From IMG/VR virus record IMGVR_UViG_3300021387_000484, positions 1-64,000 of that record: a DNA stretch of 64,000 nucleotides. One strand, 5' to 3'. Positions 1 to 64,000 of the stretch are shown piece after piece (positions within the stretch are counted from its first letter, which is position 1; each line of letters begins with the position of its first letter). Under the pieces are notes generated by a model, which worked only from the letters and a program-made list of their open reading frames with translations, was not told the origin of the DNA and did no database searches. The DNA comes from a virus. Lineage: Duplodnaviria > Caudoviricetes. The position numbers were made by a program, and so were the translations under genes.

Positions 1-444
1 GTCCTGTCGGCAGAAACATTAGTGATACACGATGCATCTGCTGTCTGGGCATCCTGACTGAGGTTCCACCCGACAAAGGAGTAATCATACTGAGCGGTTG
101 AAGTCCTCGCTGGTCCTGACGGCGAAGATTCCTCAGGCACACCATCCACACAGGTGACGGTCTTAATGAGTGTTGCGCCATCCCATGTCTTGTATGCCAG
201 ATATGTCAGTGCTACCCTGCTGTAGGCGGCGTAAACACTTCTGTCAGCGAGAACGTCGTCAAGATACCCTGTCTCTGCCGTAGAAGCATCCTGCTGTGTG
301 TTCCATCCGACGAAGGTATAACGGAACCGCTCTGTATCCGCCCTTGAAGGGCCCGCAGGAGCGGTCGTATCCTGAGGCACGCCGTCCACGCATGTAACGG
401 TCTTCAGGGTCTGAGAACCGTCCCATGTCTTGTAATACAGGTAG
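1..444 (-). repeat. Two tandem ~75-aa repeats (YKTWDGxxxxKTVTCVDGVP...YxFVGWNxxQDAxTA...VxADR) in the tail adhesin
   Basis: DNA repeat visible, e.g. tcccatgtcttgta at 181 and at 421; the translated units align. Confidence 0.8.
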
Positions 445-3400
445 GATGCTACGGAGTCCGCAATCACAGTGACGGTAGGATACCGCTCATTCCATGCGGC
501 TATGTCATCTCCTCTAAGTGCTGAGGTGTGGATAGTGCCAGAAAGCTGTGCCTTCTCCACTTCCTCAGAGTTGATGTCAAGGCCAATCATGGAGTCGAAC
601 AGGTCGAAGATGCCCTCAATCTCTTCCGCGTCCTCTGCCTCCCAGTAGAAGCCGGTGATGCGGATTGCGGTGCCCTCAGGGACAGAGCGCAGGATGTCCA
701 GAGTGTCAAGCCCCGTCATGTTCTCAAGCCACAGCTGGTCGATGCTGTTGTAGGAAGCCACGCTAAGACCTATATCCGTGAGCTTCGGGTGGTTACGAAG
801 GACGATACTGGTCGTTGTGGCAGGAAGGTGCAGTATCTCAAGGACACCGCCGTTAGGAAGGTCAACGCCCATGCAGGCTGTTCCGTCCAGATAGACTTCC
901 TGTATGTTCTTGCAGTGGGCAAGGTCGAGCGTTTTCTGGTCGGCAGTGCCGAAGTTCACGCAGTTCCTCATGTCCACGTAGACAAGCTTCTCATTTGCAC
1001 CGACAGAAACGGTCTTTGTGGCAGTGTTCCTGTAACCAGCCTCTCCGCTTCCAAGCCTCAGGGCCTGAAGGTTCGGAGCATTGGTGGAATCCCAGAAGCC
1101 CACATAAAGTTTTTCCAGTCCCTTTACGTCACGCACCATCTTTCCGTTGTGGATGGAGCAGACAGCGTCGTTTGCAAAGGCAAGGGGGTTCTCCACGGCG
1201 CACTTGTAGGTGTCGTCAACCACGCGGTGAGTGACTTTGGTGGCATCCCACAGGACCGTGACATAGCTCTTTTTGTAGACCTCGACCTCGATGTCCACTT
1301 CGCCATTCGCCCTCTGCGCCTCAGTGACCTGATAGAAGGGGCGGAACATGATTGATAAAAGCGCCTCGCCCACATCAAACATGGAGTCGATGTAGGGGAT
1401 GCGCCAGTCGATAAATTCCTCCCTCTGCCACCTCTTCGAACCATAGGCCATGGTCAGGTAGGTGGTCGTGCCGTCCTTTTCAAGGGGTTTTACATATTTA
1501 TAGTCGCCGTCCTCATTCCATATCTGCGTAGGCCATGCTGACTGCCACGCCCTGAAGTAGTTCTTCAGATAGGCGGCGTCAAACATCCCGGAGGACCGCA
1601 TCCTCTGATACATGGACCGGCACTCATTCCAGAACGCCTGTCTGAAGTTGACCCACTTCACGTTGTCGGCACCGTTGAAGACGTACTCGCCCTCGAACTG
1701 GTCGATATCTTCCATCCAGTACTCGAAGGTCAGGTTACCACGGTTGTCCGTGCCAAGGGCAGTATCAAAGTCGTAGGGCAGTTCCCACCACTTGCCTATC
1801 TCGTGCCAGTAGGTCAGGAACTCATTCTTCTGCCGGTCATCTGCCAGAAGGCAGACAAGGGTGAACACGTAGAAGAAGGTCGCATTGTCCATGTCATACA
1901 GGTCCGGGAAGCCGTCCTTGAACTTCGCAAGCCTGTAGGCGGCTGTGTCAGTGGTATACTGCACGCCGTCATATGTCACAGGGGAAGCAAGGGCATTGCC
2001 TGTCGCTTCGTCCTGCCACGTGCTGTAGATGAACTCAGTCATCGCTTTCAGCTTCGTGTTGTCTGTATAGTCATCGGGATACCGGGGCTCATAGTCCTCG
2101 CTGTTCCAGTTGTCCGGGAAAGTCGCCGTATGGAACTTGGACAGCTGTGAAGTGTTGGACTTTACTTCCCATGATTCATCACCTTCGGAGAAGCCGAAAA
2201 CCTCATGAGTGCCCTTATCATTGTTCCAGTTGTACTTACCCACGAACTCCGGGCCGTCCCCGTAGTCCCAGAAGACTACACAAGGGAAGCCGTCCACGCC
2301 CTGCCTGATGGCAGTGTCGGACTCCTGCGGGGGTGTGAGGATGCCAAGGTAGCGGCAAAGGTCCTCATAAATCTTGACAAGGCAGATGTTGTTCGCGCTC
2401 TCGCACGATGCCACGTCTGCCTTTAAGGTGAAGGTGTTCACTTCGATGGAGCCTTCCCGAATGATAAAGCCGATGGTCAGCCTGCCGTTGACGGTCGCTC
2501 CGTTCTTGAGCTTAATCTTCAGGTTCTTGACGGCGTAGTACTGGGAAGAAGTACCCTGTACATCCGCCTGAACCCCCGATGCGACAAGGTGCCTTGAAGC
2601 GTCTGTAGGAAGGACATGCTCAAGGTCGACCGTCTTCTTATCGCCCTTGTACTGGGGCGACTCAGGGCCGGTAAATATCGCATATGGAAGAGACGGGTCA
2701 AGCTTGTTAATGACAATATTGCCGTACTCGTCCTTGATGTCGTTTGCCCGGTACAGTGTAAGCATCTCGCCCACGTCCTGACGGTCCGCAATAAAGTTGC
2801 CAAGGACTTCGTCGTCGGTCAGGTCGCGGTCATAGACACGGATTGCATATACGTCCACGCCGCACAGGGCATTGCCGATGGTGATTCCCACAGGCTCTGT
2901 CTGGCGGAATGAATCCGTGCCCGAGTACTGCGTGATACCTGCATACTCGCCGTCTATGTACAAGTACACAAGGCGGTTCTTTGTTTGGGGCTGGACCACA
3001 AGGGTAAGCCTCAGATGTGTGTCCGTTGTATATCTCGCCGTGACCTCAGACCGGGCGGATTTGAACACGGCATGGTCGGCAGTGATTGAAAATCCCCTGT
3101 CCCCGTTCATACAGCTGATGATGGGCACGTCGTAGTCAAGGACATCGTGGGTAGAGAACTCTATCTCTATGCACTTGCCCGTTGTACGGAAGTCCGCTCC
3201 ATACGGCTGATAGGGTATCGTAACCGTGGAGCCGCCCATGGTACGAAGGCACGAGTAGCCATCTTCGTCAAGGACCCATCCGTCCCTAGTCCAGTTGAAG
3301 TCGGAAAACTCTGCGGATATGGCGTCCTGCCCTGTTCCGTATGTCCAGACAGCCGGGTTGTTCTCTGAATTGGACCTGCCAGCACTTGTCATATAAAGGG

Positions 3401-5183
3401 CAAGCTGGTCTGTGACCGCCTCCGGGTGGATATCCGACTCAGTAATGGTCAGTGTAAAGGACTTTGTCGTAGAGCCGCACGCAATGACGATGGTGACCGT
3501 ACCGGGCGTATCCGCTCTGTATGAGAAGGTATGCGCCGTGCGGTCGACCGTAAGCGACTGGACCTGCACGCCGTTTGCCGTGATGGTGACCGGTGCTTCC
3601 ATGCGGATAGGGTCATAGACCGTGTAGTCAATGCTCAGGGTCTCGTACTGCACTGCCGTTGTCTTGTTGTAGTCAGAGACGATGATGGGCGTCGTGTTCA
3701 GGGTCTCAAGACAGATGATTTCATAGTAAAGCCTGTTGGACTCTACCAGCTGGCCATTGACAATCGCGTCGAAGTAGCACTCGAAGGTGTGCGCCCCGTG
3801 CGACTGCTGAGGGATGGTGTAGGACATCTGCCTGCCCGAAACGGACGTGACGGTAGTGCCTATCTCCCTGCCGTCCAGAATGAAGTGTATGGTCTTTTCG
3901 ACTGAGCCGACCGGGGTATAAGGGAAGGAGATTGCGCCCTGATAGGGTGTTGAAGAATCGAACACGGAACTGTTGCTGAGCACGACCTTCTCCACAGAGA
4001 AGTTGACCGTTCTGGCGTTTCCGTAGGTATCCCTGATGGTCTGCTTCACGATGTTAGAGCCGACCATGAGATAAGGGGCGATGTTCAGGGTGATAGTGCC
4101 CTGAGGGACGTTCAGGAGCGCCTTTGTCACTCCGTTCACGGTCACCTGCAAGGTGCCGGGTCCCGTCTCGTTCTCGCCCTCTATAGAAGACCATGTGATA
4201 CTGGTCACGCACTCACCGTCCCCGGCGATGGTCTTCGCCTGCCATCCGGTCGTATTGTTTGCGGTCAGCACTGCGTTGTTGCTGGCGTCTGAGCCGCCCC
4301 CGCCGCCTCCACCGCCGCCGATGCCTGAGAAGGGCCCGGCTACGACCTCGCCCTGATGGGTGAAGTAGATAGCGTCATTCTCGATATAGGCGCCGTCAAA
4401 AGCCTCATCCATGAGCAGTTGCATGGCGGTCTGGTTGCGCTTCATGGAAGCCATCTGAGTGGAAAACTCAGCCACCTCGTTTGAGGCCAGTGTTGCAAGG
4501 TCAAGCGCCTGACGGGATGTGGTCCCTGCATCCGTGGTCAGCTGTGCCACCGCCGCTGTCTTGTCGTCGATGACCTGCATGGAGCTTCTATAGGTATCAT
4601 TCCACTCCTGCATGCTGTCGGTATAGGACGCATCAAACTCATTGAGCATGGTGCTCACGGACTGCTGGGCCTCAGACGCCGTCTGCGCACTCAAAGCCGC
4701 CGCCTCTGCCGTTTCATCCAGTGCCTGCTTATAAGCCTCGTACTGAGCTCCTGCGGCGATTATCTCTGCCGCGTTGTTCTCGACTGCATACAGTTCCGCG
4801 ACCTTTGAGTCGGACACTACAGTGGTCTGGTCCAGTGCCGCGTGCTCTGTCCACAGGGTAAAGTTCGCCGTGCTTATCTTCTTCCCGCTGTGGTACAGAG
4901 TGAGTTCAAAGTTGCCTTTGCCAGCGGCGGCAGTCATCTGGAGTTCGCCTTCCACGGTGACCGTCTTTGCGGTCGTATCCACTGTGGCGTCCACGGAGTA
5001 ACCGTTGCCGTCTGGCTTTGTGCCCCTTATCATCGCTGTCGTGCCGGACTCCATGGTGAATGTGCCCGAACTGGCATACAGTGAAAAAACAAGGGTGAAG
5101 TCTTCGTCCCCCTGATTGAGCCTGACGGTCGTCCTTACGCCGCCCGGCACCATGTCAAGAGGGTATCGGTATATCATGCTCAT
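1..5183 (-). CDS. Giant tail/receptor-binding protein (>1727 aa, truncated at window edge): BppU-like N-terminus, CotH-kinase-like domain, LRR-like region, Listeria-Bacteroides-like repeats
   Basis: Absent from the ORF track because no stop lies in the window. Manual translation from the ATG at 5183 (ATGA overlap with the upstream gene) gives MSMIYRYPLDMVPGGVRTTVRLNQGDEDF..GTKPDG (BppU_N-like), DDRQKNEF..WWELPYDFDTALG (CotH-like), LDLAHCKNIQEVYLDGT (LRR-like) and two YKTWDG..KTVTCVDGVP..YxFVGWN..VxADR repeats. The N-terminus and position 1 are in the same frame; not every intervening codon was checked. Confidence 0.8.
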   Translation of the reverse strand, partial: MSMIYRYPLDMVPGGVRTTVRLNQGDEDFTLVFSLYASSGTFTMESGTTAMIRGTKPDGNGYSVDATVDTTAKTVTVEGELQMTAAAGKGNFELTLYHSGKKISTANFTLWTEHAALDQTTVVSDSKVAELYAVENNAAEIIAAGAQYEAYKQALDETAEAAALSAQTASEAQQSVSTMLNEFDASYTDSMQEWNDTYRSSMQVIDDKTAAVAQLTTDAGTTSRQALDLATLASNEVAEFSTQMASMKRNQTAMQLLMDEAFDGAYIENDAIYFTHQGEVVAGPFSGIGGGGGGGGGSDASNNAVLTANNTTGWQAKTIAGDGECVTSITWSSIEGENETGPGTLQVTVNGVTKALLNVPQGTITLNIAPYLMVGSNIVKQTIRDTYGNARTVNFSVEKVVLSNSSVFDSSTPYQGAISFPYTPVGSVEKTIHFILDGREIGTTVTSVSGRQMSYTIPQQSHGAHTFECYFDAIVNGQLVESNRLYYEIICLETLNTTPIIVSDYNKTTAVQYETLSIDYTVYDPIRMEAPVTITANGVQVQSLTVDRTAHTFSYRADTPGTVTIVIACGSTTKSFTLTITESDIHPEAVTDQLALYMTSAGRSNSENNPAVWTYGTGQDAISAEFSDFNWTRDGWVLDEDGYSCLRTMGGSTVTIPYQPYGADFRTTGKCIEIEFSTHDVLDYDVPIISCMNGDRGFSITADHAVFKSARSEVTARYTTDTHLRLTLVVQPQTKNRLVYLYIDGEYAGITQYSGTDSFRQTEPVGITIGNALCGVDVYAIRVYDRDLTDDEVLGNFIADRQDVGEMLTLYRANDIKDEYGNIVINKLDPSLPYAIFTGPESPQYKGDKKTVDLEHVLPTDASRHLVASGVQADVQGTSSQYYAVKNLKIKLKNGATVNGRLTIGFIIREGSIEVNTFTLKADVASCESANNICLVKIYEDLCRYLGILTPPQESDTAIRQGVDGFPCVVFWDYGDGPEFVGKYNWNNDKGTHEVFGFSEGDESWEVKSNTSQLSKFHTATFPDNWNSEDYEPRYPDDYTDNTKLKAMTEFIYSTWQDEATGNALASPVTYDGVQYTTDTAAYRLAKFKDGFPDLYDMDNATFFYVFTLVCLLADDRQKNEFLTYWHEIGKWWELPYDFDTALGTDNRGNLTFEYWMEDIDQFEGEYVFNGADNVKWVNFRQAFWNECRSMYQRMRSSGMFDAAYLKNYFRAWQSAWPTQIWNEDGDYKYVKPLEKDGTTTYLTMAYGSKRWQREEFIDWRIPYIDSMFDVGEALLSIMFRPFYQVTEAQRANGEVDIEVEVYKKSYVTVLWDATKVTHRVVDDTYKCAVENPLAFANDAVCSIHNGKMVRDVKGLEKLYVGFWDSTNAPNLQALRLGSGEAGYRNTATKTVSVGANEKLVYVDMRNCVNFGTADQKTLDLAHCKNIQEVYLDGTACMGVDLPNGGVLEILHLPATTTSIVLRNHPKLTDIGLSVASYNSIDQLWLENMTGLDTLDILRSVPEGTAIRITGFYWEAEDAEEIEGIFDLFDSMIGLDINSEEVEKAQLSGTIHTSALRGDDIAAWNERYPTVTVIADSVASYLYYKTWDGSQTLKTVTCVDGVPQDTTAPAGPSRADTERFRYTFVGWNTQQDASTAETGYLDDVLADRSVYAAYSRVALTYLAYKTWDGATLIKTVTCVDGVPEESSPSGPARTSTAQYDYSFVGWNLSQDAQTADASCITNVSADR

Positions 5184-5539
5184 GTTGTCTGCCCTCCATC
5201 TGCCTCAGCTTCCACGTACACGGGGAAGTTCTGTGAGAACAGCTTTTTCCCGCCCCGTATGAGGCATACTTCAAGTTCCCCCCTGCCGGGTGCATTGGTA
5301 AGTTGCGTAGTCCCCGCAACGATGACATCCATGCCCGACAGCGTAGCGGGCATTTCATAACCGGTATGGTCGGGTTTCTTGCCAAACAGCTTTGCGGTAG
5401 TACCGCTCTGGATGGTAAATTCCCCACTGCTGTTGTACAGGTGGATGAGTATCCCGAAGTCGGTATCGCCCTCATTCACCCGCAGTGTCGGCGCGTGCCC
5501 GCCCGCGCACATGTCGATGTCCAGTTCGTGGATTATCAT
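5180..5539 (-). CDS. BppU N-terminal-like baseplate protein, paralog of the adhesin N-terminus
   Basis: RVNEGDTDF..LYNSSGEFTIQSGTTAKLFGKKPD aligns with RLNQGDEDF..LYASSGTFTMESGTTAMIRGTKPD of the downstream gene. Confidence 0.7.
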   Translation of the reverse strand: MIIHELDIDMCAGGHAPTLRVNEGDTDFGILIHLYNSSGEFTIQSGTTAKLFGKKPDHTGYEMPATLSGMDVIVAGTTQLTNAPGRGELEVCLIRGGKKLFSQNFPVYVEAEADGGQTT

Positions 5540-6057
5540 TTGCCACCTCCCCCGATGGCGATTGCGGCAAGGGAGGCTCTGACTGTATCCCCGAGGTTCG
5601 TGACCGCCCCGTCAACGCTCTTCTGTGCGCTCTCTGCCCGTATGGCGCACTCCTCAGCCATTTCAGCCGCCTTGTCCATCCGTGATAATGCCTTTTCCGC
5701 CGACCGGCTTATCTGGATGTCCGCCTTCTTGCCCGCCTCGTCAACGTCCTGAAGCGTCTTCCCTGCCTTTTCAAGCATCTGAGTCATGCGCTTCTCCATC
5801 CTCTGCATCAGCTCATACAGGACAGCGGCATTTGCCCGTGATTTTTCCGCTTCCTCTGCCGCCTGCTGGGTCTTCTCAAGGTATTCCTTTTCCTCGTTAT
5901 ACTCAGCCATACGGGTCGCTTTTCCTGCCTGTGTCCCGATATACACGGCATGCATCCCAAGGATGTTCACGATGACTATCTGACCGGGGCTTACCTTTTC
6001 GGGGTCGAAGTCGTTGTAATCAACTACCGCAGGGAACTCCCTGTTCTGTACTGCCAT
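5536..6057 (-). CDS. Coiled-coil tail-associated hypothetical protein
   Basis: AGGAGG RBS, Ala/Glu-rich helical body, overlapping stop/start with the next gene. Confidence 0.6.
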   Translation of the reverse strand: MAVQNREFPAVVDYNDFDPEKVSPGQIVIVNILGMHAVYIGTQAGKATRMAEYNEEKEYLEKTQQAAEEAEKSRANAAVLYELMQRMEKRMTQMLEKAGKTLQDVDEAGKKADIQISRSAEKALSRMDKAAEMAEECAIRAESAQKSVDGAVTNLGDTVRASLAAIAIGGGGK

Positions 6058-6075
6058 ATCAGTCCTCCTTTACGG

Positions 6076-6108
6076 CATAAAAAAAGCACACCCGGTATGG
6101 ATGTACTG
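6076..6108 (-). terminator. Possible rho-independent terminator
   Basis: Minus strand gtacatcc-atacc-gggtgtgc followed by a T run; the stem needs G:U pairs. Confidence 0.45.
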
Positions 6109-6109
6109 C

Positions 6110-6289
6110 CTACATAAACTCTCTTACTATCTTCCTCAGGTCCAAGATGTCCTGCTCAAGGTCCCTTATCCGCTTCTCCTGTTCCATGCCCCTCTTCATC
6201 AGGTACTCTATCTTGTGTTCGTGGCCTTCCAGCTTCACCTGCTCTTCAGTCATGAGCACCATATCCGATTCCCTGATTGATAATTCCAT
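6110..6289 (-). CDS. Small coiled-coil hypothetical protein
   Basis: AAGGAG RBS upstream of MELSIR; the track ORF starts at 6307. Confidence 0.55.
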   Translation of the reverse strand: MELSIRESDMVLMTEEQVKLEGHEHKIEYLMKRGMEQEKRIRDLEQDILDLRKIVREFM

Positions 6290-6326
6290 GTGCGGTTCTC
6301 CTTTCACCTGCCTCGGTTTTATCCAT

Positions 6327-6530
6327 TTATTCCTCAGACAGTTTCTTTTCCCTTATGTAGTCTCTGATTGCATTAACATGCCCAAGGAGCTCATTGTCTA
6401 CAACGTAGAAGGACTGCTTTACGTTCCTTGTCACAGGCTCCCCGGTTTCCGCGTCAATCTCATCAAATGTAAATGAAATACGGTCCCCGCCACCGATGTT
6501 AAGAACCATAAAACTACTAAGCTGTTTCAT
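6327..6530 (-). CDS. Small hypothetical protein following the tail spike gene
   Basis: GGAGG RBS upstream of MKQLSS. Confidence 0.6.
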   Translation of the reverse strand: MKQLSSFMVLNIGGGDRISFTFDEIDAETGEPVTRNVKQSFYVVDNELLGHVNAIRDYIREKKLSEE

Positions 6531-9396
6531 ATAAATCCTCCTGTTCACTCATCCATCTGTTCATTTCTTTTATTTCCTCATCGTAGAGAGCCTCAGGAGA
6601 TATCTCCTCCCTTTCTACTTCTTCGGGTTCTTCAAGGCGTTCCATTTCACAGCCTATCTGTCTGGCTTTTATCTCCCAATCAAAAGCCAGCCCCGGTGTA
6701 CCCTGTACGATAAAATATGTTGGCTCTTTCTGGCTCACCCAAACATCGCCTTCACCCATTTTTTGCAAAAAGACATAGTATGTACCGCCAGCAAGTGTTT
6801 CCAGAAAAACATCGTCTATCTCAACTATGCACTCCCCCCTGTCATCCAACACCCCAGACCCGATGTCTCCAAACATGGGTGACGGCATCTCATAGCAATA
6901 CAGGAGCCTCCGATTATAGTTTTGAGTTTCTGCAATTCTGGATTTTGTTCCATCACAAGATATTTGGCCGGTTGCGTACATGTTTCCACCAACACGCAGA
7001 TTAGGATTGATGGAAACACGGTTACTCCCATTCTCCATCTCTATCTGTGCATAATACCCAGACCCACTTGCTTGAACCATCCATCTTGACGTGGCTGTTG
7101 CGCTAAGGCTTACAGCCCCGCTAAGCGCCTGTAGGCCAAGTGAATGTGTTGCACTCATCCCGCCGTCGGACATGGATAAATATTTCGTTGTTGACCCGTT
7201 CTTTCTTATAATTGCTGATACAGCAGAACTACTCGTTCCATCAGGATGGCCTATCGTAAATTCGGTTTTTGTACTTGAACTGTATTCATCTGTGGATATC
7301 ATGCTGTTGCAAATAATCTTGTTATTCGCAAGGTCGAAGTATACCTTCCCGTTGTTCGACTCAATCTTACCAGCCTTTATTACGTTCCCACTTATTGTTC
7401 CCTCATGTACTGTTATTCCGCTATGGTTCCACTCCCCAATTCGACGTTGGTCTGCATCATACATACGAAGACCATTTTTAGACCATGTGCCAATGACTAA
7501 ATCATTCTCATCTCGTATATAAAGGACTCCGTTTGTATTTTCCCCGCCAACAGTTATGTTTGGTCCCTTTATGACACCACCGCTTATAGTGCCGCCTGAA
7601 ATCGTTCCTGAACGAACATCAATGCCGTCATGATTCCACTGTCCTATTACCGTTGTGCCATTAGAGGCAAACATCTTGATACCATTTACAGTCCAGTTAG
7701 CAAGCTGTGTACCGTCTGCATCGCGTATATAAAGAATTGGCGGGTTATTTCCAGTCCCGCCAACAGTTATATTTGGTCCCTGTATGGTCCCTTTATAGAC
7801 GACAAGACCCCCGTTGTTCATCTTCGCGATGTTTTCCCCATTCGCGTCTTTTAACAAAAGGATGCCGTTCCCGTTCCCGTTTCCGCCAAGCGTAAGTACA
7901 CCGCCGTGTGCTTGGTCAAACGCAATGGTAATCGCCGCCATGAGGTTCATAAACATCGTGCCGCCCGGCGTAAAGCCATACCATGTCGGGTTTGCATCCG
8001 TCCCGTTCGAAGTTACCTGAATGCCAGCGTCAGAAAACATGATTCTGACAGGTGATTCTGCCAGCTCCCTCCTGTTGTGCAGATAGTAGATGGTTGAGCC
8101 TGTCTGTGAGTCTGTCACGGCGCGGTAGTACATGCCTGAGGCGCTTGCCACGGCATTGCGCAGGTCTTCTTCCGCAAGCATCCGAAGGCTCTTTTCCTCA
8201 TTTATCTGCTTCTGCATCTCAAGGTAAGCTTTTGACTGCCAGCTGTACCTAGTGGCGTTGTTCCGAAGGGGCGTCTCTGCACCGCTCACGGTCTTTTGCT
8301 GGTCAAAGGCAGTAAAGTTTGTCCTTGTGATAAGGATGGGATACCCTCTGCCCTTGCGGTCCCAGACAGCGGCTACGTCCCCCGCCTCGATGGCCATGTT
8401 TGAGGAGTGTGATAAAGACGCCTTTCGGAAGGTCATACCAATGAACTGCGTGCCCAGCCAGTTTTTTATCTGAGTTATCTGGTTGGATGTGCACGCGTTC
8501 AGGACGTTGTTCTTCTCGAAGCCTACGACATAGCCCTCCTGCCCTGCCGTTGCGACCTGCTCAATCTTCTTGCCGTCATTGTCGGTGACTTCATAAGTCA
8601 GGCGCACTCCCGTTATAGTCACAGGGTCTACAGCTATGTCCTGAGAGAACACGGACGTGATGTAGTGCATACGGGCAAGTATGGCTGAAGACGGGGTCGT
8701 GCCCCCTGAGTATGCTGTTATCCAGCTGTTCAAAGCCGCATAGTCGAACCATCCGAAGGTGACTTTTCCGTCCGGGGTGCACTTTGCGTAGCACCCCGCA
8801 ATAGCGGCGACCATGCCAACGACCTCGCGGCATGTAAGCCCGTCCGAATCAAACTCAGTGGCAAGTTGAAAATCATGGTGTGGGAACGGGTTCGCGGAAG
8901 TCTGAGGCTGGAACTGCACCTTTCCCAAACATGCGGACTGCACTATCTGGTACAGGGTAGCCGGGTAGGTTGGGTTTCCCGTATAAGGCCGGTCCAGCTT
9001 CTCCATGTTGTCCAGAAGGGTCAGGCTGATTGCCCCGTCCGTGAAAGAGCACTCGTCTACCGTATAAGTACCTATCAGGACGGGGTTCTCCCCTGTATCG
9101 GCAATGCCAAGGCGTATCAGTGCAGTCGCGTCCGTGAAGTCGTAGATGGAGTACTCCTCGTTCAGGTTCTTGATTGATAATCGCGCGGTCCCGATGATGG
9201 TCGACCCCAGTGCTGTGAATTTGTTGTCGTCTGATACTGCGTCTTCCATGGCGAATCCGCTCCCATCCCAGAGCTCCGCGTTCGTGAGCGTCAGGGTCGT
9301 GTGGTTCGTATCCGCAAGGGTCAGGACCGCCCGGACTATATATTTCTTCTGGTTATTACTTGTCGCCCGTTTAAAGGCTTCGGGGATATTTCTCAT
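6517..9396 (-). CDS. Tail tip/tail spike protein with beta-repeats and a conserved C-terminal domain
   Basis: Follows the Dit-like gene. Baseplate-hub-like N-terminus, GPNITVGG..LYIRD..W..G repeats, C-terminal LYCYEMPSPMFGDIGSG..FDWEIKARQ typical of siphophage tail proteins. Confidence 0.75.
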   Translation of the reverse strand: MRNIPEAFKRATSNNQKKYIVRAVLTLADTNHTTLTLTNAELWDGSGFAMEDAVSDDNKFTALGSTIIGTARLSIKNLNEEYSIYDFTDATALIRLGIADTGENPVLIGTYTVDECSFTDGAISLTLLDNMEKLDRPYTGNPTYPATLYQIVQSACLGKVQFQPQTSANPFPHHDFQLATEFDSDGLTCREVVGMVAAIAGCYAKCTPDGKVTFGWFDYAALNSWITAYSGGTTPSSAILARMHYITSVFSQDIAVDPVTITGVRLTYEVTDNDGKKIEQVATAGQEGYVVGFEKNNVLNACTSNQITQIKNWLGTQFIGMTFRKASLSHSSNMAIEAGDVAAVWDRKGRGYPILITRTNFTAFDQQKTVSGAETPLRNNATRYSWQSKAYLEMQKQINEEKSLRMLAEEDLRNAVASASGMYYRAVTDSQTGSTIYYLHNRRELAESPVRIMFSDAGIQVTSNGTDANPTWYGFTPGGTMFMNLMAAITIAFDQAHGGVLTLGGNGNGNGILLLKDANGENIAKMNNGGLVVYKGTIQGPNITVGGTGNNPPILYIRDADGTQLANWTVNGIKMFASNGTTVIGQWNHDGIDVRSGTISGGTISGGVIKGPNITVGGENTNGVLYIRDENDLVIGTWSKNGLRMYDADQRRIGEWNHSGITVHEGTISGNVIKAGKIESNNGKVYFDLANNKIICNSMISTDEYSSSTKTEFTIGHPDGTSSSAVSAIIRKNGSTTKYLSMSDGGMSATHSLGLQALSGAVSLSATATSRWMVQASGSGYYAQIEMENGSNRVSINPNLRVGGNMYATGQISCDGTKSRIAETQNYNRRLLYCYEMPSPMFGDIGSGVLDDRGECIVEIDDVFLETLAGGTYYVFLQKMGEGDVWVSQKEPTYFIVQGTPGLAFDWEIKARQIGCEMERLEEPEEVEREEISPEALYDEEIKEMNRWMSEQEDLYETA

Positions 9397-9399
9397 ACA

Positions 9400-9936
9400 T
9401 CATATCCTTATGAATTTCATGCTTATACTGCCCCATGTGCTGTCAGGGTCATTGAGGTTGAGTGCCGTTGCGGTCCTGTCGCCCACATAAAACTCGTTTG
9501 TCTGGAACGTGTTCGCAAGGCGCGGGTCCGCATATGTAAACATGATGGATGATTTGCCGTCCACAAGGTTGAGCAGGAGCTGTGCGTCCGCCCACGAAAG
9601 CCTAGTCCACTGGCACTCATAGGTGTCCTTTACCGCAATGATGTCCTTCTGCATAAAGCCAGACAGGTTACGCCCCGACTCCTTGCTCGATAAATCCTGT
9701 ATGCCCGCCTTGTAGGAATCGGGGGTAGGGATGGGCGTCCCGTTTATCGCAAACGGCCTGCTTCCTTTTTGGACGCCCACGTAACCGTTCGGGTCCGGTG
9801 TGAACGTCCCGGTCTCATAGGTCACGCCGGTGTTCCTTGCAGGGAAGCTGACGCTGTTTATAGGGTCATTGGCGCTTGCCCTCTCTCTTTCGGGGAAGGT
9901 GACCACGCCGTTGCCCACTGGTAGTCCTATGCTCAT
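9400..9936 (-). CDS. Distal tail protein-like (DUF6711-like)
   Basis: INGTPIPTPDSY..DLSSKESGRNLSGFMQKDII..FYVGDR; lies directly after the tape measure gene. Confidence 0.65.
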   Translation of the reverse strand: MSIGLPVGNGVVTFPERERASANDPINSVSFPARNTGVTYETGTFTPDPNGYVGVQKGSRPFAINGTPIPTPDSYKAGIQDLSSKESGRNLSGFMQKDIIAVKDTYECQWTRLSWADAQLLLNLVDGKSSIMFTYADPRLANTFQTNEFYVGDRTATALNLNDPDSTWGSISMKFIRI

Positions 9937-9946
9937 GCCTTCCTCC

Positions 9947-12900
9947 TTATACGCCGCCCACAGGGCTGAACCTGCGGCTTATCCTGTCGTTGCCTGCATT
10001 GGCATGCCGCGCTACTTCCTCGTCGCCCATAACGAAGGTGATGTTCATGTAGTCACGGAACAGCCGCTCCATGATTTCCTGAATATCGCCCCGTGTAAGC
10101 TTCGAGTAGTTCATCATGGTCAGCATGTCCAGTATCTGTGTCATTGTGTCCGCTTCCCCGCCAAGGCCATCCACGTTCGAAGCGAAAGGGGCCAGAGTGC
10201 CTGCGGCGGCGGCAGGGATGTAGAAAGAAGACCCCGCCGCGATTTGTTCCATGCGGTCTATGAGCTCCGAAAAGCTTCCAGCGACCTTGTCAGAGAAGGT
10301 TGATAATACGTTGTCCAGTCCGTTTATGGCAGGCTCCATAGTGACGGCGGGCTTTATGCCGTTTGCCCCGTCAAGGACAGCCTGCGCAAGGTCTTCGGCT
10401 GTATCCACGGCCATCTGCTGTGAGTCGTCGATACCGCCCGCAAGACCACGGGTAATCATTTCACCGACCCAAGCGAACTCTTTCGAAGGGGAAGCGATGC
10501 CCAAAGCCGCTTTTGCCGCATCAAGGAGATTTCTCGCCACATCGGTCACGGTCGTATATATCCAGTCCCAGCCCGCATACAGGCCGTTCTGGATGCCTTG
10601 GAGCATGTATGTGCCGATACTGCCCCAGTCGATAGCCTTGAGCGCAGATAAAAGAGAATCACCTAAGCTATTGACAGCAGACAAAAGTCCCTGCTTTGCG
10701 TACTCGTTCGTGAGTCCGCCTGCTATCGTGCTTAGTATGGTAGAGCCTACCAGCGCCCAGTCCACATGAGAGAAAGCTTCTGATATTGAGGAAACAAACT
10801 CTTTGACTGTGCTGACTACCGCTTCAACGCCGGTCTTTATGCCACTTGCTATTCCGCCTATGACCTTTGTTCCCAAGCCGGTCCAGTCAAATACTTTAAA
10901 GACTTCTATTGCCGAGTTCAGGATGAGCTTCCACATCTCGACCCATGCGGACGCCAGCGACTTTATGCCGTTGACCATGCCCGTGATGGTGAAGCTTCCC
11001 AGCTCATCCCATTTCACTTCTTTGAATACATTCACTATGTCTGTTATCAGGTTCTTGATGATGTCGAGTACGGCATTTACGCCGTTCTTTACGCCGTTTG
11101 TGAACCCGGATATCAGGAATGTGCCAAGGGCGTTCCAGTCGATACCTTTAAAGGTCGCAAGAATCGTTGTCGCTATCCCCTTCACGACCGTGACAATGGC
11201 ATTTACGCCTTTGCTGATGCCGTTCTTCAGGGACTCGACAGCCACTGTGCCGAACTTCAGCATGGTACTGGCCGTGCCGCCAGCTATGCCAAGCCCGCTT
11301 TGTATGGGTGTGATAACAGCCTTGACGACGCCAACGCCCGTGTTCATCAAGGCGTTTGCGGCTCCGTCCATACCGGCTTTAAGTCCGCTCACGACCTCAT
11401 TGCCGTATTCCTTCGTGACTGTAGAGTCACCGTTTCCGTTTGTGCCAAGCCCCTCTTTGATAGGGTTGATAATCTTGTCTGTGACGTTGCCCTTCACCCA
11501 AGAGAAGGCGTTTGACAAGGCATTGGTCATGCCGTTCTTCATGCCCTCGATGGCACCTGCGCCTGTTCCCTCAAGTGCCGGGTCGCCCTGTCCTATTCCG
11601 AACAGCGCTTTGATACCGCCTATGATAGGACCGCCTACATTTTGGGCAAGCCAGCCCGGGATGCCCGTTATCCATCCGATAATACCTTCGCCAAAACCTG
11701 CAAGAAGTTCAAAGCCAAGTGGCACCATTGTTGTGGCGGGAGAAGCGATTCCAAAAATGCCTTTTATTCCGTTAAATATCGGCGTGAAGACATGTTCATT
11801 CAGCCACGCTCCGATACCGCTTATCCACGATATGATGCCGCTTCCGATGCCCTCCATGATGTCAGTGCCAAGGGTGTCAAGTCCTGCCGTATCCCCCGTG
11901 AAAATTGACCGGAACGCATTCTCAAACGGCTGTAGCATGTGTTCGTATATCCATGCCTCCACACCGAAAAACCAGTCGATGACACCCTGAAAGCCGCCGT
12001 CAACCACGTCATATATCACCGCATATGCAGTTTCACCTATTCCTGCAAGGGCGCTCCATAGGAAAGATGCGGCGGCGCCAAGGACAAGCCCTATTAGGTT
12101 GGAAGCCTGTTCCGCTATCTCTTCCCAGTTGAAGCTTCCAAAAAATTCTTTTATTTTTTCGACTATCTGTCCCGGAAGTGCTCCCCAGTCCACTTCCTGA
12201 AGGATGCCTGTCAGAAACTCATAGAGCCCTTCCCAGATGTTGGTCAGTTCTTCAGACCATTTGGCGACATCAAGTTCACCGAAATACCCCTTTACTGCGT
12301 CTACAACCGCTACGCCTAAGGCTTTCCAGTCCGTGCCCTCCATAAAACCGCTTATGGTGTCACGGAATCCATTCACCCATGCGGCAAAGGCGGCGCCGAA
12401 CTCCTCCCAGTTCACATTTCCTACAGCGTCGGAAAGCGACTTCCCTATTTGATGGGCAAAACTGTAGAAATCAAATGTCGTCAGGAAGTTGTACACAAGG
12501 TCAAGGACCATGTTGAAAGCGCCAGACAAGGTGTCAGCTAACAGGCCCCACGGGAAGTTGTTTATCCCGTCATTGAGCCCGTTTCCTATGGCCTGCGCTA
12601 TCTCACCCCAATTAGGTGTAGTGACAAAGTTGTGGATGAGAAGCACAATCGCCCCAAGTGCATGAGACAGTGCGTTGAACACCCCCTGCCACACGGCGGG
12701 GTCTCCTATTGAGGTTTCTAGGGTCGTCGCTATGCCAGTGCCGAATGTCCCCAGCGTAGCCAAAATGGTCGGCCAGTCAATGTTGTCGATAAATCCAAGT
12801 ATACCGTCCTTTATCTTCTGCCCGACAACGTCCCACTGTATGTTGGATACCACTCCGTATATCAGGTCGAATATCCCGTTAATGCCTTCCGCAAGCGCCG

Positions 12901-15421
12901 CTCCTCCAAGCGCCCAGTCAGTATTTATCAGGGCGTCCATGAAAGACTGCCCGATGCGTTCACCCAGACCGTAGAAGTCAAAGGTGGTCACGAGATTGTA
13001 GACAAACTCAAACAGAGAATTTAGAGCCTCAGCTATTGTCGCGGACAAAAGCTCCCACGGGAATTCCTCCACGCCCTTGTTGAGCCCTATGCCTATATTC
13101 CTTGCGATGGACGCCCAGTCAGGCACGGAAATAAGGTTGTAGAAGAACAACAGCAGTGCCCGGACGGCATTGGATATGGTCGTGAATATCGCTTCCCATA
13201 TCTCTGGATTGTCGAACGCGTGCTCCAGCGCAGTGCCGATGCCAGCGCCAAGCTTCGCGAATGTATCGAATATGAGGGGCCAGTCTATGTTGTTCAAAAG
13301 CCCCAGTATGAAGTCCTTTATCGCCTTGCCAAGGCTGTCCCAGTGCAGGTTGTTGACAAAGGCGTTCAGGAGCTCAAATATCGTGTTAATGGCTTCCGCA
13401 AGGGTCTTGCCAAGCGTATAAAAGAGCCCGGGCACTTCCATAAACCCATTCAGAAGTGTCGCAAGGCTCTTGCCAAGCTTTCTTGCCAGTTCTTTTATCT
13501 TGTCCCACGGTATGCTGTCCAGAAGGTGCTTTAAGCCCTCACCCAGCATCCTGCCAAGCTCCGTGAAATCCGCAAGCTCCCACATCTCCTTGAGCTTGTC
13601 GGCAAGTTCACTGAAGCCCGGGTCTATCGGAACGTCCACAAGCCCGTACTTCGGCTTTTCCTCTTCCTTGTCAATGATATGCAGTTCATCGAAGCTCTGA
13701 AGGGACTTCTTCTCTTCCCTTGCCTTCTTCGCGGCGCTTGTGTAGGCACTTGCCGCACCGGTCGTTGCCTCTGCCAGCGCTTCCTGATTGGCTATGGCCT
13801 GCTTGTAGGTGGTCTGCCCGGTCATGGCGGCCACGAACTGTCCGATGGCAGACACGGCCTGCGACAGGACATTGATAATCTTCTGTATCGCGGGGACGGC
13901 TATCTCAACGATGGGGAGAAATGCCGCCGCGAAGTTCACCTTCAGCTGTTCTATGGACTTGTCCAGTCCGTCCACCGTATCTGCAAGGCCTACGTCTACC
14001 TTCAGCAGTTCGTTGAAACCCTGCTGTACTGAACTCTTGAGCTTTTGGAAGACCTGCGCAAGGCTCTTAACACCGATGGTGTAAGCTAAAAACCTTCCGA
14101 ATGTCATCTGAGCAGTCCTGCCAAAGGACTTTGTGGTCCTGCCCATGCCAAGGAGCCCATTTGTCAGCTTCTTAAACCCGGTTACGACCTTGTTTGTCAC
14201 CATGCGCCCAAGGTTGGTTGCGGCAGAAGCGGCATGGGAACCGATGCTCTTTAAAACCTTTACCGTTGAGTTTAAAGCCATCTTGTGAAGGTTTTTAGTG
14301 GCGTTCAAGGCGCCGCCCGCAAGGGATTTTAATCCACTTACCACCTTCGGAATTCCCATCTTCAGGAGATTTGCGCCTGCGTCAACAGCGCTCTTTCCAA
14401 GGCTTTTTACTGCGTTGACTGCACCTACCGCTCCTATTGCGGGTATCATGGCAAGTTTATCTGCCGCGCTTGCGGCACTAAGCCCGAACCTGTCAAGTGA
14501 GCCTATCGGGTCCTCCATACCCTTCTTTATGGTAAAGCTGAGTTTTGTACCTGCCCCTGCAAGCCCCTCAAACGCTTTTTGAGCAGTGCCAGTTATGGAA
14601 TTCTTTATCCCCTTGACAACAGACGATATCTTATCGGACGCTCCTTTTACGGCACTTGATACTGTTCCAGACAGGGTAGGCATCTTCTTCCAGTTCTCTT
14701 CCAACTGGTTCCACGCCTCTGAGTGGGAAAGCTTTTCCAGATGCTCTTTATACATGTCGAGTTCTTCCCGCATGTCCTTGTATAAATCTGTTTGCTTCCC
14801 ACTGAACATCCCGTCATTGGTCACAAATTGTGTACTGCCTAATTCCTTCAGCTTTCTTTTAAGCTCATCGACTATACCTGCCGTCTGCTTCAGGGTCAGG
14901 TCAGCGCCAATCTTCGCTATCGTTTCGTCAAAGCTTTTGGCGAAGAAATCAAGGTCTTCCTGATTGCCTATATTGGTCTTATAGGCTTCGTCAACCTCGT
15001 CCATCGAGTCAATCAGTTCCTGAAGTGACTCCTGCATCACCTTGTATGCTTCAGTCTGTTCTCCTATGACGACCGTCCCATCCTCCATCTCATAAGTCCT
15101 TTTGGAGAATTCCTCGACCATCTTAGTGATGTCCCCTAAGATAGACTGCGCCTGTACGAAGGTATCTGCCATGTCAATGGAATTAAACGTGTCGCTTATT
15201 TCCCTGACGTTATCCTCAAATTCCTCTGCCGACCTTGCGGCATTGCCCATGTCGTCATCGAATTTTTGGAAGTCGAACGCGCTGTTCATGACGCCAGAAA
15301 AAGACACAAGCCTTGAGCGCAGTGACTGGAGCGCCTTCTGGAGTTCGTTTGCCCCTGTGCGGAACTCGTTATTATCAAGCTCTGACTTGAAGTTGAGCGA
15401 CATAGGGTTTACGCCAGCCAT
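9947..15421 (-). CDS. Tail tape measure protein (1824 aa)
   Basis: Very long Ala/Gly-rich helical protein with periodic (I/V)DW/PW repeats, located after the tail chaperones. Confidence 0.92.
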   Translation of the reverse strand: MAGVNPMSLNFKSELDNNEFRTGANELQKALQSLRSRLVSFSGVMNSAFDFQKFDDDMGNAARSAEEFEDNVREISDTFNSIDMADTFVQAQSILGDITKMVEEFSKRTYEMEDGTVVIGEQTEAYKVMQESLQELIDSMDEVDEAYKTNIGNQEDLDFFAKSFDETIAKIGADLTLKQTAGIVDELKRKLKELGSTQFVTNDGMFSGKQTDLYKDMREELDMYKEHLEKLSHSEAWNQLEENWKKMPTLSGTVSSAVKGASDKISSVVKGIKNSITGTAQKAFEGLAGAGTKLSFTIKKGMEDPIGSLDRFGLSAASAADKLAMIPAIGAVGAVNAVKSLGKSAVDAGANLLKMGIPKVVSGLKSLAGGALNATKNLHKMALNSTVKVLKSIGSHAASAATNLGRMVTNKVVTGFKKLTNGLLGMGRTTKSFGRTAQMTFGRFLAYTIGVKSLAQVFQKLKSSVQQGFNELLKVDVGLADTVDGLDKSIEQLKVNFAAAFLPIVEIAVPAIQKIINVLSQAVSAIGQFVAAMTGQTTYKQAIANQEALAEATTGAASAYTSAAKKAREEKKSLQSFDELHIIDKEEEKPKYGLVDVPIDPGFSELADKLKEMWELADFTELGRMLGEGLKHLLDSIPWDKIKELARKLGKSLATLLNGFMEVPGLFYTLGKTLAEAINTIFELLNAFVNNLHWDSLGKAIKDFILGLLNNIDWPLIFDTFAKLGAGIGTALEHAFDNPEIWEAIFTTISNAVRALLLFFYNLISVPDWASIARNIGIGLNKGVEEFPWELLSATIAEALNSLFEFVYNLVTTFDFYGLGERIGQSFMDALINTDWALGGAALAEGINGIFDLIYGVVSNIQWDVVGQKIKDGILGFIDNIDWPTILATLGTFGTGIATTLETSIGDPAVWQGVFNALSHALGAIVLLIHNFVTTPNWGEIAQAIGNGLNDGINNFPWGLLADTLSGAFNMVLDLVYNFLTTFDFYSFAHQIGKSLSDAVGNVNWEEFGAAFAAWVNGFRDTISGFMEGTDWKALGVAVVDAVKGYFGELDVAKWSEELTNIWEGLYEFLTGILQEVDWGALPGQIVEKIKEFFGSFNWEEIAEQASNLIGLVLGAAASFLWSALAGIGETAYAVIYDVVDGGFQGVIDWFFGVEAWIYEHMLQPFENAFRSIFTGDTAGLDTLGTDIMEGIGSGIISWISGIGAWLNEHVFTPIFNGIKGIFGIASPATTMVPLGFELLAGFGEGIIGWITGIPGWLAQNVGGPIIGGIKALFGIGQGDPALEGTGAGAIEGMKNGMTNALSNAFSWVKGNVTDKIINPIKEGLGTNGNGDSTVTKEYGNEVVSGLKAGMDGAANALMNTGVGVVKAVITPIQSGLGIAGGTASTMLKFGTVAVESLKNGISKGVNAIVTVVKGIATTILATFKGIDWNALGTFLISGFTNGVKNGVNAVLDIIKNLITDIVNVFKEVKWDELGSFTITGMVNGIKSLASAWVEMWKLILNSAIEVFKVFDWTGLGTKVIGGIASGIKTGVEAVVSTVKEFVSSISEAFSHVDWALVGSTILSTIAGGLTNEYAKQGLLSAVNSLGDSLLSALKAIDWGSIGTYMLQGIQNGLYAGWDWIYTTVTDVARNLLDAAKAALGIASPSKEFAWVGEMITRGLAGGIDDSQQMAVDTAEDLAQAVLDGANGIKPAVTMEPAINGLDNVLSTFSDKVAGSFSELIDRMEQIAAGSSFYIPAAAAGTLAPFASNVDGLGGEADTMTQILDMLTMMNYSKLTRGDIQEIMERLFRDYMNITFVMGDEEVARHANAGNDRISRRFSPVGGV

Positions 15422-15439
15422 GCTCCATCACCTCGCTTT

Positions 15440-16006
15440 TCAGTCGCCCAGAAGCTTGTTCAGGAAGTCCATATCTTCCTTCTCCTGTTTGCTGAGCCTC
15501 TTCTTAATCACACAGATGTCTCTGTTGTTGTCCCAGTATTCCCGTTCCCACTTCTCCAGCTTCTTGTGTCTTGCCCGCTTTTGCCGAAGCTGAAGCACCT
15601 GTGAGTATGTCCCTTCTTTCATTTCCATGAAATAACCCATAAATGTCCACCAGTGCAGATAGTCAAGGGACCGAACCTCCCTGCCAGCGACTGCATTTAT
15701 GGCGGGAAAGAGTATCCGTTCATCCTGTGTCCAGTCGACAAGCCTCGGGCTTTTGTCCTTGTCTTTTTTTGAGTCTGCCCCACAGTCTATGAACCATGCC
15801 GCCCGCTCATAGGCTTCTTCAAGGTCGTCCCGGGGGATGTCCTCAAGGTCCGGGTATATGACAAGTAGCATCACGAAAGCCTTCTCGCCGTCCTCAAGGT
15901 CCGGGTCCTCGAAAGCTTCCATGATGTTTAATATGTCCCGGAAATCCGTGCGTATCGGATAGTCCTTCCCGTTCACTTCCAAGGATTCGGGGAGGCGTCC
16001 TATCAT
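15440..16006 (-). CDS. Gp15-family tail assembly chaperone
   Basis: LPESLEVNGKDYPIRTDFRDIL..YLHWWTF motifs; lies before the TMP. Confidence 0.8.
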   Translation of the reverse strand: MIGRLPESLEVNGKDYPIRTDFRDILNIMEAFEDPDLEDGEKAFVMLLVIYPDLEDIPRDDLEEAYERAAWFIDCGADSKKDKDKSPRLVDWTQDERILFPAINAVAGREVRSLDYLHWWTFMGYFMEMKEGTYSQVLQLRQKRARHKKLEKWEREYWDNNRDICVIKKRLSKQEKEDMDFLNKLLGD

Positions 16007-16518
16007 TTCTTACGCTTCCTGTTTGCGGGCACGTACCTCTCTGTGTACTTGCTGAGCCTTGCGTTCACCTTCTTCGTCTCCTCGCCGTACTGCGCCTTCA
16101 GGAATTCGCCAAGGCTCTCAAAGACTCCCTCGCAGTAGAACCTTCCGTCCACCATGGAGAATGGATGCATCCTGCTAAACAGGCTGTTGCCGGTCTCCAC
16201 GTTGAAAATGTAGTCACACAGCTTAAACAGCCTGTCCCTCGCCTCGTTGAAAGCCGCCATGGAAGCGTCGTCCGCTTCGTCCTCCGCGCCCTCTCCCTCG
16301 CTTTGGGCACTGCCTTTTTCCGCCATCTCTGTGATGGGCGCCATGACCTCGTCGAACTTGTCCAGTGACTCGTTGAAGCGGTTCACGATGTCAACGTCAG
16401 TCGGCTGGAAGGCGAACTCGCCTATCTTGTCGCCGTACTTGTTTAACATCGGCACGTGTACAAAACCGTCGTCGACCACTATCTGGAGAACAGGGGCGTT
16501 ATTTTTTTCCGTAGACAT
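16003..16518 (-). CDS. Tail assembly chaperone
   Basis: Between tail tube and Gp15; RBS GGAAGGA before MSTEK (track start 16554). Confidence 0.7.
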   Translation of the reverse strand: MSTEKNNAPVLQIVVDDGFVHVPMLNKYGDKIGEFAFQPTDVDIVNRFNESLDKFDEVMAPITEMAEKGSAQSEGEGAEDEADDASMAAFNEARDRLFKLCDYIFNVETGNSLFSRMHPFSMVDGRFYCEGVFESLGEFLKAQYGEETKKVNARLSKYTERYVPANRKRKK

Positions 16519-16536
16519 ATCCTTCCTTTCCATGTG

Positions 16537-16568
16537 CAAAAAAAGGGAATCCACTAAGGATTCCCCTG
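16537..16568 (-). terminator. Rho-independent terminator after the major tail gene
   Basis: gggaatcc-ttagt-ggattccc followed by a T run on the minus strand. Confidence 0.75.
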
Positions 16569-16591
16569 CCGCTTTTTACTACTGTATGTGA

Positions 16592-17092
16592 TTACGGGTT
16601 CGGGTTCGCAGGGTTTGTGCCAGACTCCGTAAACCGCCTCGTGTTGATGCTGAAGGTCCCAGAGACCCTGTTGCCGGTATTGAAGACCGTAAAGGGTATC
16701 TGTACGCCAGATGTATCGCCGCCAAGGCTCTGAGGCACGACATAGCAGTCCTCCCTGTATGCCCATTCGACCGTCCCGGATGCATCCATGAGGAGCTCCA
16801 CCCTCGTAGTCTCGCAGGCTTCGCCCGTGAGGCGGTTGTTCGCGATGTTCTGGAGCTGGTCCCAAAGCGGGTCACCGGACTCCGCATAGAAGGGGTTGAC
16901 CTCAGACTGGACCTCATATCCGTTGTGAATCACGTTCTGCTCGCCAAGGATGTTCTTGTTGACCTCGACCTGCGGGTTCAGCTCTTCCGCGTAGGACTCA
17001 AGGTCTTTACCAAGGCGGACATAGTTGGTCGTCCCAGAATTGAAGGACGCGTCAATATAATGTGCAAGGTACTTGCGTTCAATCTTGCTCAT
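16592..17092 (-). CDS. Major tail tube protein
   Basis: KIERKYLAHYID..RLGKDLE..ELNP..KNILGE..GGDTSGVQIPF; synteny. Confidence 0.8.
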   Translation of the reverse strand: MSKIERKYLAHYIDASFNSGTTNYVRLGKDLESYAEELNPQVEVNKNILGEQNVIHNGYEVQSEVNPFYAESGDPLWDQLQNIANNRLTGEACETTRVELLMDASGTVEWAYREDCYVVPQSLGGDTSGVQIPFTVFNTGNRVSGTFSINTRRFTESGTNPANPNP

Positions 17093-17093
17093 A

Positions 17094-17531
17094 TTAATTC
17101 CTCCTGTAACTTACCTGTATCTGTATCTGGTACTTCGCCATATTGCTCCCGCCCTGCATGGGGTATGGGGTCAGTGTCGGCAGGATGGATTTGACGGTCC
17201 CGCCTTCCCACTCGGGAAAGTTCCCGACGTTGTTCTGCTCAACAATCCAATCCATCATTTTCTGATAGAAGCCCAGATTTGCCAGATTTTGGGCAACGTC
17301 CGCCCCGTAAGGCTCCCTTGAAGCAATGATGAAGTTCTGATACTGAATGTCATCAAGGACCATCTCGCCCAGAATGTTCTCGTGGCTCCTCAGTGCGGAC
17401 GGGCTTGATAATATGCTGTACTCCGTGGGGTTCTCGCCAAGGTAGTCCGCCTGAAAGCGGTTGGTCTTCTTGACGGCGGGGCACTCCCTAAGCCACTCCC
17501 GGAGCTTTTCCGTGTTGTTCACTTCGGACAT
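17094..17531 (-). CDS. Tail completion/terminator protein
   Basis: Synteny before the tail tube gene; C-terminal AKYQIQIQVSY. Confidence 0.65.
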   Translation of the reverse strand: MSEVNNTEKLREWLRECPAVKKTNRFQADYLGENPTEYSILSSPSALRSHENILGEMVLDDIQYQNFIIASREPYGADVAQNLANLGFYQKMMDWIVEQNNVGNFPEWEGGTVKSILPTLTPYPMQGGSNMAKYQIQIQVSYRRN

Positions 17532-17532
17532 C

Positions 17533-17898
17533 TCAGTTCTCCTTCAAAGCCTTCATTGCCGCGTCATACACGTCCTTTTGGTGGTCCGCCATTGCCCTCT
17601 CGAACCAGAACGTGCCTGCAAGGGGGTTTATCTCCGTGGAGAAGACCTGTCTATCCTCGCCGTAGTACACCTCTCTTGCGTATGGGACGCCGTAGGTGAT
17701 AATGCCGCTCCCTATCTCGGAGTCGGTGTAGGGGCTCATTGCAAGCTTGCCCGTCCTGTAGGGGCAGTAGGGCACGCACCAGTCGATGACCGCTTTGTCT
17801 ATGGCCTTTTGGACCTTCTGCCCCGGCAGGAGCCCCATCCTGCCAAGGAGCGTCTCCTCGTCAAACTGGTCGAAGTCACATTTGATTGAAAAACCCAT
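17533..17898 (-). CDS. Neck protein (minor capsid 2/HK97 gp10-like)
   Basis: PYCPYRTGKL..PYAREVYYG..PLAGTFWFERA. Confidence 0.75.
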   Translation of the reverse strand: MGFSIKCDFDQFDEETLLGRMGLLPGQKVQKAIDKAVIDWCVPYCPYRTGKLAMSPYTDSEIGSGIITYGVPYAREVYYGEDRQVFSTEINPLAGTFWFERAMADHQKDVYDAAMKALKEN

Positions 17899-17901
17899 GG
17901 C

Positions 17902-18612
17902 TCACTCTCCTTCCAGTTTCCAGTGCCTTGCGTTTGGCGCGGTTCTAAAGTCTGACACGTTCATGACCTTCACTATCTCGCCGTACTTCTCCTGAAGCTT
18001 GGCGGGAATGGTCAGCTCTTCTTCAATGCCATGTACGATGATGTCGCCGGGCTTAAAGGTGAACGTCCCGTCCGCGCCCGTGTACTCTATGGGCTTTACA
18101 TATCCCTTCCCCGAAAAGTCGGCTTCCTCAGGGACGCGGATGACAAAGCGGCTCGCCGCCTTGACGCCTAGGTTGTCCTGCATGGTCACAGTGGGACCAA
18201 GCCATGACACGCCCTTTATGATGGTCGGGATATATACGTCGTAGCCCTTGTCGGGGTCAATGACCCCGTTGAACAGGGTGATGGTATCAATGGCGTCCTC
18301 AGGCAGTACGATGAACGAGTAGTTGTAGTGGGCAAGGGACGTGTGGTCGTAGAGCGTACAGGACGTGCACTCGTACCACCTGCCCCGGTAAAACACCCTG
18401 TCAGCCCTTGTCCCCGCCACTAGGTCAGCCTCCCTAAGGGGCACCATTCCGTGCCCCTGTACCTGCCTTACTATGCCTTTGGACTCTGCCCACGGCGTTC
18501 CGCCGCCGTTTTCCATCGCGTGGAGGTGCACGTTGATGGTCGTATCCTCATAGGTGCCGTCCGGTGCAAACCTCCGCATCGTGTAATCGCGATTAAAAAT
18601 GGTTATGTTCAT
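17902..18612 (-). CDS. Head-closure protein, apparently two tandem domains (DUF6751-like C-terminal half)
   Basis: Synteny; two halves begin ITIFN and ITLFN. Confidence 0.55.
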   Translation of the reverse strand: MNITIFNRDYTMRRFAPDGTYEDTTINVHLHAMENGGGTPWAESKGIVRQVQGHGMVPLREADLVAGTRADRVFYRGRWYECTSCTLYDHTSLAHYNYSFIVLPEDAIDTITLFNGVIDPDKGYDVYIPTIIKGVSWLGPTVTMQDNLGVKAASRFVIRVPEEADFSGKGYVKPIEYTGADGTFTFKPGDIIVHGIEEELTIPAKLQEKYGEIVKVMNVSDFRTAPNARHWKLEGE

Positions 18613-18626
18613 GTATCCACCTCCCG

Positions 18627-19025
18627 TCAGAAGGTGTCTTCCCCGCTTATGTGGATGGGTACTACCACAAGTTTCCTCAGGTTCAGGTACTGCATCCCAT
18701 AAGATGTGAGGCCGTATTCGGCGTCCTTTGCAACATTGGAACTTTGCGAAGCCCCGAAGCTGATGCTGGAGCCGCCCTCAGACACACTGCTGAAGGCGAA
18801 GCCGAAAGCATTGATGTTGCCAAGTTCGTCGCCAAGCGGGTTGGAGCCGCTTCCAGCCATCTTCATCTTGTGGCACACAAGGTAGGCAAGCGCCTGCTCG
18901 TAGAGTTTCCCGAACTGCTTTTTGCTCACCATCGGCTTTACGAGTTCGACCCACATTTCCAGTGTGGCGTCGTCGGTATCCGCAAACTCCGTCCCGATGA
19001 GCCTGATGATTTCAACAGCTGTCAT
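18627..19025 (-). CDS. Head-tail adaptor (DUF4054 family)
   Basis: [38 protein letters not shown]. Confidence 0.8.
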
Positions 19026-19037
19026 GGCGTCCCTCTC

Positions 19038-19355
19038 TTACTCGGCTTTCTTGGATGCCCTGCGGGAGGTCTTCTTCTCCGCTACGGGCGCTTCCGTTGT
19101 ATCTTCTGCGGCGGGCTCCTCCACGACAGGCTCGGTGGCGGGCATGAAGGGGGTGACCACAGGCTCTGCGACGACCTCAATCTTTTCGGGCTGTGCCTTT
19201 TTCTCCATGGAGACGCTAAGGAAGCCCATGCCGATAAGGGTCGCAAGGGTACCGGCGCCTATCATCCCATCAGGGAACGCCTTCTCCTCGCCCGGCATGA
19301 GGATGTCCTTGCCGACATTGACGATTTTGTCTCCAGTGTTTTTAAGAAGCATCAA
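19038..19355 (-). CDS. Small capsid-adjacent hypothetical protein
   Basis: AAGGAGG RBS; low-complexity E/A/P/K tail. Confidence 0.6.
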   Translation of the reverse strand: MMLLKNTGDKIVNVGKDILMPGEEKAFPDGMIGAGTLATLIGMGFLSVSMEKKAQPEKIEVVAEPVVTPFMPATEPVVEEPAAEDTTEAPVAEKKTSRRASKKAE

Positions 19356-19417
19356 TATCCTCCTTACTGCATTTTTTTAGTTCTTCATTTTTCTTTTTTT
19401 CAAGTTGCTTTCAGACA

Positions 19418-19723
19418 TCAGCCATTGCTGTCTGCATCTGGTTCCATAAGACCTGCGGCTTTCAGCTTGGTGAGCAGTGCATTGAAATCCGTTACAAGCC
19501 CTTCCACATCGGTCGCCGTGCTCGCCGCCTGATTCGCGACCTGCGATGCACCAGCAGTGCTACCGCTTCCTTCAAGGTGGCTGGCGACCCTGTCAAGTGC
19601 GTGTCTGTAGCGGTCCTGCGGTCCAGTGTAGGGTTCTGCCTCTTCCCCGCATATGGCATTGGCTATCCTCTCGACAAGGTTGCTGATGCTGTCGCGGGTA
19701 TTGGCGTCTTTATATTCAGCCAT
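19418..19723 (-). CDS. Head fiber/decoration-like protein
   Basis: C-terminal QAASTATDVEGLVTDFNALLTKLKAAGLM, typical of phage head-fiber proteins. Confidence 0.7.
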   Translation of the reverse strand: MAEYKDANTRDSISNLVERIANAICGEEAEPYTGPQDRYRHALDRVASHLEGSGSTAGASQVANQAASTATDVEGLVTDFNALLTKLKAAGLMEPDADSNG

Positions 19724-19740
19724 TTTCTGCTCCTTTCTTT

Positions 19741-19786
19741 AAAAAGAGGCCATCCCCTGCTCTGGTGGCAGAGAACAGCCTCTTTG
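19741..19786 (-). terminator. Hairpin/terminator after the major capsid gene
   Basis: gaggct..ctctg-ccac-cagag..ggcctc followed by TTTTT on the minus strand. Confidence 0.5.
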
Positions 19787-19825
19787 ATAATCCTTATGTC
19801 TTTCCCCCTTTTCGGGGGTGTCGGG

Positions 19826-20905
19826 TCAGCAGACGCCGACCGCGATAAGGCAGGACAGGGGGTAGTAAACGATGACACCGGCAGTCCTCGCTTCGCAGGG
19901 GATTACGGTATCAAGGTTCCTGACCTGAATCGGATACTGGCGGAACGGCATGGGGTTCTCAAGAGAGAGCTTCCTGACATCGTTCTTGAACAGGAAAGCG
20001 ACGCCGACACCCTCGGTGGTGACGAAGCTCTGTCCGTCGACGCTGTAGGAAACGCCGGTCACGGCGTAAGGGTTGGTCTCCGGGGAATCCGCATCCAGCT
20101 CGGCAGTGGAAATGACCTCTTTGATATAAGGTGCATGGTCCAGAACGAACTTCAGGACAGTGGTGCTGGTGTCCGGGATACGGCGGGTGGAGATATCCAT
20201 ATAAACATCGGCGGGGACACACAGGGTGTCGGGGCGCTCGACGTTCTTGGTGACCTTTGCGACCTGCTTTGCCATGCCGTTGACATCGTCAAGGATTTCA
20301 TCGGCACTCTTCTCAGTCCACTTGGTCTTGCCGGTCGTGCCGCCAGCGGCGACAAGATAGAGCGGGATGTTCTGGCCTGCGGACAGAACGCCCATCAGAC
20401 CGGAGCCCTTGTCACCGGCCCATGCGATGCGGTTGATAAGGTTGTCCACCTGATAGCGGGCAGACTCACCCTTTCTTGCGTCAAGGGACTTGCCAGCCAG
20501 TCTGGAAGCGCGCATCTCCTGTGCGGAGTAGCCGTAGCTGTCGCCGATAGACTTAATCTGAGCGAAGCTGGGCTTGCCGATGACATCAGCTCTGGGCAGG
20601 TCCGTGGAGTAGTTGTCCAGAACCTTTGCCAGACCGACGTTATCGTAGGTGTAGTAGGTAATGGTCTCTGCGCCTTCGTCCGCATCAGAAGTCTGAGGGA
20701 ACAGGGACAGAGCGGTGAGCTCGGGATACTCAACGTCATAGGACTGAGCCTTGACGTGGTCCAGCTCACGTGCGAAGAACACGGACGCGTCGTCCGCGCT
20801 GTCGAATCTTGTGCCCGCAGAGGCCATGATGGTTGCGGGAATACCGGAATTGCGGAGGGCTTTCATATCAGCCCTGTCGTAGGATGTGTGTCTTCTCTTA
20901 GCCAT
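19826..20905 (-). CDS. Major capsid protein (DUF2184/linocin-like family)
   Basis: TRFDSADDASVFFARELDHV..DLPRAD..YGYSAQEMRA..PCEARTAGVIVYYP. Confidence 0.88.
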   Translation of the reverse strand: MAKRRHTSYDRADMKALRNSGIPATIMASAGTRFDSADDASVFFARELDHVKAQSYDVEYPELTALSLFPQTSDADEGAETITYYTYDNVGLAKVLDNYSTDLPRADVIGKPSFAQIKSIGDSYGYSAQEMRASRLAGKSLDARKGESARYQVDNLINRIAWAGDKGSGLMGVLSAGQNIPLYLVAAGGTTGKTKWTEKSADEILDDVNGMAKQVAKVTKNVERPDTLCVPADVYMDISTRRIPDTSTTVLKFVLDHAPYIKEVISTAELDADSPETNPYAVTGVSYSVDGQSFVTTEGVGVAFLFKNDVRKLSLENPMPFRQYPIQVRNLDTVIPCEARTAGVIVYYPLSCLIAVGVC

Positions 20906-20923
20906 AGCTTTCGCCTCCCTTCA

Positions 20924-21418
20924 TTACGCCTGTGCCTGATTGAACAGCTCAACCTCGGCAACACGGTTCGACTCGTCAACGGTCCCAAGGAAGCGCGCCT
21001 TGATGGCAACGGTGCCGGTGGAACTGTTGGTGACATATCCTGCCTGCTCACCGGACTTGATAAAGTAGACCGCATCGCCATAGGCGGGGGTCACATTGTC
21101 CGCGACGCGGCAGTAGACGCGGCCATATCTCATGATGCCAACCGGGGCACCCTTGAGGATGCGGATTTTTCCGTCAAGGTCATATTCAGTAGTCAGGTTG
21201 TTGGTGGCGACGCCTTCGAAGTCGGCGGCAGTGGAACCCGAAACGGGCTTCTTAATCTGCACGCCCTTCGCGGTACCGGAAACGACCGCGATACCGAAGG
21301 TCATGACGCCGTTCTCTTCCTCATTCTTGAGGGTGTCGATGGCATAGGGCGCAAGGTCGACGATGCCGCCCGGTACGCCAAGGGGTGTGGAATATCTGTA
21401 AGCAGTCTGTGCACTCAT
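20924..21418 (-). CDS. Capsid cement/decoration protein (Gp24-like)
   Basis: MSAQTAY..GVPGGIVD..FGIAVV..IMRYGRVYC; lies between scaffold and capsid genes. Confidence 0.75.
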   Translation of the reverse strand: MSAQTAYRYSTPLGVPGGIVDLAPYAIDTLKNEEENGVMTFGIAVVSGTAKGVQIKKPVSGSTAADFEGVATNNLTTEYDLDGKIRILKGAPVGIMRYGRVYCRVADNVTPAYGDAVYFIKSGEQAGYVTNSSTGTVAIKARFLGTVDESNRVAEVELFNQAQA

Positions 21419-21442
21419 ATTTCTGGACCTCCTCTTACTTGA

Positions 21443-23053
21443 TTATTTGCTTCTCTTCTTCTGGCGGCGCGCAATCATCCGCTGGCGTGCGTCCTCGGCA
21501 GAGTTGCCCCTTCTGCGGGAAACGGCGCGGCGGGAGTCGCGGTTGAACATCTGCTTCTTCTGGAAGCGGGTGTCCTTTCTGGTGCGTGCCTTCACATCAT
21601 CACACGCAAGGTCGAACATTGCGTTGATGTAGGTGTCGCCCTTGCCATCCAGACGGATGTTGGGGCGGACCATGCGGATGACCGCCTTCTTGGCCGCGCG
21701 CAGGGGCATATTCTCAAGGCCGTCAAGGTGGAGCTTCTCGGCGACGATGCCAAGCTTCACGCGGGTGCGGACAATCTTGTCGATGGAGTCTGCATTCATG
21801 ACCTTGGCCTCGGCCTCGGTAGTCACGGGAATGTCCTCGTCTGCGTCGTCCTCAGCAAGCTCAGGGTCGACTTCCTCGTCCTCGTCCTCTGCGTAGGGGT
21901 CAAGCTCCTCGTCCTCGTCCTCAGCATAGGGGTCAAGCTCCTCGTCCTCGTCCTCGACAAGGGCCGGGTCTTCCTCCTCGTCCTCGTCCTCTGCCAGAGT
22001 GGGGTCGACTTCCTCGTCCTCATCCTGATTCTCCTGCTCATTGGTGAAGGGGATGTCCGCATCCTCGTCGTCCTGATTCTCTTCCTCAGGCGGCAGTTCC
22101 TCGCCCTCATCGGTCTTCGCGCCCTTGAAGTCGCGCTCGGCCAGCAGAGTGTCGATGATGTCCAGAAGGGTCTGGATATCCTCGTCCTGATGCTGGATAG
22201 TCTCGTTTGCCTGTGCAAGGTCGTCCTCTTCGGCGTCGGCCTTGGCCTGCATCTTCTCGCGGATTTCCTCGGTCATCTCCTCTTCAGGGGTGACATCATC
22301 CTCGTCCTCTGTGACAGGGGGAAGGTTCAGGTCCTTCAGTTCCTCATCCTCGTCGGTATTGCCCCCCTGTCCCGCTTCGGGATGGCGGGCTCTGTACTCC
22401 TTGATGGCCTCCTTGAGCTCATCAGGGGACAGAATGCCGTCAGCGCGTCTGACGCGTCTGACTCTGCCTTTGGTTCTGGTCTTGGTTGTCTTCCTGTATC
22501 CCATTACTGATACTCCTTTCTTTTCTGCGCCCTTGCCGTCTATGTTCAGCCGGGCCTGCTCTCCTGCCCTCGCCTCCCTAACAAGGGCAAGGTGGTTGAT
22601 ACGGATGTTCCGCTGTATCGCGTCGTATTTTTCACCGTTCCACACGCCCGGTGTCTCATCAAGGTCAAGGTTATAGCCAAGAGAGAGTTCCTTGAGCCCG
22701 CTTGCCTTCATCTCATCCGTGTCGTGGATGACGATTTTGGCGCGGACGTTCTCCCCGTCCTTGAAGCCTTTGCTCAGGATGGTCCCTATCTCGTTCTCGG
22801 CTACGTTGTCCTTGGTGATGAGTCCCGCGTCATGGCTTATGATGATGGGGGACCCCTCATAAGACGCAAGGCTTTCCTTTGAAAATACCTCCTCGGGGAG
22901 GCGGAGTTCCTTTCGGACGGACCCGTCCGGGTTCGAGTACTCGAAAATGCCCGTGCAAGTCAGTATAGGAGTGTCCATAAGGAATCCCTCTGGCGTAAAG
23001 GAAGCCCTTGTTATCGGCATGCTGTCGAGTCTAATGACCCTCTTGAGTTTCAT
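21443..23053 (-). CDS. DUF2213 prohead protease/scaffold
   Basis: TPEGFL..GIFEY..ELRLPEEVF..KELSLGY..IRINHLALVREARAG, followed by an acidic scaffold region and a basic C-terminal helix. Confidence 0.88.
   Translation of the reverse strand: MKLKRVIRLDSMPITRASFTPEGFLMDTPILTCTGIFEYSNPDGSVRKELRLPEEVFSKESLASYEGSPIIISHDAGLITKDNVAENEIGTILSKGFKDGENVRAKIVIHDTDEMKASGLKELSLGYNLDLDETPGVWNGEKYDAIQRNIRINHLALVREARAGEQARLNIDGKGAEKKGVSVMGYRKTTKTRTKGRVRRVRRADGILSPDELKEAIKEYRARHPEAGQGGNTDEDEELKDLNLPPVTEDEDDVTPEEEMTEEIREKMQAKADAEEDDLAQANETIQHQDEDIQTLLDIIDTLLAERDFKGAKTDEGEELPPEEENQDDEDADIPFTNEQENQDEDEEVDPTLAEDEDEEEDPALVEDEDEELDPYAEDEDEELDPYAEDEDEEVDPELAEDDADEDIPVTTEAEAKVMNADSIDKIVRTRVKLGIVAEKLHLDGLENMPLRAAKKAVIRMVRPNIRLDGKGDTYINAMFDLACDDVKARTRKDTRFQKKQMFNRDSRRAVSRRRGNSAEDARQRMIARRQKKRSK
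21863..22025 (-). repeat. About five tandem 33-39 bp repeats encoding EDEDEE(L/V/E)DP(Y/A/T/E)
   Basis: gggtc(a/g)a..ctcctcgtcctcgtcctc units visible on the plus strand. Confidence 0.85.
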
Positions 23054-23349
23054 TCATCTTCCTCCCCCGGTGGGCCGTCCGGTTCATCTTCGCCCAAAAC
23101 GTCCGTCAGCTCTCCCGGGCCGAAAGCCTCGTCGACGTTATCGGCGTCACCCTCTGTCACCACCTGTGTGAGGTCGAGCGCAAGTATCTGGACGTGCGCC
23201 ACCTCATCGAGCAGGAAGGACTCGTAGTTTTCGCAGACCATAGGTCTTACCTCGTGCATGGCGGTAATGCCCTCGGCAAGTTCCTTTATCCGCTCCGCCG
23301 CCGCCTCCAACTGCTGGCTCAGGTTGATAATCACATCTTCGTTCGTCAT
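23050..23349 (-). CDS. Acidic hypothetical protein upstream of DUF2213
   Basis: AAGGAG RBS; ATGA overlap with DUF2213. Confidence 0.65.
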   Translation of the reverse strand: MTNEDVIINLSQQLEAAAERIKELAEGITAMHEVRPMVCENYESFLLDEVAHVQILALDLTQVVTEGDADNVDEAFGPGELTDVLGEDEPDGPPGEEDE

Positions 23350-23451
23350 TGCATTCTCCTTTCACCGCTGGGTCCGTTCGCAGTTGCATGGGGGAGAATC
23401 ACGCCCCCTGATAGCACCTTTCATAGGCTTTCCCTCCCTGATTTTGGGCAA

Positions 23452-23483
23452 CAAAAAAGCACCGGACCTGCCGATGCTCTTTT
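23452..23483 (-). terminator. Rho-independent terminator
   Basis: gcatcgg-caggt-ccggtgc followed by TTTTTT. Confidence 0.65.
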
Positions 23484-23490
23484 AAGCTGT

Positions 23491-23640
23491 TTATTTCTTG
23501 TTTCCCTTGGGCTTGTCACAGCCCTTGCCGTCCTTGTTCTTCTTTTCTTTGTCCTGTTCGTCGGGCATGTTCAACGGGTATCTGGGTGTATTCGCTTTGG
23601 TCTCATCCAAAAAGAACCCGCCGTCCTTTGTCTTTGGCAC
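23491..23640 (-). CDS. Unannotated 49-aa protein (MPKTKDGGFFLDETKANTPRYPLNMP...), candidate partner of the upstream JAB protein
   Basis: Strong AGGAGGTGA RBS before a GTG at 23640; stop at 23491-23493; terminator follows. Confidence 0.55.
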   Translation of the reverse strand: MPKTKDGGFFLDETKANTPRYPLNMPDEQDKEKKNKDGKGCDKPKGNKK

Positions 23641-23644
23641 TCAA

Positions 23645-24457
23645 TCACCTCCTTGTCACCGTATACTGGAATCCGTACTTCTGTGCTTTTTCCTTTAACC
23701 ACTTGTCCCTCATCTCACCAAGCTTGCCGTTCAAACGGTCGCATTCCTTGTCGAATTCGTCTTTCGTGAGAAGCCCTTCCATGTACAGCTTCTCGATAGG
23801 GAAGTATTCCTTGTCCACATCATTTTTGTGTTTTGCCTGCGCATACGCATAGTCCTGCGCGAAATACTCAGACTCTGGGAATTCACCGTCCATGCGCGCA
23901 AGTTCATAGTCCGCTTTATCGGAAGTGGCGCGAATGGAAGCAAGGTTCGCATGTACAAGAAGGTTCAGGTCCTCTGTGCTGAACGTGGTCCCGCTCGGAT
24001 GGTTGTGCGTCAGGTTCGCCCCGTTCATCTTCGCCACCTGCTCCGCCGTGAACGCCACTTGGCTTTTATGTCCTTGGCTCTCCTTGAACAGGACGTTCCC
24101 ATCTGCCTCTATGACATAAGCCGACTCCGTCTTGTTGCTTCGAATGCCCTTTTCGACATTTTCTAGCGATGTCCTGTACTCAGGGCTTACTCCCGCGCCC
24201 TTGACGAGTTTTGGTACACTGGCCTTGCCGGTCGCCTTTTTAGTGGACCTCGCCCGGGAAAAATCTTTCCCCTTTGCCCAGCCCCCTGCGCCGCCAATCG
24301 CCATGCCTTGGGAGTTTAACGGGACATGTTCCCCATTGCTCTTGAGAGTAATCCAGCTGTCTGGCTCCTCTGAATAGGTCCCCTTGGCGTCCATCCGTCT
24401 TTTCCGAAGCGAATGTCTTATCCGCACAAGGGACCGGTCCATTGATAATCTGTCCAT
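23645..24457 (-). CDS. Tagged cargo protein with JAB/MPN-like metalloprotease domain
   Basis: Leader LVRIRHSLRKRRMD plus WITLKSNGEHVPL tag; ESAYV...THNHPSGTTFSTEDL matches the JAB E..HxH..S..D motif. Confidence 0.75.
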   Translation of the reverse strand: MDRLSMDRSLVRIRHSLRKRRMDAKGTYSEEPDSWITLKSNGEHVPLNSQGMAIGGAGGWAKGKDFSRARSTKKATGKASVPKLVKGAGVSPEYRTSLENVEKGIRSNKTESAYVIEADGNVLFKESQGHKSQVAFTAEQVAKMNGANLTHNHPSGTTFSTEDLNLLVHANLASIRATSDKADYELARMDGEFPESEYFAQDYAYAQAKHKNDVDKEYFPIEKLYMEGLLTKDEFDKECDRLNGKLGEMRDKWLKEKAQKYGFQYTVTRR

Positions 24458-24470
24458 AGGTCTGCCCCAC

Positions 24471-24498
24471 TAAAAAAGCAGGGCCGATACCCCGCTTT
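24471..24498 (-). terminator. Rho-independent terminator
   Basis: aaagcgggg-tatcg-gccctgcttttt on the minus strand. Confidence 0.65.
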
Positions 24499-24516
24499 CC
24501 TTCTTTTACAATGTTG

Positions 24517-24810
24517 TCAGAATGTCGGCGGTGGTACCTTTTCCGCAAGCGGTATGGAACGTCCTTTCAGGGAAGACCGCTCTACCACCTTCCCTTCCCA
24601 CGTGTAATATGGGTCTTTCATGTCGGGATAGTCCTCTTTGAGAAAGTACTGCCCTGCCATTTCCTGCATGACATAACACTCAAACGAATGCTTATCTTCA
24701 TCGGTAGCTGTTGGTTTTAATCTGAGGTTGAATGTGTCATCCACAGGTCCGCGCTTATCAACAACTGCCAGTTTCTTCCCCCATCTCGTCTGAGGAGCCA
24801 TTCCTATCAT
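24517..24810 (-). CDS. Small paralog family member 1 (DPYYTWEGKVVER), candidate immunity protein
   Basis: Clear paralog of 32913-33182 and 40945-41244; overlaps the stop of the upstream zincin gene. Confidence 0.7.
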   Translation of the reverse strand: MIGMAPQTRWGKKLAVVDKRGPVDDTFNLRLKPTATDEDKHSFECYVMQEMAGQYFLKEDYPDMKDPYYTWEGKVVERSSLKGRSIPLAEKVPPPTF

Positions 24811-26582
24811 CCTAGCCCAACCTCCTTAATAATCTCATTCATTACATCACGCACTGCCAAAGCCACTTCATTCGGGGTGTCTGAACACCTTGCCATCGCC
24901 ATTGCCTCCGCAAGGAATTCAGTATTTCTGCCATATGACGCAATCTCCTTGATTTTTCCTGTCTTCCAGCTTTTTTGGCATCCCCTATTATTTCCTGAAT
25001 AATTGCTTATCGACTCTCTGACTTCCTGCTCTTTTGCCTTTGAGTAACTGCCGTACAATTTTTCTTGCACACGTTTCATGACAGTGTTGGAAAGTCTGCC
25101 ATCATCGAAGTATATACCCTTCCATTTAGCGGCTTCCATGATGACTTTCTCCATGGCATGCGTAAATTCATGGTCAATAACAGACTTGAAGTCTGTGCCT
25201 TTGGGATGGTGCCCGCTTGAAACGTCCTTTTCATACGCCTTTTTTGCATTATTTCTATACTTTGCGGAAACATTTGCGGGATTCCCGTAAAACCCTTCCG
25301 CAAAACTCAGGTGCGTACCATAGGCATACCCATATGTTCCACTAAAGTCCCTATGGTCTGTCTTCTGGTCTTCATAGAAATCATGGCAGTCCATTCCGCT
25401 AAGTTTTCCCTTGAGAAATGGGAAGTCATCAAAGAATTTCTCTGCCTGCGCACCCATAGCCTTTGCGTTTTCAGGCTTCATCTTGGAGATGTCCACGCCT
25501 AAATCGTTAAATAAAACGCTTTTATTTTGGTCTCCAAAGAAACCTTTTGCTCTGAGGTAATCAGTTACTTCTTCCGACGTTTCGCATTCACTTGCAGAAC
25601 CAAACGCTTTCAGCACAGCTTCATTTCTGGCCTTTGCCGCTTCTTCATATTCTTGTTCGAAAGTCCATGAGTCAATGCTCTTGCCCTGCCCGTGCTGTTC
25701 TATCAAATCTTTTTTCTTTTTAAGGAAGGCTACTTCCCTGTTTTCTTTATCCAAGTCGCTTTTAAATTCTTCGACGTTCATTCGCGAAGTAAGCTCTGTA
25801 AGCGCCTCATTTCTCTCTTTCTTTACTGCCTCCAGCCGTTCACGTTTCTTCTTGGCCTCTTCTGCGTCTGCTTCATGCTCATGGAACATCATCCATGTCT
25901 CCAGTTGCATCCATTCCGTTTTTGTGTCACGGCATATCTTTTCAAGCTCATCGTTTGTCTTGTCTGTCTTATGCCCCTCCAGAATCTTTTCAGCCTTATC
26001 AAGCTTCTTTTGGATAGATTTTGCTTTCTTTTCGGTTTTCGAAAGTTTGTCCTCTACATCCGCTCTCTCGGCTTCGATATCCTTTCCTTCCAATTCTCGT
26101 GCCGCATTTATCTTTTGCAGTATATCACGGCAGTTATCGGACTCCTTCTTTGCGGCTGTTTTAAGTTCTGCTTTTACCGATGAAGTAGTCCCGCCTGATG
26201 GCTTGTCCTCTCCTGCGCCAGCCTTCTTTTTGGAAGTCCTCTTAGCGTTTGAAAAGCTCTTACCCTTGGCCCATCCACCGGCGCCCCCTATGGCCACGCC
26301 GTTCTCATCCAAAGGTACGTGCTCGCCGTTGCTCTTTAAGGTTATCCAGCTGTCGGGCTCCGTGGTATATGGCCCGCCCTTTGCGTCACATCGCCTTTTC
26401 CTGAGGTCATGCCGTATACGGACAATGTCCCTCTCATCCTCTATTATTATAGCATATCCGTTTGTGGTGTCAATTCTGGTTTTGCCTTTTATATGCGTTT
26501 CCGAATGTTTCTGTTCAAGCTTGTCTCTCATTGCCTGACGCACACGGATGGCGGCTATCTTCACTTTCGCGCTGTTGTTCAT
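24807..26582 (-). CDS. Tagged cargo protein: coiled coil plus zincin metallopeptidase
   Basis: Leader IVRIRHDLRKRRCD plus WITLKSNGEHVPL; HEFTH ... EFLAEA. Confidence 0.75.
   Translation of the reverse strand: MNNSAKVKIAAIRVRQAMRDKLEQKHSETHIKGKTRIDTTNGYAIIIEDERDIVRIRHDLRKRRCDAKGGPYTTEPDSWITLKSNGEHVPLDENGVAIGGAGGWAKGKSFSNAKRTSKKKAGAGEDKPSGGTTSSVKAELKTAAKKESDNCRDILQKINAARELEGKDIEAERADVEDKLSKTEKKAKSIQKKLDKAEKILEGHKTDKTNDELEKICRDTKTEWMQLETWMMFHEHEADAEEAKKKRERLEAVKKERNEALTELTSRMNVEEFKSDLDKENREVAFLKKKKDLIEQHGQGKSIDSWTFEQEYEEAAKARNEAVLKAFGSASECETSEEVTDYLRAKGFFGDQNKSVLFNDLGVDISKMKPENAKAMGAQAEKFFDDFPFLKGKLSGMDCHDFYEDQKTDHRDFSGTYGYAYGTHLSFAEGFYGNPANVSAKYRNNAKKAYEKDVSSGHHPKGTDFKSVIDHEFTHAMEKVIMEAAKWKGIYFDDGRLSNTVMKRVQEKLYGSYSKAKEQEVRESISNYSGNNRGCQKSWKTGKIKEIASYGRNTEFLAEAMAMARCSDTPNEVALAVRDVMNEIIKEVGLG
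26446..26473 (-). promoter_or_regulatory. Sigma-A-type promoter embedded in coding sequence
   Basis: TTGACA-N16-TATAAT with a TGn extension, encoded as IDTTNGYAII. Confidence 0.6.
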
Positions 26583-26587
26583 GGCCC

Positions 26588-27736
26588 TTATCCTCCCGTG
26601 TACTTGAATTTACCCGGCTCCTGCCTGATGATTACGACTTTGAGCTTATGATATTTTATTCCGTATTTTTCATCCTTTTTTATTTCGTGCCCAATGACCT
26701 GCACCGTGCACCCTCTTTGGAGAAGCATTTCACATTCATTTGAAATCATATCCTGCCCGGATTTTCCATCCCAGCCTCTGCGGTCGCCGAACCCGTGTGC
26801 TGAAAATGGCTCACAGTACAGACCCTTAGTGCCAGCAGGTGCAAGTATCTCCATGTCAACAAAATCATGTAAACCCGTGCCCCTTGCGGCGCCACAGCTC
26901 ATAAAGCCGTTGTCTGTCCCGATACGTCCTACTAACGATATGTCCTCTTTGTCCGTGCGTGCCAGACACCCCTCCGGGAGTCCAAACATTTTTTCAGCGC
27001 CTCCCCATTCTATTCCCCTGAAGAAAACAGTGTCCTTTTCTATTACCGACTTGTCCAAAACTTCGGTAATGTCCTGTATTTTCTGGGCCACATAGTAGTC
27101 ATCAGCTTCACCGGTTCTAAGAGCACCGTTTATATCTTCGTAATCAAATTTAGTATATTCAAACAGTGCATCCTTCTGCTGGTCCGTGCACTCCTGCCAT
27201 ATCTTTGATGTTTTGGAACGATATCTATTGTCAGCGTCTTTTCTGGTTTCTGCCACTTCTGCCTTTGTAAAGGTTTCCGTGGTAATGCCCATTGCCTTTT
27301 TGTCATCACGGGTGAGCTCGTGGTTCGTTTTAGACTTGCTGGGCAATAACACCTTTGCTGTCTGGCCCGGCTCAAACTTCCTTATTTCGCCTGTTTCCTT
27401 GCAGGCAAAAGTCATTTTGCCTGCGTCGTGAACAGTAAAGTGTTTCCCATCCCCGTCAAGGATGATGACATCGGCACTCTTACTGGCAGTGACAATCTCT
27501 TGCTTCCCCAGAGGATGCGCCTTCATGGATTCCTTGCGCTTCTTGCTGATAGCCGTAAGGTCTTTGCCACTTGTCTTGCGATTATGCTTTCCGTTGCCCT
27601 CTTCAGACCCACCTATCTTCCCGGGGCGCCCTGCATGCCCCCAGTTACCAGAACCCGGCCCCCCGTCCATTCTGCGGTTATGTAGGGAACGCCTGATACG
27701 CTTTATATCCTTCTCTATGGCTTTTATCCTGACCAC
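26588..27736 (-). CDS. Tagged ADP-ribosyltransferase (VIP2/C2-like R-S-E class), paralog 1
   Basis: RIRRSLHNRRMD plus GGPGSGNWGHAGRPG; YT..INGALR, FFRG, FMSC, ECEMLLQRG. Confidence 0.85.
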   Translation of the reverse strand: MVRIKAIEKDIKRIRRSLHNRRMDGGPGSGNWGHAGRPGKIGGSEEGNGKHNRKTSGKDLTAISKKRKESMKAHPLGKQEIVTASKSADVIILDGDGKHFTVHDAGKMTFACKETGEIRKFEPGQTAKVLLPSKSKTNHELTRDDKKAMGITTETFTKAEVAETRKDADNRYRSKTSKIWQECTDQQKDALFEYTKFDYEDINGALRTGEADDYYVAQKIQDITEVLDKSVIEKDTVFFRGIEWGGAEKMFGLPEGCLARTDKEDISLVGRIGTDNGFMSCGAARGTGLHDFVDMEILAPAGTKGLYCEPFSAHGFGDRRGWDGKSGQDMISNECEMLLQRGCTVQVIGHEIKKDEKYGIKYHKLKVVIIRQEPGKFKYTGG

Positions 27737-27762
27737 CTTTCATCCCCCACTTTCTATTCGTA

Positions 27763-28983
27763 TCACTCCGTTTGCTTCCTTTTTTTGGAATACTCTGAAG
27801 CGTCAGGGTCCTGCCTTATCAGGGCAACCTTCAACTTGTGTTGCTTTATCCCCAGTTCATTTACCGCTATCTCATGTCCTATGACTTGGAACGTACATCC
27901 TCTCTGTAAAAGGATTTCGCACTCAGGGGAAATGGCTTTTTGGCTTGATTCCCCATCCCAGTCGAACCCGTCCCCTAATCCATTCTTGGAAAAAGGCTCA
28001 CAATACAATCCCTTCGTGCCTTTCGGTGCAAATATCTCAAGGCTAACATGTGATAGTGTGGAAAATCCTGTTCCTACAGCGGCGCCCGTACTGACAAAGC
28101 CATCATCTGTGCCAATGCGCCCGACCATGGAAATATTCTCTTCTGATACACTTCCCGACAGATATCCTTTAGGAAGTCCAAACAATTTCTCTGCACCGTC
28201 TTTGCTTAACCCCCTATGAAGCACAACATCTCTATCGAATTCCGACCTATTCAGTGCCTCTGTGATTTCGTCAATCGGCTCACTCATGCCCCCGTAATCC
28301 GCTTCTCCTTCTCTAATAGTGCTGTTAACCATCCTGTAGCCAAGGTCGGTATACCAATTTAGACTTCTCTTTGTTTTTTCTGGGCTTTGTTTCCAGACCT
28401 CTCCCGCCTGTTTTCTATATGCATCGTCCGCTTCATTCACGTCCTTAGGGTTGAACGCTTTCCCTATCTTCTGAAGGCTCATGGCCATAGTGGCTTTGTC
28501 TTCCTTTGTAAGCTTATAGTTTGGGTTTTTTATCTCCCCTGAGTCTTTTGGAATGACGACACGTGCTTTTTGGCCAATAAACTCTTTCATAAAGAACCCC
28601 GGCGCACTGGTACCGGTTGTTTCACGCATCCAGCCATGTTTTTCGCGAACAAAGATTTCATCTCCCACGAAGATTTTCGAGCCTGTGATTTTTTTAGCCT
28701 TGTCCATATCTTCTTGTGTGAGCCCGTGCGGCTTTGCAAGCTGTTTGCGCGCCTTTTCAGCTTCTTTTATTGCTTTTGAATGTTCTTGCGAAAAAGATGT
28801 ATAACCGCCTTCTTTTTTTGTCTGGCGATTATGCTTACCGCCACCTTCGCCTGAACCGCCCACTTCCCCCGGGCGCCCCTCGTGCCCCCAGTTGCCTGAC
28901 CCGGGACCACCATCAAAGCGTCTTTTCTTCAAGGAGCGGCGTATCCTTAGAATGCTTTTCTCCATGCTTTTTCTGCTTATCAT
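27763..28983 (-). CDS. Tagged ADP-ribosyltransferase, paralog 2
   Basis: RIRRSLKKRRFD plus GGPGSGNWGHEGRPG; LHRG, FVST, ECEILLQRG. Confidence 0.85.
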   Translation of the reverse strand: MISRKSMEKSILRIRRSLKKRRFDGGPGSGNWGHEGRPGEVGGSGEGGGKHNRQTKKEGGYTSFSQEHSKAIKEAEKARKQLAKPHGLTQEDMDKAKKITGSKIFVGDEIFVREKHGWMRETTGTSAPGFFMKEFIGQKARVVIPKDSGEIKNPNYKLTKEDKATMAMSLQKIGKAFNPKDVNEADDAYRKQAGEVWKQSPEKTKRSLNWYTDLGYRMVNSTIREGEADYGGMSEPIDEITEALNRSEFDRDVVLHRGLSKDGAEKLFGLPKGYLSGSVSEENISMVGRIGTDDGFVSTGAAVGTGFSTLSHVSLEIFAPKGTKGLYCEPFSKNGLGDGFDWDGESSQKAISPECEILLQRGCTFQVIGHEIAVNELGIKQHKLKVALIRQDPDASEYSKKRKQTE

Positions 28984-29007
28984 GTGTTTGCTCCCGTTTC
29001 ATGCAAT

Positions 29008-29040
29008 GAAAAAGGACCAGCCTCATCAGCTAGTCCTTCC
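29008..29040 (-). terminator. Rho-independent terminator after the small Cys gene
   Basis: aaggactagc-tgatgag-gctggtcctt followed by a T run. Confidence 0.7.
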
Positions 29041-29059
29041 TTCGACGGGCGTTCCCGTC

Positions 29060-29314
29060 TCATTCATCATCGTCTTCGCGCAGGTAGTACATGCAGTCCT
29101 TACCGTCAAGCAGTATGGACGGCGGCTTTATGGTGTACGCATCACACGTACCCAGTACCGCGCCGTTCACGGCATCCTTGCCCTTGCCTATGTCCTTTGC
29201 CCTGTACATGCAGTCCTTACAGACCACCTTGTCCACTTCAGGAAACCTGAGCGGGCTTACCGCATCCGGTGCAAGCCTCGGGTTTACCTTTGCCTTTTTC
29301 TTATCCGTTGCCAT
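29060..29314 (-). CDS. Small Cys-rich protein (CKDC..C..C), candidate ART immunity protein
   Basis: Has its own promoter and terminator; sits amid the ART genes; start MATDKK after GGAG. Confidence 0.65.
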   Translation of the reverse strand: MATDKKKAKVNPRLAPDAVSPLRFPEVDKVVCKDCMYRAKDIGKGKDAVNGAVLGTCDAYTIKPPSILLDGKDCMYYLREDDDE

Positions 29315-29355
29315 ATCTTCTCCCCTTCCCATATAAGGTCACTTACTGCGCCTCT

Positions 29356-29383
29356 ATCGTATCATGGCACATGGAAGTGTCAA
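29356..29383 (-). promoter_or_regulatory. Sigma-A-type promoter for the small Cys gene
   Basis: TTGACA-N16-TACGAT with a TGn extension in the intergenic gap. Confidence 0.65.
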
Positions 29384-29391
29384 TAACCCTG

Positions 29392-30567
29392 TCACGAAGT
29401 CTTTGCCCGCTTCTTCGAGTATTTCGATTCTTCAGGGTCCTGCCTTATCAGGGCGACTTTCAGCTTATGGTATTTACCACCATATTCATCCGTCGCTATT
29501 TCATGCCCGATGACTTGGAATGTGCACCCCCTCTGTAAAATAATTTCACATTCTGATGAGAAGTATTTCTGCTTCGATTTCCCATCCCACGAGCGCTTGT
29601 CTCCTAGCCCGTGACTTGAGAAAGGTTCAACGTACATCCCCTTCGTGCCTTTTGGGACATATATCTCCATACTTACGTTTGAATTAAACCCAGTTCCTTC
29701 TGAGGCTCCGGTACTGACAAATGCGTCGTCCGTACCCACTCTGCCAACCATGGATATATTGGACTCTGATGTATGATTGTCGGGAGATAAATATCCCTTG
29801 GGAAGCCCAAACATCTTCTCTGCCGCTTGCCTGTTAATGCCCCTGCGCAGGACCACGTCTTCTTGGAATTCAGATTTATCCAGTGCTTTGGTGACTCTGT
29901 CTATCTTCTCGTTTATTTCGGGTGTCTTTACATTTCCAGACCTCAGACTGTCATTCATATATGTGTACGCAGTCTGCGTGTAACTGTACAGGTCACTCTT
30001 GGTGTCCTCGTCAAGTTCATTCCAGACCCTTCCAGCCTGTGCTCTGTACTTGTCGTCAGCCTTCTTCTTCGTATCCGGGTTGAATGCTTTCCCCATTTTC
30101 TGCTGATTGATTGCCATGGCGGCTTTGTCGTCCTTGGTAAACTTGAAGTTGGGGTTCATTGAATTCGGGATAAATACCCGCACGTCTTTGCCGATATTGT
30201 TTTTGAAATCATCAATGTGAAGCATGCTTCCGTCTTCACTGCACTTGAAGTAATTACCCTCCTGAAAAGACTGATATAATTTCCCGCCATAAAGTATCTT
30301 CACATTAGCATCAGCTTTTGCCGTTTTAATGTCATCCATCGTCAGGCCGTGGGTCTTCGCGCTGTCTCTTCGTTTCTTTGAAAACGACGTAAAGTGCCCT
30401 TCCTTTGATATCTGGCGGTTGTGTTCTCCGCCACCCTCTGCACTGCCACCGACCTCACCCGGGCGTCCAGCATGGCCCCAGTTCCCAGACCCCTCACCGC
30501 CGTCAAATCGCCTGCGTCTGAGTGAGTGCCGTATTCGTATCAGTTGAATTTTCTTTGATAATTCCAT
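29392..30567 (-). CDS. Tagged ADP-ribosyltransferase, paralog 3
   Basis: RIRHSLRRRRFD plus GGEGSGNWGHAGRPG; LRRG, FVST, ECEIILQRG. Confidence 0.85.
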   Translation of the reverse strand: MELSKKIQLIRIRHSLRRRRFDGGEGSGNWGHAGRPGEVGGSAEGGGEHNRQISKEGHFTSFSKKRRDSAKTHGLTMDDIKTAKADANVKILYGGKLYQSFQEGNYFKCSEDGSMLHIDDFKNNIGKDVRVFIPNSMNPNFKFTKDDKAAMAINQQKMGKAFNPDTKKKADDKYRAQAGRVWNELDEDTKSDLYSYTQTAYTYMNDSLRSGNVKTPEINEKIDRVTKALDKSEFQEDVVLRRGINRQAAEKMFGLPKGYLSPDNHTSESNISMVGRVGTDDAFVSTGASEGTGFNSNVSMEIYVPKGTKGMYVEPFSSHGLGDKRSWDGKSKQKYFSSECEIILQRGCTFQVIGHEIATDEYGGKYHKLKVALIRQDPEESKYSKKRAKTS

Positions 30568-30577
30568 TGTCTTTCCC

Positions 30578-31759
30578 TCACGCAGACTTCTTCTTGGGCT
30601 TCTTCTTAGCCATCACCTTTTCGTACTCTGAGTTTGCGTAGTCCTGCCTCACGACGGCTACCTTTATCTTGTGCTTCACTGTTCCGTTTGCCTTAGTCAT
30701 CTCATACCCGATGACCTGCAAGGTCGTACCTCTTTGAAGAATCGTCTCACACTCACGGGAGAAGTCGCTCTGAGGGGAATGACCGTCCCAGTCAGTATCA
30801 CCATTCCCCATCTCTGAGAACGGTTCTGCATACAAGCCCTTCGTGCCTTTCGGGCACATGATTTCCAGTGATACATTTTTAAAGCTGAACCCGGTGCCCT
30901 GAGAAGAGCCACAGCTCATGAAGCCGTCGTCCGTGCCTATCCTGCCGACAAGGTTCATGTTGGACATCCGCATGTGTTTGTCAGGGTTTAAGTAGCCTCT
31001 TGGGAGCCCCAGCATCTTCTCTGCCGCCTCCTCGTCAATGCCCCTGTAAAGGACCACGTCCTCTTTGAATTCAGATTTATTGATTGCTTTTGTAATGGCA
31101 TTTATCCTCTTCTGCGTAAGACTGGTCGTATCGCTGTCGGCCCCGCGCAGGCTCTTGTTTATGGTCTTGTATCCGCTTGACGTGTAGCCTACCAATGCAT
31201 CTTTTGTGCCCTGAGGACAGCTGTTCCAGACTTCACCGGACTGTGCCCTGTACTTGTCGTCCGCTTCCTTTCTTGTATCGGGATTAAACGCTTTGTCCAT
31301 CTGCGTGCGGCTCAGCTTCATGGCGTTGCGGTCATCCTTGGTCACCTTGTAATTGGGGTTCATGCTGTTTGGAATGATGACCTTGACGGACTCGCCTTCC
31401 TTGAACTTGCGTATCTTACCCGTTTCCTTGCAGAAAAAGTTCGTGCCAATGGTATTGCGGTAGTGGTTCCCTTCGCTGTCCACGATGATGACATCCCAGT
31501 TATCCTGTGCCGCCTTCAGGTCACCGGCACTGAGCGCGTGCACCTGTGCCGCCTTTTTGCGTTCCCTGCTAAAAGATGTGAAGTTGTCTTGAAAATCCTT
31601 CTGGCGGTTGTGCTTCCCACCGCCTTCAGCGCTTCCACCCACTTCTCCGGGACGGCCTGCGTGGCCCCAGTTGCCTGAGCCTTCGCCCCCGTCCATGCGC
31701 CCTGCGAGCGACTTCCTTATGCGTTTCAGGCTCTTATACATGAGCTTTTCATCAAACAT
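30578..31759 (-). CDS. Tagged ADP-ribosyltransferase, paralog 4
   Basis: RIRKSLAGRMD plus GGEGSGNWGHAGRPG; LYRG, FMSC, ECETILQRG. Confidence 0.85.
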   Translation of the reverse strand: MFDEKLMYKSLKRIRKSLAGRMDGGEGSGNWGHAGRPGEVGGSAEGGGKHNRQKDFQDNFTSFSRERKKAAQVHALSAGDLKAAQDNWDVIIVDSEGNHYRNTIGTNFFCKETGKIRKFKEGESVKVIIPNSMNPNYKVTKDDRNAMKLSRTQMDKAFNPDTRKEADDKYRAQSGEVWNSCPQGTKDALVGYTSSGYKTINKSLRGADSDTTSLTQKRINAITKAINKSEFKEDVVLYRGIDEEAAEKMLGLPRGYLNPDKHMRMSNMNLVGRIGTDDGFMSCGSSQGTGFSFKNVSLEIMCPKGTKGLYAEPFSEMGNGDTDWDGHSPQSDFSRECETILQRGTTLQVIGYEMTKANGTVKHKIKVAVVRQDYANSEYEKVMAKKKPKKKSA

Positions 31760-31770
31760 CGTCAGTCACC

Positions 31771-32685
31771 TCACTTCGGCGTTTTAAAGGTCTCTTTCTC
31801 GAACACGGGCACGGCACAGCACCTGCATCCCGGCGCCTCTCCGGGGTTATACTTTTTGCCCGTATATACGCGGCCCCTTGACTTTGTCATGTACCAGTCA
31901 TCAGGCGGGTCATCCCACGAAAAGGTCTTCCCATCGAATGTCCTGTGGCATGGCCTTACCCTGTCGTCACGGCATGATATCCAGACGTATTTTTTTACGC
32001 CTGCCGCCTGCTGATACATCTTCATCATCCGCGCATTCAGGGAAGATATCGAATCCACCGCCGCGAACTGCCCACGGTTCATTCTCTGTTCAAGACGCTT
32101 TAGTATCTCGTACTCAAGGTCGTCTATATCCACGCCGCCCCTGTATGCATCCGCTATCAGGTTCTCTATCTCTAGGAGTGTTTCCATGGGGATATTGCGG
32201 ATATAGTTGAAGTTCTCCGATATCCACCTCTGTATCTCCTGCTCATACTGCCCGCCCCTGTAGTCGTCATCCGGGACATCCACACCCAGTGAATCCTTTA
32301 TCGCCTGTCTCCACTCGGCGATGGACCTGTCCTGTACCATCCTGCCGATTTTCCCTATCTTTTCTTCAAGGTGCAGTCTTGCAATGGACCTTGCCAGTGC
32401 GGATGCCATGCCGTACACCTTGTTCTTTAGAAACGACAGAAAGTCGGATATGCCGTCCTCGCGGGTGTCTTTTCGCATCTGCCTCTTGTAGGCCCTCAGG
32501 ATGTACGGAAGCTGTTTTTCCACCTGCTTCTGAAGGGCCTGAACATAGTCCCTGTTGATGCGGCGGTACTCCCGTTCCGCAGTGTAGGGATAGCGCGGGG
32601 CATACCTGCTACGGATACGCTTCTTGCGCCCAAATTTTGGCTGTATGGCGTTTTCCGCCCTGTTTTGATAATCTATACCATTCAT
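31771..32685 (-). CDS. MuF/SPP1 gp7-like minor head protein
   Basis: GVKKYVWISCRDDRVRPCH..DGKTFSWDDPP..PGEAPGCRC. Confidence 0.88.
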   Translation of the reverse strand: MNGIDYQNRAENAIQPKFGRKKRIRSRYAPRYPYTAEREYRRINRDYVQALQKQVEKQLPYILRAYKRQMRKDTREDGISDFLSFLKNKVYGMASALARSIARLHLEEKIGKIGRMVQDRSIAEWRQAIKDSLGVDVPDDDYRGGQYEQEIQRWISENFNYIRNIPMETLLEIENLIADAYRGGVDIDDLEYEILKRLEQRMNRGQFAAVDSISSLNARMMKMYQQAAGVKKYVWISCRDDRVRPCHRTFDGKTFSWDDPPDDWYMTKSRGRVYTGKKYNPGEAPGCRCCAVPVFEKETFKTPK

Positions 32686-32719
32686 GGCTTAAAACGCTTT
32701 CTGGGGCATTCTGAACGGC

Positions 32720-32866
32720 TCAAAGGACACGCGGTTCATCGACCGTTTCACTATCGTCATCCGCAGACTTGTCCTTTTTGCTGACTCCGCGCATCGCATC
32801 GCACACCCTCTTCCACTCGGCAAAGAACCAATCTACCCATCCAGCTTCGCTTGTTCCCGGTTTCAT
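32720..32866 (-). CDS. Unannotated 48-aa protein (MKPGTSEAGWVDWFFAEWKRVCDAMRG...)
   Basis: AAGGAG RBS; fills the gap upstream of MuF. Confidence 0.45.
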   Translation of the reverse strand: MKPGTSEAGWVDWFFAEWKRVCDAMRGVSKKDKSADDDSETVDEPRVL

Positions 32867-32912
32867 CAGATTCTCCTTTTAAGACCTTCATCAGTTCTTC
32901 CATGTTTTCCAC

Positions 32913-33182
32913 CTATACGGTCGGAATAGAACGTCCCGCAAGCGACGCCCTCTCGACGACTTTCCCCTCCCACGTGTAGTAGGGGTCAGTCATTTTTGGA
33001 TGGTCCTTGGCAAGGTAGTATGCACCGCCCGACTCATTCATGACGTAGTCCTCGAAGTCCCTTTTCTCCTTGTCTGTTGCTGAGGGCTTTAACCGCAGGT
33101 TGAAAATATCGTACTCATCCCCGTACCGGTCCACTGTTTCCAGTTTGTTCCCCCATATCTGTTCAGGTGACTTTGGTGCCAT
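32913..33182 (-). CDS. Small paralog family member 2 (DPYYTWEGKVVER)
   Basis: AGGAGG RBS; paralogy with 24517 and 40945. Confidence 0.7.
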   Translation of the reverse strand: MAPKSPEQIWGNKLETVDRYGDEYDIFNLRLKPSATDKEKRDFEDYVMNESGGAYYLAKDHPKMTDPYYTWEGKVVERASLAGRSIPTV

Positions 33183-33192
33183 ACTGCCTCCT

Positions 33193-33474
33193 TTAGCTGT
33201 TCATCCTCTCTGTTTCCGAAAAATCTTTGCCGACAGCCCATCCGCCAGCGCCGCCTATAGCCGTGCCATTCCGGTCTATCGGGATATGCACCCCGTTCCT
33301 TAGCGTTATCCACCGGACCGGCTTGTCAACCGGTCCCTGTAGCCTGTGCAGTGTATCAAGTGACGCGTCCTGTGCAAGCTCGCGCCCTGTGATATCACCC
33401 CCACATTTGGCTTTCCTTTGTTCAAGCGCATGGCGTATCCTCGCAAGCGCGTTATCGACCGATGTTCTGTCCAT
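33193..33474 (-). CDS. Tag-only cargo protein (leader and WIT tag, no payload); possible remnant
   Basis: LARIRHALEQRK..WITLRNGVHIPIDRNGTAIGGAGGWAVGKDFSE, then stop. Confidence 0.6.
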   Translation of the reverse strand: MDRTSVDNALARIRHALEQRKAKCGGDITGRELAQDASLDTLHRLQGPVDKPVRWITLRNGVHIPIDRNGTAIGGAGGWAVGKDFSETERMNS

Positions 33475-33487
33475 GGGATTTTCCTCA

Positions 33488-33516
33488 TAAAAAAACAGGG
33501 CTCTCACCCCGTCTGT
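33488..33516 (-). terminator. Possible terminator after the zincin gene
   Basis: acgggg-tgagag-ccctgt followed by a T run. Confidence 0.5.
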
Positions 33517-33537
33517 TACCTTCTGCCATATAAGCCG

Positions 33538-35121
33538 TCACATAATGCCCGTCTTTTTCATCATGTCTTCCATGACCTCGCGGACCGCCAGCGCAACTTC
33601 GCTTGGGTTGTCGGAACATCTCGCCTCTGCCATGGCTTCAGCTATGAATTCCGTGTTGCGTCCATAGCTCTTATTCTCCCAGCCATCTTCGTCTATGCCT
33701 TGGTTCACTGAGGCATATCTGCTGACCTTCCATCTCACTTCGCCTTCCTTGCCAGCGTCATAACTTCCGTACAGCTTCTCCTGTACCCTCTTCATGATTG
33801 TGTTGGCAACACTTCCTTCGAATAGCTCAATGCCGCTGTCTTTCGCACGTGCCTTGATAAGCTTTTCTATGGCATGTGCCATCTCATGGTCAACAATGGA
33901 AGCATGGTCCGTGCCTTTCGGATGGTATCCACTTTGTACGTCTTTTTGATACTTGGCGGAAACATCACCTCTGAATGCTTCGGGCACTTTCTCAGGGTCT
34001 CCAAAATAGCCCTGTGCAAAACTCACATGCGTACCCCTCGCAAATCCATAGATGCCGGTCAGGTCTTCGTGCTCCTTTGAAAAATCGTGGCAGTCTATCC
34101 CACCCAGTGCACCTTTAAGCCCCGGATAGTCCTGCATCATCTTCTCCATTCTTACGGCGCATGCCTTCGCGTTCGCGTCTGTCATTTTGGAGATTTCAAT
34201 TTTTCTGTCACTCTCATAGGAGTCTTCACCCTCGCCCCTGAAGTAGCCTTTTGCCCTCAAGTAGTCAGTCACTTCCTGCGCTGTCTCGCACTCATCGGCT
34301 GTATTAAAAGTACTGAGAACGGCATTGTCACGTTCTTTTACAGCCGCCTCATACTCCTCTGAAAACTTGCGGTATTCTTCACCGGCCCCCTTTGCTTCAT
34401 GGTCAGCAAGTGCTTTTTCCAGCTTCTTTTTTTCGTTTTTGGCTGTCTTGATATACCGTTCCGTGGTTGAAATTGTCTCCATCTCGTGCGCCAGCATACT
34501 CGCTTCAATGGATTTATCCAGAAGCTCATTGGCTTCTTCGTCTTTTGCCTTCCATTCGTCTGACCCTTTAGGATAAGTATCCCTCTCAAGCCTTGCATCG
34601 TAGTATGCGTCCTTTGATTCTTCTGCCTCTTTTTCGAGCTCTTGACGAGTCTTCTTTCCAACCTGTGACTTTATGTTTTTCTTTTGTTCTTTTACTTCAG
34701 CTTCTTTTTCATCTATATCCTTCTGATGCGCATTAACATTATATCGAAGCCGATTTCTTTCATCTTCCCATTCGCTTCTCAGATACAGGGCCTTTATGTA
34801 CTTATCACGAAGGTCTATGCATTTCTGTCTCGCCGTAGCAAGTGCCGTCCTAGCGGCTTCCTTCCCTGCGGAGGCAACTGCCCCAACGGCCTTCTTCGCC
34901 TTTTTGACGACCTTGGCATTTGCAAAGGACTTGCCCTTCGCCCAGCCTCCCGCACCACCGATGGCTTCGCCCTGAGCGTTCAGGGGCACGTGTTCTCCAT
35001 TGCTTTTAAGGGTAATCCAGCTGTCCGGTTCTTCGTCGTAACCGCCCTTGGCGTCCATCCTCCTCCGCCTGAGAGAGCGACGTATCCGTATTGTACTTAG
35101 AACGATTGATAGTCTGTCCAT
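33538..35121 (-). CDS. Tagged cargo protein: coiled coil plus zincin metallopeptidase (paralog of 24807-26582)
   Basis: IRIRRSLRRRRMD plus WITLKSNGEHVPL; HEMAH ... EFIAEA. Confidence 0.75.
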   Translation of the reverse strand: MDRLSIVLSTIRIRRSLRRRRMDAKGGYDEEPDSWITLKSNGEHVPLNAQGEAIGGAGGWAKGKSFANAKVVKKAKKAVGAVASAGKEAARTALATARQKCIDLRDKYIKALYLRSEWEDERNRLRYNVNAHQKDIDEKEAEVKEQKKNIKSQVGKKTRQELEKEAEESKDAYYDARLERDTYPKGSDEWKAKDEEANELLDKSIEASMLAHEMETISTTERYIKTAKNEKKKLEKALADHEAKGAGEEYRKFSEEYEAAVKERDNAVLSTFNTADECETAQEVTDYLRAKGYFRGEGEDSYESDRKIEISKMTDANAKACAVRMEKMMQDYPGLKGALGGIDCHDFSKEHEDLTGIYGFARGTHVSFAQGYFGDPEKVPEAFRGDVSAKYQKDVQSGYHPKGTDHASIVDHEMAHAIEKLIKARAKDSGIELFEGSVANTIMKRVQEKLYGSYDAGKEGEVRWKVSRYASVNQGIDEDGWENKSYGRNTEFIAEAMAEARCSDNPSEVALAVREVMEDMMKKTGIM

Positions 35122-35134
35122 CTGTTTTCCCCAC

Positions 35135-35162
35135 AAAAAAAGGACAGCTTTCACTGTCCTTT
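35135..35162 (-). terminator. Rho-independent terminator
   Basis: aaaggacag-tgaaag-ctgtcctttttt. Confidence 0.75.
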
Positions 35163-35413
35163 CAACCTCTTCTTTTTGGCCTCCACCCGGCTTTCCACTT
35201 TGCCTTGTACTGGTTCAGGCTCTCCCTGTTAGCGCACAGGTCCTCGTCCGGGTCTTCAAGCTGTATCGGGTCATCAACCCAGCCGCATACCTCGCATGTG
35301 TCAAAAGACCCATCATAGGGGAATTCGTATTTCCCGCATACAGGGCACATATGCTGGCTGTCTTTCCTCATGTACTTTATCACGTCACCCCTCCCTTTGT
35401 TTGAGTCTGTCAA
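35162..35413 (-). CDS. CPCC-type cysteine-rich protein, candidate immunity protein
   Basis: CPVCG..FDTCEVCGWVDD..Q..DPD..AN..SL. The real start is probably a few codons downstream of 35413. Confidence 0.75.
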   Translation of the reverse strand: MTDSNKGRGDVIKYMRKDSQHMCPVCGKYEFPYDGSFDTCEVCGWVDDPIQLEDPDEDLCANRESLNQYKAKWKAGWRPKRRG

Positions 35414-38400
35414 AATATGCGTTAGCCTTGCTCAGGTTGGATTCGCCCGTCTCTTTATTGTACTTTGCTTTATAGTAACTCAGGAAGAAACTGCCCGGAA
35501 TCCCAAAAGCAATCTCGCCCGTTTTTCTATTGAAGCGAACAACAACAGGCTTCATGCTTGTTCCCGGTGCCGGTTTACGGAGATATCCGTCAATATCACC
35601 CCCGACAGGCTGTTTTATAAAGTCGATTGCCTTTTTGTTATACTCCTCCTGACTACTGACACCAACTTCCACCCAGTGGTCCTTATGGTCATCCTCGCAC
35701 TCGGTATTCTTCATCCCGGTGCACGGGACGTTCTCGCCGTATGGGGACGGGTCATCTATGGTGCCTTTTCTATAGGGGTCCGTTTCTTCCTTCTTCTCAG
35801 GAGTGCTGTCCTCTGGCTTTGGTTCCTCTTTTTTGGGCTCCTCTGGCTTAGGTGCCTTGCTTTCTGGCTCAGCCTTTGTCTCAGGCGCCTTAGCCTCAGG
35901 TTCAACCTTAGCTTCTGTTGGCTTTTCGGTACCCTTTGCCTCTTCTGGCTTCCCGGAAGGGGCAGGTCCCTTTGTCTCAGTGGTGCCCTTTCCACCTGTA
36001 GTGATAACGGAAGCCTTCCCGTTCTGCACTACATATATCGGTTTTTTGTGGACGTGGCGTATCTTGGACCTTCTGCGGGGCTTCTTCTTTTTTTCCTCGG
36101 TTTTTGCCTCAGAAAAGTCCTTGCCTTTGGCCCAGCCGCCTGCGCCGCCCAGTGCCTTCCCGTTCTCATCCAGCGGGATATGCGCACCCTTCTCAGTGGT
36201 TATCCACTCAGCAGGCTCCTCGTCGCAATGTACTATGTCCCTCGCTACAATGATTGTAACATTGCCGCAGACAGAGTCAAGTAATTTCTCGGAAATATAT
36301 TTGTTTCCGCATAACCACAACTTGCTCATCAAGCCATTTCGGGTCATAGGCGCATGTTTTTTCGCTTTGTAGGCTTTTCCTCCGATTACGCCGTCACTGC
36401 GGTTCGGTCTCCCGATGATGAGCACCGGTATCGTTTCAATCCCGGCTTTGTACGCGGCTACGGCCCTGTGCCGCCCTTCCTGTCCCATGTCCTTGTAGTT
36501 CAGGTATGGAAGGTCGAACTTCACGCCCTTCTTCATCTGCTCGGCATACTTGTCCGTGGTCTTTTCATCAACTGCACCCATGGTGCTTTCCATAGTGCCG
36601 TTGTGGAAAATCTCATAGGCGCACCGCTCAAGGTACTCCCTCGGAGACATCTCTACAATCCTGCCTTTGCCGTTCTCAAGGTATTCGTCTCCGAAAGAAT
36701 TGCTGGTCTTGTCAAGCGTGAAGCCCTCATAATCCTCCTGCTTGGCGTCTTTAAGCTTGTTTGGCTTATAGGCCGCGACCTGACGCTTGTGTTCTTGCTC
36801 TTTCATCTTGTCGAGCTTTTCCGACGCCTCATCCCTAGCTTTTCTCTGCTTATGCCAATCTTCTTCGACCTTTGATAATTCTTCTTTGAGCCTTTCCCCT
36901 TTCTTGGTGTATATCCTCGGCTTTTTCCCTATCAGTGACTGGTACTCATCTTCCTCGTCCCACTCATCTTTGGGCTTCGGCCTGCTCTCAGCCTTTATGG
37001 CTTCTTCAAGTACTTCGCGCTTAGCCCACAGCTCATCGGCTTTTTCCCATGATTCTTTATGGGCGGCGGCTACGTCCTTAAACGCTTTCGTATCCCTGTA
37101 TGAATGTACCGGCAAAAAGTCGGTTAACTTCCTTTTCCCGACTTCTGGCGTGGGACGGTGTTCAATGGTGGGTTCGCTCTTCGCATGAGAAAAGTCCTCT
37201 CCCTCAAGGTCGCCGCCGTTCACCGCCTTGCCTTCTTCATTCAGGAGTATATGCGTGCCGTTTACGGTTATCCAATCCTCGTCATAATCACCGATGTCAA
37301 AGTCATCAATGAGTTCATCAATGGGTTCGTCTTCAAAAGAAGCATCAGTCCTGTTGCGCCTGCGGATGTCCTCAAGCCTGCTAAGCTTTGACTCAAGCTG
37401 TAAATCAAACTCGCCTTCGCTGTCCGCTTTAGTCTCCTGAACGTCATTGGTCAATACCCAGCCGACGACCTTGCCGTCCTGTATGGCTTCAACCTTACCG
37501 TCTTTTGCCGGGCGGAAAGTGATAATCCCTTCTTCAGCAGAATCCTTGTTCTGCCTGCCGTCAAGGATGATGGTCTTGGTCCTGTTCAGGATAATAGTGT
37601 AGGAAATCTCATCAGGATTTGTGGCGTATTCGGTGTTATACCTTATCGCATCGTACCCCATCGCCGCCGCATATACGCCGATGTTCATGAACTTTTGCCT
37701 GATAGCCATGGAAGACTTGTCCAGCTGGTCCAGCGCTTCGGCAAGTTTCCCGTCTGCCTTTTCTTTTATGCCCTTGCCGATAGCTTCCAGTTTGTCCAGC
37801 GTACTATCGTCAAAGGATTCTGCGGCCTCTGCCATTTCGCTAAATGACACACCGCTTCCAGCCGGGTCCGTATTATACTTTGTGTATGTATACGCCTTTT
37901 CGCCGTACTGCTCCTTTACCTTGTCAAGTTCCCCGTCTATGCAGTTCTGGCTAATCTTCCTTCTCTTCTCAACGCTCATTGTCCCCCAGTACTGACTCTC
38001 GGCCTCTTTATAGTCGACAATCTTTGCACTCGGGTCCAGCGTCATTGTCTCGGTATAGGAAACAGGGCTCTTTGTACCTTCCTGCTTAAAGCTGTCTTCG
38101 TACTTATCATGGTAGCCCTGTATTTCTTTTTTGACACCGTCGGTCATCTGCCCCGTATAGCTTGAGGCTGTATACATGCCCTGCCCCAGAGCCTGCCCGC
38201 CGTAACACTCCACGTAAAACTCGCCGCCGTACAGGGCGTCCCTGTAGGCATCCAGTGTCTTCTGGTCAGACGCCATGTATATACGTTGTGCTACCATGCC
38301 GCTTGCCTTCACGGCTTCGTCAAACTCTTTCTGAGATACAACCTTGGGAAGACCGTCGAACCCCTGCTTATGGATAACGGTAACTATATCAGGGTCACCC

Positions 38401-40814
38401 CTGTAGTTCTTTGAAATATCCTTTCCGTTTACGACCTTGTGGCCACCCGGCTTTGATGCAGTGCTCTTAGGTGCCCGCTTCTGGCTCTTCGCTTCCTTGA
38501 ACGACTTGCCTTTTAGCTTTCCGCCGCTCATGGCCTCGCCGTTCTCGTTCAACAGGACGTGCGTGCCTTTGATGGTCACCCAGTCATCGTCGTCTTCTCT
38601 GGCAGGGGATTGATAATCGTCAGTATAAACGTGCCCGATGGCGCGTCCTTCCCTTATGGCGTCTATCTTCCCGTTCTTGCCGGGCCTGAATGTAATGGTG
38701 CCCCTATCCTCCTCATCCTTGTGGTTTCTGCTGTCTTTGATGATGGTCTTTGTACGATTGAGAATGACTGTGTAGGTGGCATGTTCCTTGTCACTTCCAA
38801 CCCTGACCGCATCATACCCTAGCGCGGCGGCGTAAGCGTTGATGTCACCAAACCGTGCCCGTAACTTCATGGAACGTTCTTTAAGCAGGTCTTCATACCT
38901 GTCCAATAGGTCATAGGTTATATCATCAATCATTTCTGCCATGTCTTCACCTATGGCAGATTCGGCCTTGCGGCTTTCGCGTTCAGAGACTGCCGGGTCA
39001 CCGCACATGCTCCTCGCATACAAAGCCGCATCGGGTCCGTATTCTTCCTCAATCTCACGGATGCCATCCGCGACCATGCCCTTATCAAAGTCAATGCTTT
39101 TAGAGTTAAACTTTCCGAACCACTTTTCCCCAATGTCTTTGAAGTCTGCTATCTTTGCGCCGGGGGCAAGCGTCATGTCCTCAATGACATAATACGGGTC
39201 AGTTGCGGCATGCCGTCTTGCATAGCCGTTCACTTCGGTTTCAACCTCTTCTGTGCCCTTTCCCGTGTAATCAGTGACAGTGTACATGCCTTTTCCGAAC
39301 AGTGCCCCGCCTTCGCATTCCACGTACCAATCGCCGTTGTAGAGTGCGTCCTGATACGCGTCAAGGACTTCCTGAGAAGAAGCTGAATAGGCTCTCTTCG
39401 CAACGACGCCGCTCTCTTTCACCGCCCTGTCAAACTCTTCGTCTGAGACGACCTGAGGCAAGCCGTCAAAGCCCTGCGCACGCATGACAGACTTGATATC
39501 ACCGTCACCATCGTATGAGTCAAGGATGTTATTTCCACTTACCGGCCTTCGTGTTTTTGGCTCTTCCCTTTTGGGAGTATTCCCGGCTTCTCCTTCCTCA
39601 GCCCCTTTCATCAGCTCAGCAAAAGGGTCGAACTCGTCGGGGTCGCCGCCTTTCATCGCATTGACCACATGTGGGTTTCCCTTATCCGGTTCACCCTCTT
39701 CATTGATATGAACTTTATGTCCATTCTTCGTAGTTATCCAGCGGTCTTCACCAGCGTCTCTTCGCCCTCTGCCGTCACCGTCTTTCCGAAGCGTGTCTGC
39801 GAACTGGCCCTCATCACCGTTTATCCATGCAACCTTTGACAGCGGTATCTTCTTGGAGTAGACCTTGCCGCCTTCACCGCCCGCGTACTGCTGTGCCTGA
39901 ATCCTGCTTGTTGAGACGAACACGCCCTGCCGAATCGGATATGAGGAATAGACCGTAATCTTGCCGGTCTTCTGCGCCTTTTCTGCATCAGCCTTTGAAA
40001 AATCACCCCATGCAAAGCTGTCACCGTCGTCTTCGGTCAAAACCTCATCCCACGTCTTTATGTCGGATGGCTTCCTGATACCGACGTGATAATCGTCAAG
40101 CATCGGATTGTTTTCCTGAATAATCTTATACTGCGCGACCTTCTCTTTTGGCTGGGTCCTCAGCTCGTGCTCAAGTTGTATTCTTTCTCTCTGAGCCTTG
40201 GCTTCTTTTTCCGCTTTTCCCCTGACCTGCCGCTCTCTGCTTTTTCTGGAAGCCTCTTCCTGCTTCTGCTTTTTGTGGGCAAGCCATTCTTCCTTCGTGC
40301 CCTGCCAGTCGGCCTTCAGCATCTCAATCTGGGTCTTTATCTTCGACTTTGCCATCAGGCCCTTGGTGCCTTCAAGCTCTGTCTCAAGCTGTTTTATCTT
40401 GGCCTCTTTATCTGGGCCCGATATCCCGCTACCGGCGGTTTTGTCAACCATCGACTCAATGACTTTCGAGTTACCTTTGTCGGGCACGCCCTCTTCATTT
40501 ATATGGACTTTGTGATTGTTCTTGGTCGTTACCCAGCGGCCCTCTTCGTCTGCGCCATCTTTTCTCTGTCCGCTGTATTCAGCCCACATGGCTTCGACCT
40601 TCTCAACATCGTCACAGTCTCTGGGCTTTACCCCCTCACTGTTCTTCCACTGAGCAAAGTCCCTCTCGGAGTCGTCGTCCTCGAACTTGTCAAGGTTCTC
40701 TTCCAGCCACTCATCGTAGGCATTGTCCATATGGACGGAGTCGGCTCTTTTGTCTTCAGCACGGTAAGCGAACACGAATGCCATTACCGCCTTATTGAAT
40801 TCCTGCGTGGTCAT
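35385..40814 (-). CDS. Polyvalent cargo polyprotein (~1809 aa) with five tag-payload cassettes
   Basis: AAGGAGG RBS before MTTQEF; five W(I/V)T tags; ART-like, duplicated GxGMY ART-like, ParB-like (EGRHR) and C-terminal nuclease-toxin-like domains. Confidence 0.75.
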   Translation of the reverse strand: MTTQEFNKAVMAFVFAYRAEDKRADSVHMDNAYDEWLEENLDKFEDDDSERDFAQWKNSEGVKPRDCDDVEKVEAMWAEYSGQRKDGADEEGRWVTTKNNHKVHINEEGVPDKGNSKVIESMVDKTAGSGISGPDKEAKIKQLETELEGTKGLMAKSKIKTQIEMLKADWQGTKEEWLAHKKQKQEEASRKSRERQVRGKAEKEAKAQRERIQLEHELRTQPKEKVAQYKIIQENNPMLDDYHVGIRKPSDIKTWDEVLTEDDGDSFAWGDFSKADAEKAQKTGKITVYSSYPIRQGVFVSTSRIQAQQYAGGEGGKVYSKKIPLSKVAWINGDEGQFADTLRKDGDGRGRRDAGEDRWITTKNGHKVHINEEGEPDKGNPHVVNAMKGGDPDEFDPFAELMKGAEEGEAGNTPKREEPKTRRPVSGNNILDSYDGDGDIKSVMRAQGFDGLPQVVSDEEFDRAVKESGVVAKRAYSASSQEVLDAYQDALYNGDWYVECEGGALFGKGMYTVTDYTGKGTEEVETEVNGYARRHAATDPYYVIEDMTLAPGAKIADFKDIGEKWFGKFNSKSIDFDKGMVADGIREIEEEYGPDAALYARSMCGDPAVSERESRKAESAIGEDMAEMIDDITYDLLDRYEDLLKERSMKLRARFGDINAYAAALGYDAVRVGSDKEHATYTVILNRTKTIIKDSRNHKDEEDRGTITFRPGKNGKIDAIREGRAIGHVYTDDYQSPAREDDDDWVTIKGTHVLLNENGEAMSGGKLKGKSFKEAKSQKRAPKSTASKPGGHKVVNGKDISKNYRGDPDIVTVIHKQGFDGLPKVVSQKEFDEAVKASGMVAQRIYMASDQKTLDAYRDALYGGEFYVECYGGQALGQGMYTASSYTGQMTDGVKKEIQGYHDKYEDSFKQEGTKSPVSYTETMTLDPSAKIVDYKEAESQYWGTMSVEKRRKISQNCIDGELDKVKEQYGEKAYTYTKYNTDPAGSGVSFSEMAEAAESFDDSTLDKLEAIGKGIKEKADGKLAEALDQLDKSSMAIRQKFMNIGVYAAAMGYDAIRYNTEYATNPDEISYTIILNRTKTIILDGRQNKDSAEEGIITFRPAKDGKVEAIQDGKVVGWVLTNDVQETKADSEGEFDLQLESKLSRLEDIRRRNRTDASFEDEPIDELIDDFDIGDYDEDWITVNGTHILLNEEGKAVNGGDLEGEDFSHAKSEPTIEHRPTPEVGKRKLTDFLPVHSYRDTKAFKDVAAAHKESWEKADELWAKREVLEEAIKAESRPKPKDEWDEEDEYQSLIGKKPRIYTKKGERLKEELSKVEEDWHKQRKARDEASEKLDKMKEQEHKRQVAAYKPNKLKDAKQEDYEGFTLDKTSNSFGDEYLENGKGRIVEMSPREYLERCAYEIFHNGTMESTMGAVDEKTTDKYAEQMKKGVKFDLPYLNYKDMGQEGRHRAVAAYKAGIETIPVLIIGRPNRSDGVIGGKAYKAKKHAPMTRNGLMSKLWLCGNKYISEKLLDSVCGNVTIIVARDIVHCDEEPAEWITTEKGAHIPLDENGKALGGAGGWAKGKDFSEAKTEEKKKKPRRRSKIRHVHKKPIYVVQNGKASVITTGGKGTTETKGPAPSGKPEEAKGTEKPTEAKVEPEAKAPETKAEPESKAPKPEEPKKEEPKPEDSTPEKKEETDPYRKGTIDDPSPYGENVPCTGMKNTECEDDHKDHWVEVGVSSQEEYNKKAIDFIKQPVGGDIDGYLRKPAPGTSMKPVVVRFNRKTGEIAFGIPGSFFLSYYKAKYNKETGESNLSKANAYFDRLKQREG
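36253..36280 (-). promoter_or_regulatory. Sigma-A-type promoter embedded upstream of the last cassette
   Basis: TTGACT-N16-TACAAT with a TGn extension, encoded as LDSVCGNVTI. Confidence 0.55.
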
Positions 40815-40892
40815 CCGCGCCTCCTTTTGCCAAACAACTGACAGGTATCTGTACAAATAAAAATCAGCCCTGTGACAGGCCGATTTTCCCCA

Positions 40893-40922
40893 TAAAAAAA
40901 GCAGGGTGTTTGCCCTGCTTTT
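40893..40922 (-). terminator. Rho-independent (possibly bidirectional) terminator
   Basis: aaaagcaggg-caaaca-ccctgctttt followed by further Ts. Confidence 0.8.
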
Positions 40923-40944
40923 AAATCAACGTATGTTTCTGCTC

Positions 40945-41244
40945 TTACATAAGCCTTCTATCCCGTGGTGTCTTCTTCACAACGGGAATCTTACGGCCTT
41001 TGAGGGAACTGCGTTCCACAACCTTTCCCTCCCACGTGTAGTAGGGGTCTTCCATTTCAGGATGCATCTTCCCCATAAAGTAGTTGCCGCCCATAAAAAC
41101 CATCGCATAAGACTCAAAATCGTGCTTCTCGTCATCACTTGCTGTGGACTTGAGCCTGTGGTTGAACACGCTTTCCTTGTTCCCATTAGGGTCGACCAGA
41201 ACGTACTTGTCCCCCCACATTGTCTCCGGTGCCGGTCCTATCAT
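40945..41244 (-). CDS. Small paralog family member 3 (DPYYTWEGKVVER)
   Basis: Paralogy with 24517 and 32913. Confidence 0.7.
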   Translation of the reverse strand: MIGPAPETMWGDKYVLVDPNGNKESVFNHRLKSTASDDEKHDFESYAMVFMGGNYFMGKMHPEMEDPYYTWEGKVVERSSLKGRKIPVVKKTPRDRRLM

Positions 41245-41380
41245 CGTTTTTCTTCCTGCCTTTTATAACATAGTTATTGGTGTACACGTAGCCAACCACC
41301 TTCCCATCGCGGACGGCTTCCATCCTGCCGTCTCCGGGGCGGAAAGTAATATCATCCTTCGCCATACGTTTTGTACTCAT
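41186..41380 (-). CDS. Stand-alone ITFRP module protein
   Basis: DITFRPGDGRMEAVRDGKVVGYVYTN matches two internal segments of the polyprotein. Confidence 0.55.
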   Translation of the reverse strand: MSTKRMAKDDITFRPGDGRMEAVRDGKVVGYVYTNNYVIKGRKKNDDRTGTGDNVGGQVRSGRP

Positions 41381-41394
41381 GAGAAATTCTTCGC

Positions 41395-41643
41395 TTACTC
41401 CACAATATACCTAGGAAATCTATAAGGCTTCCCGCCGTTGAGTTTTTTCTTGTATTCAAACTCGGACTTGTACGCGTCATAATACTCTCTGTCGTCTGGG
41501 TTTATTTCAAACCCTCCGTCTTCCAGTCGCTTCCCTGCTTCGACCAAATCCATAATTTTATGCATCTTCTTTGTGAACCCGTATTTGTCAGGTTTATCCG
41601 CCTTGCCAAAATTAACTGTCCTAGCGCAATTATCCCAATCCAT
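41395..41643 (-). CDS. Small protein, candidate antitoxin of the zeta-like kinase
   Basis: AAGGAGG RBS, own promoter, directly downstream of the zeta-like gene. Confidence 0.65.
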   Translation of the reverse strand: MDWDNCARTVNFGKADKPDKYGFTKKMHKIMDLVEAGKRLEDGGFEINPDDREYYDAYKSEFEYKKKLNGGKPYRFPRYIVE

Positions 41644-41666
41644 TTCGTCTACCTCCTTCCAAAATT

Positions 41667-41694
41667 ATTATAACATAAGAAGTGTTAGCGTCAA
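41667..41694 (-). promoter_or_regulatory. Sigma-A-type promoter
   Basis: TTGACG-N16-TATAAT with a TGn extension in the intergenic gap. Confidence 0.7.
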
Positions 41695-41717
41695 TTTCCC
41701 CTCGTCGTCTTTGCTGT

Positions 41718-42905
41718 TCACGAAGCTTTTTCCCCTTTTTTCTTCTTCTGCGCTTCGGGCAAACTCTTGAGCTCTTCTATTCGTTTCGGGTCGTATTTGT
41801 AATTGGCATTGTCTAGGAACATTTGATAAAGCTCTTGATTGTGTATTGTGAGTCCTTTCCCACCACCACCGCTGGCAATAAGAACCGGGGGTTCACCCTT
41901 CTTCATGTTTGCATACAGCTTCACATCGTCGAAATCTTTGGCGATTTCAGGAAGTATTTTAGATATCTCTTTATGTGTGTGTATCAAAAGGCCATCTTTA
42001 ACGCTTCTCTCTCTTGCGGTATTTGCTATAATGGCATCTTCTATTGGCTTAAACACATAAACGCCATTAACAGTATGCCCCGCCTCTTTGGCCTCTTTGA
42101 TTTTCTTCCTCATTTTCTCGACGCTTCCGTCGCCTGTACCATCTACCAAGACATTATAGCCATTCTCCTGTGCTATTTTTGTAATACGCTTTGCAAGAGC
42201 GCTCGATTCTTCGTGCACCGGTGAAGGATGGTCAGGGTCATATTCTGGCATAGGCTTCTTGCAAGCATCCGGGTCAACAAGAATGCGTTCGTCTTTGCCC
42301 GGCATATTTAGGTTTTCCGCTTCGTTCTCGACAACATAAGATTTGCCGCTTGCTGGACCGCCCCCCATAAAAGTAGTGACAGGCTTCCCTTTAGCTTTCT
42401 TAACCCCTCTAAACGTATTGTCTATAATCTTGCTATGAAGGGCCTCCCTTTCTTCGGTCCATTCTCCATTGTCATTTGTGTGCATGCGCATGGTTTCGCC
42501 CGAATCGGAAGCTTTATCTTTTGGGTCGACATGCGTCACCCCATAACCGTTTTTAAATGTATGCTCTCGCTTATAACCACCTATCACTTTCGCCTTAGAA
42601 GAAACAGAACTGGACACATACTTTTTTGCACTGGACGCGCCTTTTGTGGCCTTGGACGAAGAAGAACCAGTCTCCTTTTCTGAGCCTTCACCCAAGGCTT
42701 TGAGCTGGCCTCCAATAGGCTTCTTGTTCTCATCAACCGGGATGTGATTTCCTTTGACCGTAATCCATGAATCAGGTTCTTTTTTATCCATACGCCTGTG
42801 CTTGACGTGCTTCCTGACTCTGCTTATCACATACCCATCTTCCCTGCGCTGTTTGAGGGACCGGCGTATCCGACCAAGCTTCGTATCTAAAGTTGTTCTC
42901 TTCAT
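41718..42905 (-). CDS. Tagged zeta-toxin-family P-loop kinase
   Basis: Two leaders (RIRRSLKQRRED, RVRKHVKHRRMD) plus WITVKGNHIP; MGGGPASGKS, VDPD, HEESS, LVDGT. Confidence 0.8.
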   Translation of the reverse strand: MKRTTLDTKLGRIRRSLKQRREDGYVISRVRKHVKHRRMDKKEPDSWITVKGNHIPVDENKKPIGGQLKALGEGSEKETGSSSSKATKGASSAKKYVSSSVSSKAKVIGGYKREHTFKNGYGVTHVDPKDKASDSGETMRMHTNDNGEWTEEREALHSKIIDNTFRGVKKAKGKPVTTFMGGGPASGKSYVVENEAENLNMPGKDERILVDPDACKKPMPEYDPDHPSPVHEESSALAKRITKIAQENGYNVLVDGTGDGSVEKMRKKIKEAKEAGHTVNGVYVFKPIEDAIIANTARERSVKDGLLIHTHKEISKILPEIAKDFDDVKLYANMKKGEPPVLIASGGGGKGLTIHNQELYQMFLDNANYKYDPKRIEELKSLPEAQKKKKGEKAS

Positions 42906-42929
42906 GGTTTCCTCCGTTTCACCGCCCCT

Positions 42930-43463
42930 TCAAAACACGGCGTCACTGAATTCTATCTGTTTTTGCAATAACCTGTGACAGACATATATGCTCTGGAAGT
43001 TCGGGCTGTTTAAAAGCCCCTTGTCTTTGTGATAAAACTTCATCCTGCCTGACGGGATAAGCAACTGGACCCCGTGGTCTCGAAACAGCTCCACCCGCTT
43101 CTTGCTGTCAAACAAACCATTGAAATTCATGACGAGCGCGAACGGAACATCCATTTCAAACAGCCTCTCAAAAATCGCATTCCTCTTGCTAAAAGGCGGA
43201 TTACTCACCACTATGTCCCCGGCAGGCACTGAGTACTCGAAGAAGTCCTGTCCCGTGGCTATATGCCCGTATCTCACGTCAATCCCAAGTTTATTGAATG
43301 TCTGAACAAACCTGCTTTCCTCTGTATCGAAGGGGCACCATATGTTTTTGTACCCCCCCCTCAAAATGTACGGCACAATCATGTCCACAACGTTCTGCGG
43401 GGAATAGTATTCGTCACCGTTAATACTCTGTTTGATTTGAGTTGAAATACTCTTTGTATCCAA
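42930..43463 (-). CDS. Small N6-adenine methyltransferase-like protein
   Basis: DEYYSP, IWCPFD, GQDFF and the catalytic SNPPF motif. Confidence 0.75.
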   Translation of the reverse strand: MDTKSISTQIKQSINGDEYYSPQNVVDMIVPYILRGGYKNIWCPFDTEESRFVQTFNKLGIDVRYGHIATGQDFFEYSVPAGDIVVSNPPFSKRNAIFERLFEMDVPFALVMNFNGLFDSKKRVELFRDHGVQLLIPSGRMKFYHKDKGLLNSPNFQSIYVCHRLLQKQIEFSDAVF

Positions 43464-43466
43464 CGG

Positions 43467-45548
43467 TCACCCCTTTCTTTTGAGCAGTGCGTCTCTGATA
43501 CGTGCCACTTTGTCTTCGATACGCAAGGTGCCTGAAGGTCCTTCTTCGGCGCTGTCCCGGTTCTTATTCGGCGCTATCATGCCCGGCACAAGTATCTCCG
43601 ACTCGCCATTCGTAAACACACTCCCGTAGGTATCTATGGGCCTTATCTCCGCCTCGTAGACCACCCCGTTCGGGTCGAACTTTGCCCCCTGTCCGACATC
43701 GCTTCCTGTAAAGCTCTCCGCCACCTTCCTGCTGAATGTGTAGGATGAAAAAGGGGAAACTCCGTCATATTCCTTGCCTGTCCCGCCCCTGTACATCTTG
43801 ATTGGCGTAACCAAGAATTCGTCATACGGAAGCGGCTCGGTACCCTGTTCCTTGCAGAAATATTTGTAGTTGCCGTACATGATGTTCAGTGCGGCATTAT
43901 GCACCTCAGGGCTTTTGGTCATCTGTGCTACAAGGGCTTCTTTGACTTCGTGGTTGTATTCCGTAAACCACTGGTGGACAGTGCCGCTGTACAGGTTGTC
44001 GGCCAGTGTCTCATCAGCCTCGTCCCTGCTCACCTCTTTGAAGTCCTTGGAGCAAAGGGCAAGTCTTGTCTTGTTGTATTCTTCTTTGCACGCCTCGTAC
44101 CCGTCACCGCCCTCATCCTCTATCTTGTGATAAAAGCCGTAGAGCATCTTTGGGTTCCGCTTGTTGCCTATGTTCTTCTTCACAAAATCATCGAAGCTGT
44201 CTTCAAGGGTTACATCGTACCCAGTCTGCGCTGGCTTTAATGCGTCTGTGAGGCTATCCGCGCTTGGCGGCCCACTACGCAAAAGAGCAGGTCCTTTCGA
44301 ACCCGCTCCCGTCTTTACGCTCTTGGCGCGTGAAAATGTCTTGCCCGTAAGCTTGCCGCCCGACTGTGCCACACCCTGTTCATTGAGAAGCACATGCGTC
44401 CCTTTGACTGTTATCCAATCCTCTTCATCAGCCCTTTCCTTTATGGACTGGCGAATCCGATTAATCCTGTCCTCGATTGAAAGGCTATCCTTGTCATCCA
44501 CCCCTTTCAAAGAATCGCTGTTCTTACGCTTCCTCTTTTTTCTCGGTGTAAATGTATATGTAAACCCAAACTTCGCGGCGTTCTTCTTGTAAAACTCATG
44601 GAACGGTTCCGTTTCCAGCCTGCGGGCTTCCTCTTTCACCTTTGCCTTGTACGATTCATTGTAATCGTTATATCCTGATTCCTTCGTATAGGCATTGAGT
44701 TCGTCATTGGTGGCACCGGAATTTTTCATCTCCATCCACTTGTTTTGTATCTTATGCATTTCCCGCATCTCATGGCAGTTCTCAAGGTTTTCCCTCGCCT
44801 GCTGAAGAAGAGCGAATGCACTTACGTCCCTTGGCATTTCAGCTTCAAGAGCATCCCGCATGTCATGCCATCCCCTTGCCTGTTCTTTCGTACCGTACTT
44901 GTCGTTGACAAGGGAATATGTGCCCTCAGGGCAGGCAATGACCATCTCTCTCGCACCAAATCCAAAATCGTCAAGGTCTTCGGGGGAGAATGTCCCGCCC
45001 TCCGGGTGGTTGTGAATGGAAATGTTGCCTTCCATGTGTTGGCGCTTCTCACCGACCTTGGCGTATACTGAGCCGTGTTCGCCCCTCTTTTCCAGAACGA
45101 TGTTCCCGTCCGTGTCTACGATTCTGAGCTGTTCCTTCCTGAGGTTTGCCGTCTTGCTGATTATCTGCCTGATAGTCTTGTCCTGCGCGGCGGGTCTTTG
45201 ATAAGGCTTTGCTTTTCTGGTGCTCTTTGCTTTCGTAAAGGACATCCCTGCAAGTTTTCCGCCCGACTGAGCCACGCCTTCTTCGTTTAAGAGAACGTGA
45301 GTGCCCTTTATGGTCACCCAGTCCTCTTCGTCTTTGTTCTCGTTCTTCGTATCTGTGTAATCAGCAAGGTCTATGACCTCGCCGTCCCACCGCATGTATG
45401 GAACAGACATCTGCGGATAGAGCGACCTGTAAAACTGCGTCCAGCCATATGTGTTACGGCTCTTTTCGAACCTTCCCTTTTCTATCGCGGTCGCCTGCTT
45501 TGTCATGCAGTCCGCTCTTTCGTCATAGTGCGGTATCTTCATGTCCAT
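43467..45548 (-). CDS. Two-cassette cargo protein: JAB-like protease plus ADP-ribosyltransferase-like domain
   Basis: WVTIKGTHVLL then IHNHPEGGTFSPEDL; internal leader RIRQSIKERAD plus WITVKGTHVLL, then MYRG..FSSYT..ESEILV. Confidence 0.75.
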   Translation of the reverse strand: MDMKIPHYDERADCMTKQATAIEKGRFEKSRNTYGWTQFYRSLYPQMSVPYMRWDGEVIDLADYTDTKNENKDEEDWVTIKGTHVLLNEEGVAQSGGKLAGMSFTKAKSTRKAKPYQRPAAQDKTIRQIISKTANLRKEQLRIVDTDGNIVLEKRGEHGSVYAKVGEKRQHMEGNISIHNHPEGGTFSPEDLDDFGFGAREMVIACPEGTYSLVNDKYGTKEQARGWHDMRDALEAEMPRDVSAFALLQQARENLENCHEMREMHKIQNKWMEMKNSGATNDELNAYTKESGYNDYNESYKAKVKEEARRLETEPFHEFYKKNAAKFGFTYTFTPRKKRKRKNSDSLKGVDDKDSLSIEDRINRIRQSIKERADEEDWITVKGTHVLLNEQGVAQSGGKLTGKTFSRAKSVKTGAGSKGPALLRSGPPSADSLTDALKPAQTGYDVTLEDSFDDFVKKNIGNKRNPKMLYGFYHKIEDEGGDGYEACKEEYNKTRLALCSKDFKEVSRDEADETLADNLYSGTVHQWFTEYNHEVKEALVAQMTKSPEVHNAALNIMYGNYKYFCKEQGTEPLPYDEFLVTPIKMYRGGTGKEYDGVSPFSSYTFSRKVAESFTGSDVGQGAKFDPNGVVYEAEIRPIDTYGSVFTNGESEILVPGMIAPNKNRDSAEEGPSGTLRIEDKVARIRDALLKRKG

Positions 45549-45556
45549 CTCCGTTA

Positions 45557-45775
45557 TCAGAGCATAATACCCTCTTTAGGCGGGTCAACGTAATAGTCCC
45601 ACGGATGCTTTTCATCGACGCATCGCTTGTAGAAAGCCTCCGTCTTTTCGTCTGGCTTTCTAAACCACGGGTTCATGTTCCCCGCGCCGAACATCCCGAT
45701 ATAATCAGCTGTGTGCGGAAAGCCCTGTTCCCTCATCAAATCAGCTATGGCCTTATCCCTCTGTGTCAGTTTCAC
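45557..45775 (-). CDS. Small hypothetical protein coupled to the portal fusion gene
   Basis: Overlaps the portal stop codon (GTGA). Confidence 0.55.
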   Translation of the reverse strand: MKLTQRDKAIADLMREQGFPHTADYIGMFGAGNMNPWFRKPDEKTEAFYKRCVDEKHPWDYYVDPPKEGIML

Positions 45776-48700
45776 TTCTTGAAAGCCTCCTTGTAAGTAG
45801 CTTCCGCCGCCGCATACATATTGGGCGTTATCGCCTTGAGCAGTTCCAACTCACTCTCATGCCCGAAAGCCTTGAGCTCACAATAGTTTGCCCAATACTC
45901 TAAACATTTTGCGGACGCTCTCCCGCCCCCAGATGGGGTCAGCCAATAATCACGGCTATGACCACCGTAAAACATCAACCCACCACTGTATTCCTCTGTC
46001 AGTGCACTCACCGCATCACTGACCGCGCTGAGGTCCTGAACTATCTGCTGATGCCCCCATTCCATAAACTTTTTAAAGGCGTTGTCGCGTTCCTCGTCGT
46101 TTGCGAACCACCCATCACCGTTTGTCTTAAAACCGATGACTTTTGCCATCGCTTCAAAGTCTTCCTTTGCCCTCTTTCCACCATATGGCACAAGGTGTTC
46201 AAGGTTCATCGAAGCAGATGTTATTCTGATTTTCTGTCCGTCCATTGTGTCGTATTCTATGTCCACAGCACCGTCGTCAAGAGCATGCCCCATCTCATGG
46301 ATGAATGTCTCTGCCCCTCGTATTGAACCGAAATAGACTTTTCCGTCCATTGGGTCAAAGTATGACGTTTGTCCCTCTTGCAACTTCTCGATATCCGTTT
46401 TTCTGAGGGTTTTTTCATAGACTGCCCTGACTTCATCAGGCATCGCCTTATAAGCTTCCCTCAGGCGCTGGACCTCATGCTGGCTTGCACCGTTGAGTCC
46501 GAAATTGATATCAAAGAAATCACCTTCTACCTTCTGCCCGGACAGCATGGTCATGTTATCGCACAGGTCTCCGTCTTCAGATTCCCAGTCATTGTTGCCG
46601 CAATACCGGTAATTCCTGCCGTCCTTGCCAACTATGACGGTGCCTTCGCCGACCTCGGACAGGTCTTCTTTCTGCATGGTCACCTGTGCTTTTTCAAGGA
46701 GCGGTTTGTCTGCCTCCCAAGGGGAATCTTGGTTCCTGAAGTTCTTTGCGGCGTGCTTCCTTTGCGCCTCCTCTTTTTCCTCCTCTGATTTAGCGGACTT
46801 GCTTATGTATGCCCGCGTTTCAGCTTCTCTGTCAAGAAAGATGTCCGTGATATCCCCGGACTTCCACGAACCGCTCTCGCCAGTCCCGTACTCGCGCCAC
46901 CTTCCTGAGTCCGTCTTGATGTATCTATAGGATTCATCCCCGTCGGATGATTCAGGTACAGTGATAATCGAGCCTGTTTCTAAGGTATCAAGCAGTTCTG
47001 CCACCTTCCTCTGGTCATCCCTGCGGGACTCGCTGGTAGATTTTTCCGCAATATCAGACAGTTCCTTGTTCAGTTTGCTCTTGGAGGGTTGGAAGAGCGG
47101 CATCTTCGTTTTTCCCACCTTTTTGGTGGTATTCTCACTTTCCGCATCCGGGAAAGACATGCCCTTCAGGTCGCCGCCGTTCTGAGCGGTCCCCTCATCG
47201 TCTATCAGGATGTGTGTCCCGTTGACGGTAATCCACTGCTCATCGTCGGCATGGATGTTCTTTCCAGTAATCGTCTGCACCAGCTTCTGGAAGCCGACCT
47301 CGAAAGGTCTGAACAGCCGCCCTGAGTGTTCTATCTCCTCAATGGCGGTAAACCTCGCCTGATGCATTTCCTCTTCGTCGCACTTTGGCGTCCCCTCATA
47401 CCTGACACATAAGAACAGGTCGGGGCACAGGCCGTTCGTCTGCTTCTCGCCCTTGCCAAATGGTATCAGCTCCATGGGCGTTATGCCGAATTCTTCCTGT
47501 GTCTCACGGATGGCCGCCTGCCCCGGTGTCTCACCTTCTTCGATATGGCCGCCCGGACCGCAGATAAGGTGTTCGCCGTCGCCCGCGCCACGGACGCCTG
47601 TGAGTACCATGCCGTCCTTTATCACGTATACGCCGACTGCGCCCTGAGCGCCTGCGTCCATGCACGCCTCTTCCCTGACGCTGTCGCCGTAGGCTTTATA
47701 CCCGGCCCCCGTGAAGGCTTTGTAGCGCTTGCCGTCCCTGCCGACTATCTCCTCGGTGTAAAGGTCGCTAATAGCCGGTTTTTGGCCGTCCTCGTCCTCT
47801 CTGGATGCCGTTCTGTAATCCCTTATAGAGATATCCCCCTTGCGGGTTCGGACCAGCCTAGAGCCGTGTGGCGGCCTTACAGGCACATTGCCAAGCCATG
47901 CGCTCCTGAGTGTGTCTTCAGGTTCCTCTGTGCCGTGCCATGCTCTCTTTAAGGTGTCGTCTTCTGGCTTAACCCCAAACCACGCATTGCGCAGGGTATC
48001 AGCCGGGTCCTTCTTTACCTCGGGCTCTTCTTTTGGCTCTTCCTTGGGGGTGTTCCCAAGCCACGCGTTCCTGAGGGTGTCGCCGGGCAGGGGAGCCTTA
48101 GAGGGATTGATAATCCTCTCTGCCCCTTCCTGCTCGCCGCCCTGTGCTGTGATTCCAAGCCATGCGTTGCGCAGGGTATCCTCAGGCTCCGCGTCCTGAT
48201 TCTTCTCTTCCTGTGGCTTTTCGGCCTCAGGCTTCTTTGCCGCAGGCTCCTTAGGCAGTGCCTTTGACCCTTCTGGCTTTATCATTTCAGACTTACCGGC
48301 AAGCTGTTGTTTCGCTTCATTTGCCTTTGCCTGTTCCTTGCCGCTCATATCTACCGGCAGTTTCGTGGCCGCTGGCGCCGCCGCAGGTGCGTTCCCGCCA
48401 AGGTCTGTATCCTTAGGTTTGCCGCCCTGTGCAAGCTCTGGCTTTACGCCCGCTTTCTTCGGGTCTGCCTTGGGCTGTACCTTGCCAGACGGAACTCCGC
48501 CCATAGGGTCTTTTTCACCCGCTGGCATCCCCTCTGGCTGTTGTGCTTTTGGCTTTTCTCCGCTCTCTGGCGCGCCCTCAGCAGATGCTCCTTCAGGCGG
48601 CATCATACCCGGCATACCGCCCGGTGCTCCGCCTTCTGCGCCCGGCATACCGCCGCCCATACCCGGCATTCCTTCCATGCCCGGCATACCGCCGCCCTCT

Positions 48701-50136
48701 GCCTGCTTCTTCATGGGGTCGTTCTCTTCCAACTCTTCCTCGGTATACTCGTCAAGCATGGTCTCGACATCGAATTCCTCGGAATCAGCAAGCTTCTTTC
48801 TGACCTCGGACGGGTCAAGGGCCTGCATCTGGACGTATACCATAGCGGTATTTGCCTTGGTGTTCTCCACCTGTGCCCGCATCTGGTCAAGGGATACTTC
48901 CTCCTGCTCAGACAAGGACCACAGTGGGTTAAATTCCACCTTTATCGGCGGGACTTCGTCTATCTCACCGGACAAAACCCCCGCCTGAAAGATGATGGAA
49001 AGAAGATACCTCAGGTTCTTCTTGAGCATCCGCTTCTGGATGCGCTCCACGTAGTTGTACCAGTTCTCAAGGTCGCCCATGCCTGTAGAGTTCATCCCCG
49101 CCGGTGACCTGCCGAACAGGATGGTCTGCGGAATGGATGTCAGTGCCGACAGGAAGTTGCATGTCGTGTCGATGACCTCGGAAACGCCCGTGAATGAAAA
49201 TTGCCTGAAGCTGTAATCCTCTCCCTCGCTGTCAATGGTGATGGAGTTCAAAAGCCCCCTCGCCATGTCGATGGTCTGAAGGCGCCTCAGCACTCTGTCC
49301 TCGCCTTCTTCGGTAGCAAGCTCAGCAGACAGGTCCTTCATGGAGTAGACCGCCTGTATGGACCTGTCGAGCATCTTCGGTGCAGTGCCGTGGGCTATCT
49401 CCGCATCCCTTATCGCTTTTTTGAGACGCACGTACTCGGGCATGCCCCAAAGCTGATAATAGGAATTGGACGTGTTCTCGGGCAGTATCCCGTTCTGGAA
49501 TACAAGGCATCTGGAATCGTGCACCCTGAAATTCCCGTACTTGCTGAACACGTCATAGTATTCAGGCATCCCCAGCCTGCTACCTCTGGTCCCGAACGGG
49601 TCATCCGGGTCATAGGAGAACATAGTGCTGTAGTCTGGCTGTATCAGGGACCGGTCATACACCCGTATATCGTCTATGGACTTGATGTTCCTCCAGTCAA
49701 GGGGCTCGTCAACGCCCCTGCCGTCATTAATCATCAGAACGGCTATGGAACCTCCAAAGAGCCTTGCCCACTTGATGCAGGTCATGGCCGTCTCTTCCCA
49801 GTCCAGTTCGTCAAGGGCCTCCATGTAGAAGTCCTCTATCTCTTGGTCTTTTACGTCCTTGAGCTCAAACCCGTGCTTTATCGCCTCCTCTGCGGGAGCG
49901 TCAATGATTTTTGAAAAAAGCCCGTTCCCCTCGTAGAACATGGTCAGTTCGTCGTCGGGAATCGGCGGCTCCTGCTTGAATTCATACCGTTCCGAAGAAT
50001 CTCTCGAAGTGCCGTACTTTGTGAGCAGGTTGACGTAACCGTCCATCCGGTAGGGCCTGACGACTCTGCCGGTCTGCTTCCGTATTAAATCTGTATAGCG
50101 TCTCAGTGAGTCTATCTTTTCCTGCCTGCTTGCCAT
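45772..50136 (-). CDS. Portal protein (DUF1073-type) fused to linker, NUDIX hydrolase and zincin peptidase (1454 aa)
   Basis: N-terminal ~470 aa: KIIDAPAEEA..WARLFGG..IPQTILFGRSPAGMNSTG..DLENWY..FNPLW. Nudix box GGHIEEGETPGQAAIRETQEEFG; WITVNGTHIL tag; HEMGH. Confidence 0.85.
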   Translation of the reverse strand: MASRQEKIDSLRRYTDLIRKQTGRVVRPYRMDGYVNLLTKYGTSRDSSERYEFKQEPPIPDDELTMFYEGNGLFSKIIDAPAEEAIKHGFELKDVKDQEIEDFYMEALDELDWEETAMTCIKWARLFGGSIAVLMINDGRGVDEPLDWRNIKSIDDIRVYDRSLIQPDYSTMFSYDPDDPFGTRGSRLGMPEYYDVFSKYGNFRVHDSRCLVFQNGILPENTSNSYYQLWGMPEYVRLKKAIRDAEIAHGTAPKMLDRSIQAVYSMKDLSAELATEEGEDRVLRRLQTIDMARGLLNSITIDSEGEDYSFRQFSFTGVSEVIDTTCNFLSALTSIPQTILFGRSPAGMNSTGMGDLENWYNYVERIQKRMLKKNLRYLLSIIFQAGVLSGEIDEVPPIKVEFNPLWSLSEQEEVSLDQMRAQVENTKANTAMVYVQMQALDPSEVRKKLADSEEFDVETMLDEYTEEELEENDPMKKQAEGGGMPGMEGMPGMGGGMPGAEGGAPGGMPGMMPPEGASAEGAPESGEKPKAQQPEGMPAGEKDPMGGVPSGKVQPKADPKKAGVKPELAQGGKPKDTDLGGNAPAAAPAATKLPVDMSGKEQAKANEAKQQLAGKSEMIKPEGSKALPKEPAAKKPEAEKPQEEKNQDAEPEDTLRNAWLGITAQGGEQEGAERIINPSKAPLPGDTLRNAWLGNTPKEEPKEEPEVKKDPADTLRNAWFGVKPEDDTLKRAWHGTEEPEDTLRSAWLGNVPVRPPHGSRLVRTRKGDISIRDYRTASREDEDGQKPAISDLYTEEIVGRDGKRYKAFTGAGYKAYGDSVREEACMDAGAQGAVGVYVIKDGMVLTGVRGAGDGEHLICGPGGHIEEGETPGQAAIRETQEEFGITPMELIPFGKGEKQTNGLCPDLFLCVRYEGTPKCDEEEMHQARFTAIEEIEHSGRLFRPFEVGFQKLVQTITGKNIHADDEQWITVNGTHILIDDEGTAQNGGDLKGMSFPDAESENTTKKVGKTKMPLFQPSKSKLNKELSDIAEKSTSESRRDDQRKVAELLDTLETGSIITVPESSDGDESYRYIKTDSGRWREYGTGESGSWKSGDITDIFLDREAETRAYISKSAKSEEEKEEAQRKHAAKNFRNQDSPWEADKPLLEKAQVTMQKEDLSEVGEGTVIVGKDGRNYRYCGNNDWESEDGDLCDNMTMLSGQKVEGDFFDINFGLNGASQHEVQRLREAYKAMPDEVRAVYEKTLRKTDIEKLQEGQTSYFDPMDGKVYFGSIRGAETFIHEMGHALDDGAVDIEYDTMDGQKIRITSASMNLEHLVPYGGKRAKEDFEAMAKVIGFKTNGDGWFANDEERDNAFKKFMEWGHQQIVQDLSAVSDAVSALTEEYSGGLMFYGGHSRDYWLTPSGGGRASAKCLEYWANYCELKAFGHESELELLKAITPNMYAAAEATYKEAFKK
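47890..48180 (-). repeat. Five DTL(R/K)xAW(L/F/H)G peptide repeats in the portal linker
   Basis: DTLRNAWLG, DTLRNAWLG, DTLRNAWFG, DTLKRAWHG, DTLRSAWLG. Confidence 0.85.
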
Positions 50137-50156
50137 GCTCTCTCCTTACGGCGCAT

Positions 50157-50186
50157 GAAAAAAGGAGGCTGTGCGCCTCCCTCTTT
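50157..50186 (-). terminator. Rho-independent terminator before the portal gene
   Basis: ggaggc-gcaca-gcctcc followed by TTTTTT. Confidence 0.7.
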
Positions 50187-50225
50187 CCCGTATCTTATGT
50201 ATGTGCCCTCGCGGGCCGTTCCGTG

Positions 50226-50537
50226 TTACTCCAAATCATCCTCGTCATCGTCATCGTCTTCCCGTTCGGGAAGGTCGTCGTAGACCTCGTTCATGCAATC
50301 AAGCATGTACTCAAGCCTCTGCTGTGCGTCCAGCGCCGCCCTGACGTTCTCTGTGACCTTCACGTCGTCATGCCCGCCGAAGTGCTTGTTCAGCTCCTCG
50401 ACGGAGTTGTCCTCGAAGAATCCCTCAGGGAGCGTGTCCAGATAGTCGACGATAGCGTCGAAGACTTCCAGTTCCGCATCCGACAGCGCGTTCACTTTCT
50501 TCTTGGCTTCAGCCGCCAGCTTCGTAAGTTCACCCAT
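50226..50537 (-). CDS. Small, highly acidic protein
   Basis: AGGAGG RBS; D/E-rich with an acidic tail. Confidence 0.7.
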   Translation of the reverse strand: MGELTKLAAEAKKKVNALSDAELEVFDAIVDYLDTLPEGFFEDNSVEELNKHFGGHDDVKVTENVRAALDAQQRLEYMLDCMNEVYDDLPEREDDDDDEDDLE

Positions 50538-50552
50538 ATAAACCTCCTCCTC

Positions 50553-51098
50553 TTATAACTTGGACCTTCTCTCGGCGGTCTTTCCACCCCTGCTCTTGTT
50601 GCCGCCCCTCGTGGTGCGGTTGGGGAAAGCATACTGGATAGCCGCCCTTGTACCGGAGATTTTGGATACGCTGGACTCTCTCGCCCTCTTGCCGCGTCCC
50701 TTGACATCCTTGAGGATGTTCGCGCTTGCATGCTCATCAATCTGCCTTACGACCTGATAGCCCTTCTTCCCGGCGTTCTTCACATTAGCGGACTTGACGT
50801 TCATGTTTACCTTGCCCATGCGCTTCTGCGCGCGGGCAAGTGCCTTCGGGCTCCGCATCTGCATGGCAAGGGAATGAGCCTCTTTCATTTCGCGCCTCAC
50901 CTTTGCCTGAGAAGTGTACGTTTTTGAAACAGTCTTCAGCATGCGGAAGCCCCTGCCGCCTCCGGGAGCCGACCCGCCTTTATGTCCGGGTACGCCGACG
51001 TGTCCCCAGTTGCCGCTTCCTTCACCGCCATCTTCACGCCTGCGTCTTTTCAGGCTCTTCCTTATCGTTTCCACTTTCCTGAGAGTCCTTGTTTCCAT
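50553..51098 (-). CDS. Tagged, highly basic protein
   Basis: AGGAGG RBS; TIRKSLKRRRRED plus GGEGSGNWGHVGVPGHKGGS, then a K/R-rich body. Confidence 0.7.
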   Translation of the reverse strand: METRTLRKVETIRKSLKRRRREDGGEGSGNWGHVGVPGHKGGSAPGGGRGFRMLKTVSKTYTSQAKVRREMKEAHSLAMQMRSPKALARAQKRMGKVNMNVKSANVKNAGKKGYQVVRQIDEHASANILKDVKGRGKRARESSVSKISGTRAAIQYAFPNRTTRGGNKSRGGKTAERRSKL

Positions 51099-51113
51099 CG
51101 CTCCTCCTTTTGT

Positions 51114-51141
51114 AGTATAGCGCATAAAGCGCACGTGCCAA
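51114..51141 (-). promoter_or_regulatory. Possible sigma-A-type promoter
   Basis: TTGGCA-N16-TATACT just upstream of the RBS. Confidence 0.45.
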
Positions 51142-51179
51142 TTCAATTTCGCGCGTTTTGCCGATTTTTTTAAAACTTT

Positions 51180-53360
51180 TTACAACATATTTCTGAGGCT
51201 GAACGTGGGCTTCGCAAGTTCATTGAACGCATCAGAGCTGGCATCTACCATGTCATCATGCGCGCCCTGCGGAAAGCTCTCAAGCTGGTTGAAGAACATC
51301 TCATTCCAGTCCGCCGCAAGAACATACACGTTGCCGACCTGCCACTGCGCCGCAAAAGGGGTCGCCCTCTGTTCCTTGCTACCCGATACGGGGTACGCCT
51401 TTACCGGGAACCCTGACAGCATCTTGATAAAGTTCTGCGCAAGAATCTTCCCCGCCGCGCCCGGGTCCTGAGGAATGCGAATCTTGCACTTTAGTCCGTA
51501 TTTCTTCCTGTCTGAGACAGCTGTGTTGTATATCAGCTTTTCCACTTCTGCGGCAGGCAGTCTCTTGTTGATAACGTCCATGACCACGACCGACTTGTCT
51601 TTCCTGAGCCCCAAGAGGGCGCCAGCCGTGTAGTCGGGGTCGCCGCTCTCCTTGTCTGCCGTAGCCGCTATATCCCATGCCCGGCAGTACAGCTCTAAAT
51701 CGGATGGAAGGTCTAGGAGCACCTGAACCTGAGTCCTCTTGAAATACCTTCCTGCGGCAGACTTAATCTTCCAGTTGCCCTTTAAGAGCCGTTCGCGCTC
51801 GACCTCTGGAAGAGACTTTAAGGACGCCAGATACTGCGGGTTGACCTTTAAGAGCTCCTTATTGTCGTAGATACTCGACATGATGAAGGTCACTGACCTC
51901 GGCTCATCCTTTTCCTCTTCGGTCTTTAAGTCGAACCGTTCCCACAGCTCTTCCTTCGTATCAGCCCAGTTGATAATCCCGTCACGCCTGACGAACCACC
52001 GAATCTTCCCGCTCCGTTCTGGTATCGGATACCCTGTATCTTGGTCTATCCACCACTCGATGAACTTGGCTACCCACGAGTCCGCATCCGGGTTGCAGGT
52101 CGCCCTTATAAAAGGCTTTACGCCGCACGTGGAACGGTTACGGGACATCATGTAGAAGAATGTTGCTTCATCAAAATGAGTTAATTCATCGAATCCTATT
52201 TCGCAAAGTTGTGAGCCCTGCCAGTCGTCGACACCGCTGTAATTCTCTATATGAGCAAAGGTCACCTTCGATATGGGGAGTCCGTCATTATCATTGAATT
52301 CCCACGATGTGTTTACCTTCTTCATCTGAGCATTCGGTATCAAGCCGTAGATAGATTGCGCAGTGTCCCAGAGACCGCCGGGTGAGAAGACCTGTTTGAA
52401 CGTTCTTCGGAAAATCGTGCAGTTGAACCCCTGTACACCCTTATACATAAGGGGTGTCAAGAGAAGCCCATGCGTGTTGTGGGTGACTACAAAGTCCTTG
52501 GTCACATACAGCCCGTCAGGCTCGTCCACTCTGATGCACTGGCACTCCTCTTCCCCACAGGGTTTGATTGATAGGATTCTTCTATTTAGGTTTCCCCGGG
52601 TCCTGTCCTTCAGAACTGCCTTCATCCGTGGGAACAGCTCGGAATCATCCTTTGTCAGGATGTCGACCAGAAAGCCCCCTGAGGCTTCCCGCTTTATATA
52701 GGCCATGCCGCCTATCGACCAGACCAGCCACTGCATGTCTTTTGCAAGCTTTTCTGAACTGGTGTATAGCCCGCATCTGCCTTCTTCGGATATCCGCCCG
52801 CCCTTATCCATCAGTCCCTGTATGAGCGATACACGGTCTTGTGGCGGGGCGTATTTGTACCGGACAGGAATGTGCTTTGCCTTGTCCTCAACGCACTCAT
52901 CCGCAAGATATGTCCCTAGGGCGTATGGTATCAATGAACCCGCCGGTCCCCTGTTTTCGAACTGAACAGCCCCGCAAAGGGGGGTTTGATAATCTTTACC
53001 CTGAGCCAGCCCGTCGATGATGGCACTTGTGGTCATCACCTTTCCGTTTACGAACCACAGGTGGTCTTTTGTACACCTCGTCTGCGCCCCGTCCTCGAAC
53101 AGCACTCTGTAGACAGCCTTTTTGCCCTGAGGGAAGGTCTGCACGACCGTGGTCTGCCTTCCCGTCGCCGATATGACCTTGTCACCGGCCTTTATGGACC
53201 CCATCGGCCTGAATCCAAACGGTGTAAGAACGGGTTCGCTAAGCGGCTGTGCCTTTCCCCCGCCCGCCGAACCGCCGAATATGCAGATATCAGCCTCTGT
53301 CGCAAGGAAGTCCCACTGTGGTCCCGGCTGTGGCCTAATGGTAATCTTATTCTTCGCCAT
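51180..53360 (-). CDS. terL: Terminase large subunit containing an intein
   Basis: Walker A GGSAGGGK|T split by the intein; Walker B IGFDELTHF; RATCNPD; nuclease RAWDIAA..HDDMVDA. Confidence 0.92.
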   Translation of the reverse strand: MAKNKITIRPQPGPQWDFLATEADICIFGGSAGGGKAQPLSEPVLTPFGFRPMGSIKAGDKVISATGRQTTVVQTFPQGKKAVYRVLFEDGAQTRCTKDHLWFVNGKVMTTSAIIDGLAQGKDYQTPLCGAVQFENRGPAGSLIPYALGTYLADECVEDKAKHIPVRYKYAPPQDRVSLIQGLMDKGGRISEEGRCGLYTSSEKLAKDMQWLVWSIGGMAYIKREASGGFLVDILTKDDSELFPRMKAVLKDRTRGNLNRRILSIKPCGEEECQCIRVDEPDGLYVTKDFVVTHNTHGLLLTPLMYKGVQGFNCTIFRRTFKQVFSPGGLWDTAQSIYGLIPNAQMKKVNTSWEFNDNDGLPISKVTFAHIENYSGVDDWQGSQLCEIGFDELTHFDEATFFYMMSRNRSTCGVKPFIRATCNPDADSWVAKFIEWWIDQDTGYPIPERSGKIRWFVRRDGIINWADTKEELWERFDLKTEEEKDEPRSVTFIMSSIYDNKELLKVNPQYLASLKSLPEVERERLLKGNWKIKSAAGRYFKRTQVQVLLDLPSDLELYCRAWDIAATADKESGDPDYTAGALLGLRKDKSVVVMDVINKRLPAAEVEKLIYNTAVSDRKKYGLKCKIRIPQDPGAAGKILAQNFIKMLSGFPVKAYPVSGSKEQRATPFAAQWQVGNVYVLAADWNEMFFNQLESFPQGAHDDMVDASSDAFNELAKPTFSLRNML
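52476..53252 (-). mobile_element. Class-3-type intein (259 aa) with a degenerate LAGLIDADG domain
   Basis: Starts with Ala (AQPL); block B TKDHLW, block F CQCIRV, ends VTHN followed by Thr; the W-C-T triad is present. Confidence 0.85.
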
Positions 53361-53880
53361 GGTATTCTTCGGCTTCTACGACCCTTGTCCCTTCTATTCT
53401 CTCCTGCCTCTTGTTGTGGGGCAGTACGATGACCACGTCCGTATCCGACTCGTTGTGTGCCTCAAGCTGTACTTCCTGCCTCTGCGTCCATACTCCGCGC
53501 TTTCTGTTGTTGAGCCAGTACATGATAGCCGTAGTATCGGGCGGCACCTGCTTGACCTTTGTCTTATGCCCGACCACTTTGGTGTTGCCATCGTCGTCAA
53601 CGGCATAGACAAACTCCGTCTCCTCGGTAGTGCATCCCAGTGCCCTCTGGTACAGGCTCTTCTCTACGTTCGCGTCGGCCTTGGCTTTAGCGTCTTCTAT
53701 CGCCTCCCGAAGCTCAGGAAACGTGCTCTTCCACCTGTGGAGGGTCCACCGTGCGATTCCGAAAGCCTCGGCTATCTCTTCGTCTGTAGCCCCCTTTACC
53801 GCCAATGACCATGCCCAGTCAACGTGGTACTCCGGGTTGTATTTGGATTTGTTGCCTGACCTGCCAGCGACACCTGACAT
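53347..53880 (-). CDS. terS: Terminase small subunit (HTH)
   Basis: GATDEEIAEAFGIARWTLHRWK..VEKSLYQRALG..PPDTTAIMYWLNNR; directly upstream of TerL. Confidence 0.85.
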   Translation of the reverse strand: MSGVAGRSGNKSKYNPEYHVDWAWSLAVKGATDEEIAEAFGIARWTLHRWKSTFPELREAIEDAKAKADANVEKSLYQRALGCTTEETEFVYAVDDDGNTKVVGHKTKVKQVPPDTTAIMYWLNNRKRGVWTQRQEVQLEAHNESDTDVVIVLPHNKRQERIEGTRVVEAEEYHGEE

Positions 53881-53912
53881 GATTCCACCTTCCTCCTATG
53901 CTTTTGAGCACA

Positions 53913-53942
53913 TAAAAAAACAGGGTTTTCAGCCCTGTTTTT
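53913..53942. terminator. Bidirectional-type terminator hairpin upstream of terS
   Basis: aaaaacaggg-ttttcag-ccctgttttt. Confidence 0.7.
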
Positions 53943-54160
53943 CCTCGCAAATATCATTTTTCTGAATCAATTCATAATTGGTGTCACTAAAAATGAATTA
54001 GTGAACACATATGGATTATAAGAGCAGGTGTGAGCCTGCCCTTTCACTTTCCTTTTTATGCCTTTAAATGGCCCCGAAGTAAAAATTTTCCCGGGCCTGT
54101 ATAAGACTCACTTTCCTTTTTTTGTCATTTATAGAATGCCAGCCAGAATCAGCAGTAGCG

Positions 54161-54406
54161 TCATCCCCCGCAGTATCCAACGTCTGCGGCGGCGTCGTCA
54201 GCCGGGACCTTGTCCTTGAAATACCTCTCGATAAAGAGCTTCCTCTCCTCACACTGTTCCCTTGCCTGCTGTTCTGTGTAGTTCCAAGAGCTGTAGACAA
54301 GGCATGTGACGATATCCTCTATATATTCGGAGATATCTTTGTAGTCAAGGAAAGTGCATCTTTCCTCACAGAACCTATCGGCCTCTTCCTCTGTCATTTT
54401 CCGCAT
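54161..54406 (-). CDS. Hypothetical protein
   Basis: Coupled to the upstream gene; GAGGGG RBS. Confidence 0.6.
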   Translation of the reverse strand: MRKMTEEEADRFCEERCTFLDYKDISEYIEDIVTCLVYSSWNYTEQQAREQCEERKLFIERYFKDKVPADDAAADVGYCGG

Positions 54407-54407
54407 A

Positions 54408-55247
54408 TCATTTTCCCCTCTTCACCGTCTTATCCCTAAGGGCGTATGCCTCATCGTAGTCCTTTGACACGGGTGTGTTCTTATAGAACTCTCTGAGGTT
54501 GACGTTTTTAACCTTTCCGACCCCCACGTACCGGTAAAAGACGATGCTTTCCTTTTTATCACGTTTGGGGTCCCAGCCCTGCTTCATGGCTTCTTCTTCA
54601 AAAGCCGGGTCCCACTTGCACCAGCTCACCGGTTCAAACCCGCATTTCACATAGAACTTGTGGTTGCCCTCATATGAGTCCAGCTTTATGCCGCCGTTTT
54701 TAACGGCATGCGCAAGAAGCGTTTTTCCCGATATCAGGCCCTTTTTGCCGTCGCCCCGTCCTACACAGACGCCCACTATATCGCCGCTCTTGTCAACGGC
54801 AATAGTGCTTCCCCCGTCTGATACATGGAGCTTAGCCCCTTTATGCCAGTCCAGAAACTCCTTCTTGGTCATTCCCGTGACACGCCATCCCTTTTCGGGG
54901 TCCTGTGACTGCTTTGCCTTGGCAAGAGTCTGGACATATTTTTGGGGGTCTGTATTTCCGAAGCGTATCTTGTCGCTCCCTTTTTCCCCGCTGGAATGAT
55001 AAAAGTCCTCGGCGCCCTTGCCGGTCTTCTCCTTCAGGGCTTCCCATGCTTCTTTGGGTCCTGCGCCGTCTGGAAGGTCTATCCCGTACTTCTTGCAAAG
55101 TCCGAACGCCAGCCTTGCGCTTGCATCCATCCTGACGGGCTTCCTCAGTGGAATGAAAAAGCCGTCCAGACGGACATAGGCCCCGGACCTGTCCCTTTTG
55201 CAGGTGATTCCCCTCTTCTCCAGTTCACGTCTTAGTGTGCTTCTCAT
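54408..55247 (-). CDS. GNAT-like protein with RxD leader, possible cargo
   Basis: RLD/RMD motifs; GDIVGV..GKTLLAHAVKNGGIKLDSY..FYVKCGF resembles a GNAT core. Confidence 0.5.
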   Translation of the reverse strand: MRSTLRRELEKRGITCKRDRSGAYVRLDGFFIPLRKPVRMDASARLAFGLCKKYGIDLPDGAGPKEAWEALKEKTGKGAEDFYHSSGEKGSDKIRFGNTDPQKYVQTLAKAKQSQDPEKGWRVTGMTKKEFLDWHKGAKLHVSDGGSTIAVDKSGDIVGVCVGRGDGKKGLISGKTLLAHAVKNGGIKLDSYEGNHKFYVKCGFEPVSWCKWDPAFEEEAMKQGWDPKRDKKESIVFYRYVGVGKVKNVNLREFYKNTPVSKDYDEAYALRDKTVKRGK

Positions 55248-55575
55248 CTGTGTCCCCCTTATCGGTCAGGGGACCCAGCTCTGACGCCATCTTCCGCGAC
55301 AGGTCATCGTAGTCCGCATTTTTGCGGACGCTGTCCCTGTCTATCTCAAGGATACCTTTGAGGTCATCCCACCCGGCCTCCTCCTTATTGGCGATGTCAA
55401 GGGCCTTCTTTGCCATGAGCACCGCCTTTGTGAGGTGGTAGGGGGAAAAGTCAAGGATGTCTGTCTTGCCGTCATCCTCGACTCTCACCTGATACCCTTT
55501 CCCGAACCTTGCGTTCATCTCGATATAAGCCTTCAACCTTTTCCTCCTCCCTGTTGTATAATCGAGTTTTCCCAT
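55225..55575 (-). CDS. Hypothetical protein, probably leaderless mRNA
   Basis: The ATG at 55575 lies 6 nt downstream of TATAAT. Confidence 0.55.
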   Translation of the reverse strand: MGKLDYTTGRRKRLKAYIEMNARFGKGYQVRVEDDGKTDILDFSPYHLTKAVLMAKKALDIANKEEAGWDDLKGILEIDRDSVRKNADYDDLSRKMASELGPLTDKGDTDEKHTKT

Positions 55576-55581
55576 ACCAGA

Positions 55582-55609
55582 ATTATACAACAGGGAAGGG
55601 CAAGGTCAA
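55582..55609 (-). promoter_or_regulatory. Sigma-A-type promoter
   Basis: TTGACC-N16-TATAAT. Confidence 0.6.
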
Positions 55610-55618
55610 TTATCCCCT

Positions 55619-55972
55619 TTATACGGCTTTCTTTTTTTTGCGGTACTCTGCCTGCTGGAGGCGGATGCGCTCCCGGTTCTTCTTGTACCACTCCTGTTTT
55701 CTTTTTCTCTCGGCTTCCTTGTCCTTCTTGGCGTAGTCAGCTTTGCGCTTGGCCTTGAGCTCTTCAGGGTCCTTATTGGCCACCTGCCTTCTGTACTTCT
55801 CAACCATCTTCTTGTGCTCTTTTACCTTCTCGGGAAAGAGCAGTTCTTCAACCATATCCTCGATGAGGTAGTCCTCGTAGGTGAGGCCAGCCTTGTCAAC
55901 TTCTTCGTCAAAACGGCGAAGCTCCTCAAGTTCTTCAGCTGTAAATCTTCCCATTCCAAACCTCCGCATCAT
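55619..55972 (-). CDS. Hypothetical protein with a basic coiled-coil tail
   Basis: ORF track; promoter immediately upstream. Confidence 0.6.
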   Translation of the reverse strand: MMRRFGMGRFTAEELEELRRFDEEVDKAGLTYEDYLIEDMVEELLFPEKVKEHKKMVEKYRRQVANKDPEELKAKRKADYAKKDKEAERKRKQEWYKKNRERIRLQQAEYRKKKKAV

Positions 55973-55999
55973 CTAACAATCGCCTCATCCGACTATTAG

Positions 56000-56028
56000 A
56001 GTATAGCATACATTGGTTCGAAATGCAA
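56000..56028 (-). promoter_or_regulatory. Sigma-A-type promoter
   Basis: TTGCAT-N17-TATACT with a TGn extension. Confidence 0.55.
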
Positions 56029-56051
56029 GGGTAATATATGCGTTTCTAAAT

Positions 56052-56073
56052 GCGTTACAATATATTGTTACGC
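56052..56073. promoter_or_regulatory. 22-bp near-perfect palindrome, candidate operator
   Basis: gcgttacaatatattgttacgc has one mismatched pair and lies just upstream of the -35 box. Confidence 0.5.
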
Positions 56074-56092
56074 TGTTTAAATTCGTTTCCGT

Positions 56093-57163
56093 TTATTTTA
56101 GGTTGTTTTCTGTCATCCCGCCGGGGCACCTTCTGAGCGTGAAATCGCGCCCTATATACGCCCCTTCACAGCCGTCAACAAGGAAGGTTGTGTACTCGCA
56201 GATGCCGTTGTCGACGACCGCCGCAACCTTCTTTGCCGGGTGGAAGCCGTCGCTCACGACCTTCTTTGCAAGGCACCTGTCCTTTTTTCTGGGGATGTTG
56301 AACAGCTGAGCCGTGTCGGCTATGCGGATATCCACCACGTAGGCCCTGCGGCACTTCTTCCTTGTGCCGTCCTTGAACGTACAGTAGGGGATATAGCTCC
56401 GTATCTTGGCTATCCCGCCTATGGACCGGATGAGCCACTGGACATCCCTCGCAAGGCGTCTCGAAGTGGACGTGTAGGTGCAGTGCCCTGACTGCCCGAC
56501 ATAGCCGTCCGTATCCATGAGCCCCTGTATGAGCTCCATGCGGTCCTTTAAGGAAGCGTGCTTGTATTCAGTCGGCACGTACTTTTTGTGGGACCTGCAA
56601 AGGAGCCCCTTTTCGGAGAGCCACGCCTTTTCCTTTGAAAACTGCCTGAGCCCAAAGACGGGCGTCCTGCTGTCGTTTGCCTGATACCGCGTCAGGGTGT
56701 AGCCGTCCTGACGCACCCTTCCAAAGAGCTCCATATCCCTCTTTATGAGCCGTATGGTCTCTTTTCTCAGGCACCCGTCACCAAGGAGCGCTCCAAGGGT
56801 ATAGGGCTTTATGGTAAGCTCATATTCCCGGTCGAACTCCACCTGTCCGCCCTGCTGAACGGTAATGGATTTTCCCCGTGCCATCACTTCCTGTATCTGC
56901 TGAGTGGTCCTGACCTTCAGCACGGGATTTTTGCCCATGGTGCGCGACAGCCACGGCTCGTCGGCAGTGCATACCACGTAGGAGCCGTCCGTAAATTCCA
57001 TCCTGTAGGTCTGAAGTGTCTGCGCATGGACGCCGACCGCTTTTGCCGTTTGACCGTCCGGGGTCCGAAGCACAGTGCCTTCGCGGACCTTGCCCCTCTT
57101 GATAAAGCCTGTCGGCGTCAGCACAGGCTCTCTTTCGGGCATGATGTTTTTTCTGGTGCTCAC
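56093..57163 (-). CDS. Free-standing intein-derived Hint/LAGLIDADG homing endonuclease
   Basis: EPVLTPTGF (block A-like), YTLGALLGDG and LIQGLMDTDG; no block B His, no terminal HN, no host exteins. Confidence 0.75.
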   Translation of the reverse strand: MSTRKNIMPEREPVLTPTGFIKRGKVREGTVLRTPDGQTAKAVGVHAQTLQTYRMEFTDGSYVVCTADEPWLSRTMGKNPVLKVRTTQQIQEVMARGKSITVQQGGQVEFDREYELTIKPYTLGALLGDGCLRKETIRLIKRDMELFGRVRQDGYTLTRYQANDSRTPVFGLRQFSKEKAWLSEKGLLCRSHKKYVPTEYKHASLKDRMELIQGLMDTDGYVGQSGHCTYTSTSRRLARDVQWLIRSIGGIAKIRSYIPYCTFKDGTRKKCRRAYVVDIRIADTAQLFNIPRKKDRCLAKKVVSDGFHPAKKVAAVVDNGICEYTTFLVDGCEGAYIGRDFTLRRCPGGMTENNLK

Positions 57164-58596
57164 TTCTTCACCAGTTCTCCCGCGCCGTATTTGGAGAGAT
57201 AGGCCTTCATGGCAGTGATAAAGTCGGGCATTTTCTCGTGCCAGAAGCCGTTCACGGCCTCCTGCACCTGCCCGTTCTTATCGCCCAGCGCTTTCTCCCT
57301 CTCCTTGTTGTTCCCATAGACGCCGAACATGGTCTCTATCGCAAGGTCAGAAACGGACTTTGCGGGGGCCTTCTTTTCATGAGCTGTAAATCCGTCATCC
57401 CTGTCTGAATCAGAAGTCGTGCCGTCCTCTTCAATGACGAAGGCTATCTCCTCATTGATGCACTGGAGTATCCCATCCCACGGGTAGTCGTAGTAGAGCT
57501 TTAAGTGGCTCTCTCCCCTTCCGTAGGTCTCGTCGTACTCGCCTTTTTGCTTCTGGTCGCCGACCTTGCCGCCAAGCGCCGTGCCCTTCTCGTTGATTGA
57601 AAATTCCATCAGGACATCGGGTTCGGCAGACAGACACATAGCGGTGTGCCCGTTGCCAGTCTTGTTATCATGGTACAGGTAACTGTCCCCCATCTGGGCG
57701 ATGAACTTCATGCTCCGCCAGACGAAGTTGCCGGTCCCGACCATGCACTTCTTCATGTTGCCCGTGTAAGTCGCGCCGCCACAGGAGATGCCAGCCGCCT
57801 CGTAAGCGTTGATGATGGCAGAAGAACAGTCCCTGTCCCCGCCTTTGATAATGTACTTCCTGCCGTAGATATCTATCTCTTCCGTACCGGTCCCCTGCCT
57901 GCCCGCCATGTCCTGCGTATACCCGTGCGCATTGTGGATGCACAGGTGCTTCATGATAAGGGCGGCCACTTCCTTTTTGGTGACGACCCTGCGCCCGGGC
58001 TTGGGGCTTACGGGTATCGAACTGCCAAAGTCCGTGTACCACTCGTTCTCATCTACATACCCGCTTATGCCGGGACATGTGGCGCGGCTTGTGAACTGCC
58101 AGCCGTCGGTCCATATTGTGGGCTTGTAGGCCATGTCGGGCTTTCCGTCGTTTTTCCCGTAGGCGGCAATCCACCTGCCTACGGTCATCCCCTTCAACTG
58201 CTGTTCAAAGGCCCACTGCCACGAATAAACACCGCCGTTCGGGAAGGCTTCCTGCCACATCTGTGCGGCCTTCTTCCAAAAGGCGGTGTTCTTTCTCTCT
58301 TCAAGGTCAAGCCAGAAGCGCTCCACCTTGTAGCCCGCGCACATGCGCTTTACATGGGCTATCTCCGACTTTATCTGCTTCTCGCTGTTGGCGTGGGAGT
58401 AGATATAGACTTCAAAGTAGATGCCAAGCCTTGTGCACTCCCTCATGTTGTAGGCGGCATACAGGTCATCCTGAGACTTTATATCGTCACCGTACCCTAT
58501 GCGGATAATGGCGCCCGATATATACTCCTTGACCTTTTCCCAGTATATCTTGCCCTGATGCTCAGAGACATCGAGCACCCTCTTTATATCAGCCAT
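57160..58596 (-). CDS. Endolysin: GH25 muramidase plus NlpC/P60-like peptidase plus CW_7-like repeat
   Basis: LDVSEHQG..YIYS..WLDLE..WQFTS..VDEN; DCSS..GHTA; GVYGNNKEREKALG. Confidence 0.85.
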   Translation of the reverse strand: MADIKRVLDVSEHQGKIYWEKVKEYISGAIIRIGYGDDIKSQDDLYAAYNMRECTRLGIYFEVYIYSHANSEKQIKSEIAHVKRMCAGYKVERFWLDLEERKNTAFWKKAAQMWQEAFPNGGVYSWQWAFEQQLKGMTVGRWIAAYGKNDGKPDMAYKPTIWTDGWQFTSRATCPGISGYVDENEWYTDFGSSIPVSPKPGRRVVTKKEVAALIMKHLCIHNAHGYTQDMAGRQGTGTEEIDIYGRKYIIKGGDRDCSSAIINAYEAAGISCGGATYTGNMKKCMVGTGNFVWRSMKFIAQMGDSYLYHDNKTGNGHTAMCLSAEPDVLMEFSINEKGTALGGKVGDQKQKGEYDETYGRGESHLKLYYDYPWDGILQCINEEIAFVIEEDGTTSDSDRDDGFTAHEKKAPAKSVSDLAIETMFGVYGNNKEREKALGDKNGQVQEAVNGFWHEKMPDFITAMKAYLSKYGAGELVKK

Positions 58597-58954
58597 CCTC
58601 TTCACCCCCGTTGTCGGACAGGTTGTCGGACAGGGTATCCATCGTGATGACCGCCGCCTCTATGAGGGCTTCCAGCTCTTCCTTTGTGATTTTCACTCCC
58701 TTGGCGGCACAGATGCGCATGATAAAGTTGTAGACGTATTTCTTCCGCTGGCTTCCGTCCGGGTCAATCTTCCTTGCGCGGTTGTACATCTGCTCTGCCG
58801 CATACACAGCGGAATAGACCCACTCCCTGACCTTCTCCATCTGTTCATTTTCCGTCTTAGTCTCAATCCACTTCCTGAGTGCGGGAACCACGAAGCCCGC
58901 CATAAAGAGAATCGCTATTTTCACAGCAAGTTCAAGTATCTGCATCCTTATCAT
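58589..58954 (-). CDS. Holin (LL-H-like)
   Basis: N-terminal TM segment; AVYAAEQ..G..KK..LIEAAV. Confidence 0.75.
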   Translation of the reverse strand: MIRMQILELAVKIAILFMAGFVVPALRKWIETKTENEQMEKVREWVYSAVYAAEQMYNRARKIDPDGSQRKKYVYNFIMRICAAKGVKITKEELEALIEAAVITMDTLSDNLSDNGGEEDG

Positions 58955-59011
58955 ATCTTTTTCCACCCCTGTTTTCGCTATAAACAAAGCTTTCTTCTCT
59001 ATAAGTTCTCT

Positions 59012-59416
59012 TTAAATGAACTTGTTCTCCGCTTTCACCCGCTGGTAAGTATCCTTGATATGGGCTATCGCGGCGGTCGCCTTGTTGTTCTCGTATTTCG
59101 GGTTGTCCTTGCAGTAACGCGAGTAGTAGTTCATGTCGTCGAGCACCTGATTGAAGGATTCCTCAGAATGGTCAATCCCGCGCCTAAGCTCATCGTCGAA
59201 TGATAAAATGTTCCGCCTAGCGTCGTCGGCATTCTCCTTGTCGAGCCGAAGCTCAATGCCCAGTATCCTCTCGCCGATAGTCTTTAGCGCGCGTGATATC
59301 TCGTTGTTCTTTTCTTCTTTTGCATCCTTTCTGGTTATCAGGAACTGGACAAACCCGATAAGCCCGCCGCCGATAAGCCCGCCTATTATCGTTTCAAAAA
59401 TCTCCAGTCCTCTCAC
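59012..59416 (-). CDS. Lysis-module membrane protein
   Basis: N-terminal TM segment; RRNILSFDDELRRG..HSEESF..Y..YC..NPKYENN. Confidence 0.65.
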   Translation of the reverse strand: MRGLEIFETIIGGLIGGGLIGFVQFLITRKDAKEEKNNEISRALKTIGERILGIELRLDKENADDARRNILSFDDELRRGIDHSEESFNQVLDDMNYYSRYCKDNPKYENNKATAAIAHIKDTYQRVKAENKFI

Positions 59417-59430
59417 ATCCCATCACCCCC

Positions 59431-61188
59431 TTATGCGTTTATGACCTTGTGCAGGTTCCCCTTGGAACAGGACAGCTCCATGACCCCGTTCTTACAGTCA
59501 ATGAAAATGTCCCCGTTCTCGGCGTTCCTTGCCACGACCGCGCCGACCGCTTCCAGCCGCTTTCTGGTCGTGCCCCTGCCAGACCGTTCAAGGTGGTGGT
59601 AGTTGGAGAAAGCTATCTTGGGACGGGTGGCCGCACAGATAGTGGCGTTGCAGGCGTTCGCGTCCCCGTGCCACTGCGTCTTGAAGATATCCGCCCTGAG
59701 ATTCGTGACTGCTTTAATGAGCAGGTTGTTGCCCTCATTTTGGAGGTCGCCCGCCGAATGAAAAACGACGGAGCCGTCAAGCGTAAACCTCGTCACGATG
59801 GACTGGTTGTTGACGAAGTGGTGGTCGTCGTGCTCTGAGAGCGCGGACGCCGGTGCCTGCCAGATGCAGTCGCACCGTATCTTACCCGCTGTAAATCCCT
59901 TTCCCGCCTTGAGGTAGGTACATGCCGCCCCGTACTTTGCCGCCTTCTTTTCCTGAGACCTTATGGCGTTGCCGTAGGTCTTTTGGTACTTGTCAAGCTG
60001 TTCAGTGTCGGGAAGGTAAATGGCTTTTACCTTGAACGTCTCAAACACATCTGTGAGCGCCCCGTAGTGGTCGCCGTGGGCGTGGGATATGACGACTGCG
60101 TCTATGGTCTTCACCCCGGCTTCTTTGAGCTTCTTTACGGTCTTACCGGCCTTCTTTGCCGTGTCGATAAGGACCACGTGCTCAATCGTCTTGTCATCAG
60201 CTCCGTACTGGATGATTGCCGTGGCGTCCCCGAACTGTGTCTCGTCGCCCTCAAAGAACCAGATGCCCCATACACGGATGCGGGGATGGTCGGAAGGCTT
60301 GCTGTCCTCTTTATTAGTCAGGATATCGTTTACACGCCCCTGTACCTTGGCTGGGTCGTAGCCGTTGAACGTGAGCAGAAGCTCCCTGACCTCCCCGTTT
60401 CCGTACTTTGCGTTTATCACGTCATTCGCGGCTTCCGTAAGGCTCTTCCCAGAGAGCTTTGCGATTGCGTTTATCTCTGCCTGAACCTCCACGCTCCATG
60501 CCCCCAAGCGTTCCTTCCGGTAGTCATCCTTACCGGCAAAGCCCGCTATCGTCATGACAGCCATGTCCCGTATGACCGCCTTCTGGTCCCCCCAGACGCG
60601 GTCTACCTCGTTCTGGATAGATGTACGGTTATCGCTCCCAAAGACGCTCAGACACTTCGTGCGCGCCGTTCCTGAGCCGTATACACTCAGCATGCAGTCG
60701 GACGCCGCGATAACGACCTGAAGGTCGTCCATCTTCACCATCTTTTCGTACTTGGGGCGCACCCTGCCGATGATGGTCCTGCCAGAGCGTTTCCTTCTCT
60801 TGCAGGTATCCTTTGATACCTGCTTGTAGTTGCCGCACAGGTTCACGTTTGAACCCAAGGCAAGCTCCGTGTGGTTGGGCTTCTTGTTCTTGTCCCCGTA
60901 GACGACAATGTCGCCGGGAAGGATGTCCCCGGAGCCGCTCTTCCAGATGCCGAGCTTTTCGGCATTCTTTTTCAATGTCCCGGACGCCTGCGCGTAACCG
61001 CCGACAAGGTCGATGCCCCCTGCGTCATACAGGATGGCCATGACCGTTTCCGTGCACCACTCGTCTGTCATCTTTGCGCCGTGCCCCTTGGCATTTAAGG
61101 TGGCGATGACATCTTTGTGGGCAGTAGGCGACCCGTCATATCTGGCGGCGGCTTTGAGCACGTTCCATACTGTGCATTTTGATGCCAT
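59431..61188 (-). CDS. CHAP peptidase plus CW_7-like repeats plus metallo-beta-lactamase-fold hydrolase
   Basis: WCTE..PGDIVVY..NHTE; G(V/K)YG(S/N)G repeats; LIDT..SHAHGDH..NNQS..AGD..WHG. Confidence 0.75.
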   Translation of the reverse strand: MASKCTVWNVLKAAARYDGSPTAHKDVIATLNAKGHGAKMTDEWCTETVMAILYDAGGIDLVGGYAQASGTLKKNAEKLGIWKSGSGDILPGDIVVYGDKNKKPNHTELALGSNVNLCGNYKQVSKDTCKRRKRSGRTIIGRVRPKYEKMVKMDDLQVVIAASDCMLSVYGSGTARTKCLSVFGSDNRTSIQNEVDRVWGDQKAVIRDMAVMTIAGFAGKDDYRKERLGAWSVEVQAEINAIAKLSGKSLTEAANDVINAKYGNGEVRELLLTFNGYDPAKVQGRVNDILTNKEDSKPSDHPRIRVWGIWFFEGDETQFGDATAIIQYGADDKTIEHVVLIDTAKKAGKTVKKLKEAGVKTIDAVVISHAHGDHYGALTDVFETFKVKAIYLPDTEQLDKYQKTYGNAIRSQEKKAAKYGAACTYLKAGKGFTAGKIRCDCIWQAPASALSEHDDHHFVNNQSIVTRFTLDGSVVFHSAGDLQNEGNNLLIKAVTNLRADIFKTQWHGDANACNATICAATRPKIAFSNYHHLERSGRGTTRKRLEAVGAVVARNAENGDIFIDCKNGVMELSCSKGNLHKVINA

Positions 61189-61198
61189 GTTTTCCTCC

Positions 61199-61984
61199 TT
61201 AATCGCCACAAAGGTCCGTGTGCTTTGATATGTAGAGCCCCTGCCAGCCGTGGAGCTTGTAGTAGGCCTTGGCCTTCACGATGCCAGACGCGGATTTCAC
61301 GTACTCGATACCCCGGACATACAGGCCATTCTTTTTCGCCCAGTCCATGTAGGCGGTCCGGTACTTCCTCTCCCCTGAGGACTGAGCACAGAAGTCCTCG
61401 TACAGGCACCCTTCCTGATTGATAGTCTTGATATATGGCTTTCCGATGCCGTCCTTGAACATCTTCTGGACAAGAAGGTCCGCGCCGTTTGGCATGACGA
61501 TAAGCCCCACGTCCTGCACGATGCGGCGGATGACATCAGTCATGGCAAGGTAGACTGCTGTGGCGGAAGGAGGCTTTTTCATCAGTTCCCCCTTCTTCTG
61601 CTTCTCAGCAAAGCCCTCCTTTGCCATCCAGTAGATATCACCGTTGTCGAAGTAGAGTCCGATAGCCCCCTTTGCCTTCTTGGCTTTTGCCTCGTCGATA
61701 AGGTGCTGTTTCCACTTATCGGAAGTCGGGTCTATCCAGTACTCGCCGGGCCAGACGTCGTATTCGCACACCCTCAGGCTTTTGAAGGTGTTATAGTAGG
61801 GCCTCTCCCTCTCAAGCGCGCCCGCGTTCAGGTAGTCGTAGACAAAGACGCCACGGTCCACCGCCGCCCTGACTGTCGCGGACGCTATGCCTTCGGAGTC
61901 TATGACCGCAAGTCCCTGTTTTTTTATGTTCTTGAGGACTTTTGCAACGTATTCCTGTTCAAAGCAGTATTTAAGTTCTCCCAT
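61199..61984 (-). CDS. GH114-like endo-alpha-1,4-polygalactosaminidase
   Basis: YLNAGALERERPY..WPGEYWID..KGAIGLYFDNGDIY..INQE..IEY. Confidence 0.7.
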   Translation of the reverse strand: MGELKYCFEQEYVAKVLKNIKKQGLAVIDSEGIASATVRAAVDRGVFVYDYLNAGALERERPYYNTFKSLRVCEYDVWPGEYWIDPTSDKWKQHLIDEAKAKKAKGAIGLYFDNGDIYWMAKEGFAEKQKKGELMKKPPSATAVYLAMTDVIRRIVQDVGLIVMPNGADLLVQKMFKDGIGKPYIKTINQEGCLYEDFCAQSSGERKYRTAYMDWAKKNGLYVRGIEYVKSASGIVKAKAYYKLHGWQGLYISKHTDLCGD

Positions 61985-62012
61985 GGTGTCTTTCCTCCTT
62001 TCCCTGCGCATA

Positions 62013-62042
62013 TAAAAAAGACACCCGGTTAGGGTGCCTTTT
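62013..62042. terminator. Terminator hairpin upstream of the lysis cassette
   Basis: aaaagacaccc-ggtta-gggtgcctttt. Confidence 0.6.
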
Positions 62043-62148
62043 GTGTCTTTTGATTTTTTCCGACAGCATACCTTGTACCACCGTTTTGGTGGGACTTACA
62101 AGGAATCTTACGGAAATCTATAGAATTTTATGGAACAATTCGAGCGTT

Positions 62149-62892
62149 TTATTCGCTTTTATCTATGAGTTTCAGATATCTCCACCTCACTGACCCCGGG
62201 GTCCTGCCGATTTCCAGACCTATGGAAGAGAAAGTCCCTCCGTCCCCCATCTTCTCAAGTATGAGAGAATCCTCGCTTTCGGTATACGGCTCCCCCGCTT
62301 CCTTCCACTCCCCGCGATACATCTTAAAGCGCAGAACGTCCTCATATGGCGTAGCTACCTTCTCCTTCCGTTTCTTTCCAGACGCGGGCAGTATTGGCTT
62401 TGCCAGCCTCCTTGCATCCACCTTCAGCTTTGCGCTCACGGGCTTTTGTGCCGCCCCCATGTCCCCAATGGGAATCCATCCAGAGCTCCACCCCTCTGCC
62501 AATGGGGTCGCCACGACTGAGCCCTCTACCTGCGGCCCCCTGTACCAGTTTCCGCTCGTGTACTGGCCATAGGTGAGCCCCGAATCCTTTACGGCCCGCA
62601 TCTTCTCCCTTTTCGCGTCGTCAGTCTCCCTGCGCCTCTCCACGGCGTACTTTTTTTCATTTGCCTTTTCCTTCACGCGGCAGTCCTCACACAGGGTGCG
62701 GTTGCTGTTGACGCTCACGCGGTAGACCCTTCCGCACTTTAAGCACATGATTTCCTTGGTCCTTATATGGTGGTCCTTCGAGTGATACTGCCTCATGCAT
62801 TGCCGTGAACAGAATTTTTTGTTCGGCACCGTCCGCACGAACTCTGCGCCACAACACAGACACTTCGCTGTCTCCTTCCCTTCTTTATCCAT
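62149..62892 (-). CDS. Zinc-finger plus C-terminal HTH/Myb-like hypothetical protein
   Basis: Several CxxC pairs; YTESED..IGLEIGRTPGSVRWRY. Confidence 0.55.
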   Translation of the reverse strand: MDKEGKETAKCLCCGAEFVRTVPNKKFCSRQCMRQYHSKDHHIRTKEIMCLKCGRVYRVSVNSNRTLCEDCRVKEKANEKKYAVERRRETDDAKREKMRAVKDSGLTYGQYTSGNWYRGPQVEGSVVATPLAEGWSSGWIPIGDMGAAQKPVSAKLKVDARRLAKPILPASGKKRKEKVATPYEDVLRFKMYRGEWKEAGEPYTESEDSLILEKMGDGGTFSSIGLEIGRTPGSVRWRYLKLIDKSE

Positions 62893-62895
62893 CGC

Positions 62896-63090
62896 TCACT
62901 CTCCGCTTACAAGGCGCAGTCCGCACCCAGAGCAGACCGTCCCCTTCTCCACTGCTTCATCCAGTTCCCACGGGAACGCGTAGTTCAAGAAGCAGTGATA
63001 ATAGACCCCTTCGTCCTCCAAGAACCTGCAATCCGCGCACCTGTCTGGCTTCTCCATGACATAGATATCTTTCGGCATCACTTTCCGCAT
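62896..63090 (-). CDS. Small Cys-rich hypothetical protein
   Basis: MEKPDRCADCRF..C..C; start chosen after an AAGGGGG RBS. Confidence 0.55.
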   Translation of the reverse strand: MRKVMPKDIYVMEKPDRCADCRFLEDEGVYYHCFLNYAFPWELDEAVEKGTVCSGCGLRLVSGE

Positions 63091-63116
63091 AGTTTTTACC
63101 CCCTTTTTGGTGGGAA

Positions 63117-63503
63117 TCACAAAAAAGCCTCTCCCCACTCCTCTTCCCCGACAAGGCTCTTTAAGTGATTGAAAATCCTCTCCTTCGTCCCTGCGTCCAT
63201 CGGCAGTTCGTAGGCTTCTCCCACGTCCTGCTCGGTCCCCCACGGCTCAAGCATGACACCTAAAAGCCGGTCCTTTACGCACACGGCCAAGTAGGCGTAC
63301 CATCCGCTGAGGTCACAGTCAGGGCTCCTGTCATAGAAGGGCGCAAAGCCCAGACGCTTTAAGATATCGTCGGCCTCCGCGTCAAACTCTACCGTCGGTT
63401 CTATCACCAAGCACAATACCCCCTCCTGCGCCTTCAGTGTGGCAGGAGGGGTGTACTGACTTATAAATATGTTGTCCTCTATATACTCTTGTGAAAGCTC
63501 CAT
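63117..63503 (-). CDS. Hypothetical protein
   Basis: AAGGGGG RBS before MELSQE. Confidence 0.55.
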   Translation of the reverse strand: MELSQEYIEDNIFISQYTPPATLKAQEGVLCLVIEPTVEFDAEADDILKRLGFAPFYDRSPDCDLSGWYAYLAVCVKDRLLGVMLEPWGTEQDVGEAYELPMDAGTKERIFNHLKSLVGEEEWGEAFL

Positions 63504-63513
63504 GTGACCCCCT

Positions 63514-63747
63514 TTACAGGAACTCAAGCAGGTAGTCGGGTTCCAGACCCAGCTCCTGCTCAAGGACCTCCTCGGGGTCCAGACAGCTTGTGCCCATAAG
63601 GGCGTCGCAGACCTCTGAGCGCGCGCTCTGGAACGCTCTTGAAGCCTCGTCGCGTGATAATCCGTCGCGCGCCATCAAAATCTCGATAACCTTACTGCCT
63701 CTCTTCACGTCCGCTCCTTCCCGGGTCCTCCCCTTATCTGTAGTCAT
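63514..63747 (-). CDS. Hypothetical protein
   Basis: ILMARDGLS..EEVLEQELGLEPDY; coupled to neighbouring genes. Confidence 0.6.
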   Translation of the reverse strand: MTTDKGRTREGADVKRGSKVIEILMARDGLSRDEASRAFQSARSEVCDALMGTSCLDPEEVLEQELGLEPDYLLEFL

Positions 63748-64000
63748 ACGAAATCACCATGGGCGGTTCCTTGCCGCCTCCCACGTACCGGACCACTCTC
63801 CCTCCTGCTTCCTTCACATACAGCTCCGGGGCAAAGAACATGTCCATGTACTTCTTTGCAAGGTCGTCAGGGATGTCCTCGAAATCCTCCGCGCCGACCC
63901 CGCAGATGAAGAAGGTCCCGTAGATAATGTCGTAGATGCGCCCGTCCTTGGTCTTTAAGGCGCGGTTCGGCATCTTATAGAACTTCCCCTCGTCGTCGCA
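63734..64000 (-). CDS. DUF3846-like protein (5' end truncated by window edge)
   Basis: CDDEGK..PNRAL..DIIYGTFFICG..DF. Confidence 0.6.
   Translation of the reverse strand, partial: CDDEGKFYKMPNRALKTKDGRIYDIIYGTFFICGVGAEDFEDIPDDLAKKYMDMFFAPELYVKEAGGRVVRYVGGGKEPPMVISYDYR

Follow-up and report, generated by a model that had tools for sequence, protein, structure and literature searches.

The window, as we call the whole 64,000-nucleotide stretch of DNA that was analyzed, is the head module of an uncultured gut myophage of around 100 kb; among cultured phages, Faecalibacterium phage FP_Brigit is its closest relative. Its capsid protein, portal, scaffold and around 20 packaged enzymes bear the same short basic-x-Asp site, the probable target of its capsid-maturation protease. 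Taken jointly, the data favor, with a probability of roughly 60%, that an Asp-cutting clade of DUF2213 proteins processes the capsid, the portal, the MuF protein, its own scaffold part and a set of tagged cargo proteins. Support comes from the fold and conserved triad of the protease, the conservation of the sites, their association with tag positions, and the partition of site classes with the protease clade.

The candidate protease is encoded between the MuF and capsid genes, the gene order being MuF, cargo, DUF2213, cement and capsid:

21443..23053, minus strand: DUF2213 protease-scaffold gene, 536 aa (Pfam PF09979, E 7e-33; phrog_530 'head maturation protease', E 7e-83)

The PF09979 match covers residues 18-169 and scores 114.4 bits against a curated cut-off of 22. 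The protease domain (residues 1-172) is followed by an acidic, helical scaffold-like region and a basic C-terminal helix, in such a way that the C-terminal 330 residues are acidic and helical. A structural model of residues 1-185 (pLDDT 74.6) was superposed with VIA-align on T4 gp21 (5jbl_A) with a Z of 11.8 and an rmsd of 2.8 Å over 140 residues, and on the VZV protease with a Z of 8.0, whereas unrelated structures reached at most 5.7. When the model was used in Foldseek, gp21 and herpesvirus proteases made up 11 of the best 12 matches listed, with E-values of only 6e-3. Herpesvirus assemblins have a catalytic Ser-His-His, and in the DUF2213 protein H74, S124 and H154 are the sole invariant polar residues among 24 diverse sequences down to 15% identity, being also kept in PB1 gp22 and T1 gp50. 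These data support that the DUF2213 protein is a putative prohead protease of the serine type, with the assemblin / T4 gp21 fold and a fused scaffold. In its homologue Pa193 gp24 (PDB 9b40), the scaffold remnant that stays inside the capsid spans residues 286-326.

Six candidate self-cleavage sites were found in this protein (the slash marks the bond that would be cut):

23021..23035, minus strand: I-R-L-D10/S, N-terminal site (R8, L9, D10 and S11 at least 90% conserved in 46 homologues)
22535..22546, minus strand: N-I-D172/G, end of the protease domain (N170 and D172 invariant)
22436..22450, minus strand: R-R-A-D205/G, protease-scaffold linker (D205 invariant, G206 at least 90% conserved, rest of the linker variable)
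21785..21796, minus strand: N-A-D422/S, scaffold part (N420 and D422 invariant)
21644..21655, minus strand: R-L-D469/G, scaffold part (L468, D469 and G470 invariant)
21533..21544, minus strand: N-R-D506/S, before the basic C-terminal scaffold helix (N504 invariant)

The model is disordered over residues 1-15, and its pLDDT is below 50 from residue 161 on. T1 gp50 and FP_Brigit gp35 have Q-R-F-D/S at the place of the D10 site, and T1 gp50 has N-L-D189/A at the place equivalent to D172, a site that was absent from the original prediction.

Similar sites were located in the structural proteins of the head:

19826..20905, minus strand: major capsid protein (PF09950, Pfam E 1e-53; PDB relatives include T1 capsid 9kzj)
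20798..20812, minus strand: capsid site T-R-F-D35/S36, predicted mature N-terminus (from conservation and T1 alignment)
31771..32685, minus strand: MuF head-morphogenesis protein (Pfam PF04233)
32452-32466, minus strand: MuF site T-R-E-D77/G
45772..50136, minus strand: fusion of portal, NUDIX and further modules, 1454 aa (Pfam portal E 7e-71, NUDIX E 4e-13)
50038-50052, minus strand: portal site Y-R-M-D32/G

At the capsid site, [R/H]-F-D/[S/N/G/D] was kept in 120 of 120 capsid homologues and was also found in the distant capsids of three loci (L022, L026 and L047). D35 aligns with K-Q-D26/A27 of T1, whose capsid cryo-EM model has residue 27 as its first, directly after Asp26, a start that could reflect disorder and not a cut. 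In KPP12, Edman sequencing placed the N-terminus of the virion capsid protein right behind A-M-D64 of the PB1-type capsid (D64/S65), and the E217 capsid model begins at residue 66. T1 gp50 is DUF2213-like (E 6.5e-26), and the capsid termini after Asp in the DUF2213 phages KPP12 and T1 fit, by analogy, Asp-specific cutting. Since PB1-like capsids read A-M-D/S, with Ala at P3, a basic P3 appears to be a preference of the DUF2213 clade of the window and no rule. Of 21 MuF homologues, 20 have the R-x-D, in a stretch that otherwise varies; in the portal R-x-D/G-Y-V-N is conserved while P2 varies, and the R-x-D sits in a generally conserved stretch and may be structural. The proposal of one Asp-specific DUF2213 protease is thus partly supported, namely by the prohead-protease fold with its invariant His/Ser/His, the Asp capsid termini of relatives, the conservation of the sites and the return of [R/N/H]-x-D before cargo tags in unrelated phages with this protease clade.

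The cargo proteins carry two kinds of tags. Tag 1 is Gly-rich (G-G-x-G-S-G-N-W-G-H...G-R-P-G...G-G-S), and tag 2 has W-I-T-x-x-G-x-H after a run of acidic residues:

50916..51098, minus strand: 181-aa protein, leader ending in R-E-D/G plus tag 1 (ATG start at 51098)
47128-47253, minus strand: internal H-A-D/D of the portal fusion, with tag 2
43467..45548, minus strand: 693-aa two-cassette protein with tag 2 twice, namely N-K-D/E plus tag 2 (45228-45410), then an internal leader helix, R-A-D/E and tag 2 (44325-44507), and, behind N-R-D/S, a leader-like helix at the C-terminus
41718..42905, minus strand: zeta-toxin-like kinase (Pfam Zeta_toxin E 2e-18), two leader helices (R-E-D/G, R-M-D/K) plus tag 2 at 42675-42857
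35385..40856, minus strand: 1823-aa polyprotein, four tag 2 modules (39648-39830, 38490-38672, 37182-37364, 36114-36296), each preceded by [R/H]-x-D
33538..35154, minus strand: 538-aa cargo protein, leader R-M-D/A plus tag 2 at 34927-35109
33193..33507, minus strand: 104-aa protein, leader helix plus tag 2 (33220-33402)
26588..31759, minus strand: four ADP-ribosyltransferase paralogues (Pfam ADPrib_exo_Tox, E 1e-18 to 1e-27)
31577-31759, 30388-30567, 28798-28980 and 27551-27733, minus strand: leader plus tag 1 units of these paralogues (from alignment), each an N-terminal basic leader ending in R-[M/F]-D/G and then tag 1
23645..26582, minus strand: 591-aa and 270-aa cargo proteins, leaders R-C-D/A and R-M-D/A plus tag 2 (26256-26438, 24263-24445)

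Ten proteins have basic leaders of 20-60 residues ending in R-x-D, and the leader helix motif occurs 8 times where 0.23 are expected. The helix can be N-terminal, internal or C-terminal, and the Asp site is always between helix and cargo. The 1823-aa and 693-aa proteins contain 4 and 2 tag-delimited cassettes, respectively, and these, together with the portal-NUDIX fusion, qualify as polyvalent proteins. The motif is found at most 30 residues upstream of 16 of the 17 cargo tag modules; the lone exception is the 104-aa protein, in which no basic-x-Asp site precedes tag 2. The suggestion that the leaders keep toxins latent until packaged found no support.

All the motif strings on which the original prediction was built are present in proteins of the window, including every cargo leader ending and internal cassette border listed there, and the eight structural ones (T-R-F-D35/S in the capsid, Y-R-M-D32/G in the portal, T-R-E-D77/G in MuF, and those at D10, D205, D422, D469 and D506 of DUF2213) lie exactly where they had been placed. 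Two of the borders in the 1823-aa protein, N-K-D/S and H-K-D/E, are at equivalent positions inside two paralogous domains and not directly before a tag, and are weaker candidate sites. The claimed enrichment of the motif was scored for its loose form, [RNHK]-x-D-[GSADE], against composition-preserving shuffles, and it holds before the tags but not overall. The head and cargo proteins have 71 matches where the shuffles give 61.0±7.3 (about one per 160 residues), and with the DUF2213 protein left out 56 matches were found and 56.0 expected. The DUF2213 protein alone has 15 matches versus 5.4±2.2, a figure to be read with the caution that it contains an acidic low-complexity stretch. In the proposed comparison with tail proteins, the latter were depleted, with 11 matches versus 22.3 expected. 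As the loose motif is not enriched overall, most of the 71 matches are probably noise. By contrast, in the tagged proteins the 509 residues that directly precede the 17 tag modules hold 20 matches and the remaining 7128 residues hold 29 (odds ratio 10, Fisher p ~1e-11, the modules being paralogues and so not independent). Chance occurrence in charged proteins that are rich in Asp and Arg, with the borders picked after the fact, would account for the total count, but it does not sit well with the positional odds ratio, with sites conserved in homologues amid variable flanks or with a P3/P1 rule independently confirmed at 32 sites of other phages. We consider it very improbable as a general explanation; for the sites near tags and those in structural proteins it is already largely refuted, and it holds for many other of the 71 matches.

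The tags were also followed in other phages, where [R/H/N]-x-D also precedes tag 2. The residue before the Gly-rich tag (P1) was uniform within 83 of 89 unrelated multi-tag representative proteins (shuffles: mean 9.8, maximum 19), whereas other variable tag positions were uniform in only 30-34 of the 89, and P2 in none. The P1 class differs between lineages (D, K, N, E or L/A). Of 32 Asp-class sites, 29 have R, N, H or K at P3, and Glu-class sites read L-x-E, which is the T4 gp21 rule. The close DUF2213 clade was detected in 22 of 26 Asp-class viral loci and in no non-Asp locus, although, the modules being paralogous and the viral loci related, both the enrichment and the partition statistics overstate independence. 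The same tag is also used by phages without a recognisable prohead protease, and therefore it has a function of its own beyond DUF2213. A string search of literature text did not find the tag strings.

The use of the tag by phages with no recognisable prohead protease, where it must work without DUF2213, fits a reading in which no cut takes place: basic helix, conserved Asp and tags would together serve as a module for packaging or as a linker, and the polyproteins would stay intact like the N4 virion RNA polymerase. The Asp and P3 would then be conserved through contact with a procapsid receptor that co-evolves with the lineage (scaffold, portal or capsid interior), and lineage-uniform residues are equally compatible with such a binding partner. 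According to the relevant passages of Iyer et al. (PMC5512222), the N4 enzyme and several polyvalent proteins are delivered unprocessed. Cargo cleavage in DUF2213 phages is something that we infer. Against this, a bond between Asp and a small residue is the determined capsid maturation point in KPP12 and precedes the first modelled residue in T1; the Glu-class sites match a known cleavage rule; a uniform P1 next to a P2 that never is uniform is typical of protease subsites; and the helix may lie at any position, yet the Asp site always parts it from the cargo. On balance we regard a non-cleaved module as unlikely.

If the sites are cut, the enzyme could be a different one, either the C-terminal zincin-like H-E-x-x-H module of the portal fusion or a host protease. 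The portal fusion has H-E-M-G-H near residue 1280, with a weak LPD39 match (E 0.022), and the passages of Iyer et al. (PMC5512222) dealing with polyvalent proteins propose that metallopeptidases drive their processing. However, no metallopeptidase family was significant in profile searches, and KPP12/PB1, T1 and FP_Brigit lack such a portal fusion yet have the Asp sites in their capsid and scaffold proteins. Moreover, the P1 class partitions with the DUF2213 clade, and DUF2213 itself bears conserved sites where it is disordered, at its ends and in the linker, as self-processing prohead proteases do. These points make another enzyme quite doubtful.

Under the preferred reading, cutting by DUF2213, we infer the following course of events for this phage. 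The clade would cut between Asp and a small or acidic residue (P1'), preferably where P3 is R, N or H. In the procapsid, around 35 residues would be removed from the capsid protein at D35/S36, the portal and MuF would be trimmed, and DUF2213 would cleave itself at five or six conserved Asp sites and so dismantle its scaffold part. Every packaged cargo protein would be cut just upstream of its conserved tag, releasing the basic amphipathic leader helices, which are probable procapsid-targeting peptides like the T4 capsid-targeting sequence. The same cuts would free the enzymes of the polyproteins from one another (ADP-ribosyltransferases, zeta-like kinase, NUDIX and others), and ejection along with the DNA would presumably follow.

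Among the closest parallels is T4, and the window appears to encode a variant of the T4-type system of capsid-targeting sequence (CTS) and prohead protease. Both proteases share the fold and an acidic P1; the substrates in T4, and by prediction here, comprise the capsid, the scaffold and the ejection proteins packaged in the head; and in T4, too, the protease site closes a short propeptide at the N-terminus of the cargo (internal proteins IPI-III and the ADP-ribosyltransferase Alt), so that packaged ADP-ribosyltransferases occur in both. They differ in that the site has Asp at P1 with R, N or H at P3 in the window and L/I-x-Glu in T4, and in that the window protease is fused to a scaffold and belongs to the DUF2213 sequence family. 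Furthermore, its cargo has conserved tags on the P' side, and many of the enzymes are linked to one another as polyproteins and to the portal. The giant-phage prohead proteases phiKZ gp175 and SPN3US gp245 are also alike, in that a single enzyme recognizes three residues in the capsid, the portal and the abundant ejection proteins, and there the propeptides have been proposed to target proteins into the prohead. These phages differ in an A/S/G-x-Glu site (P1 Glu), propeptides of more than 100 residues, the lack of a repeated tag, and another genome scale and capsid.

Polyvalent proteins (Iyer et al. 2017, PMC5512222) and MuF polymorphic toxins resemble the cargo in being multi-enzyme polypeptides among the head genes, fused to portal or MuF. 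In the parts of that paper that concern them, polyvalent proteins are predicted to be packaged and injected, and include matching enzyme types (ART, NUDIX, ParB-like, zeta-like). The processing proposed there is zincin autoprocessing, and its passages matching the searched terms contain no Gly-rich tag, leader helix or prohead-protease site. The DUF2213 homologues of PB1-like Pa193 (gp24, 'scaffolding protein') and coliphage T1 (gp50) have the same gene position between MuF and capsid, and in these phages the capsid starts directly after an Asp. Their papers call the homologue a scaffold only or leave it unannotated and do not state protease activity or Asp specificity, and in contrast to the window these phages have no tagged cargo array. 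If true, processing by DUF2213 would explain how multi-enzyme phage cargo gets loaded and separated.

The head-region genes of the window, which comes from a 100-kb virus record, are all encoded on the minus strand and together make up a phage head module.

Genes of the head module, in gene order
51180-53360, minus strand: large terminase, first in the head module
After the large terminase, minus strand: small leader-bearing protein
45772-50136, minus strand: portal fused to NUDIX and further modules
Then, minus strand: 693-aa two-cassette protein, zeta-toxin-like protein, 1823-aa polyprotein and 538-aa protein, in that order
31771-32685, minus strand: MuF, after the 538-aa protein
After MuF, minus strand: four ADP-ribosyltransferase paralogues, then 591-aa and 270-aa proteins
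21443-23053, minus strand: DUF2213 protein, after the 591-aa and 270-aa proteins
Between the DUF2213 and major capsid genes, minus strand: cement protein
19826-20905, minus strand: major capsid protein, last of the head genes, followed by the tail genes

Among cultured phages, Faecalibacterium phage FP_Brigit is the nearest relative: its DUF2213 protein shares 49% identity with that of the window over the 66% of the query that aligns, and the head gene order around the DUF2213 gene is the same in both. In the large terminase (726 aa) the Terminase_6N match begins only at residue 364, which corresponds to profile position 77, and a Walker-A-like G-G-S-A-G-G-G-K is followed by around 320 additional residues; this insert begins with E-P-V-L-T-P-F-G-F, gives a weak LAGLIDADG_3 match (E 0.23) and may be an intein. 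The ORF at 56093-57163 (minus strand) opens with E-P-V-L-T-P-T-G-F, a resemblance to the start of the terminase insert that suggests either another Hint-like element or a free-standing relative. Three paralogous small ORFs (89-99 aa) lie among the cargo genes (40945-41244, 32913-33182 and 24517-24810, minus strand); they share a nearly identical core, D-P-Y-Y-T-W-E-G-K-V-V-E-R, and could encode immunity or chaperone partners.

The DUF2213 protein had been proposed to be the maturation protease of this head. Pfam labels the family only as a domain of unknown function, PHROGs as a head maturation protease, and in work on the structure of Pa193 its homologue gp24 was taken for a remnant of a scaffold, "possibly cleaved". 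In an alignment of 24 sequences from viral contigs, with identities down to 15%, the only invariant residues are Pro69, His74, Ser124, His154 and Ala156. A full-length model (pLDDT 56) was replaced by this domain-only alignment with distant homologues, from which residues 1-185 were modelled with a pLDDT of 74.6, the ends (1-15 and 161-185) being disordered. The model superimposes on the T4 prohead protease gp21 with a Z of 11.8 and an rmsd of 2.8 Å over 140 residues, and on the varicella-zoster protease with a Z of 8.0, the best unrelated chain reaching 5.7; gp21 and the herpesvirus proteases also took the top ranks in Foldseek. Because of the invariant residues, the superpositions and the Foldseek ranking, the protein is, as judged from model and alignment, an assemblin-fold prohead protease that has a His/Ser/His set and is joined to a scaffold, in agreement with the original prediction.

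Cutting after Asp, also proposed there, is supported for the capsid of two DUF2213 phages (the arrow marks the putative cut, and P1, P2 and P3 the residues before it). In virions of the PB1-like phage KPP12, the capsid N-terminus determined by Edman degradation begins S-N-F-T-A-P (PMC3474789), which comes directly after A-M-D64 in the PB1 capsid gene; the DUF2213 homologue of PB1 is gp22, and the first residue of the E217 cryo-EM capsid model is 66. In coliphage T1, whose gp50 is DUF2213-like (E 6.5e-26), residue 27 is the first in the capsid model (PMC11945409), the sequence there being K-Q-D26↓A27, and Asp26 is aligned with Asp35 of the window capsid. Processing is not mentioned in the Pam3 paper, and the FP_Brigit paper reports no proteomics of virions.

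The sites are also conserved. [R/H]-F-D is kept in 120 of 120 close capsid homologues, the next residue being S, N, G or D, and distant capsids have N-F-D↓D, Q-I-D↓S or A-M-D↓A at an equal distance from the conserved N-arm helix. The portal site R-x-D↓G-Y-V-N is conserved with a variable P2, and R-x-D of MuF is present in 20 of 21 homologues, inside a variable stretch. In the DUF2213 protein, D10, D172, D205, D422 and D469 vary little or not at all across homologues, the N-R-D506 site has an invariant N504, and two of the conserved sites sit in variable linker or disordered ends. The same structural sites are seen in FP_Brigit and T1. In the latter (contig L078, 10583-13732), an early x-x-D site followed by a small residue is found in the portal (K-H-D7↓G), MuF (K-F-D45↓A) and gp50 (R-F-D8↓S), in positions that correspond to those of the window, so that the structural sites could be studied in T1 as a laboratory model.

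The cargo proteins carry two short modules, which for many of them are the only similarity in common. Tag 1, a Gly-rich G-G-x-G-S-G-N-W-G-H...G-R-P-G...G-G-S, is present in five window proteins, and tag 2, in which an acidic run precedes W-I-T-x-x-G-x-H and a Gly-rich tail, occurs at twelve places, some of them internal to the portal fusion and the 693-aa and 1823-aa proteins. Most tag modules are preceded by a leader, which is an amphipathic, basic helix with the pattern I-R-I-R-x-S-L (8 occurrences of the helix motif versus 0.23 expected). Elsewhere the helix is internal or C-terminal and then flanked by Asp sites, and the scaffold part of the DUF2213 protein likewise ends in a similar basic helix, placed after an Asp site.

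Each motif string quoted in the original prediction was found at the protein named. The positional enrichment of (R/N/H/K)-x-D↓(G/S/A/D/E) that it had proposed was borne out, and the overall count was as expected by chance: in the head and cargo proteins 71 matches were observed versus 61.0±7.3 in composition-preserving shuffles, and 56 versus 56.0 when the DUF2213 protein was left out. By contrast with what composition predicts, the motif is depleted in the tail proteins (genes at 3-19723; 11 copies versus 22.3±4.5, z -2.5). It lies within 30 residues upstream of the tag in 16 of 17 modules, with 20 matches in the 509 residues upstream of tags versus 29 in the other 7128, an odds ratio of 10 whose significance is overstated because the 17 modules are paralogues. 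The motif is therefore nothing special as a loose pattern, and what stands out is its location. Chance alone can be ruled out for the sites in structural proteins and for those close to tags, and probably explains many of the remaining matches.

According to the mechanism that we propose, the DUF2213 protease would be co-assembled via its scaffold part, would mature the capsid at D35↓S36, trim the portal and MuF, and destroy its own scaffold. Cargo would be cut at the Asp before each tag, in such a way that the tags would stay on as new N-termini and the cut-out basic helices would probably be procapsid-targeting peptides, like the T4 capsid-targeting sequence (CTS). Cargo cleavage, the targeting role of the helix and ejection are what we infer here. 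The further suggestion of the original prediction, latency of toxins until packaging, gained no support. Another candidate for the cutting enzyme is the zincin-like module (H-E-M-G-H) within the portal fusion, which would match the zincin autoprocessing that Iyer et al. (PMC5512222) proposed for polyvalent proteins in the passages concerned; it is less likely, since the sites are kept in phages without the portal fusion and a metallopeptidase family search found none. The H-E-M-G-H lies in the C-terminal module, around residue 1280, with a weak LPD39 match close by (E 0.022).

The tags are not restricted to the window. A leader plus tag 1 profile matched 3,572 representative proteins among 1.8 billion at E ≤ 1e-3 (more than 3,500 protein clusters), and many of these are polyproteins, with up to ten tags each. 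Among the matches listed, the class of P1 (Asp, Lys, Asn, Glu or Leu/Ala) was uniform within the protein in 83 of the 89 proteins with at least three tags, versus a mean of 9.8 and a maximum of 19 in shuffled controls; other variable tag positions were uniform in only 30-34 of the 89, and P2 in none. That the tag and leader would be a non-cleaved targeting or linker module seems unlikely. In the Asp class, P3 was R, N, H or K in 29 of 32 sites, an independent recurrence in other phages of the predicted basic-x-Asp motif; P3 was R or K in 157 of 192 Leu/Ala-class sites, and Leu in the Glu class, matching the rule of T4 gp21. Tag 2 of other phages is preceded by [R/H/N]-x-D and the acidic run. 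Spontaneous Asp-Gly or Asn-Gly chemistry as the origin of the Asp and Asn classes was rejected, because the Lys, Glu, Leu and Ala classes cannot work that way, and MuF was rejected as a universal tag partner (one match in five records, sub-threshold).

In 72 viral loci, which are related, so that the counts are no formal test, the close DUF2213 clade was found in 22 of 26 Asp-class loci and in no other class, the distant clade in 15 of 22 Leu/Ala/His-class loci, and neither in any of 11 Lys/Glu/Asn-class loci, a suggestive partition of P1 class with protease clade. Pfam and PHROG scans of neighbouring ORFs detected no protease in Lys/Glu/Asn-class phages, and whole-record searches of the near-complete ones gave no match to PF04586, PF09979, PF00574 or PF10123, nor to PF03420, this last result being uninformative since control genomes gave no PF03420 match either. 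No PF09950-type capsid was found in the examined stretches of Leu/Ala-class loci, and therefore co-variation between capsid site and tag P1 was examined within the Asp class only. Two Leu-class contigs (L063:6401-7027 and L065) encode a distant-clade DUF2213 with an extra Cys-rich G-A-C-S...G-C-G after the second His, followed directly by R-A-L↓G-G-P-G-S-G-H, a tag with the P1 of that lineage. A Glu-class phage (L052:10001-14101) encodes a 1366-aa polyprotein with four tags and L-x-E before each, has a Mu gpT-like capsid, and shows no recognisable protease family.

A further-reaching reading, to which we assign a probability of around 45%, is that tag 1 is a pan-phage cargo cassette, directly before which is set the P1 of each lineage's own prohead protease, with its own P3/P4 signature. 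The same tag follows a different P1 in other lineages, so the tag would serve a step independent of the protease type. The window system would work like that of T4 gp21 and the CTS, packaged ADP-ribosyltransferases included, and like the phiKZ and SPN3US proteases, but it differs from these three in having Asp at P1 and a DUF2213-family protease with the scaffold fused to it, and in that conserved tags lie on the P' side and the cargo is linked up in polyproteins and joined to the portal. The tag strings were found in no paper of the literature searched, and the relevant passages of the polyvalent-protein paper (PMC5512222) mention neither the tag nor a prohead-protease site.

If this reading is true, the cleavage specificity of uncharacterised prohead proteases would be readable from genomes, the DUF2213 family would hold an Asp-specific and a Leu/Ala-specific clade, and tag 1 would serve a conserved step, e.g., head retention or tail threading. 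Polyvalent phage proteins and those linked to MuF are believed to act as injected weapons, and the finding bears on how they enter the capsid and on whether they are cut apart. A rule joining the P1 of a protease clade to a conserved tag would let cargo and mature ends be predicted from sequence, would make simple experiments feasible with cultured FP_Brigit, T1 or PB1, and the tag system would offer a natural design by which foreign proteins could be loaded into capsids. It would also give a function and a specificity to DUF2213, a family present in over 1,000 phage records, among them therapeutic phages that are T1-like or PB1-like.

Follow-up and report, generated by a model that had tools for sequence, protein, structure and literature searches.

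About 27 kb of the head-gene block of this phage are given to 13 tagged cargo proteins, which we regard as probably an unbundled polyvalent-protein arsenal, in which a leader, a site for the DUF2213 prohead protease, a tag, and a payload would be combined, matured in the head, and ejected with the DNA. Computational analysis shows that one architecture is repeated, that it does not extend beyond the head module, and that the residue before the tag co-varies with the prohead protease family and with motifs in capsid and scaffold proteins. The cargo kit is a split-up form of known polyvalent proteins. Well over a thousand phage proteins share its grammar of cut site plus tag, which appears to be undescribed so far; we found no description of either tag in the searchable literature, and no Pfam entry for tag 1 or tag 2.

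The window (64,000 nucleotides, positions 1 to 64,000 of IMG/VR record IMGVR_UViG_3300021387_000484) comes from a 99%-complete, 100-kb gut phage genome (record of 100,088 bp) that is kin to Faecalibacterium phage FP_Brigit. The head and cargo genes described here are on the minus strand. The block is bordered on one side by the large terminase gene terL (51180-53360; Terminase_6N/6C), whose Walker A loop, as read from the sequence, holds an insert of ~260 aa, and on the other by a DUF2213 prohead protease fused to an acidic scaffold (21443-23053); the major capsid protein (MCP) is encoded at 19826-20905 (Pfam Major_capside, called DUF2184 in the preliminary description). We scored the tags by regular expression in all six frames and by profile searches of the whole record. 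The preliminary description had reported proteins assembled from the same parts, with five copies of tag 1 and 13 of tag 2, arrayed between terL and the prohead protease, and we recovered exactly this arrangement. Tag 1 (DGG[PE]GSGNWGHxG[RV]PGxxGGS; E 2e-31 to 4e-36) occurs in genes 26588, 27763, 29392, 30578, and 50553. Tag 2 (E 6e-24 to 8e-19 in the profile search of the whole record) occurs once in genes 23645, 24807, 33196, 33538, and 41718 and in the portal fusion 45772, twice in 43467, and five times in 35385. All 18 copies lie within 24,242-51,098 (24.2-51.1 kb), and the profile searches of the 100,088-bp record found no further copies outside this interval. The modular enzyme set is indeed encoded within the head module.

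Tag 1 marks four tandem ART cargo genes (26588-31759), each with a leader, an RxD↓GG site (↓, predicted cut), the tag, a small middle domain, and a C3/VIP2-like ART: 26588-27736 (tag 1 at 27605-27667), 27763-28983 (28852-28914), 29392-30567 (30442-30504), and 30578-31759 (31631-31693). It is also found in a 181-aa cargo protein (50553-51098) composed of a leader, an RRED↓GG site, the tag (50970-51032), and a lysine/arginine-rich tail. With a single tag 2, the gene at 23645-24457 encodes a leader, an RRMD↓A site, the tag (24242-24376), and an HNHPSG domain that is RadC/JAB-like by motif only. Two others have a coiled-coil region between the tag and a zincin-motif domain: 24807-26582 (doubled leader, RRCD↓A site, tag 2 at 26235-26369, HEFTH domain) and 33538-35154 (leader, RRMD↓A site, tag 2 at 34912-35040, HEMAH domain). 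The cargo at 41718-42905 has a doubled leader, tag 2 (42663-42791), and a Zeta_toxin kinase, and a 93-aa protein (33196-33474; tag 2 at 33205-33330) consists of leader and tag without a payload. These ten proteins carry at most one payload each, and the other three are multi-domain. The 1,809-aa polyprotein at 35385-40814 comprises five tag-2 cassettes (tags at 40431-40556, 39636-39761, 38478-38603, 37173-37295, and 36096-36230) with payloads of unconfirmed identity, each of which recurs elsewhere as a separate tagged protein. The 693-aa protein at 43467-45548 comprises two: in the first, tag 2 (45219-45344) is followed by a RadC/JAB-like motif domain; in the second, an internal leader and tag 2 (44316-44438) are followed by an ART-like domain, and the C-terminus holds an NRD↓S site followed by a leader-like helix (43476-43502). 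The portal fusion (45772-50136) joins Phage_portal_3, a low-complexity linker, NUDIX, tag 2 (47134-47259), and an HEMGH domain, a zincin by motif only. The MuF head protein (31771-32685; Phage_Mu_F) stands alone, with neither tag nor payload. Because the tags occur elsewhere in portal/MuF fusions (as in 18 of the 120 tag-1 proteins listed) and in this phage on genes that stand alone, the earlier proposal that the cargo has been decoupled from MuF stands.

The payload assignments of the preliminary description held in part. The four ARTs (ADPrib_exo_Tox), the Zeta_toxin kinase, and NUDIX were confirmed, as were the portal_3 and MuF domains, and the AlphaFold2 model of one ART matches C3/VIP2/Certhrax (Foldseek E 4e-12). 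The JAB/RadC-like (HNHPSG, HNHPEG), zincin (HEFTH, HEMAH, HEMGH), ParB-like (GRHR), second-ART-class, and nuclease-like payloads are recognised by short motifs only, with no sequence match in Pfam or the PDB. Pfam PolyVal/LPD models gave no significant match to the window's proteins; the best scores, LPD39 (E 0.021) and Kinase-PolyVal (E 0.11), are far below the cut-off. Small ORFs follow some payloads (29060-29332; 35162-35413, Cys_rich_CPCC), and in FP_Brigit CPCC is again paired with the same C-terminal domain (portal and gp31).

The residue just before tag 1 behaves, at the level of sequence, as a predicted prohead-protease cleavage site. It is constant within a phage, and across other phages it tracks the prohead protease family. 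When the tags of one protein are compared in pairs (92 multi-tag proteins, 307 tags), the residue before GG agrees in 76% of pairs, or 97% when L and A are merged, against 21% and 30% after shuffling (maxima 28% and 36% over 1000 shuffles); the P2 and P4-P5 residues vary. Since the tags of one phage are paralogs, this P1 constancy could be partly inherited rather than selected. The D↓GG class has a canonical DUF2213 protease in 17 of 20 IMG/VR records (the other three being 10-39 kb fragments) as well as in this window, and the [RK]x[LA]↓GG class has a divergent DUF2213-like protein in 7/7. The [LIF]xE↓GG class has Peptidase_S77 (T4 gp21 type) in two records (G022 and G023), found in 0 of 18 other records and not found in the D-class relatives tested (G001, G009). 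The T4 prohead protease has L/I-x-E specificity, with which LxE before the tag together with an S77 protease agrees. Gp245 of SPN3US, which we take to belong to the Peptidase_S77 family, recognises an x-X-E motif and cuts after Glu, with Ser preferred at P1' (PMC10052503). Mu-like_Pro (Mu gpI) accompanies the x[DLH]L↓GG class in 3/3 records, all close relatives forming one lineage, and is found in 0/22 others; in the K↓GG class a Peptidase_S78 (HK97-type) protein was found in one case, prophage L126. The searches left the N↓GG class, seven K↓GG records, and one 93%-complete LxE record with no matching protease family.

In both DUF2213 classes, the pre-tag motifs are found again in the MCP and scaffold. 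The MCP of this phage has a cargo-type site (TRFD↓SADDASVFF, aa 33-37) that is conserved in relatives, the D-class motif being [RHN]FD↓[SD]..DASVFFAREL. D-class scaffolds have [KR]D↓S ~30 aa from the C-terminus, and the scaffold at 21443-23053 has conserved xD↓G/S sites at aa 173, 206, 470, and 507, the last of which is predicted to release a basic C-terminal helix. In the [RK]x[LA] class, the scaffold has PR[VTA][LA]↓ and the MCP R[SA][LA]↓SPL[ST]DKAQV. These capsid and scaffold sites have no tag, so cleavage does not need one.

On the cargo side, the basic leader (R[IV]RxSLxxRR) occurs at 10 places by regular expression, with looser copies in 50553, within 43467, and at the extreme C-terminus of 43467. 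Structure models give it as a helix, which ends in [RNH]xD, a motif found computationally in the MCP and scaffold as well; its likeness to the scaffold C-terminal helix is compositional only. The cargo has, computationally, a putative terminal targeting peptide closing at a predicted prohead-protease motif, as in T4. Upstream of tag 2, [RKHN]xD[AGSDE] occurs within 16 aa in 89% of 255 instances, compared with 9.7% at random positions; because several Asp residues lie upstream, it is ambiguous exactly which bond would be cut there.

From these data we infer that the pre-tag sites are cleaved, that the leader serves as address, and that the cargo is packaged and ejected. The 13 proteins would be meant for the capsid interior, which they would reach through a basic amphipathic targeting helix, N-terminal and once C-terminal, or through a covalent tie to the portal or the preceding cassette. 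Next would come the DUF2213 protease site ([R/N/H]-x-D, then G, A, or S), the conserved tag, and the enzyme payload. During head maturation the protease would strip the leaders and cut the polyproteins, each freed payload would stay in the head as a separate domain with the tag as its new N-terminus, and these domains would leave with the DNA at infection.

The preliminary description had instead made the tags themselves the capsid address, binding capsid, scaffold, portal, or MuF to load the payloads. The tags are the most conserved element in every cassette; they are cargo-specific, the capsid and scaffold sites having none; some polyproteins have only 7-10 residues ahead of the first tag; and there are small proteins with a tag only (33196-33474; P0258, P0265). 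Yet polyproteins carry a tag ahead of every domain, up to 7 per protein, where a single address would be enough. An address that binds lineage-specific head proteins should also change along with them, which tag 1 fails to do: very diverse phages carry it in at least 1,688 proteins, 14 of its 21 positions are invariant from bacterial to archaeal viruses, it spans portal families PF04860 and PF06381 and at least four protease families with no shared scaffold, and it is present in complete genomes that lack a detectable MuF (G028, G043). The tags are probably not the capsid address, a role we consider unlikely, and the leader helix or a portal/MuF fusion is a better candidate. After cleavage the tag may, at a guess made with low confidence, be a retention or exit handle independent of lineage-specific head proteins. 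More specifically, we tentatively suggest that tag 1 (in the form GGxGSGN[FWH]GHxGxPGxxGGS) and the lineage-restricted tag 2 could be a portable N-terminal signal on every protease-released capsid cargo domain, one that might work whatever the portal, scaffold, or protease, e.g., by holding cargo in the DNA-filled head or leading it through the tail. If true, this would be a general protein-delivery rule for tailed viruses of bacteria and archaea, and the tag would offer a ready means of loading phage heads with foreign proteins.

It is quite doubtful that there is no cleavage and that the tags are conserved linkers between domains, with a preceding residue, itself part of the tag, kept constant by duplication within each lineage. 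The tags are paralogous within one phage, tag 1 is modelled as disordered and linker-like (pLDDT 24-31), and our cleavage sites are predictions rather than proteomic observations. Tag 2 is modelled as a small beta-hairpin (pLDDT 82-86), e.g., in the AlphaFold2 model of 33196-33474 (helix 3-23, hairpin 54-57/63-66, pLDDT 82-86). However, the invariance of tag 1 would be abnormal for a linker, the same phage has the P1 motif in unrelated proteins of its capsid and scaffold, and the LxE class occurs together with a protease family known to cut at x-x-E. Synonymous sites are also saturated with the peptide kept: at identical tag residues, third-codon positions are only 24-47% identical between copies, so the repetition is held by selection on the peptide and does not reflect recent duplication.

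We find it hard to credit that cargo-borne zincin and JAB peptidases do the processing with the tags as their recognition sites, even though the block has three zincin-motif and two JAB-like domains and metallopeptidase domains have been argued to cut polyvalent proteins into units (PMC5512222): these assignments are motif-only here, many listed tag-1 proteins have no peptidase Pfam domain, and the pre-tag residue follows the prohead protease family and is seen again in capsid and scaffold proteins. Finally, the same payloads stand behind tag 1 or tag 2 in many combinations, as if the tags, in the manner of the pre-toxin motifs conserved in polymorphic toxins, were DNA-level recombination handles for shuffling cassettes, but this is highly improbable, because copies with 57-75% nucleotide identity and such divergent third positions offer no long identical DNA for recombination within this genome.

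The wider distribution fits proteins of phage heads. Plasmid matches were not found; conjugation domains are absent from the 120 listed tag-1 proteins, and in distant taxa the genome matches fall on fusions with MuF, portal, or NUDIX. Tag 2 is so far confined to DUF2213 phages (12 of 16 tag-2a contigs, the other four being short fragments), which bears out the expected restriction to DUF1073/DUF2213/DUF2184-type phages.

The unbundled arsenal resembles several known systems. The internal proteins and Alt of T4 have an N-terminal capsid-targeting peptide removed by gp21 (PMC9958956). As with T4 IPI-III and Alt, a short terminal peptide would send non-essential proteins, an ART included, into the prohead core, to be cut at a fixed motif by the prohead protease and injected with the DNA (PMC9958956), steps that are predicted here; tag-1 phages with an S77 protease even carry [LIF]xE before the tag. 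Unlike T4, this phage has a DUF2213 protease and an xD site rather than a gp21-family (Peptidase_S77) enzyme, its leaders are basic helices of ~20 aa with a conserved tag after the site, and its cassettes, known from sequence alone, are strung together in polyproteins and attached to the portal. In phiKZ-like giant phages, the ejection proteins (substrates of SPN3US gp245; PMC10052503) likewise lose N-terminal propeptides at a fixed P3-P1 motif, and a C-terminal propeptide is removed from the protease, much as we predict for the C-terminal helix of the scaffold; the protease family and motif differ, there is no shared tag, and the proof there is proteomic whereas our sites are predicted. MuF polymorphic toxins of temperate phages (Jamet et al. 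2017, PMC5576092) also tie toxin-like C-terminal domains, ARTs included, to a head protein, with small downstream genes for possible immunity or partner proteins, but MuF here is bare (304 aa) and not fused to a toxin, and tag 1 extends to the genomes lacking detectable MuF. With polyvalent proteins (Iyer, Burroughs, Anand, de Souza, Aravind 2017, PMC5512222) the cargo shares many disparate effector domains (ART, NUDIX, and kinase, and by motif only zincin, ParB-like, and RadC/JAB), encoding with portal-terminase head genes, often in portal/MuF fusions (one portal fusion here), predicted packaging and injection, and at least two disparate domains per polypeptide, as in the three multi-domain proteins; tag-1 proteins elsewhere carry ART-PolyVal, and PF18760 is present in relatives bearing the same tags. 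That study proposes processing by embedded metallopeptidases, and in its full text as searched there is no description of tags between domains, of leaders, or of sites matched to a protease; the arsenal here, unlike polyvalent proteins, consists mostly of single-payload genes with their own leaders. To call it a candidate new system was an overstatement, and it belongs with phage-type polyvalent proteins and T4-like capsid-targeted internal proteins.

The IMG/VR record, 100,088 bp long, has a CheckV completeness of 99%, and the window is its first 64 kb. All relevant genes of the cargo block lie on the minus strand. Between terL (51180-53360) and the DUF2213 protease-scaffold gene (21443-23053) are 13 motif-bearing proteins, together with an unfused MuF (31771-32685) and several small ORFs. 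This phage is an extreme case, as cargo takes up about one quarter of its 100-kb genome, with four ART paralogues and a five-cassette polyprotein of 1,809 residues (35385-40814) among it. The G+C content is 0.47-0.52 in the cargo block (window 24000-46000) versus 0.54-0.58 in the flanking structural genes, which is consistent with a fast turnover or a foreign origin of the cassettes. The closest cultured relative is Faecalibacterium phage FP_Brigit (portal identity 54%). Its head genes are arranged in the same order, but its portal extension is short and none of its genes bears a tag. Recoding and stop-codon read-through were rejected as origins of the array, given its ordinary stop codons (15 TGA, 8 TAA, 1 TAG).

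A six-frame regular expression scan found tag 1 (GG[PE]GSGNWGHxG[RV]PGxxGGS type) five times and tag 2 (W[IV]Txx(x)GxH[VI]xL..G type) thirteen times, in the genes named in the preliminary description. The same kind of scan placed the basic leader (R[IV]RxSLxxRR type) at ten positions: eight N-terminal, one internal, 55 residues into the protein starting at 24807, where the leader is doubled and this is its second copy, and one at the very C-terminus of a 693-residue protein (43467-45548). Profiles built from the window's own tag copies (A2 and A3) and searched against the entire 100-kb record gave no match other than these 18 sites, which all fall within 24.2-51.1 kb (E 1e-19 to 1e-36). The copies are conserved at the peptide and not the DNA level: they share 57-75% of their nucleotides, and where residues are identical only 24-47% of the third codon positions agree, on which grounds recent gene conversion was rejected. 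The leader and both tags fall outside all Pfam and PHROGs families. An AT-hook reading of the GRPG core was rejected, since its Arg becomes V or I in several copies and lies outside the invariant columns. The leader was modelled as a helix, tag 1 as disordered (pLDDT 24-31), and tag 2 as a small beta-hairpin unit (pLDDT 82-86). One 93-residue protein (33196-33474, minus strand) consists of a leader and tag 2 alone and lacks any payload. Relatives have a conserved version of it (P0039), and comparable tag-only proteins occur elsewhere (P0258, P0265). Such recurrent small proteins suggest that the tag may have a role of its own.

Tag 1 is widespread. Its profile matched at least 1,688 proteins, a lower bound as 8,000 candidates were scored, with payloads including ART-PolyVal, zeta, ParB, 2H, PI-kinase-like, Fic, GNAT, and NUDIX domains and many that have no Pfam domain. 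The tag occurs in 1-7 copies per protein, 150-400 residues apart, so that each domain has one copy ahead of it. Among the matches listed, 18 of 120 tag 1 proteins are fusions to MuF or to a portal of one of two families, and a conjugation domain is present in none of the 120. Among 185,579 species genomes tag 1 is rare, with 59 stretches, yet these are spread over a very broad range of taxa that includes Clostridia, Proteobacteria, Acidobacteriota, Saccharibacteria, Dehalococcoidia, and archaeal MAGs. Tagged ORFs sampled from this set proved to be fusions with MuF, portal, or NUDIX. Two tag 1 MuF proteins also carry Hint/intein domains (Intein_splicing, PT-HINT), one in a Terriglobus MAG (L093, 1237-4086) and one in a Dehalococcoidia MAG (L126, 1102-3795). 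A tblastn search of cultured phages with tag 1 gave no match, for which the low-complexity filter is probably responsible. The tag 2 profile matched 540 clusters among 1.84 billion representatives, mostly at residues 20-70 of proteins of 160-600 residues, the remainder being multi-copy polyproteins. With tblastn, tag 2 was absent from 72,556 plasmids and gave only a chance-level match in cultured phages. Its expected association with DUF2213 phages holds: canonical DUF2213 is present in 12 of 16 IMG/VR tag-2a contigs, and the remaining contigs, four in number, are 12-17 kb fragments. The portal extension of FP_Brigit (L001, 7790-10276, residues ~670-690) has DRMD↓FNEADHPRDENGQF ahead of its C-terminal domain (the arrow marks a predicted cleavage point). 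The HPRDxxGxF motif that follows this RxD site, also present in P0131 and P0144, may be a third tag type.

The residue directly before the GG of tag 1 (P1) is constant across the tags of one phage and differs between phages in the IMG/VR loci. In 92 multi-tag proteins, within-protein P1 agreement is 0.76, or 0.97 when L and A are merged, compared with 0.21 and 0.30 after shuffling (none of 1,000 shuffles above 0.28 and 0.36), paralogy inflating the constancy within a phage. These P1 classes follow the family of the prohead protease. [RNH]xD↓GG is found with canonical DUF2213 in this phage and in 17 of 20 records, the misses being fragments, and [RK]x[LA]↓GG with a divergent DUF2213-like protein in all seven records. 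[LIF]xE↓GG accompanies a T4 gp21-type Peptidase_S77 in G022 and G023 (0 of 18 other records), and x[DLH]L↓GG a Mu gpI-type protease in three of three records from one lineage (0 of 22 others). K↓GG occurs with a Peptidase_S78 protein in one Dehalococcoidia prophage. S77 was not detected in one further LxE record, nor were S78, S77, ClpP, S78_2, DUF2213, or Mu-like_Pro in most K↓GG records and in the N↓GG class. A weak protease match in G028 proved to be a tail-fibre-like ORF, and loci L048, L057, and L167 gave no protease when scanned. The T4 enzyme has an established specificity for L/I-x-E, and HK97-type proteases cut after Lys. We take gp245, the prohead protease of SPN3US, to be in the T4 gp21-type Peptidase_S77 family. 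This enzyme cleaves an x-X-E motif on the C-terminal side of the Glu (PMC10052503).

Motifs that match the pre-tag ones also occur, independently of the tags, in the phages' own head proteins. D-class capsid proteins have [RHN]FD↓[SD] just ahead of a conserved DASVFFAREL, ~35 residues in, and D-class scaffolds have [KR]D↓S ~30 residues from the C-terminus, as well as [NRH]LD↓GK. In the [RK]x[LA] class, scaffolds have PR[VTA][LA]↓ at the place equivalent to the D-class scaffold site, and capsid proteins have R[SA][LA]↓SPL[ST]DKAQV. For tag 2, [RKHN]xD[AGSDE] lies at most 16 residues upstream in 89% of 255 instances versus 9.7% at random positions, the exact scissile bond being ambiguous.

The tags had been proposed as the loading address, a role that more probably belongs to another element of the cassette. 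It is the site before the tag, and not the tag, that co-varies with the head machinery. We therefore read the cassette as address, maturation cleavage site, tag, and payload. The address would be the leader helix, or else fusion to the portal, to MuF, or to the preceding cassette. The leader can occupy either protein end, and in the 693-residue protein the C-terminal leader follows an NRD↓S site, as does the scaffold's own basic C-terminal helix. Maturation cleavage at the pre-tag site would then free the payload as a domain with the tag as its N-terminus. We also considered Asn-mediated self-cleavage at GN↓F, suggested by a likeness to NPTH and nodavirus sites. Under cleavage by the prohead protease, the tag appears dispensable for the cut itself, because the capsid and scaffold sites have no tag. 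Tag 1 is not tied to a single portal or protease family, and MuF was rejected as the tags' partner since none is detectable in the complete tag 1 genomes G028 and G043. Our best guess, held with low confidence, is that after cleavage the tag serves as a retention or exit handle.

Of the payload types first assigned by motif, Pfam confirms the four ARTs, the zeta kinase, and the NUDIX domain, as it does the portal, MuF, and DUF2213 in the block and its flank; the JAB/RadC-like, zincin, ParB-like, second-ART-class, and nuclease-like assignments stay at the motif level. The AF2 model of ART1 matches the C3, VIP2, and Certhrax ARTs (Foldseek E 4e-12). Pfam and PHROGs gave no family for the JAB, zincin, ParB-like, and polyprotein payloads, and PDB sequence searches gave nothing useful. 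The polyprotein's cassettes also occur elsewhere, each as a separate gene with a leader of its own, and given payload families stand behind tag 1 in some proteins and tag 2 in others.

Several neighbouring features were also observed. Three small minus-strand paralogues (24517-24810, 97 residues; 32913-33182, 89 residues; 40945-41244, 99 residues) share the motif ...HP[ED]M.DPYYTWEGKVVER.SL.GR.IP. and two of them lie just downstream of zincin-motif genes, one directly and one beyond the tag-only gene. The same module forms the N-terminus of tagged polyproteins found elsewhere (P0225, P0276) and of the 693-residue protein; it may serve either as an alternative leader or as a partner/inhibitor. 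The domain at the C-terminus of the polyprotein (GENVPCTG..., 35388-36077, minus strand) is followed by a Cys_rich_CPCC zinc-ribbon protein (35162-35413), and the FP_Brigit portal likewise ends in this domain, followed by gp31, a small protein of the CPCC kind (L001, 10260-10448); from this arrangement, the two appear to be a conserved toxin/partner-like pair. The leader-like helix that ends the 693-residue protein (43461-43502, minus strand) is followed by TGA, and one codon past it a TTG starts an untagged, in-frame NPPF adenine-methylase-like ORF (42930-43463), making read-through or coupling possible. In the portal fusion, the linker between the portal domain and NUDIX (~47900-48250, residues ~630-750) has about five short (P)EDTLRNAWLG repeats after a GMPG-rich low-complexity stretch. 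Within terL, a ~260-residue insert (52461-53273, minus strand) splits the Walker A loop between GGSAGGGK and THGLLL. It begins with Ala (not Cys/Ser), ends in VVTHN followed by T, contains two LAGLIDADG-like motifs, and matches no Pfam intein family at E <= 0.1. The insert thus resembles an intein that carries a homing endonuclease, perhaps one of the Ala-1/class 3 kind.

If this grammar is true, the specificity of uncharacterised prohead proteases could be read from sequence alone, with predictions of [R/N/H]-x-D for DUF2213, [R/K]-x-[L/A] for the divergent DUF2213 clade, and x-x-L for the Mu gpI type. The 21-residue tag would also be a simple finder for capsid-delivered effectors in metagenomic phages, and the idea that polyvalent proteins cut themselves with their own metallopeptidases would need revision. 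The grammar also offers a design, open to testing, by which foreign proteins could be loaded into phage capsids.

The literature searched did not contain the tag strings. Iyer et al. proposed that polyvalent proteins are processed by embedded metallopeptidases (PMC5512222); their text, as searched, has no description of tags, leaders, or protease-matched sites, and Jamet et al. mention no motif (PMC5576092). With its MuF unfused, the array does not count as a MuF toxin. It belongs with the phage-type polyvalent proteins (PMC5512222) and the T4-like targeted internal proteins, so that what had been presented as a candidate new system is of known kinds, with a general and testable rule attached. 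In T4, gp21 removes the capsid-targeting sequence from the internal proteins and Alt (PMC9958956). By analogy, the cassettes of the window would follow the logic of this targeting sequence, their address being removed by the prohead protease.

Follow-up and report, generated by a model that had tools for sequence, protein, structure and literature searches.

A gut-phage portal gene extended in frame by a Nudix hydrolase domain and a predicted zincin-like peptidase module

The gene at 45772..50136 on the minus strand of the window (the whole 64,000-nt stretch of viral DNA analysed here) encodes a protein of 1454 aa, in which a portal domain is followed by a disordered tether, a Nudix hydrolase domain, a junction tag and a C-terminal module of 445 aa (residues 1010–1454) with an invariant HExxH motif. 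With a portal, a Nudix domain and an HExxH zincin module recognized in a single polypeptide, and in a virion-gene context, the fusion has the domain make-up and gene setting of a polyvalent protein. It is not new in kind, but a long example of a published class of portal-cargo proteins, and the architecture is known and very common, a point that the first-pass annotation had missed. The protein is probably a portal-anchored polyvalent cargo: a portal ring with a disordered tether, holding the Nudix and zincin domains in the head, from where they would be freed by proteolysis and delivered early.

Reading frame and portal domain

The gene is a single ATG-to-stop ORF (stop codon at 45772–45774) from the genome of a 100-kb gut phage, recorded as a single metagenome-derived viral contig. 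This origin, together with the low complexity of the linker, is what could speak for separate genes having been joined by an assembly or frame error, the outcome that the first-pass annotation had set against its own reading. Such an error is extremely improbable, and is already contradicted by independent contigs and by homologues of like architecture. A 141-kb contig from another study covers positions 45700–50200 with 117 substitutions and 0 gaps, three overlapping pieces from a further study cover the gene free of gaps, and no indels across the gene are listed in any run. The sole length variant is an in-frame replacement of +21 nt in the linker (48219–48272), seen in a goat-gut run. The protein sequence is identical on 2 contigs, an orthologue of 1390 aa (P0003) has the same layout, and the fusion of portal to C-terminal module, present in P0003, occurs again in proteins of 1922 aa (P0024) and 1082 aa (P0013). 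An isolate, the Faecalibacterium phage FP_Brigit, has a portal-Nudix gene of 828 aa. The frame is genuine and conserved, and the continuity that the first-pass annotation wanted checked holds in contigs from independent studies, which show substitutions but no indels.

The portal domain occupies residues 1–480 (48697..50136, minus strand). Pfam PF06381 (Phage_portal_3) matches residues 64–423 over profile positions 3–354 of 357 (E 7e-71; 239 bits against a cut-off of 33.8), and PHROG portal families extend to about residue 480 (PHROG portal 15528, E 5e-187), close to the end near residue 470 that had been proposed at first. Among solved portals, matches were found to 9jlf (E 2e-25), 9l01 (E 2e-24), that of Pam3 (8hds, E 3e-18) and E217 gp19 (8fvh, E 2e-10), each with at least 12 chains in its deposited entry. 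The portal region has no second match within the 100-kb genome, making this the sole portal gene. It lies between the terminase genes, with TerL (51180–53360) and TerS (53347–53880) just upstream, and genes for MuF, protease and capsid proteins; the same head module has genes for four ART paralogues and for a head maturation protease. Judged by the profile match, the homology to solved rings and the single copy beside the terminase, the protein is a portal of the PF06381 family.

Tether, Nudix domain and junction tags

Beyond the portal, the first-pass annotation had picked out a GMPG/PAEK linker, Trp repeats, an intact Nudix box (~47480–47560), a WITVNGTH tag (~47233) and an HEMGH zincin (~46290). 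All of these were recovered, its feature positions are correct at every coordinate, and the domain search and structure prediction that it had recommended uphold the portal, Nudix and zincin calls.

The tether between portal and Nudix domain is roughly 350 aa long, disordered, and includes five DTLRNAW repeats. It begins with a low-complexity linker (residues 481–655; 48172..48696, minus strand), recognized by a composition rich in G, P, A, K, E and M, with residues 481–560 GMPG-rich and residues 561–655 A/K/E/P-rich. Linker sequence and length differ among relatives, and inside this variable region stands a conserved linear motif, GGNAPAAAPAATKLPVDMS (residues 580–598; 48343..48399, minus strand). 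The conserved string APAATKLPxDMS was not found elsewhere in the genome (e.g. in capsid or scaffold genes) and is unique to the portal gene, and 116 of 122 portal-Nudix relatives carry KLPxD[ML]; the motif may be a site of recognition or cleavage. The five repeats, of the form DTL(R/K)xAWxG (residues 653–749; 47890..48180, minus strand), turned up in the closest portal relatives alone, in 3–8 copies, and are predicted by AlphaFold2 to be disordered (pLDDT about 40). The pre-Nudix segment (residues 761–828; 47653..47856, minus strand) aligns clearly to P0003 only and has no confident fold, and for residues 640–828, which take in repeats and pre-Nudix segment, AlphaFold2 gave no confident structure.

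The Nudix hydrolase domain (residues 829–959; 47260..47652, minus strand) is supported by Pfam (NUDIX, E 4e-13), by AlphaFold2 (pLDDT 85–95) and by Foldseek. Its Nudix box, GHIEEGETPGQAAIRETQEEFGI (residues 863–885; 47482–47550, minus strand), fits the pattern GX5EX7REUXEEXGU, and the G, E and catalytic REx2EE positions are invariant across 8 relatives. Foldseek matches the model to MTH1, MutT and BdRppH with E values of about 1e-7, and with a probability of 1.00 to MTH1 and MutT and a TM-score (target) of up to 0.84. The nearest matches by sequence and fold are MutT/MTH1, RppH and ApnA hydrolases, not two-domain ADP-ribose pyrophosphatases. NCBIfam equivalogs for Nudix proteins all score far under their cut-offs, the best being MutT at 35 bits vs 148, and T4 NudE is similar over 43 aa of the box only (BLASTP E 9e-4). 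By motif and modelled fold, the domain is an intact MutT-like Nudix hydrolase, with a corresponding predicted activity.

A junction module, the W-tag WITVNGTHILIDDEGTAQNGGDLKGMSF (residues 968–995; 47152..47235, minus strand), comes after the Nudix domain, with an acidic run just before it. It opens with WITVNGTHILI from residue 968 (47203–47235) and is modelled by AlphaFold2 as a weak beta-hairpin. The W-tag module recurs in the neighbouring 693-aa and 1823-aa genes, and 25 of the 29 carriers of the C-terminal module have either tag, W or GSGN, detected about 30–90 aa upstream of it, the two being interchangeable there. At least 8 genes of the genome bear tags, vs one copy of the zincin module. 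As far as the sequences tell, these tags also mark off the payloads of neighbouring head-module genes; the tag strings were not found in the literature searched. Release at xxD sites, as the first-pass annotation had it, is unsupported: a conserved Asp precedes 46 of 50 GSGN-type tags and acidic runs precede W-tags, but no cut has been observed. We know of no Asp-specific phage head protease.

The C-terminal module

The module comprises two subdomains. The N-terminal one (residues 1010–1214, 205 aa; 46495..47109, minus strand) is a mixed alpha/beta structure modelled by AlphaFold2 with a pLDDT of about 90; it has no clear known relative, and its fold matches are weak (Z about 4). The second, a zincin-like peptidase subdomain (residues 1215–1454; 45775..46494, minus strand), was delineated by motifs and by VIA-align 2. 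On the minus strand it contains the zincin motif HEMGHALD (residues 1280–1287; 46276–46299), a GGH..Y motif (45943–45966) and an EYWANY motif (45883–45900). In 24 module sequences, with identities of 21–46%, the H, E and H of the zincin motif are invariant, and so are D365, H384, Y388 and E404 (module numbering). The module is C-terminal in all 57 clusters in which it occurs, and is rare.

In VIA-align 2 the catalytic domain of anthrax lethal factor (LF; Z 6.8) and the Pro-Pro endopeptidases PPEP-2 and PPEP-3 (Z 5.7 and 5.6) take ranks 1–3 of 48,161 chains, at Z values below the level where a shared fold is safe. Anthrax LF and the Pro-Pro endopeptidases form MEROPS family M34. Besides being the best structural matches, they share with the module a helix of the HExGHAxDD type and, further downstream, an invariant Glu within an E-aromatic-aromatic-A stretch, which could be the third zinc ligand. 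They differ in that the module has a longer Tyr-to-Glu spacing and the extra 205-aa N-terminal subdomain, and the sequence similarity is not significant. Membership of M34 was rejected for lack of significant sequence or profile similarity (the module profile against the PDB reaches LF at E 0.75); the features fit a zincin of LF-like fold, not a member of the family. The C-terminal subdomain is best described, from its motifs and model, as a predicted zincin metallopeptidase with a putative anthrax-LF/PPEP-like fold.

The module falls into no family of Pfam, NCBIfam or PHROG, and no PDB sequence matches it. A Foldseek search of the PDB returned nothing at E <= 0.001 (best E-value 0.07), and the ESM Atlas led to unnamed clusters only, plus a lead of 0.89 to Peptidase_M90. 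Among Pfam LPD and MPTase models none is above threshold; a match to LPD39 (15.2 bits vs a cut-off of 27) covers 29 residues at 1217–1245, outside the HExxH region, and was dismissed as noise, as was a sub-threshold match to RuBisCO_small. The zincin family, the tags before it and the linker motif were not encountered in the families and papers searched.

Relatives, and the possible fate of the cargo

The portal is carried by at least 4,736 protein clusters of 800–2545 aa (E <= 1e-20), the best 120 of which are all portal+NUDIX, many with ART. The tips of the portal-Nudix proteins scanned vary, and include ART, zeta-toxin, glutamine deamidase, PRTase and BECR-like DUF4258 domains; related viral contigs and FP_Brigit likewise keep portal+NUDIX and differ in the tip. 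Related portals without cargo also exist (490–512 aa). The comparison of portal C-termini called for at the outset gives a common portal-Nudix core with variable tips. On this sequence evidence, a very large group of gut phages has the core as standard, and the tip after the Nudix domain is swappable. The closest cultured relative is the 828-aa portal of FP_Brigit (AUV56649.1), with 54% identity over portal and Nudix. It has the same order of portal, linker, Nudix, tag and tip, but its linker is shorter and without DTLRNAW repeats, an HPRDxNGQF-type junction replaces the W-tag, and a small tip (about 120 aa) stands in place of the zincin module.

Fusions of Nudix domains to MuF, portal and capsid protease have been described by Iyer, Burroughs, Anantharaman and Aravind (2022, Viruses 14:1977, PMC9503650 section 3.5.2), who assigned the head-protein-fused Nudix domains to a T4 NudE-like clade and predicted their packaging and injection. 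The present gene resembles these fusions in having the Nudix directly on the portal, in a late/head module with terminase adjacent and with the same predicted packaging and injection, but differs in that MutT/MTH1/RppH-type proteins are the best matches, with similarity to T4 NudE restricted to the box, and in its extra 350-aa tether and 445-aa zincin module. Polyvalent proteins, including portal fusions and processing by zincins, were described by Iyer, Burroughs, Anand, de Souza and Aravind (2017, J Bacteriol 199:e00245-17, PMC5512222). In that work the zincin metallopeptidase is a hub domain, with an Asp three residues after HExxH in the phage-type clade, and virion packaging and delivery are predicted only. 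Unrelated enzyme domains in one polypeptide, the virion-gene context, the fusion to a structural domain and the Asp three residues after HExxH are common to that class and to this protein, whereas the published portal examples bear PBECR, 2H or InPase domains in contrast to the Nudix and the module without LPD/MPTase match found here. The idea of a head-packaged, portal-tethered cargo in the first-pass annotation matches this published reading (PMC9503650 section 3.5.2; PMC5512222). The literature searched yielded no experimental work on cargo fused to portals.

The internal proteins of T4 and Alt have a capsid-targeting leader, are cut by the prohead protease gp21 and are ejected with the DNA. 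They are likewise head-packaged effectors delivered at infection, including an ADP-ribosyltransferase, and the phage described here encodes four ART paralogues. The T4 cargo is free, with an N-terminal leader, in contrast to the covalent attachment to the portal in this protein, where the ring would dictate how many copies there are.

In the preferred reading, that of a portal-anchored cargo, residues 1–480 would form the portal ring, a dodecamer in the relatives whose structures are solved, and their C-terminal end would face the capsid interior. The disordered tether of ~350 residues would then bear the MutT-like Nudix domain, the beta-hairpin tag and the 445-residue zincin-containing module, placing both enzymes inside the head at the portal vertex. 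Twelve copies per virion are inferred solely from homology to solved portals, and that one vertex has room for twelve folded cargos, each of about 100 kDa, is a steric assumption. An enzyme tethered to the portal requires cleavage for its exit, for which the sites are candidates only; cuts may fall in the tether or at the tag, and might be made by the DUF2213 head maturation protease or by the zincin of the module itself. Once freed, the enzymes would leave with the DNA for an early role in the next host, where the Nudix might attack a nucleotide or the 5' end of an RNA, and the zincin either the cargo or a host protein.

Alternatively, the extension may act solely inside the producer cell or in the prohead as it matures, with the portal serving for late expression at fixed stoichiometry and nothing being injected. 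The enzymes would work in the cytoplasm or in maturation, e.g. by cutting other cargo polyproteins at their tags, and then be clipped or left in the spent capsid. This is unlikely, but pre-packaging cleavage (P1 DdrB) is discussed by Iyer et al. as a documented fate of a zincin-bearing head protein, and the presence of one zincin module alongside at least 8 tag-bearing genes makes trans-processing inside the head conceivable. Against it, the tips of relatives belong to effector types typically aimed at the host (ADP-ribosyltransferase, zeta-toxin kinase, glutamine deamidase, BECR-like DUF4258), which would make little sense if undelivered, and the same tips are also found on MuF-type and free cargo proteins. 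A mainly structural extension, such as an internal plug, a spacer or a DNA-organizing body at the vertex, with enzyme domains that are incidental or decaying, is very improbable. In its favour, low-complexity or repeat stretches of varying length make up about 350 residues, and in some portals, e.g. that of P22, long C-terminal structures extend inward. However, the catalytic residues of the Nudix domain do not vary among 8 relatives, nor do HExxH and four other residues among the 24 divergent module sequences, both Nudix and module fold with high confidence in AlphaFold2, and the related portals of 490–512 aa manage without cargo.

The zincin on the portal might also be a cargo-processing peptidase, of which ~12 copies at the exit channel would cut the W-tag junctions between payloads of the neighbouring polyproteins, and their own tether, in maturation or while threading out, with W-tag and GSGN-tag as an interchangeable junction code. 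This proposal is rather doubtful; if true, the code would let any payload be joined to portal, MuF or leader. The zincin as a universal cargo-freeing enzyme is weakened by two relatives: the module was not found in the complete FP_Brigit genome, and in G004 it is on a separate ORF of 420 aa. Since FP_Brigit has a portal-Nudix protein and no zincin module, release in general cannot depend on the zincin.

Of all phage proteins, effectors packaged in the head come up against host defences first. The gene is a clean, long example of effectors tethered to a portal, with two enzymes whose catalytic motifs are intact, and its linker motif and junction tags are concrete candidate cleavage sites. The published picture is unchanged, with the addition of one uncatalogued C-terminal zincin family and of the prevalence of portal-Nudix proteins in gut phages. 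Processing, packaging and delivery are testable in FP_Brigit, grown on Faecalibacterium. The FP_Brigit portal and the free 1823-aa polyprotein of the phage described here have C-terminal tips with 47% identity.

A portal gene with a long in-frame extension

The gene at 45772–50136 (minus strand) is a single ATG-to-stop open reading frame of 1454 codons. It is real, well preserved and was correctly described in the first-pass annotation, whose elements (portal, linker, Trp repeats, Nudix box, tag and zincin motif) were all found in their places. The portal domain (residues 64–423; Pfam Phage_portal_3, E 7e-71) is extended by PHROG portal families to about residue 480, and matches the solved portals 9jlf (E 2e-25), Pam3 and E217 gp19, each deposited with at least 12 chains. 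It is the only portal of the genome. TerS and TerL lie directly upstream, and MuF, a DUF2213 head maturation protease, a cement protein and the major capsid protein follow downstream.

The source of the sequence is a 100,088-bp IMG/VR virus record with a completeness rating of 99%. Public-run contigs from other studies were compared with it over 45700–50200, and none was listed with an insertion or deletion there. A 141-kb contig from one study covers the full stretch with 117 substitutions and zero gaps, and in a further study it is tiled, also gap-free, by three overlapping pieces. The sole length variant (73 nt for 52 nt at 48219–48272, +21) occurs in a goat-gut metagenome contig. It lies in the linker, directly upstream of the first DTLRNAW repeat, and is in frame, so that linker length differs between strains while the frame is kept. 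Two contigs on record encode the identical 1454-aa protein, and P0003, a 1390-aa orthologue, has the parts in the same order, with 90% identity in the portal and 52% in the C-terminal module. Given these gap-free independent contigs, the identical protein on two contigs and the orthologue, an assembly error joining separate genes is excluded for practical purposes, and the continuous frame described in the first-pass annotation stands.

Some neighbouring genes have features of their own. Between the portal and capsid genes are four tandem ADP-ribosyltransferase paralogues (26588–31759, minus; PF03496, 382–406 aa) and a zeta-toxin-like kinase ORF (41718–42905, minus); a small MuF gene is at 31771–32685. 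In the 726-aa TerL ORF (51180–53360, minus), the N-terminal ATPase matches break off near residue 162, and it is only from about residue 296 that the main terminase matches restart, indicating an insert of about 130 aa.

Linker, Nudix domain and junction tags

The linker (residues 481–655) consists mostly of G, P, A, K, E and M. It holds a conserved motif, AP(A/T)AAP(A/T)ATKLPxDMS, found within this genome in the portal gene only; its core, KLPxD[ML], is present in 116 of 122 portal–Nudix relatives, the remainder of the linker being variable. Five DTL(R/K)xAWxG repeats follow (residues 653–749), which are confined to the closest relatives, with copy numbers from 3 to 8. When residues 640–1010 were modelled with AlphaFold2, the repeats and the pre-Nudix segment gave no confident structure (pLDDT ∼40), residues 829–959 a confident Nudix fold (pLDDT 85–95), and the tag beyond it a weak beta-hairpin.

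The Nudix box, GHIEEGETPGQAAIRETQEEFGI (residues 863–885, nt 47482–47550, minus), fits the canonical pattern, and the Pfam NUDIX match has an E of 4e-13. By Foldseek the model resembles the hydrolases MTH1, MutT, BdRppH and ApnA (E ∼1e-7). Sequence searches agree with these fold matches, yet score far under every equivalog cut-off, and similarity to T4 NudE is confined to the box; for ADP-ribose, one of those proposed in the first-pass annotation, sequence and fold searches gave no specific pointer.

From residue 968 onward comes the tag of this protein, WITVNGTHILI (nt 47203–47235, minus). In 25 of 29 carriers of the C-terminal module, a short tag was detected about 30–90 residues upstream of it. 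Two kinds take this same position in homologous proteins: the W-tag, in which an acidic run leads into W-I/V-T-V/I-N/K-G-T-H-I/V-x-L/I-N/D-E-E-G..GG.LKG..F, and the GSGN-tag, (R/N)-x-D-GGPGSGN(F/H)GH.G.PG..GGSAP. A search of the available literature for the tag strings gave no match, nor did Pfam for the linker motif, the repeats or either tag; the interchangeable tags are a modest addition to what is known. Within the genome, the W-tag recurs in the neighbouring 693-aa and 1823-aa genes, and a leader plus W-tag profile marks at least eight head-module genes over 23645–50136 on the minus strand (ORFs of 270, 591, 104, 538, 1823, 395 (zeta-toxin-like) and 693 aa, and the portal). This recurrence suggests one junction or addressing element common to the whole cargo array. 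The zincin domain, by contrast, is single-copy, on the portal. The 1144-aa portal of a related viral contig (L009:1694–5125, plus) has a GSGN-tag past its Nudix domain, and a junction-like motif, GVPGMKWGEHKG, at residues ∼1010–1023 with a sub-threshold match to Pfam DUF7211.

The C-terminal zincin-like module

The C-terminal 445 residues have no sequence match in Pfam, NCBIfam, PHROG or PDB; they carry the zincin motif HEMGHALD (residues 1280–1287, nt 46276–46299, minus). When 1.84 billion representatives were searched exhaustively with HMMER, the module turned up in only 57 clusters. Carriers are 438 to 1922 aa long, and in nearly all full-length matches the module extends to the C-terminal end. 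Three other carriers are portals. Besides the orthologue P0003, they are P0013, in which the module is joined to a portal, and P0024 (1922 aa), whose portal and Nudix are followed by further regions before the module. Of the scanned carriers that are not portals, one (P0017) includes an ADP-ribosyltransferase domain; another (P0004) shows, by eye, an EGRHR (ParB/Srx-like) motif, and several shorter ones run from a short N-terminal stretch through a tag into the module.

Across an alignment of 24 members, the two His and the Glu of HExxH never vary, and neither do D365, H384, Y388 and E404 (module numbering). The position three residues past HExxH is almost invariably Asp, a feature shared with the ‘phage-type MPTase’ of Iyer et al. 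AlphaFold2 models the module with confidence (pLDDT 90.9), and Foldseek gave only weak zincin matches. In a structure search independent of Foldseek, the top rank went to the catalytic domain of anthrax lethal factor (LF; Z 6.8 over 176 aligned residues), and Pro-Pro endopeptidases (PPEP) 2 and 3 came next (Z 5.7 and 5.6). The module is accordingly read as a predicted zincin peptidase of LF/PPEP-like fold. Membership of M34 at the sequence level was rejected, the profile recovering the LF helix HEFGHAVDD from PDB sequences only at E 0.75. As an uncatalogued module, it too is a modest addition.

Exchange of tips and proposed release of the cargo

In the cultured Faecalibacterium phage FP_Brigit, the 828-aa portal protein is likewise built in the order portal, linker, Nudix, junction and tip. 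Portals of thirteen related viral contigs range from 490 to 1144 aa, and most combine portal and Nudix with differing tips (e.g. DUF4258 or another HExxH domain). Among proteins of 800–2545 aa (E ≤ 1e-20), at least 4,736 clusters have this portal. The best 120 of these are all portal plus NUDIX, many with an ADP-ribosyltransferase tip; other tips in the clusters are zeta-toxin kinase, glutamine deamidase and phosphoribosyltransferase. By this census, gut phages and prophages of a very large group have the portal–Nudix architecture as a rule, with a polymorphic tip. The FP_Brigit tip is 47% identical (E 9e-25) to residues 1704–1816, the C-terminal tip, of the 1823-aa ORF of the present phage (35385–40856, minus). 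Two phages thus use the same payload, FP_Brigit on its portal and the present phage on a free polyprotein; judged by this similarity, tips move between anchors.

The portal–Nudix fusion belongs to an already published class. The concept of polyvalent proteins was set out by Iyer et al. 2017 (PMC5512222), who listed portal fusions with PBECR, 2H and InPase, and proposed processing by zincin. Iyer et al. 2022 (PMC9503650, section 3.5.2) described phage Nudix domains fused directly to MuF, portal and capsid protease, which are probably packaged and injected. A literature search found no experimental study of a portal of this fusion type. The best reading, in line with the published one, is that these are portal-anchored enzymes that would travel inside the head and be delivered along with the DNA. 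What the comparisons show directly is that the protein is a portal, that its catalytic motifs are intact, that the fusion is conserved and that tips are exchanged as modules. As the first-pass annotation had proposed, there may be up to twelve copies facing the capsid interior, to be released by proteolysis and ejected.

Since the portal stays with the capsid, release of the cargo is logically required. The releasing enzyme might be the DUF2213 head protease or the zincin itself, but the latter cannot be the general releaser, because it is absent from FP_Brigit and lies on a separate 420-aa ORF in another relative. As for the xxD release sites of the first-pass annotation, no cut is known there, but a conserved Asp precedes the GSGN-tags (46 of 50) and acidic runs precede the W-tags. 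The conserved linker motif, likewise a modest addition, and the junction tags together provide candidate cleavage sites that can be tested.
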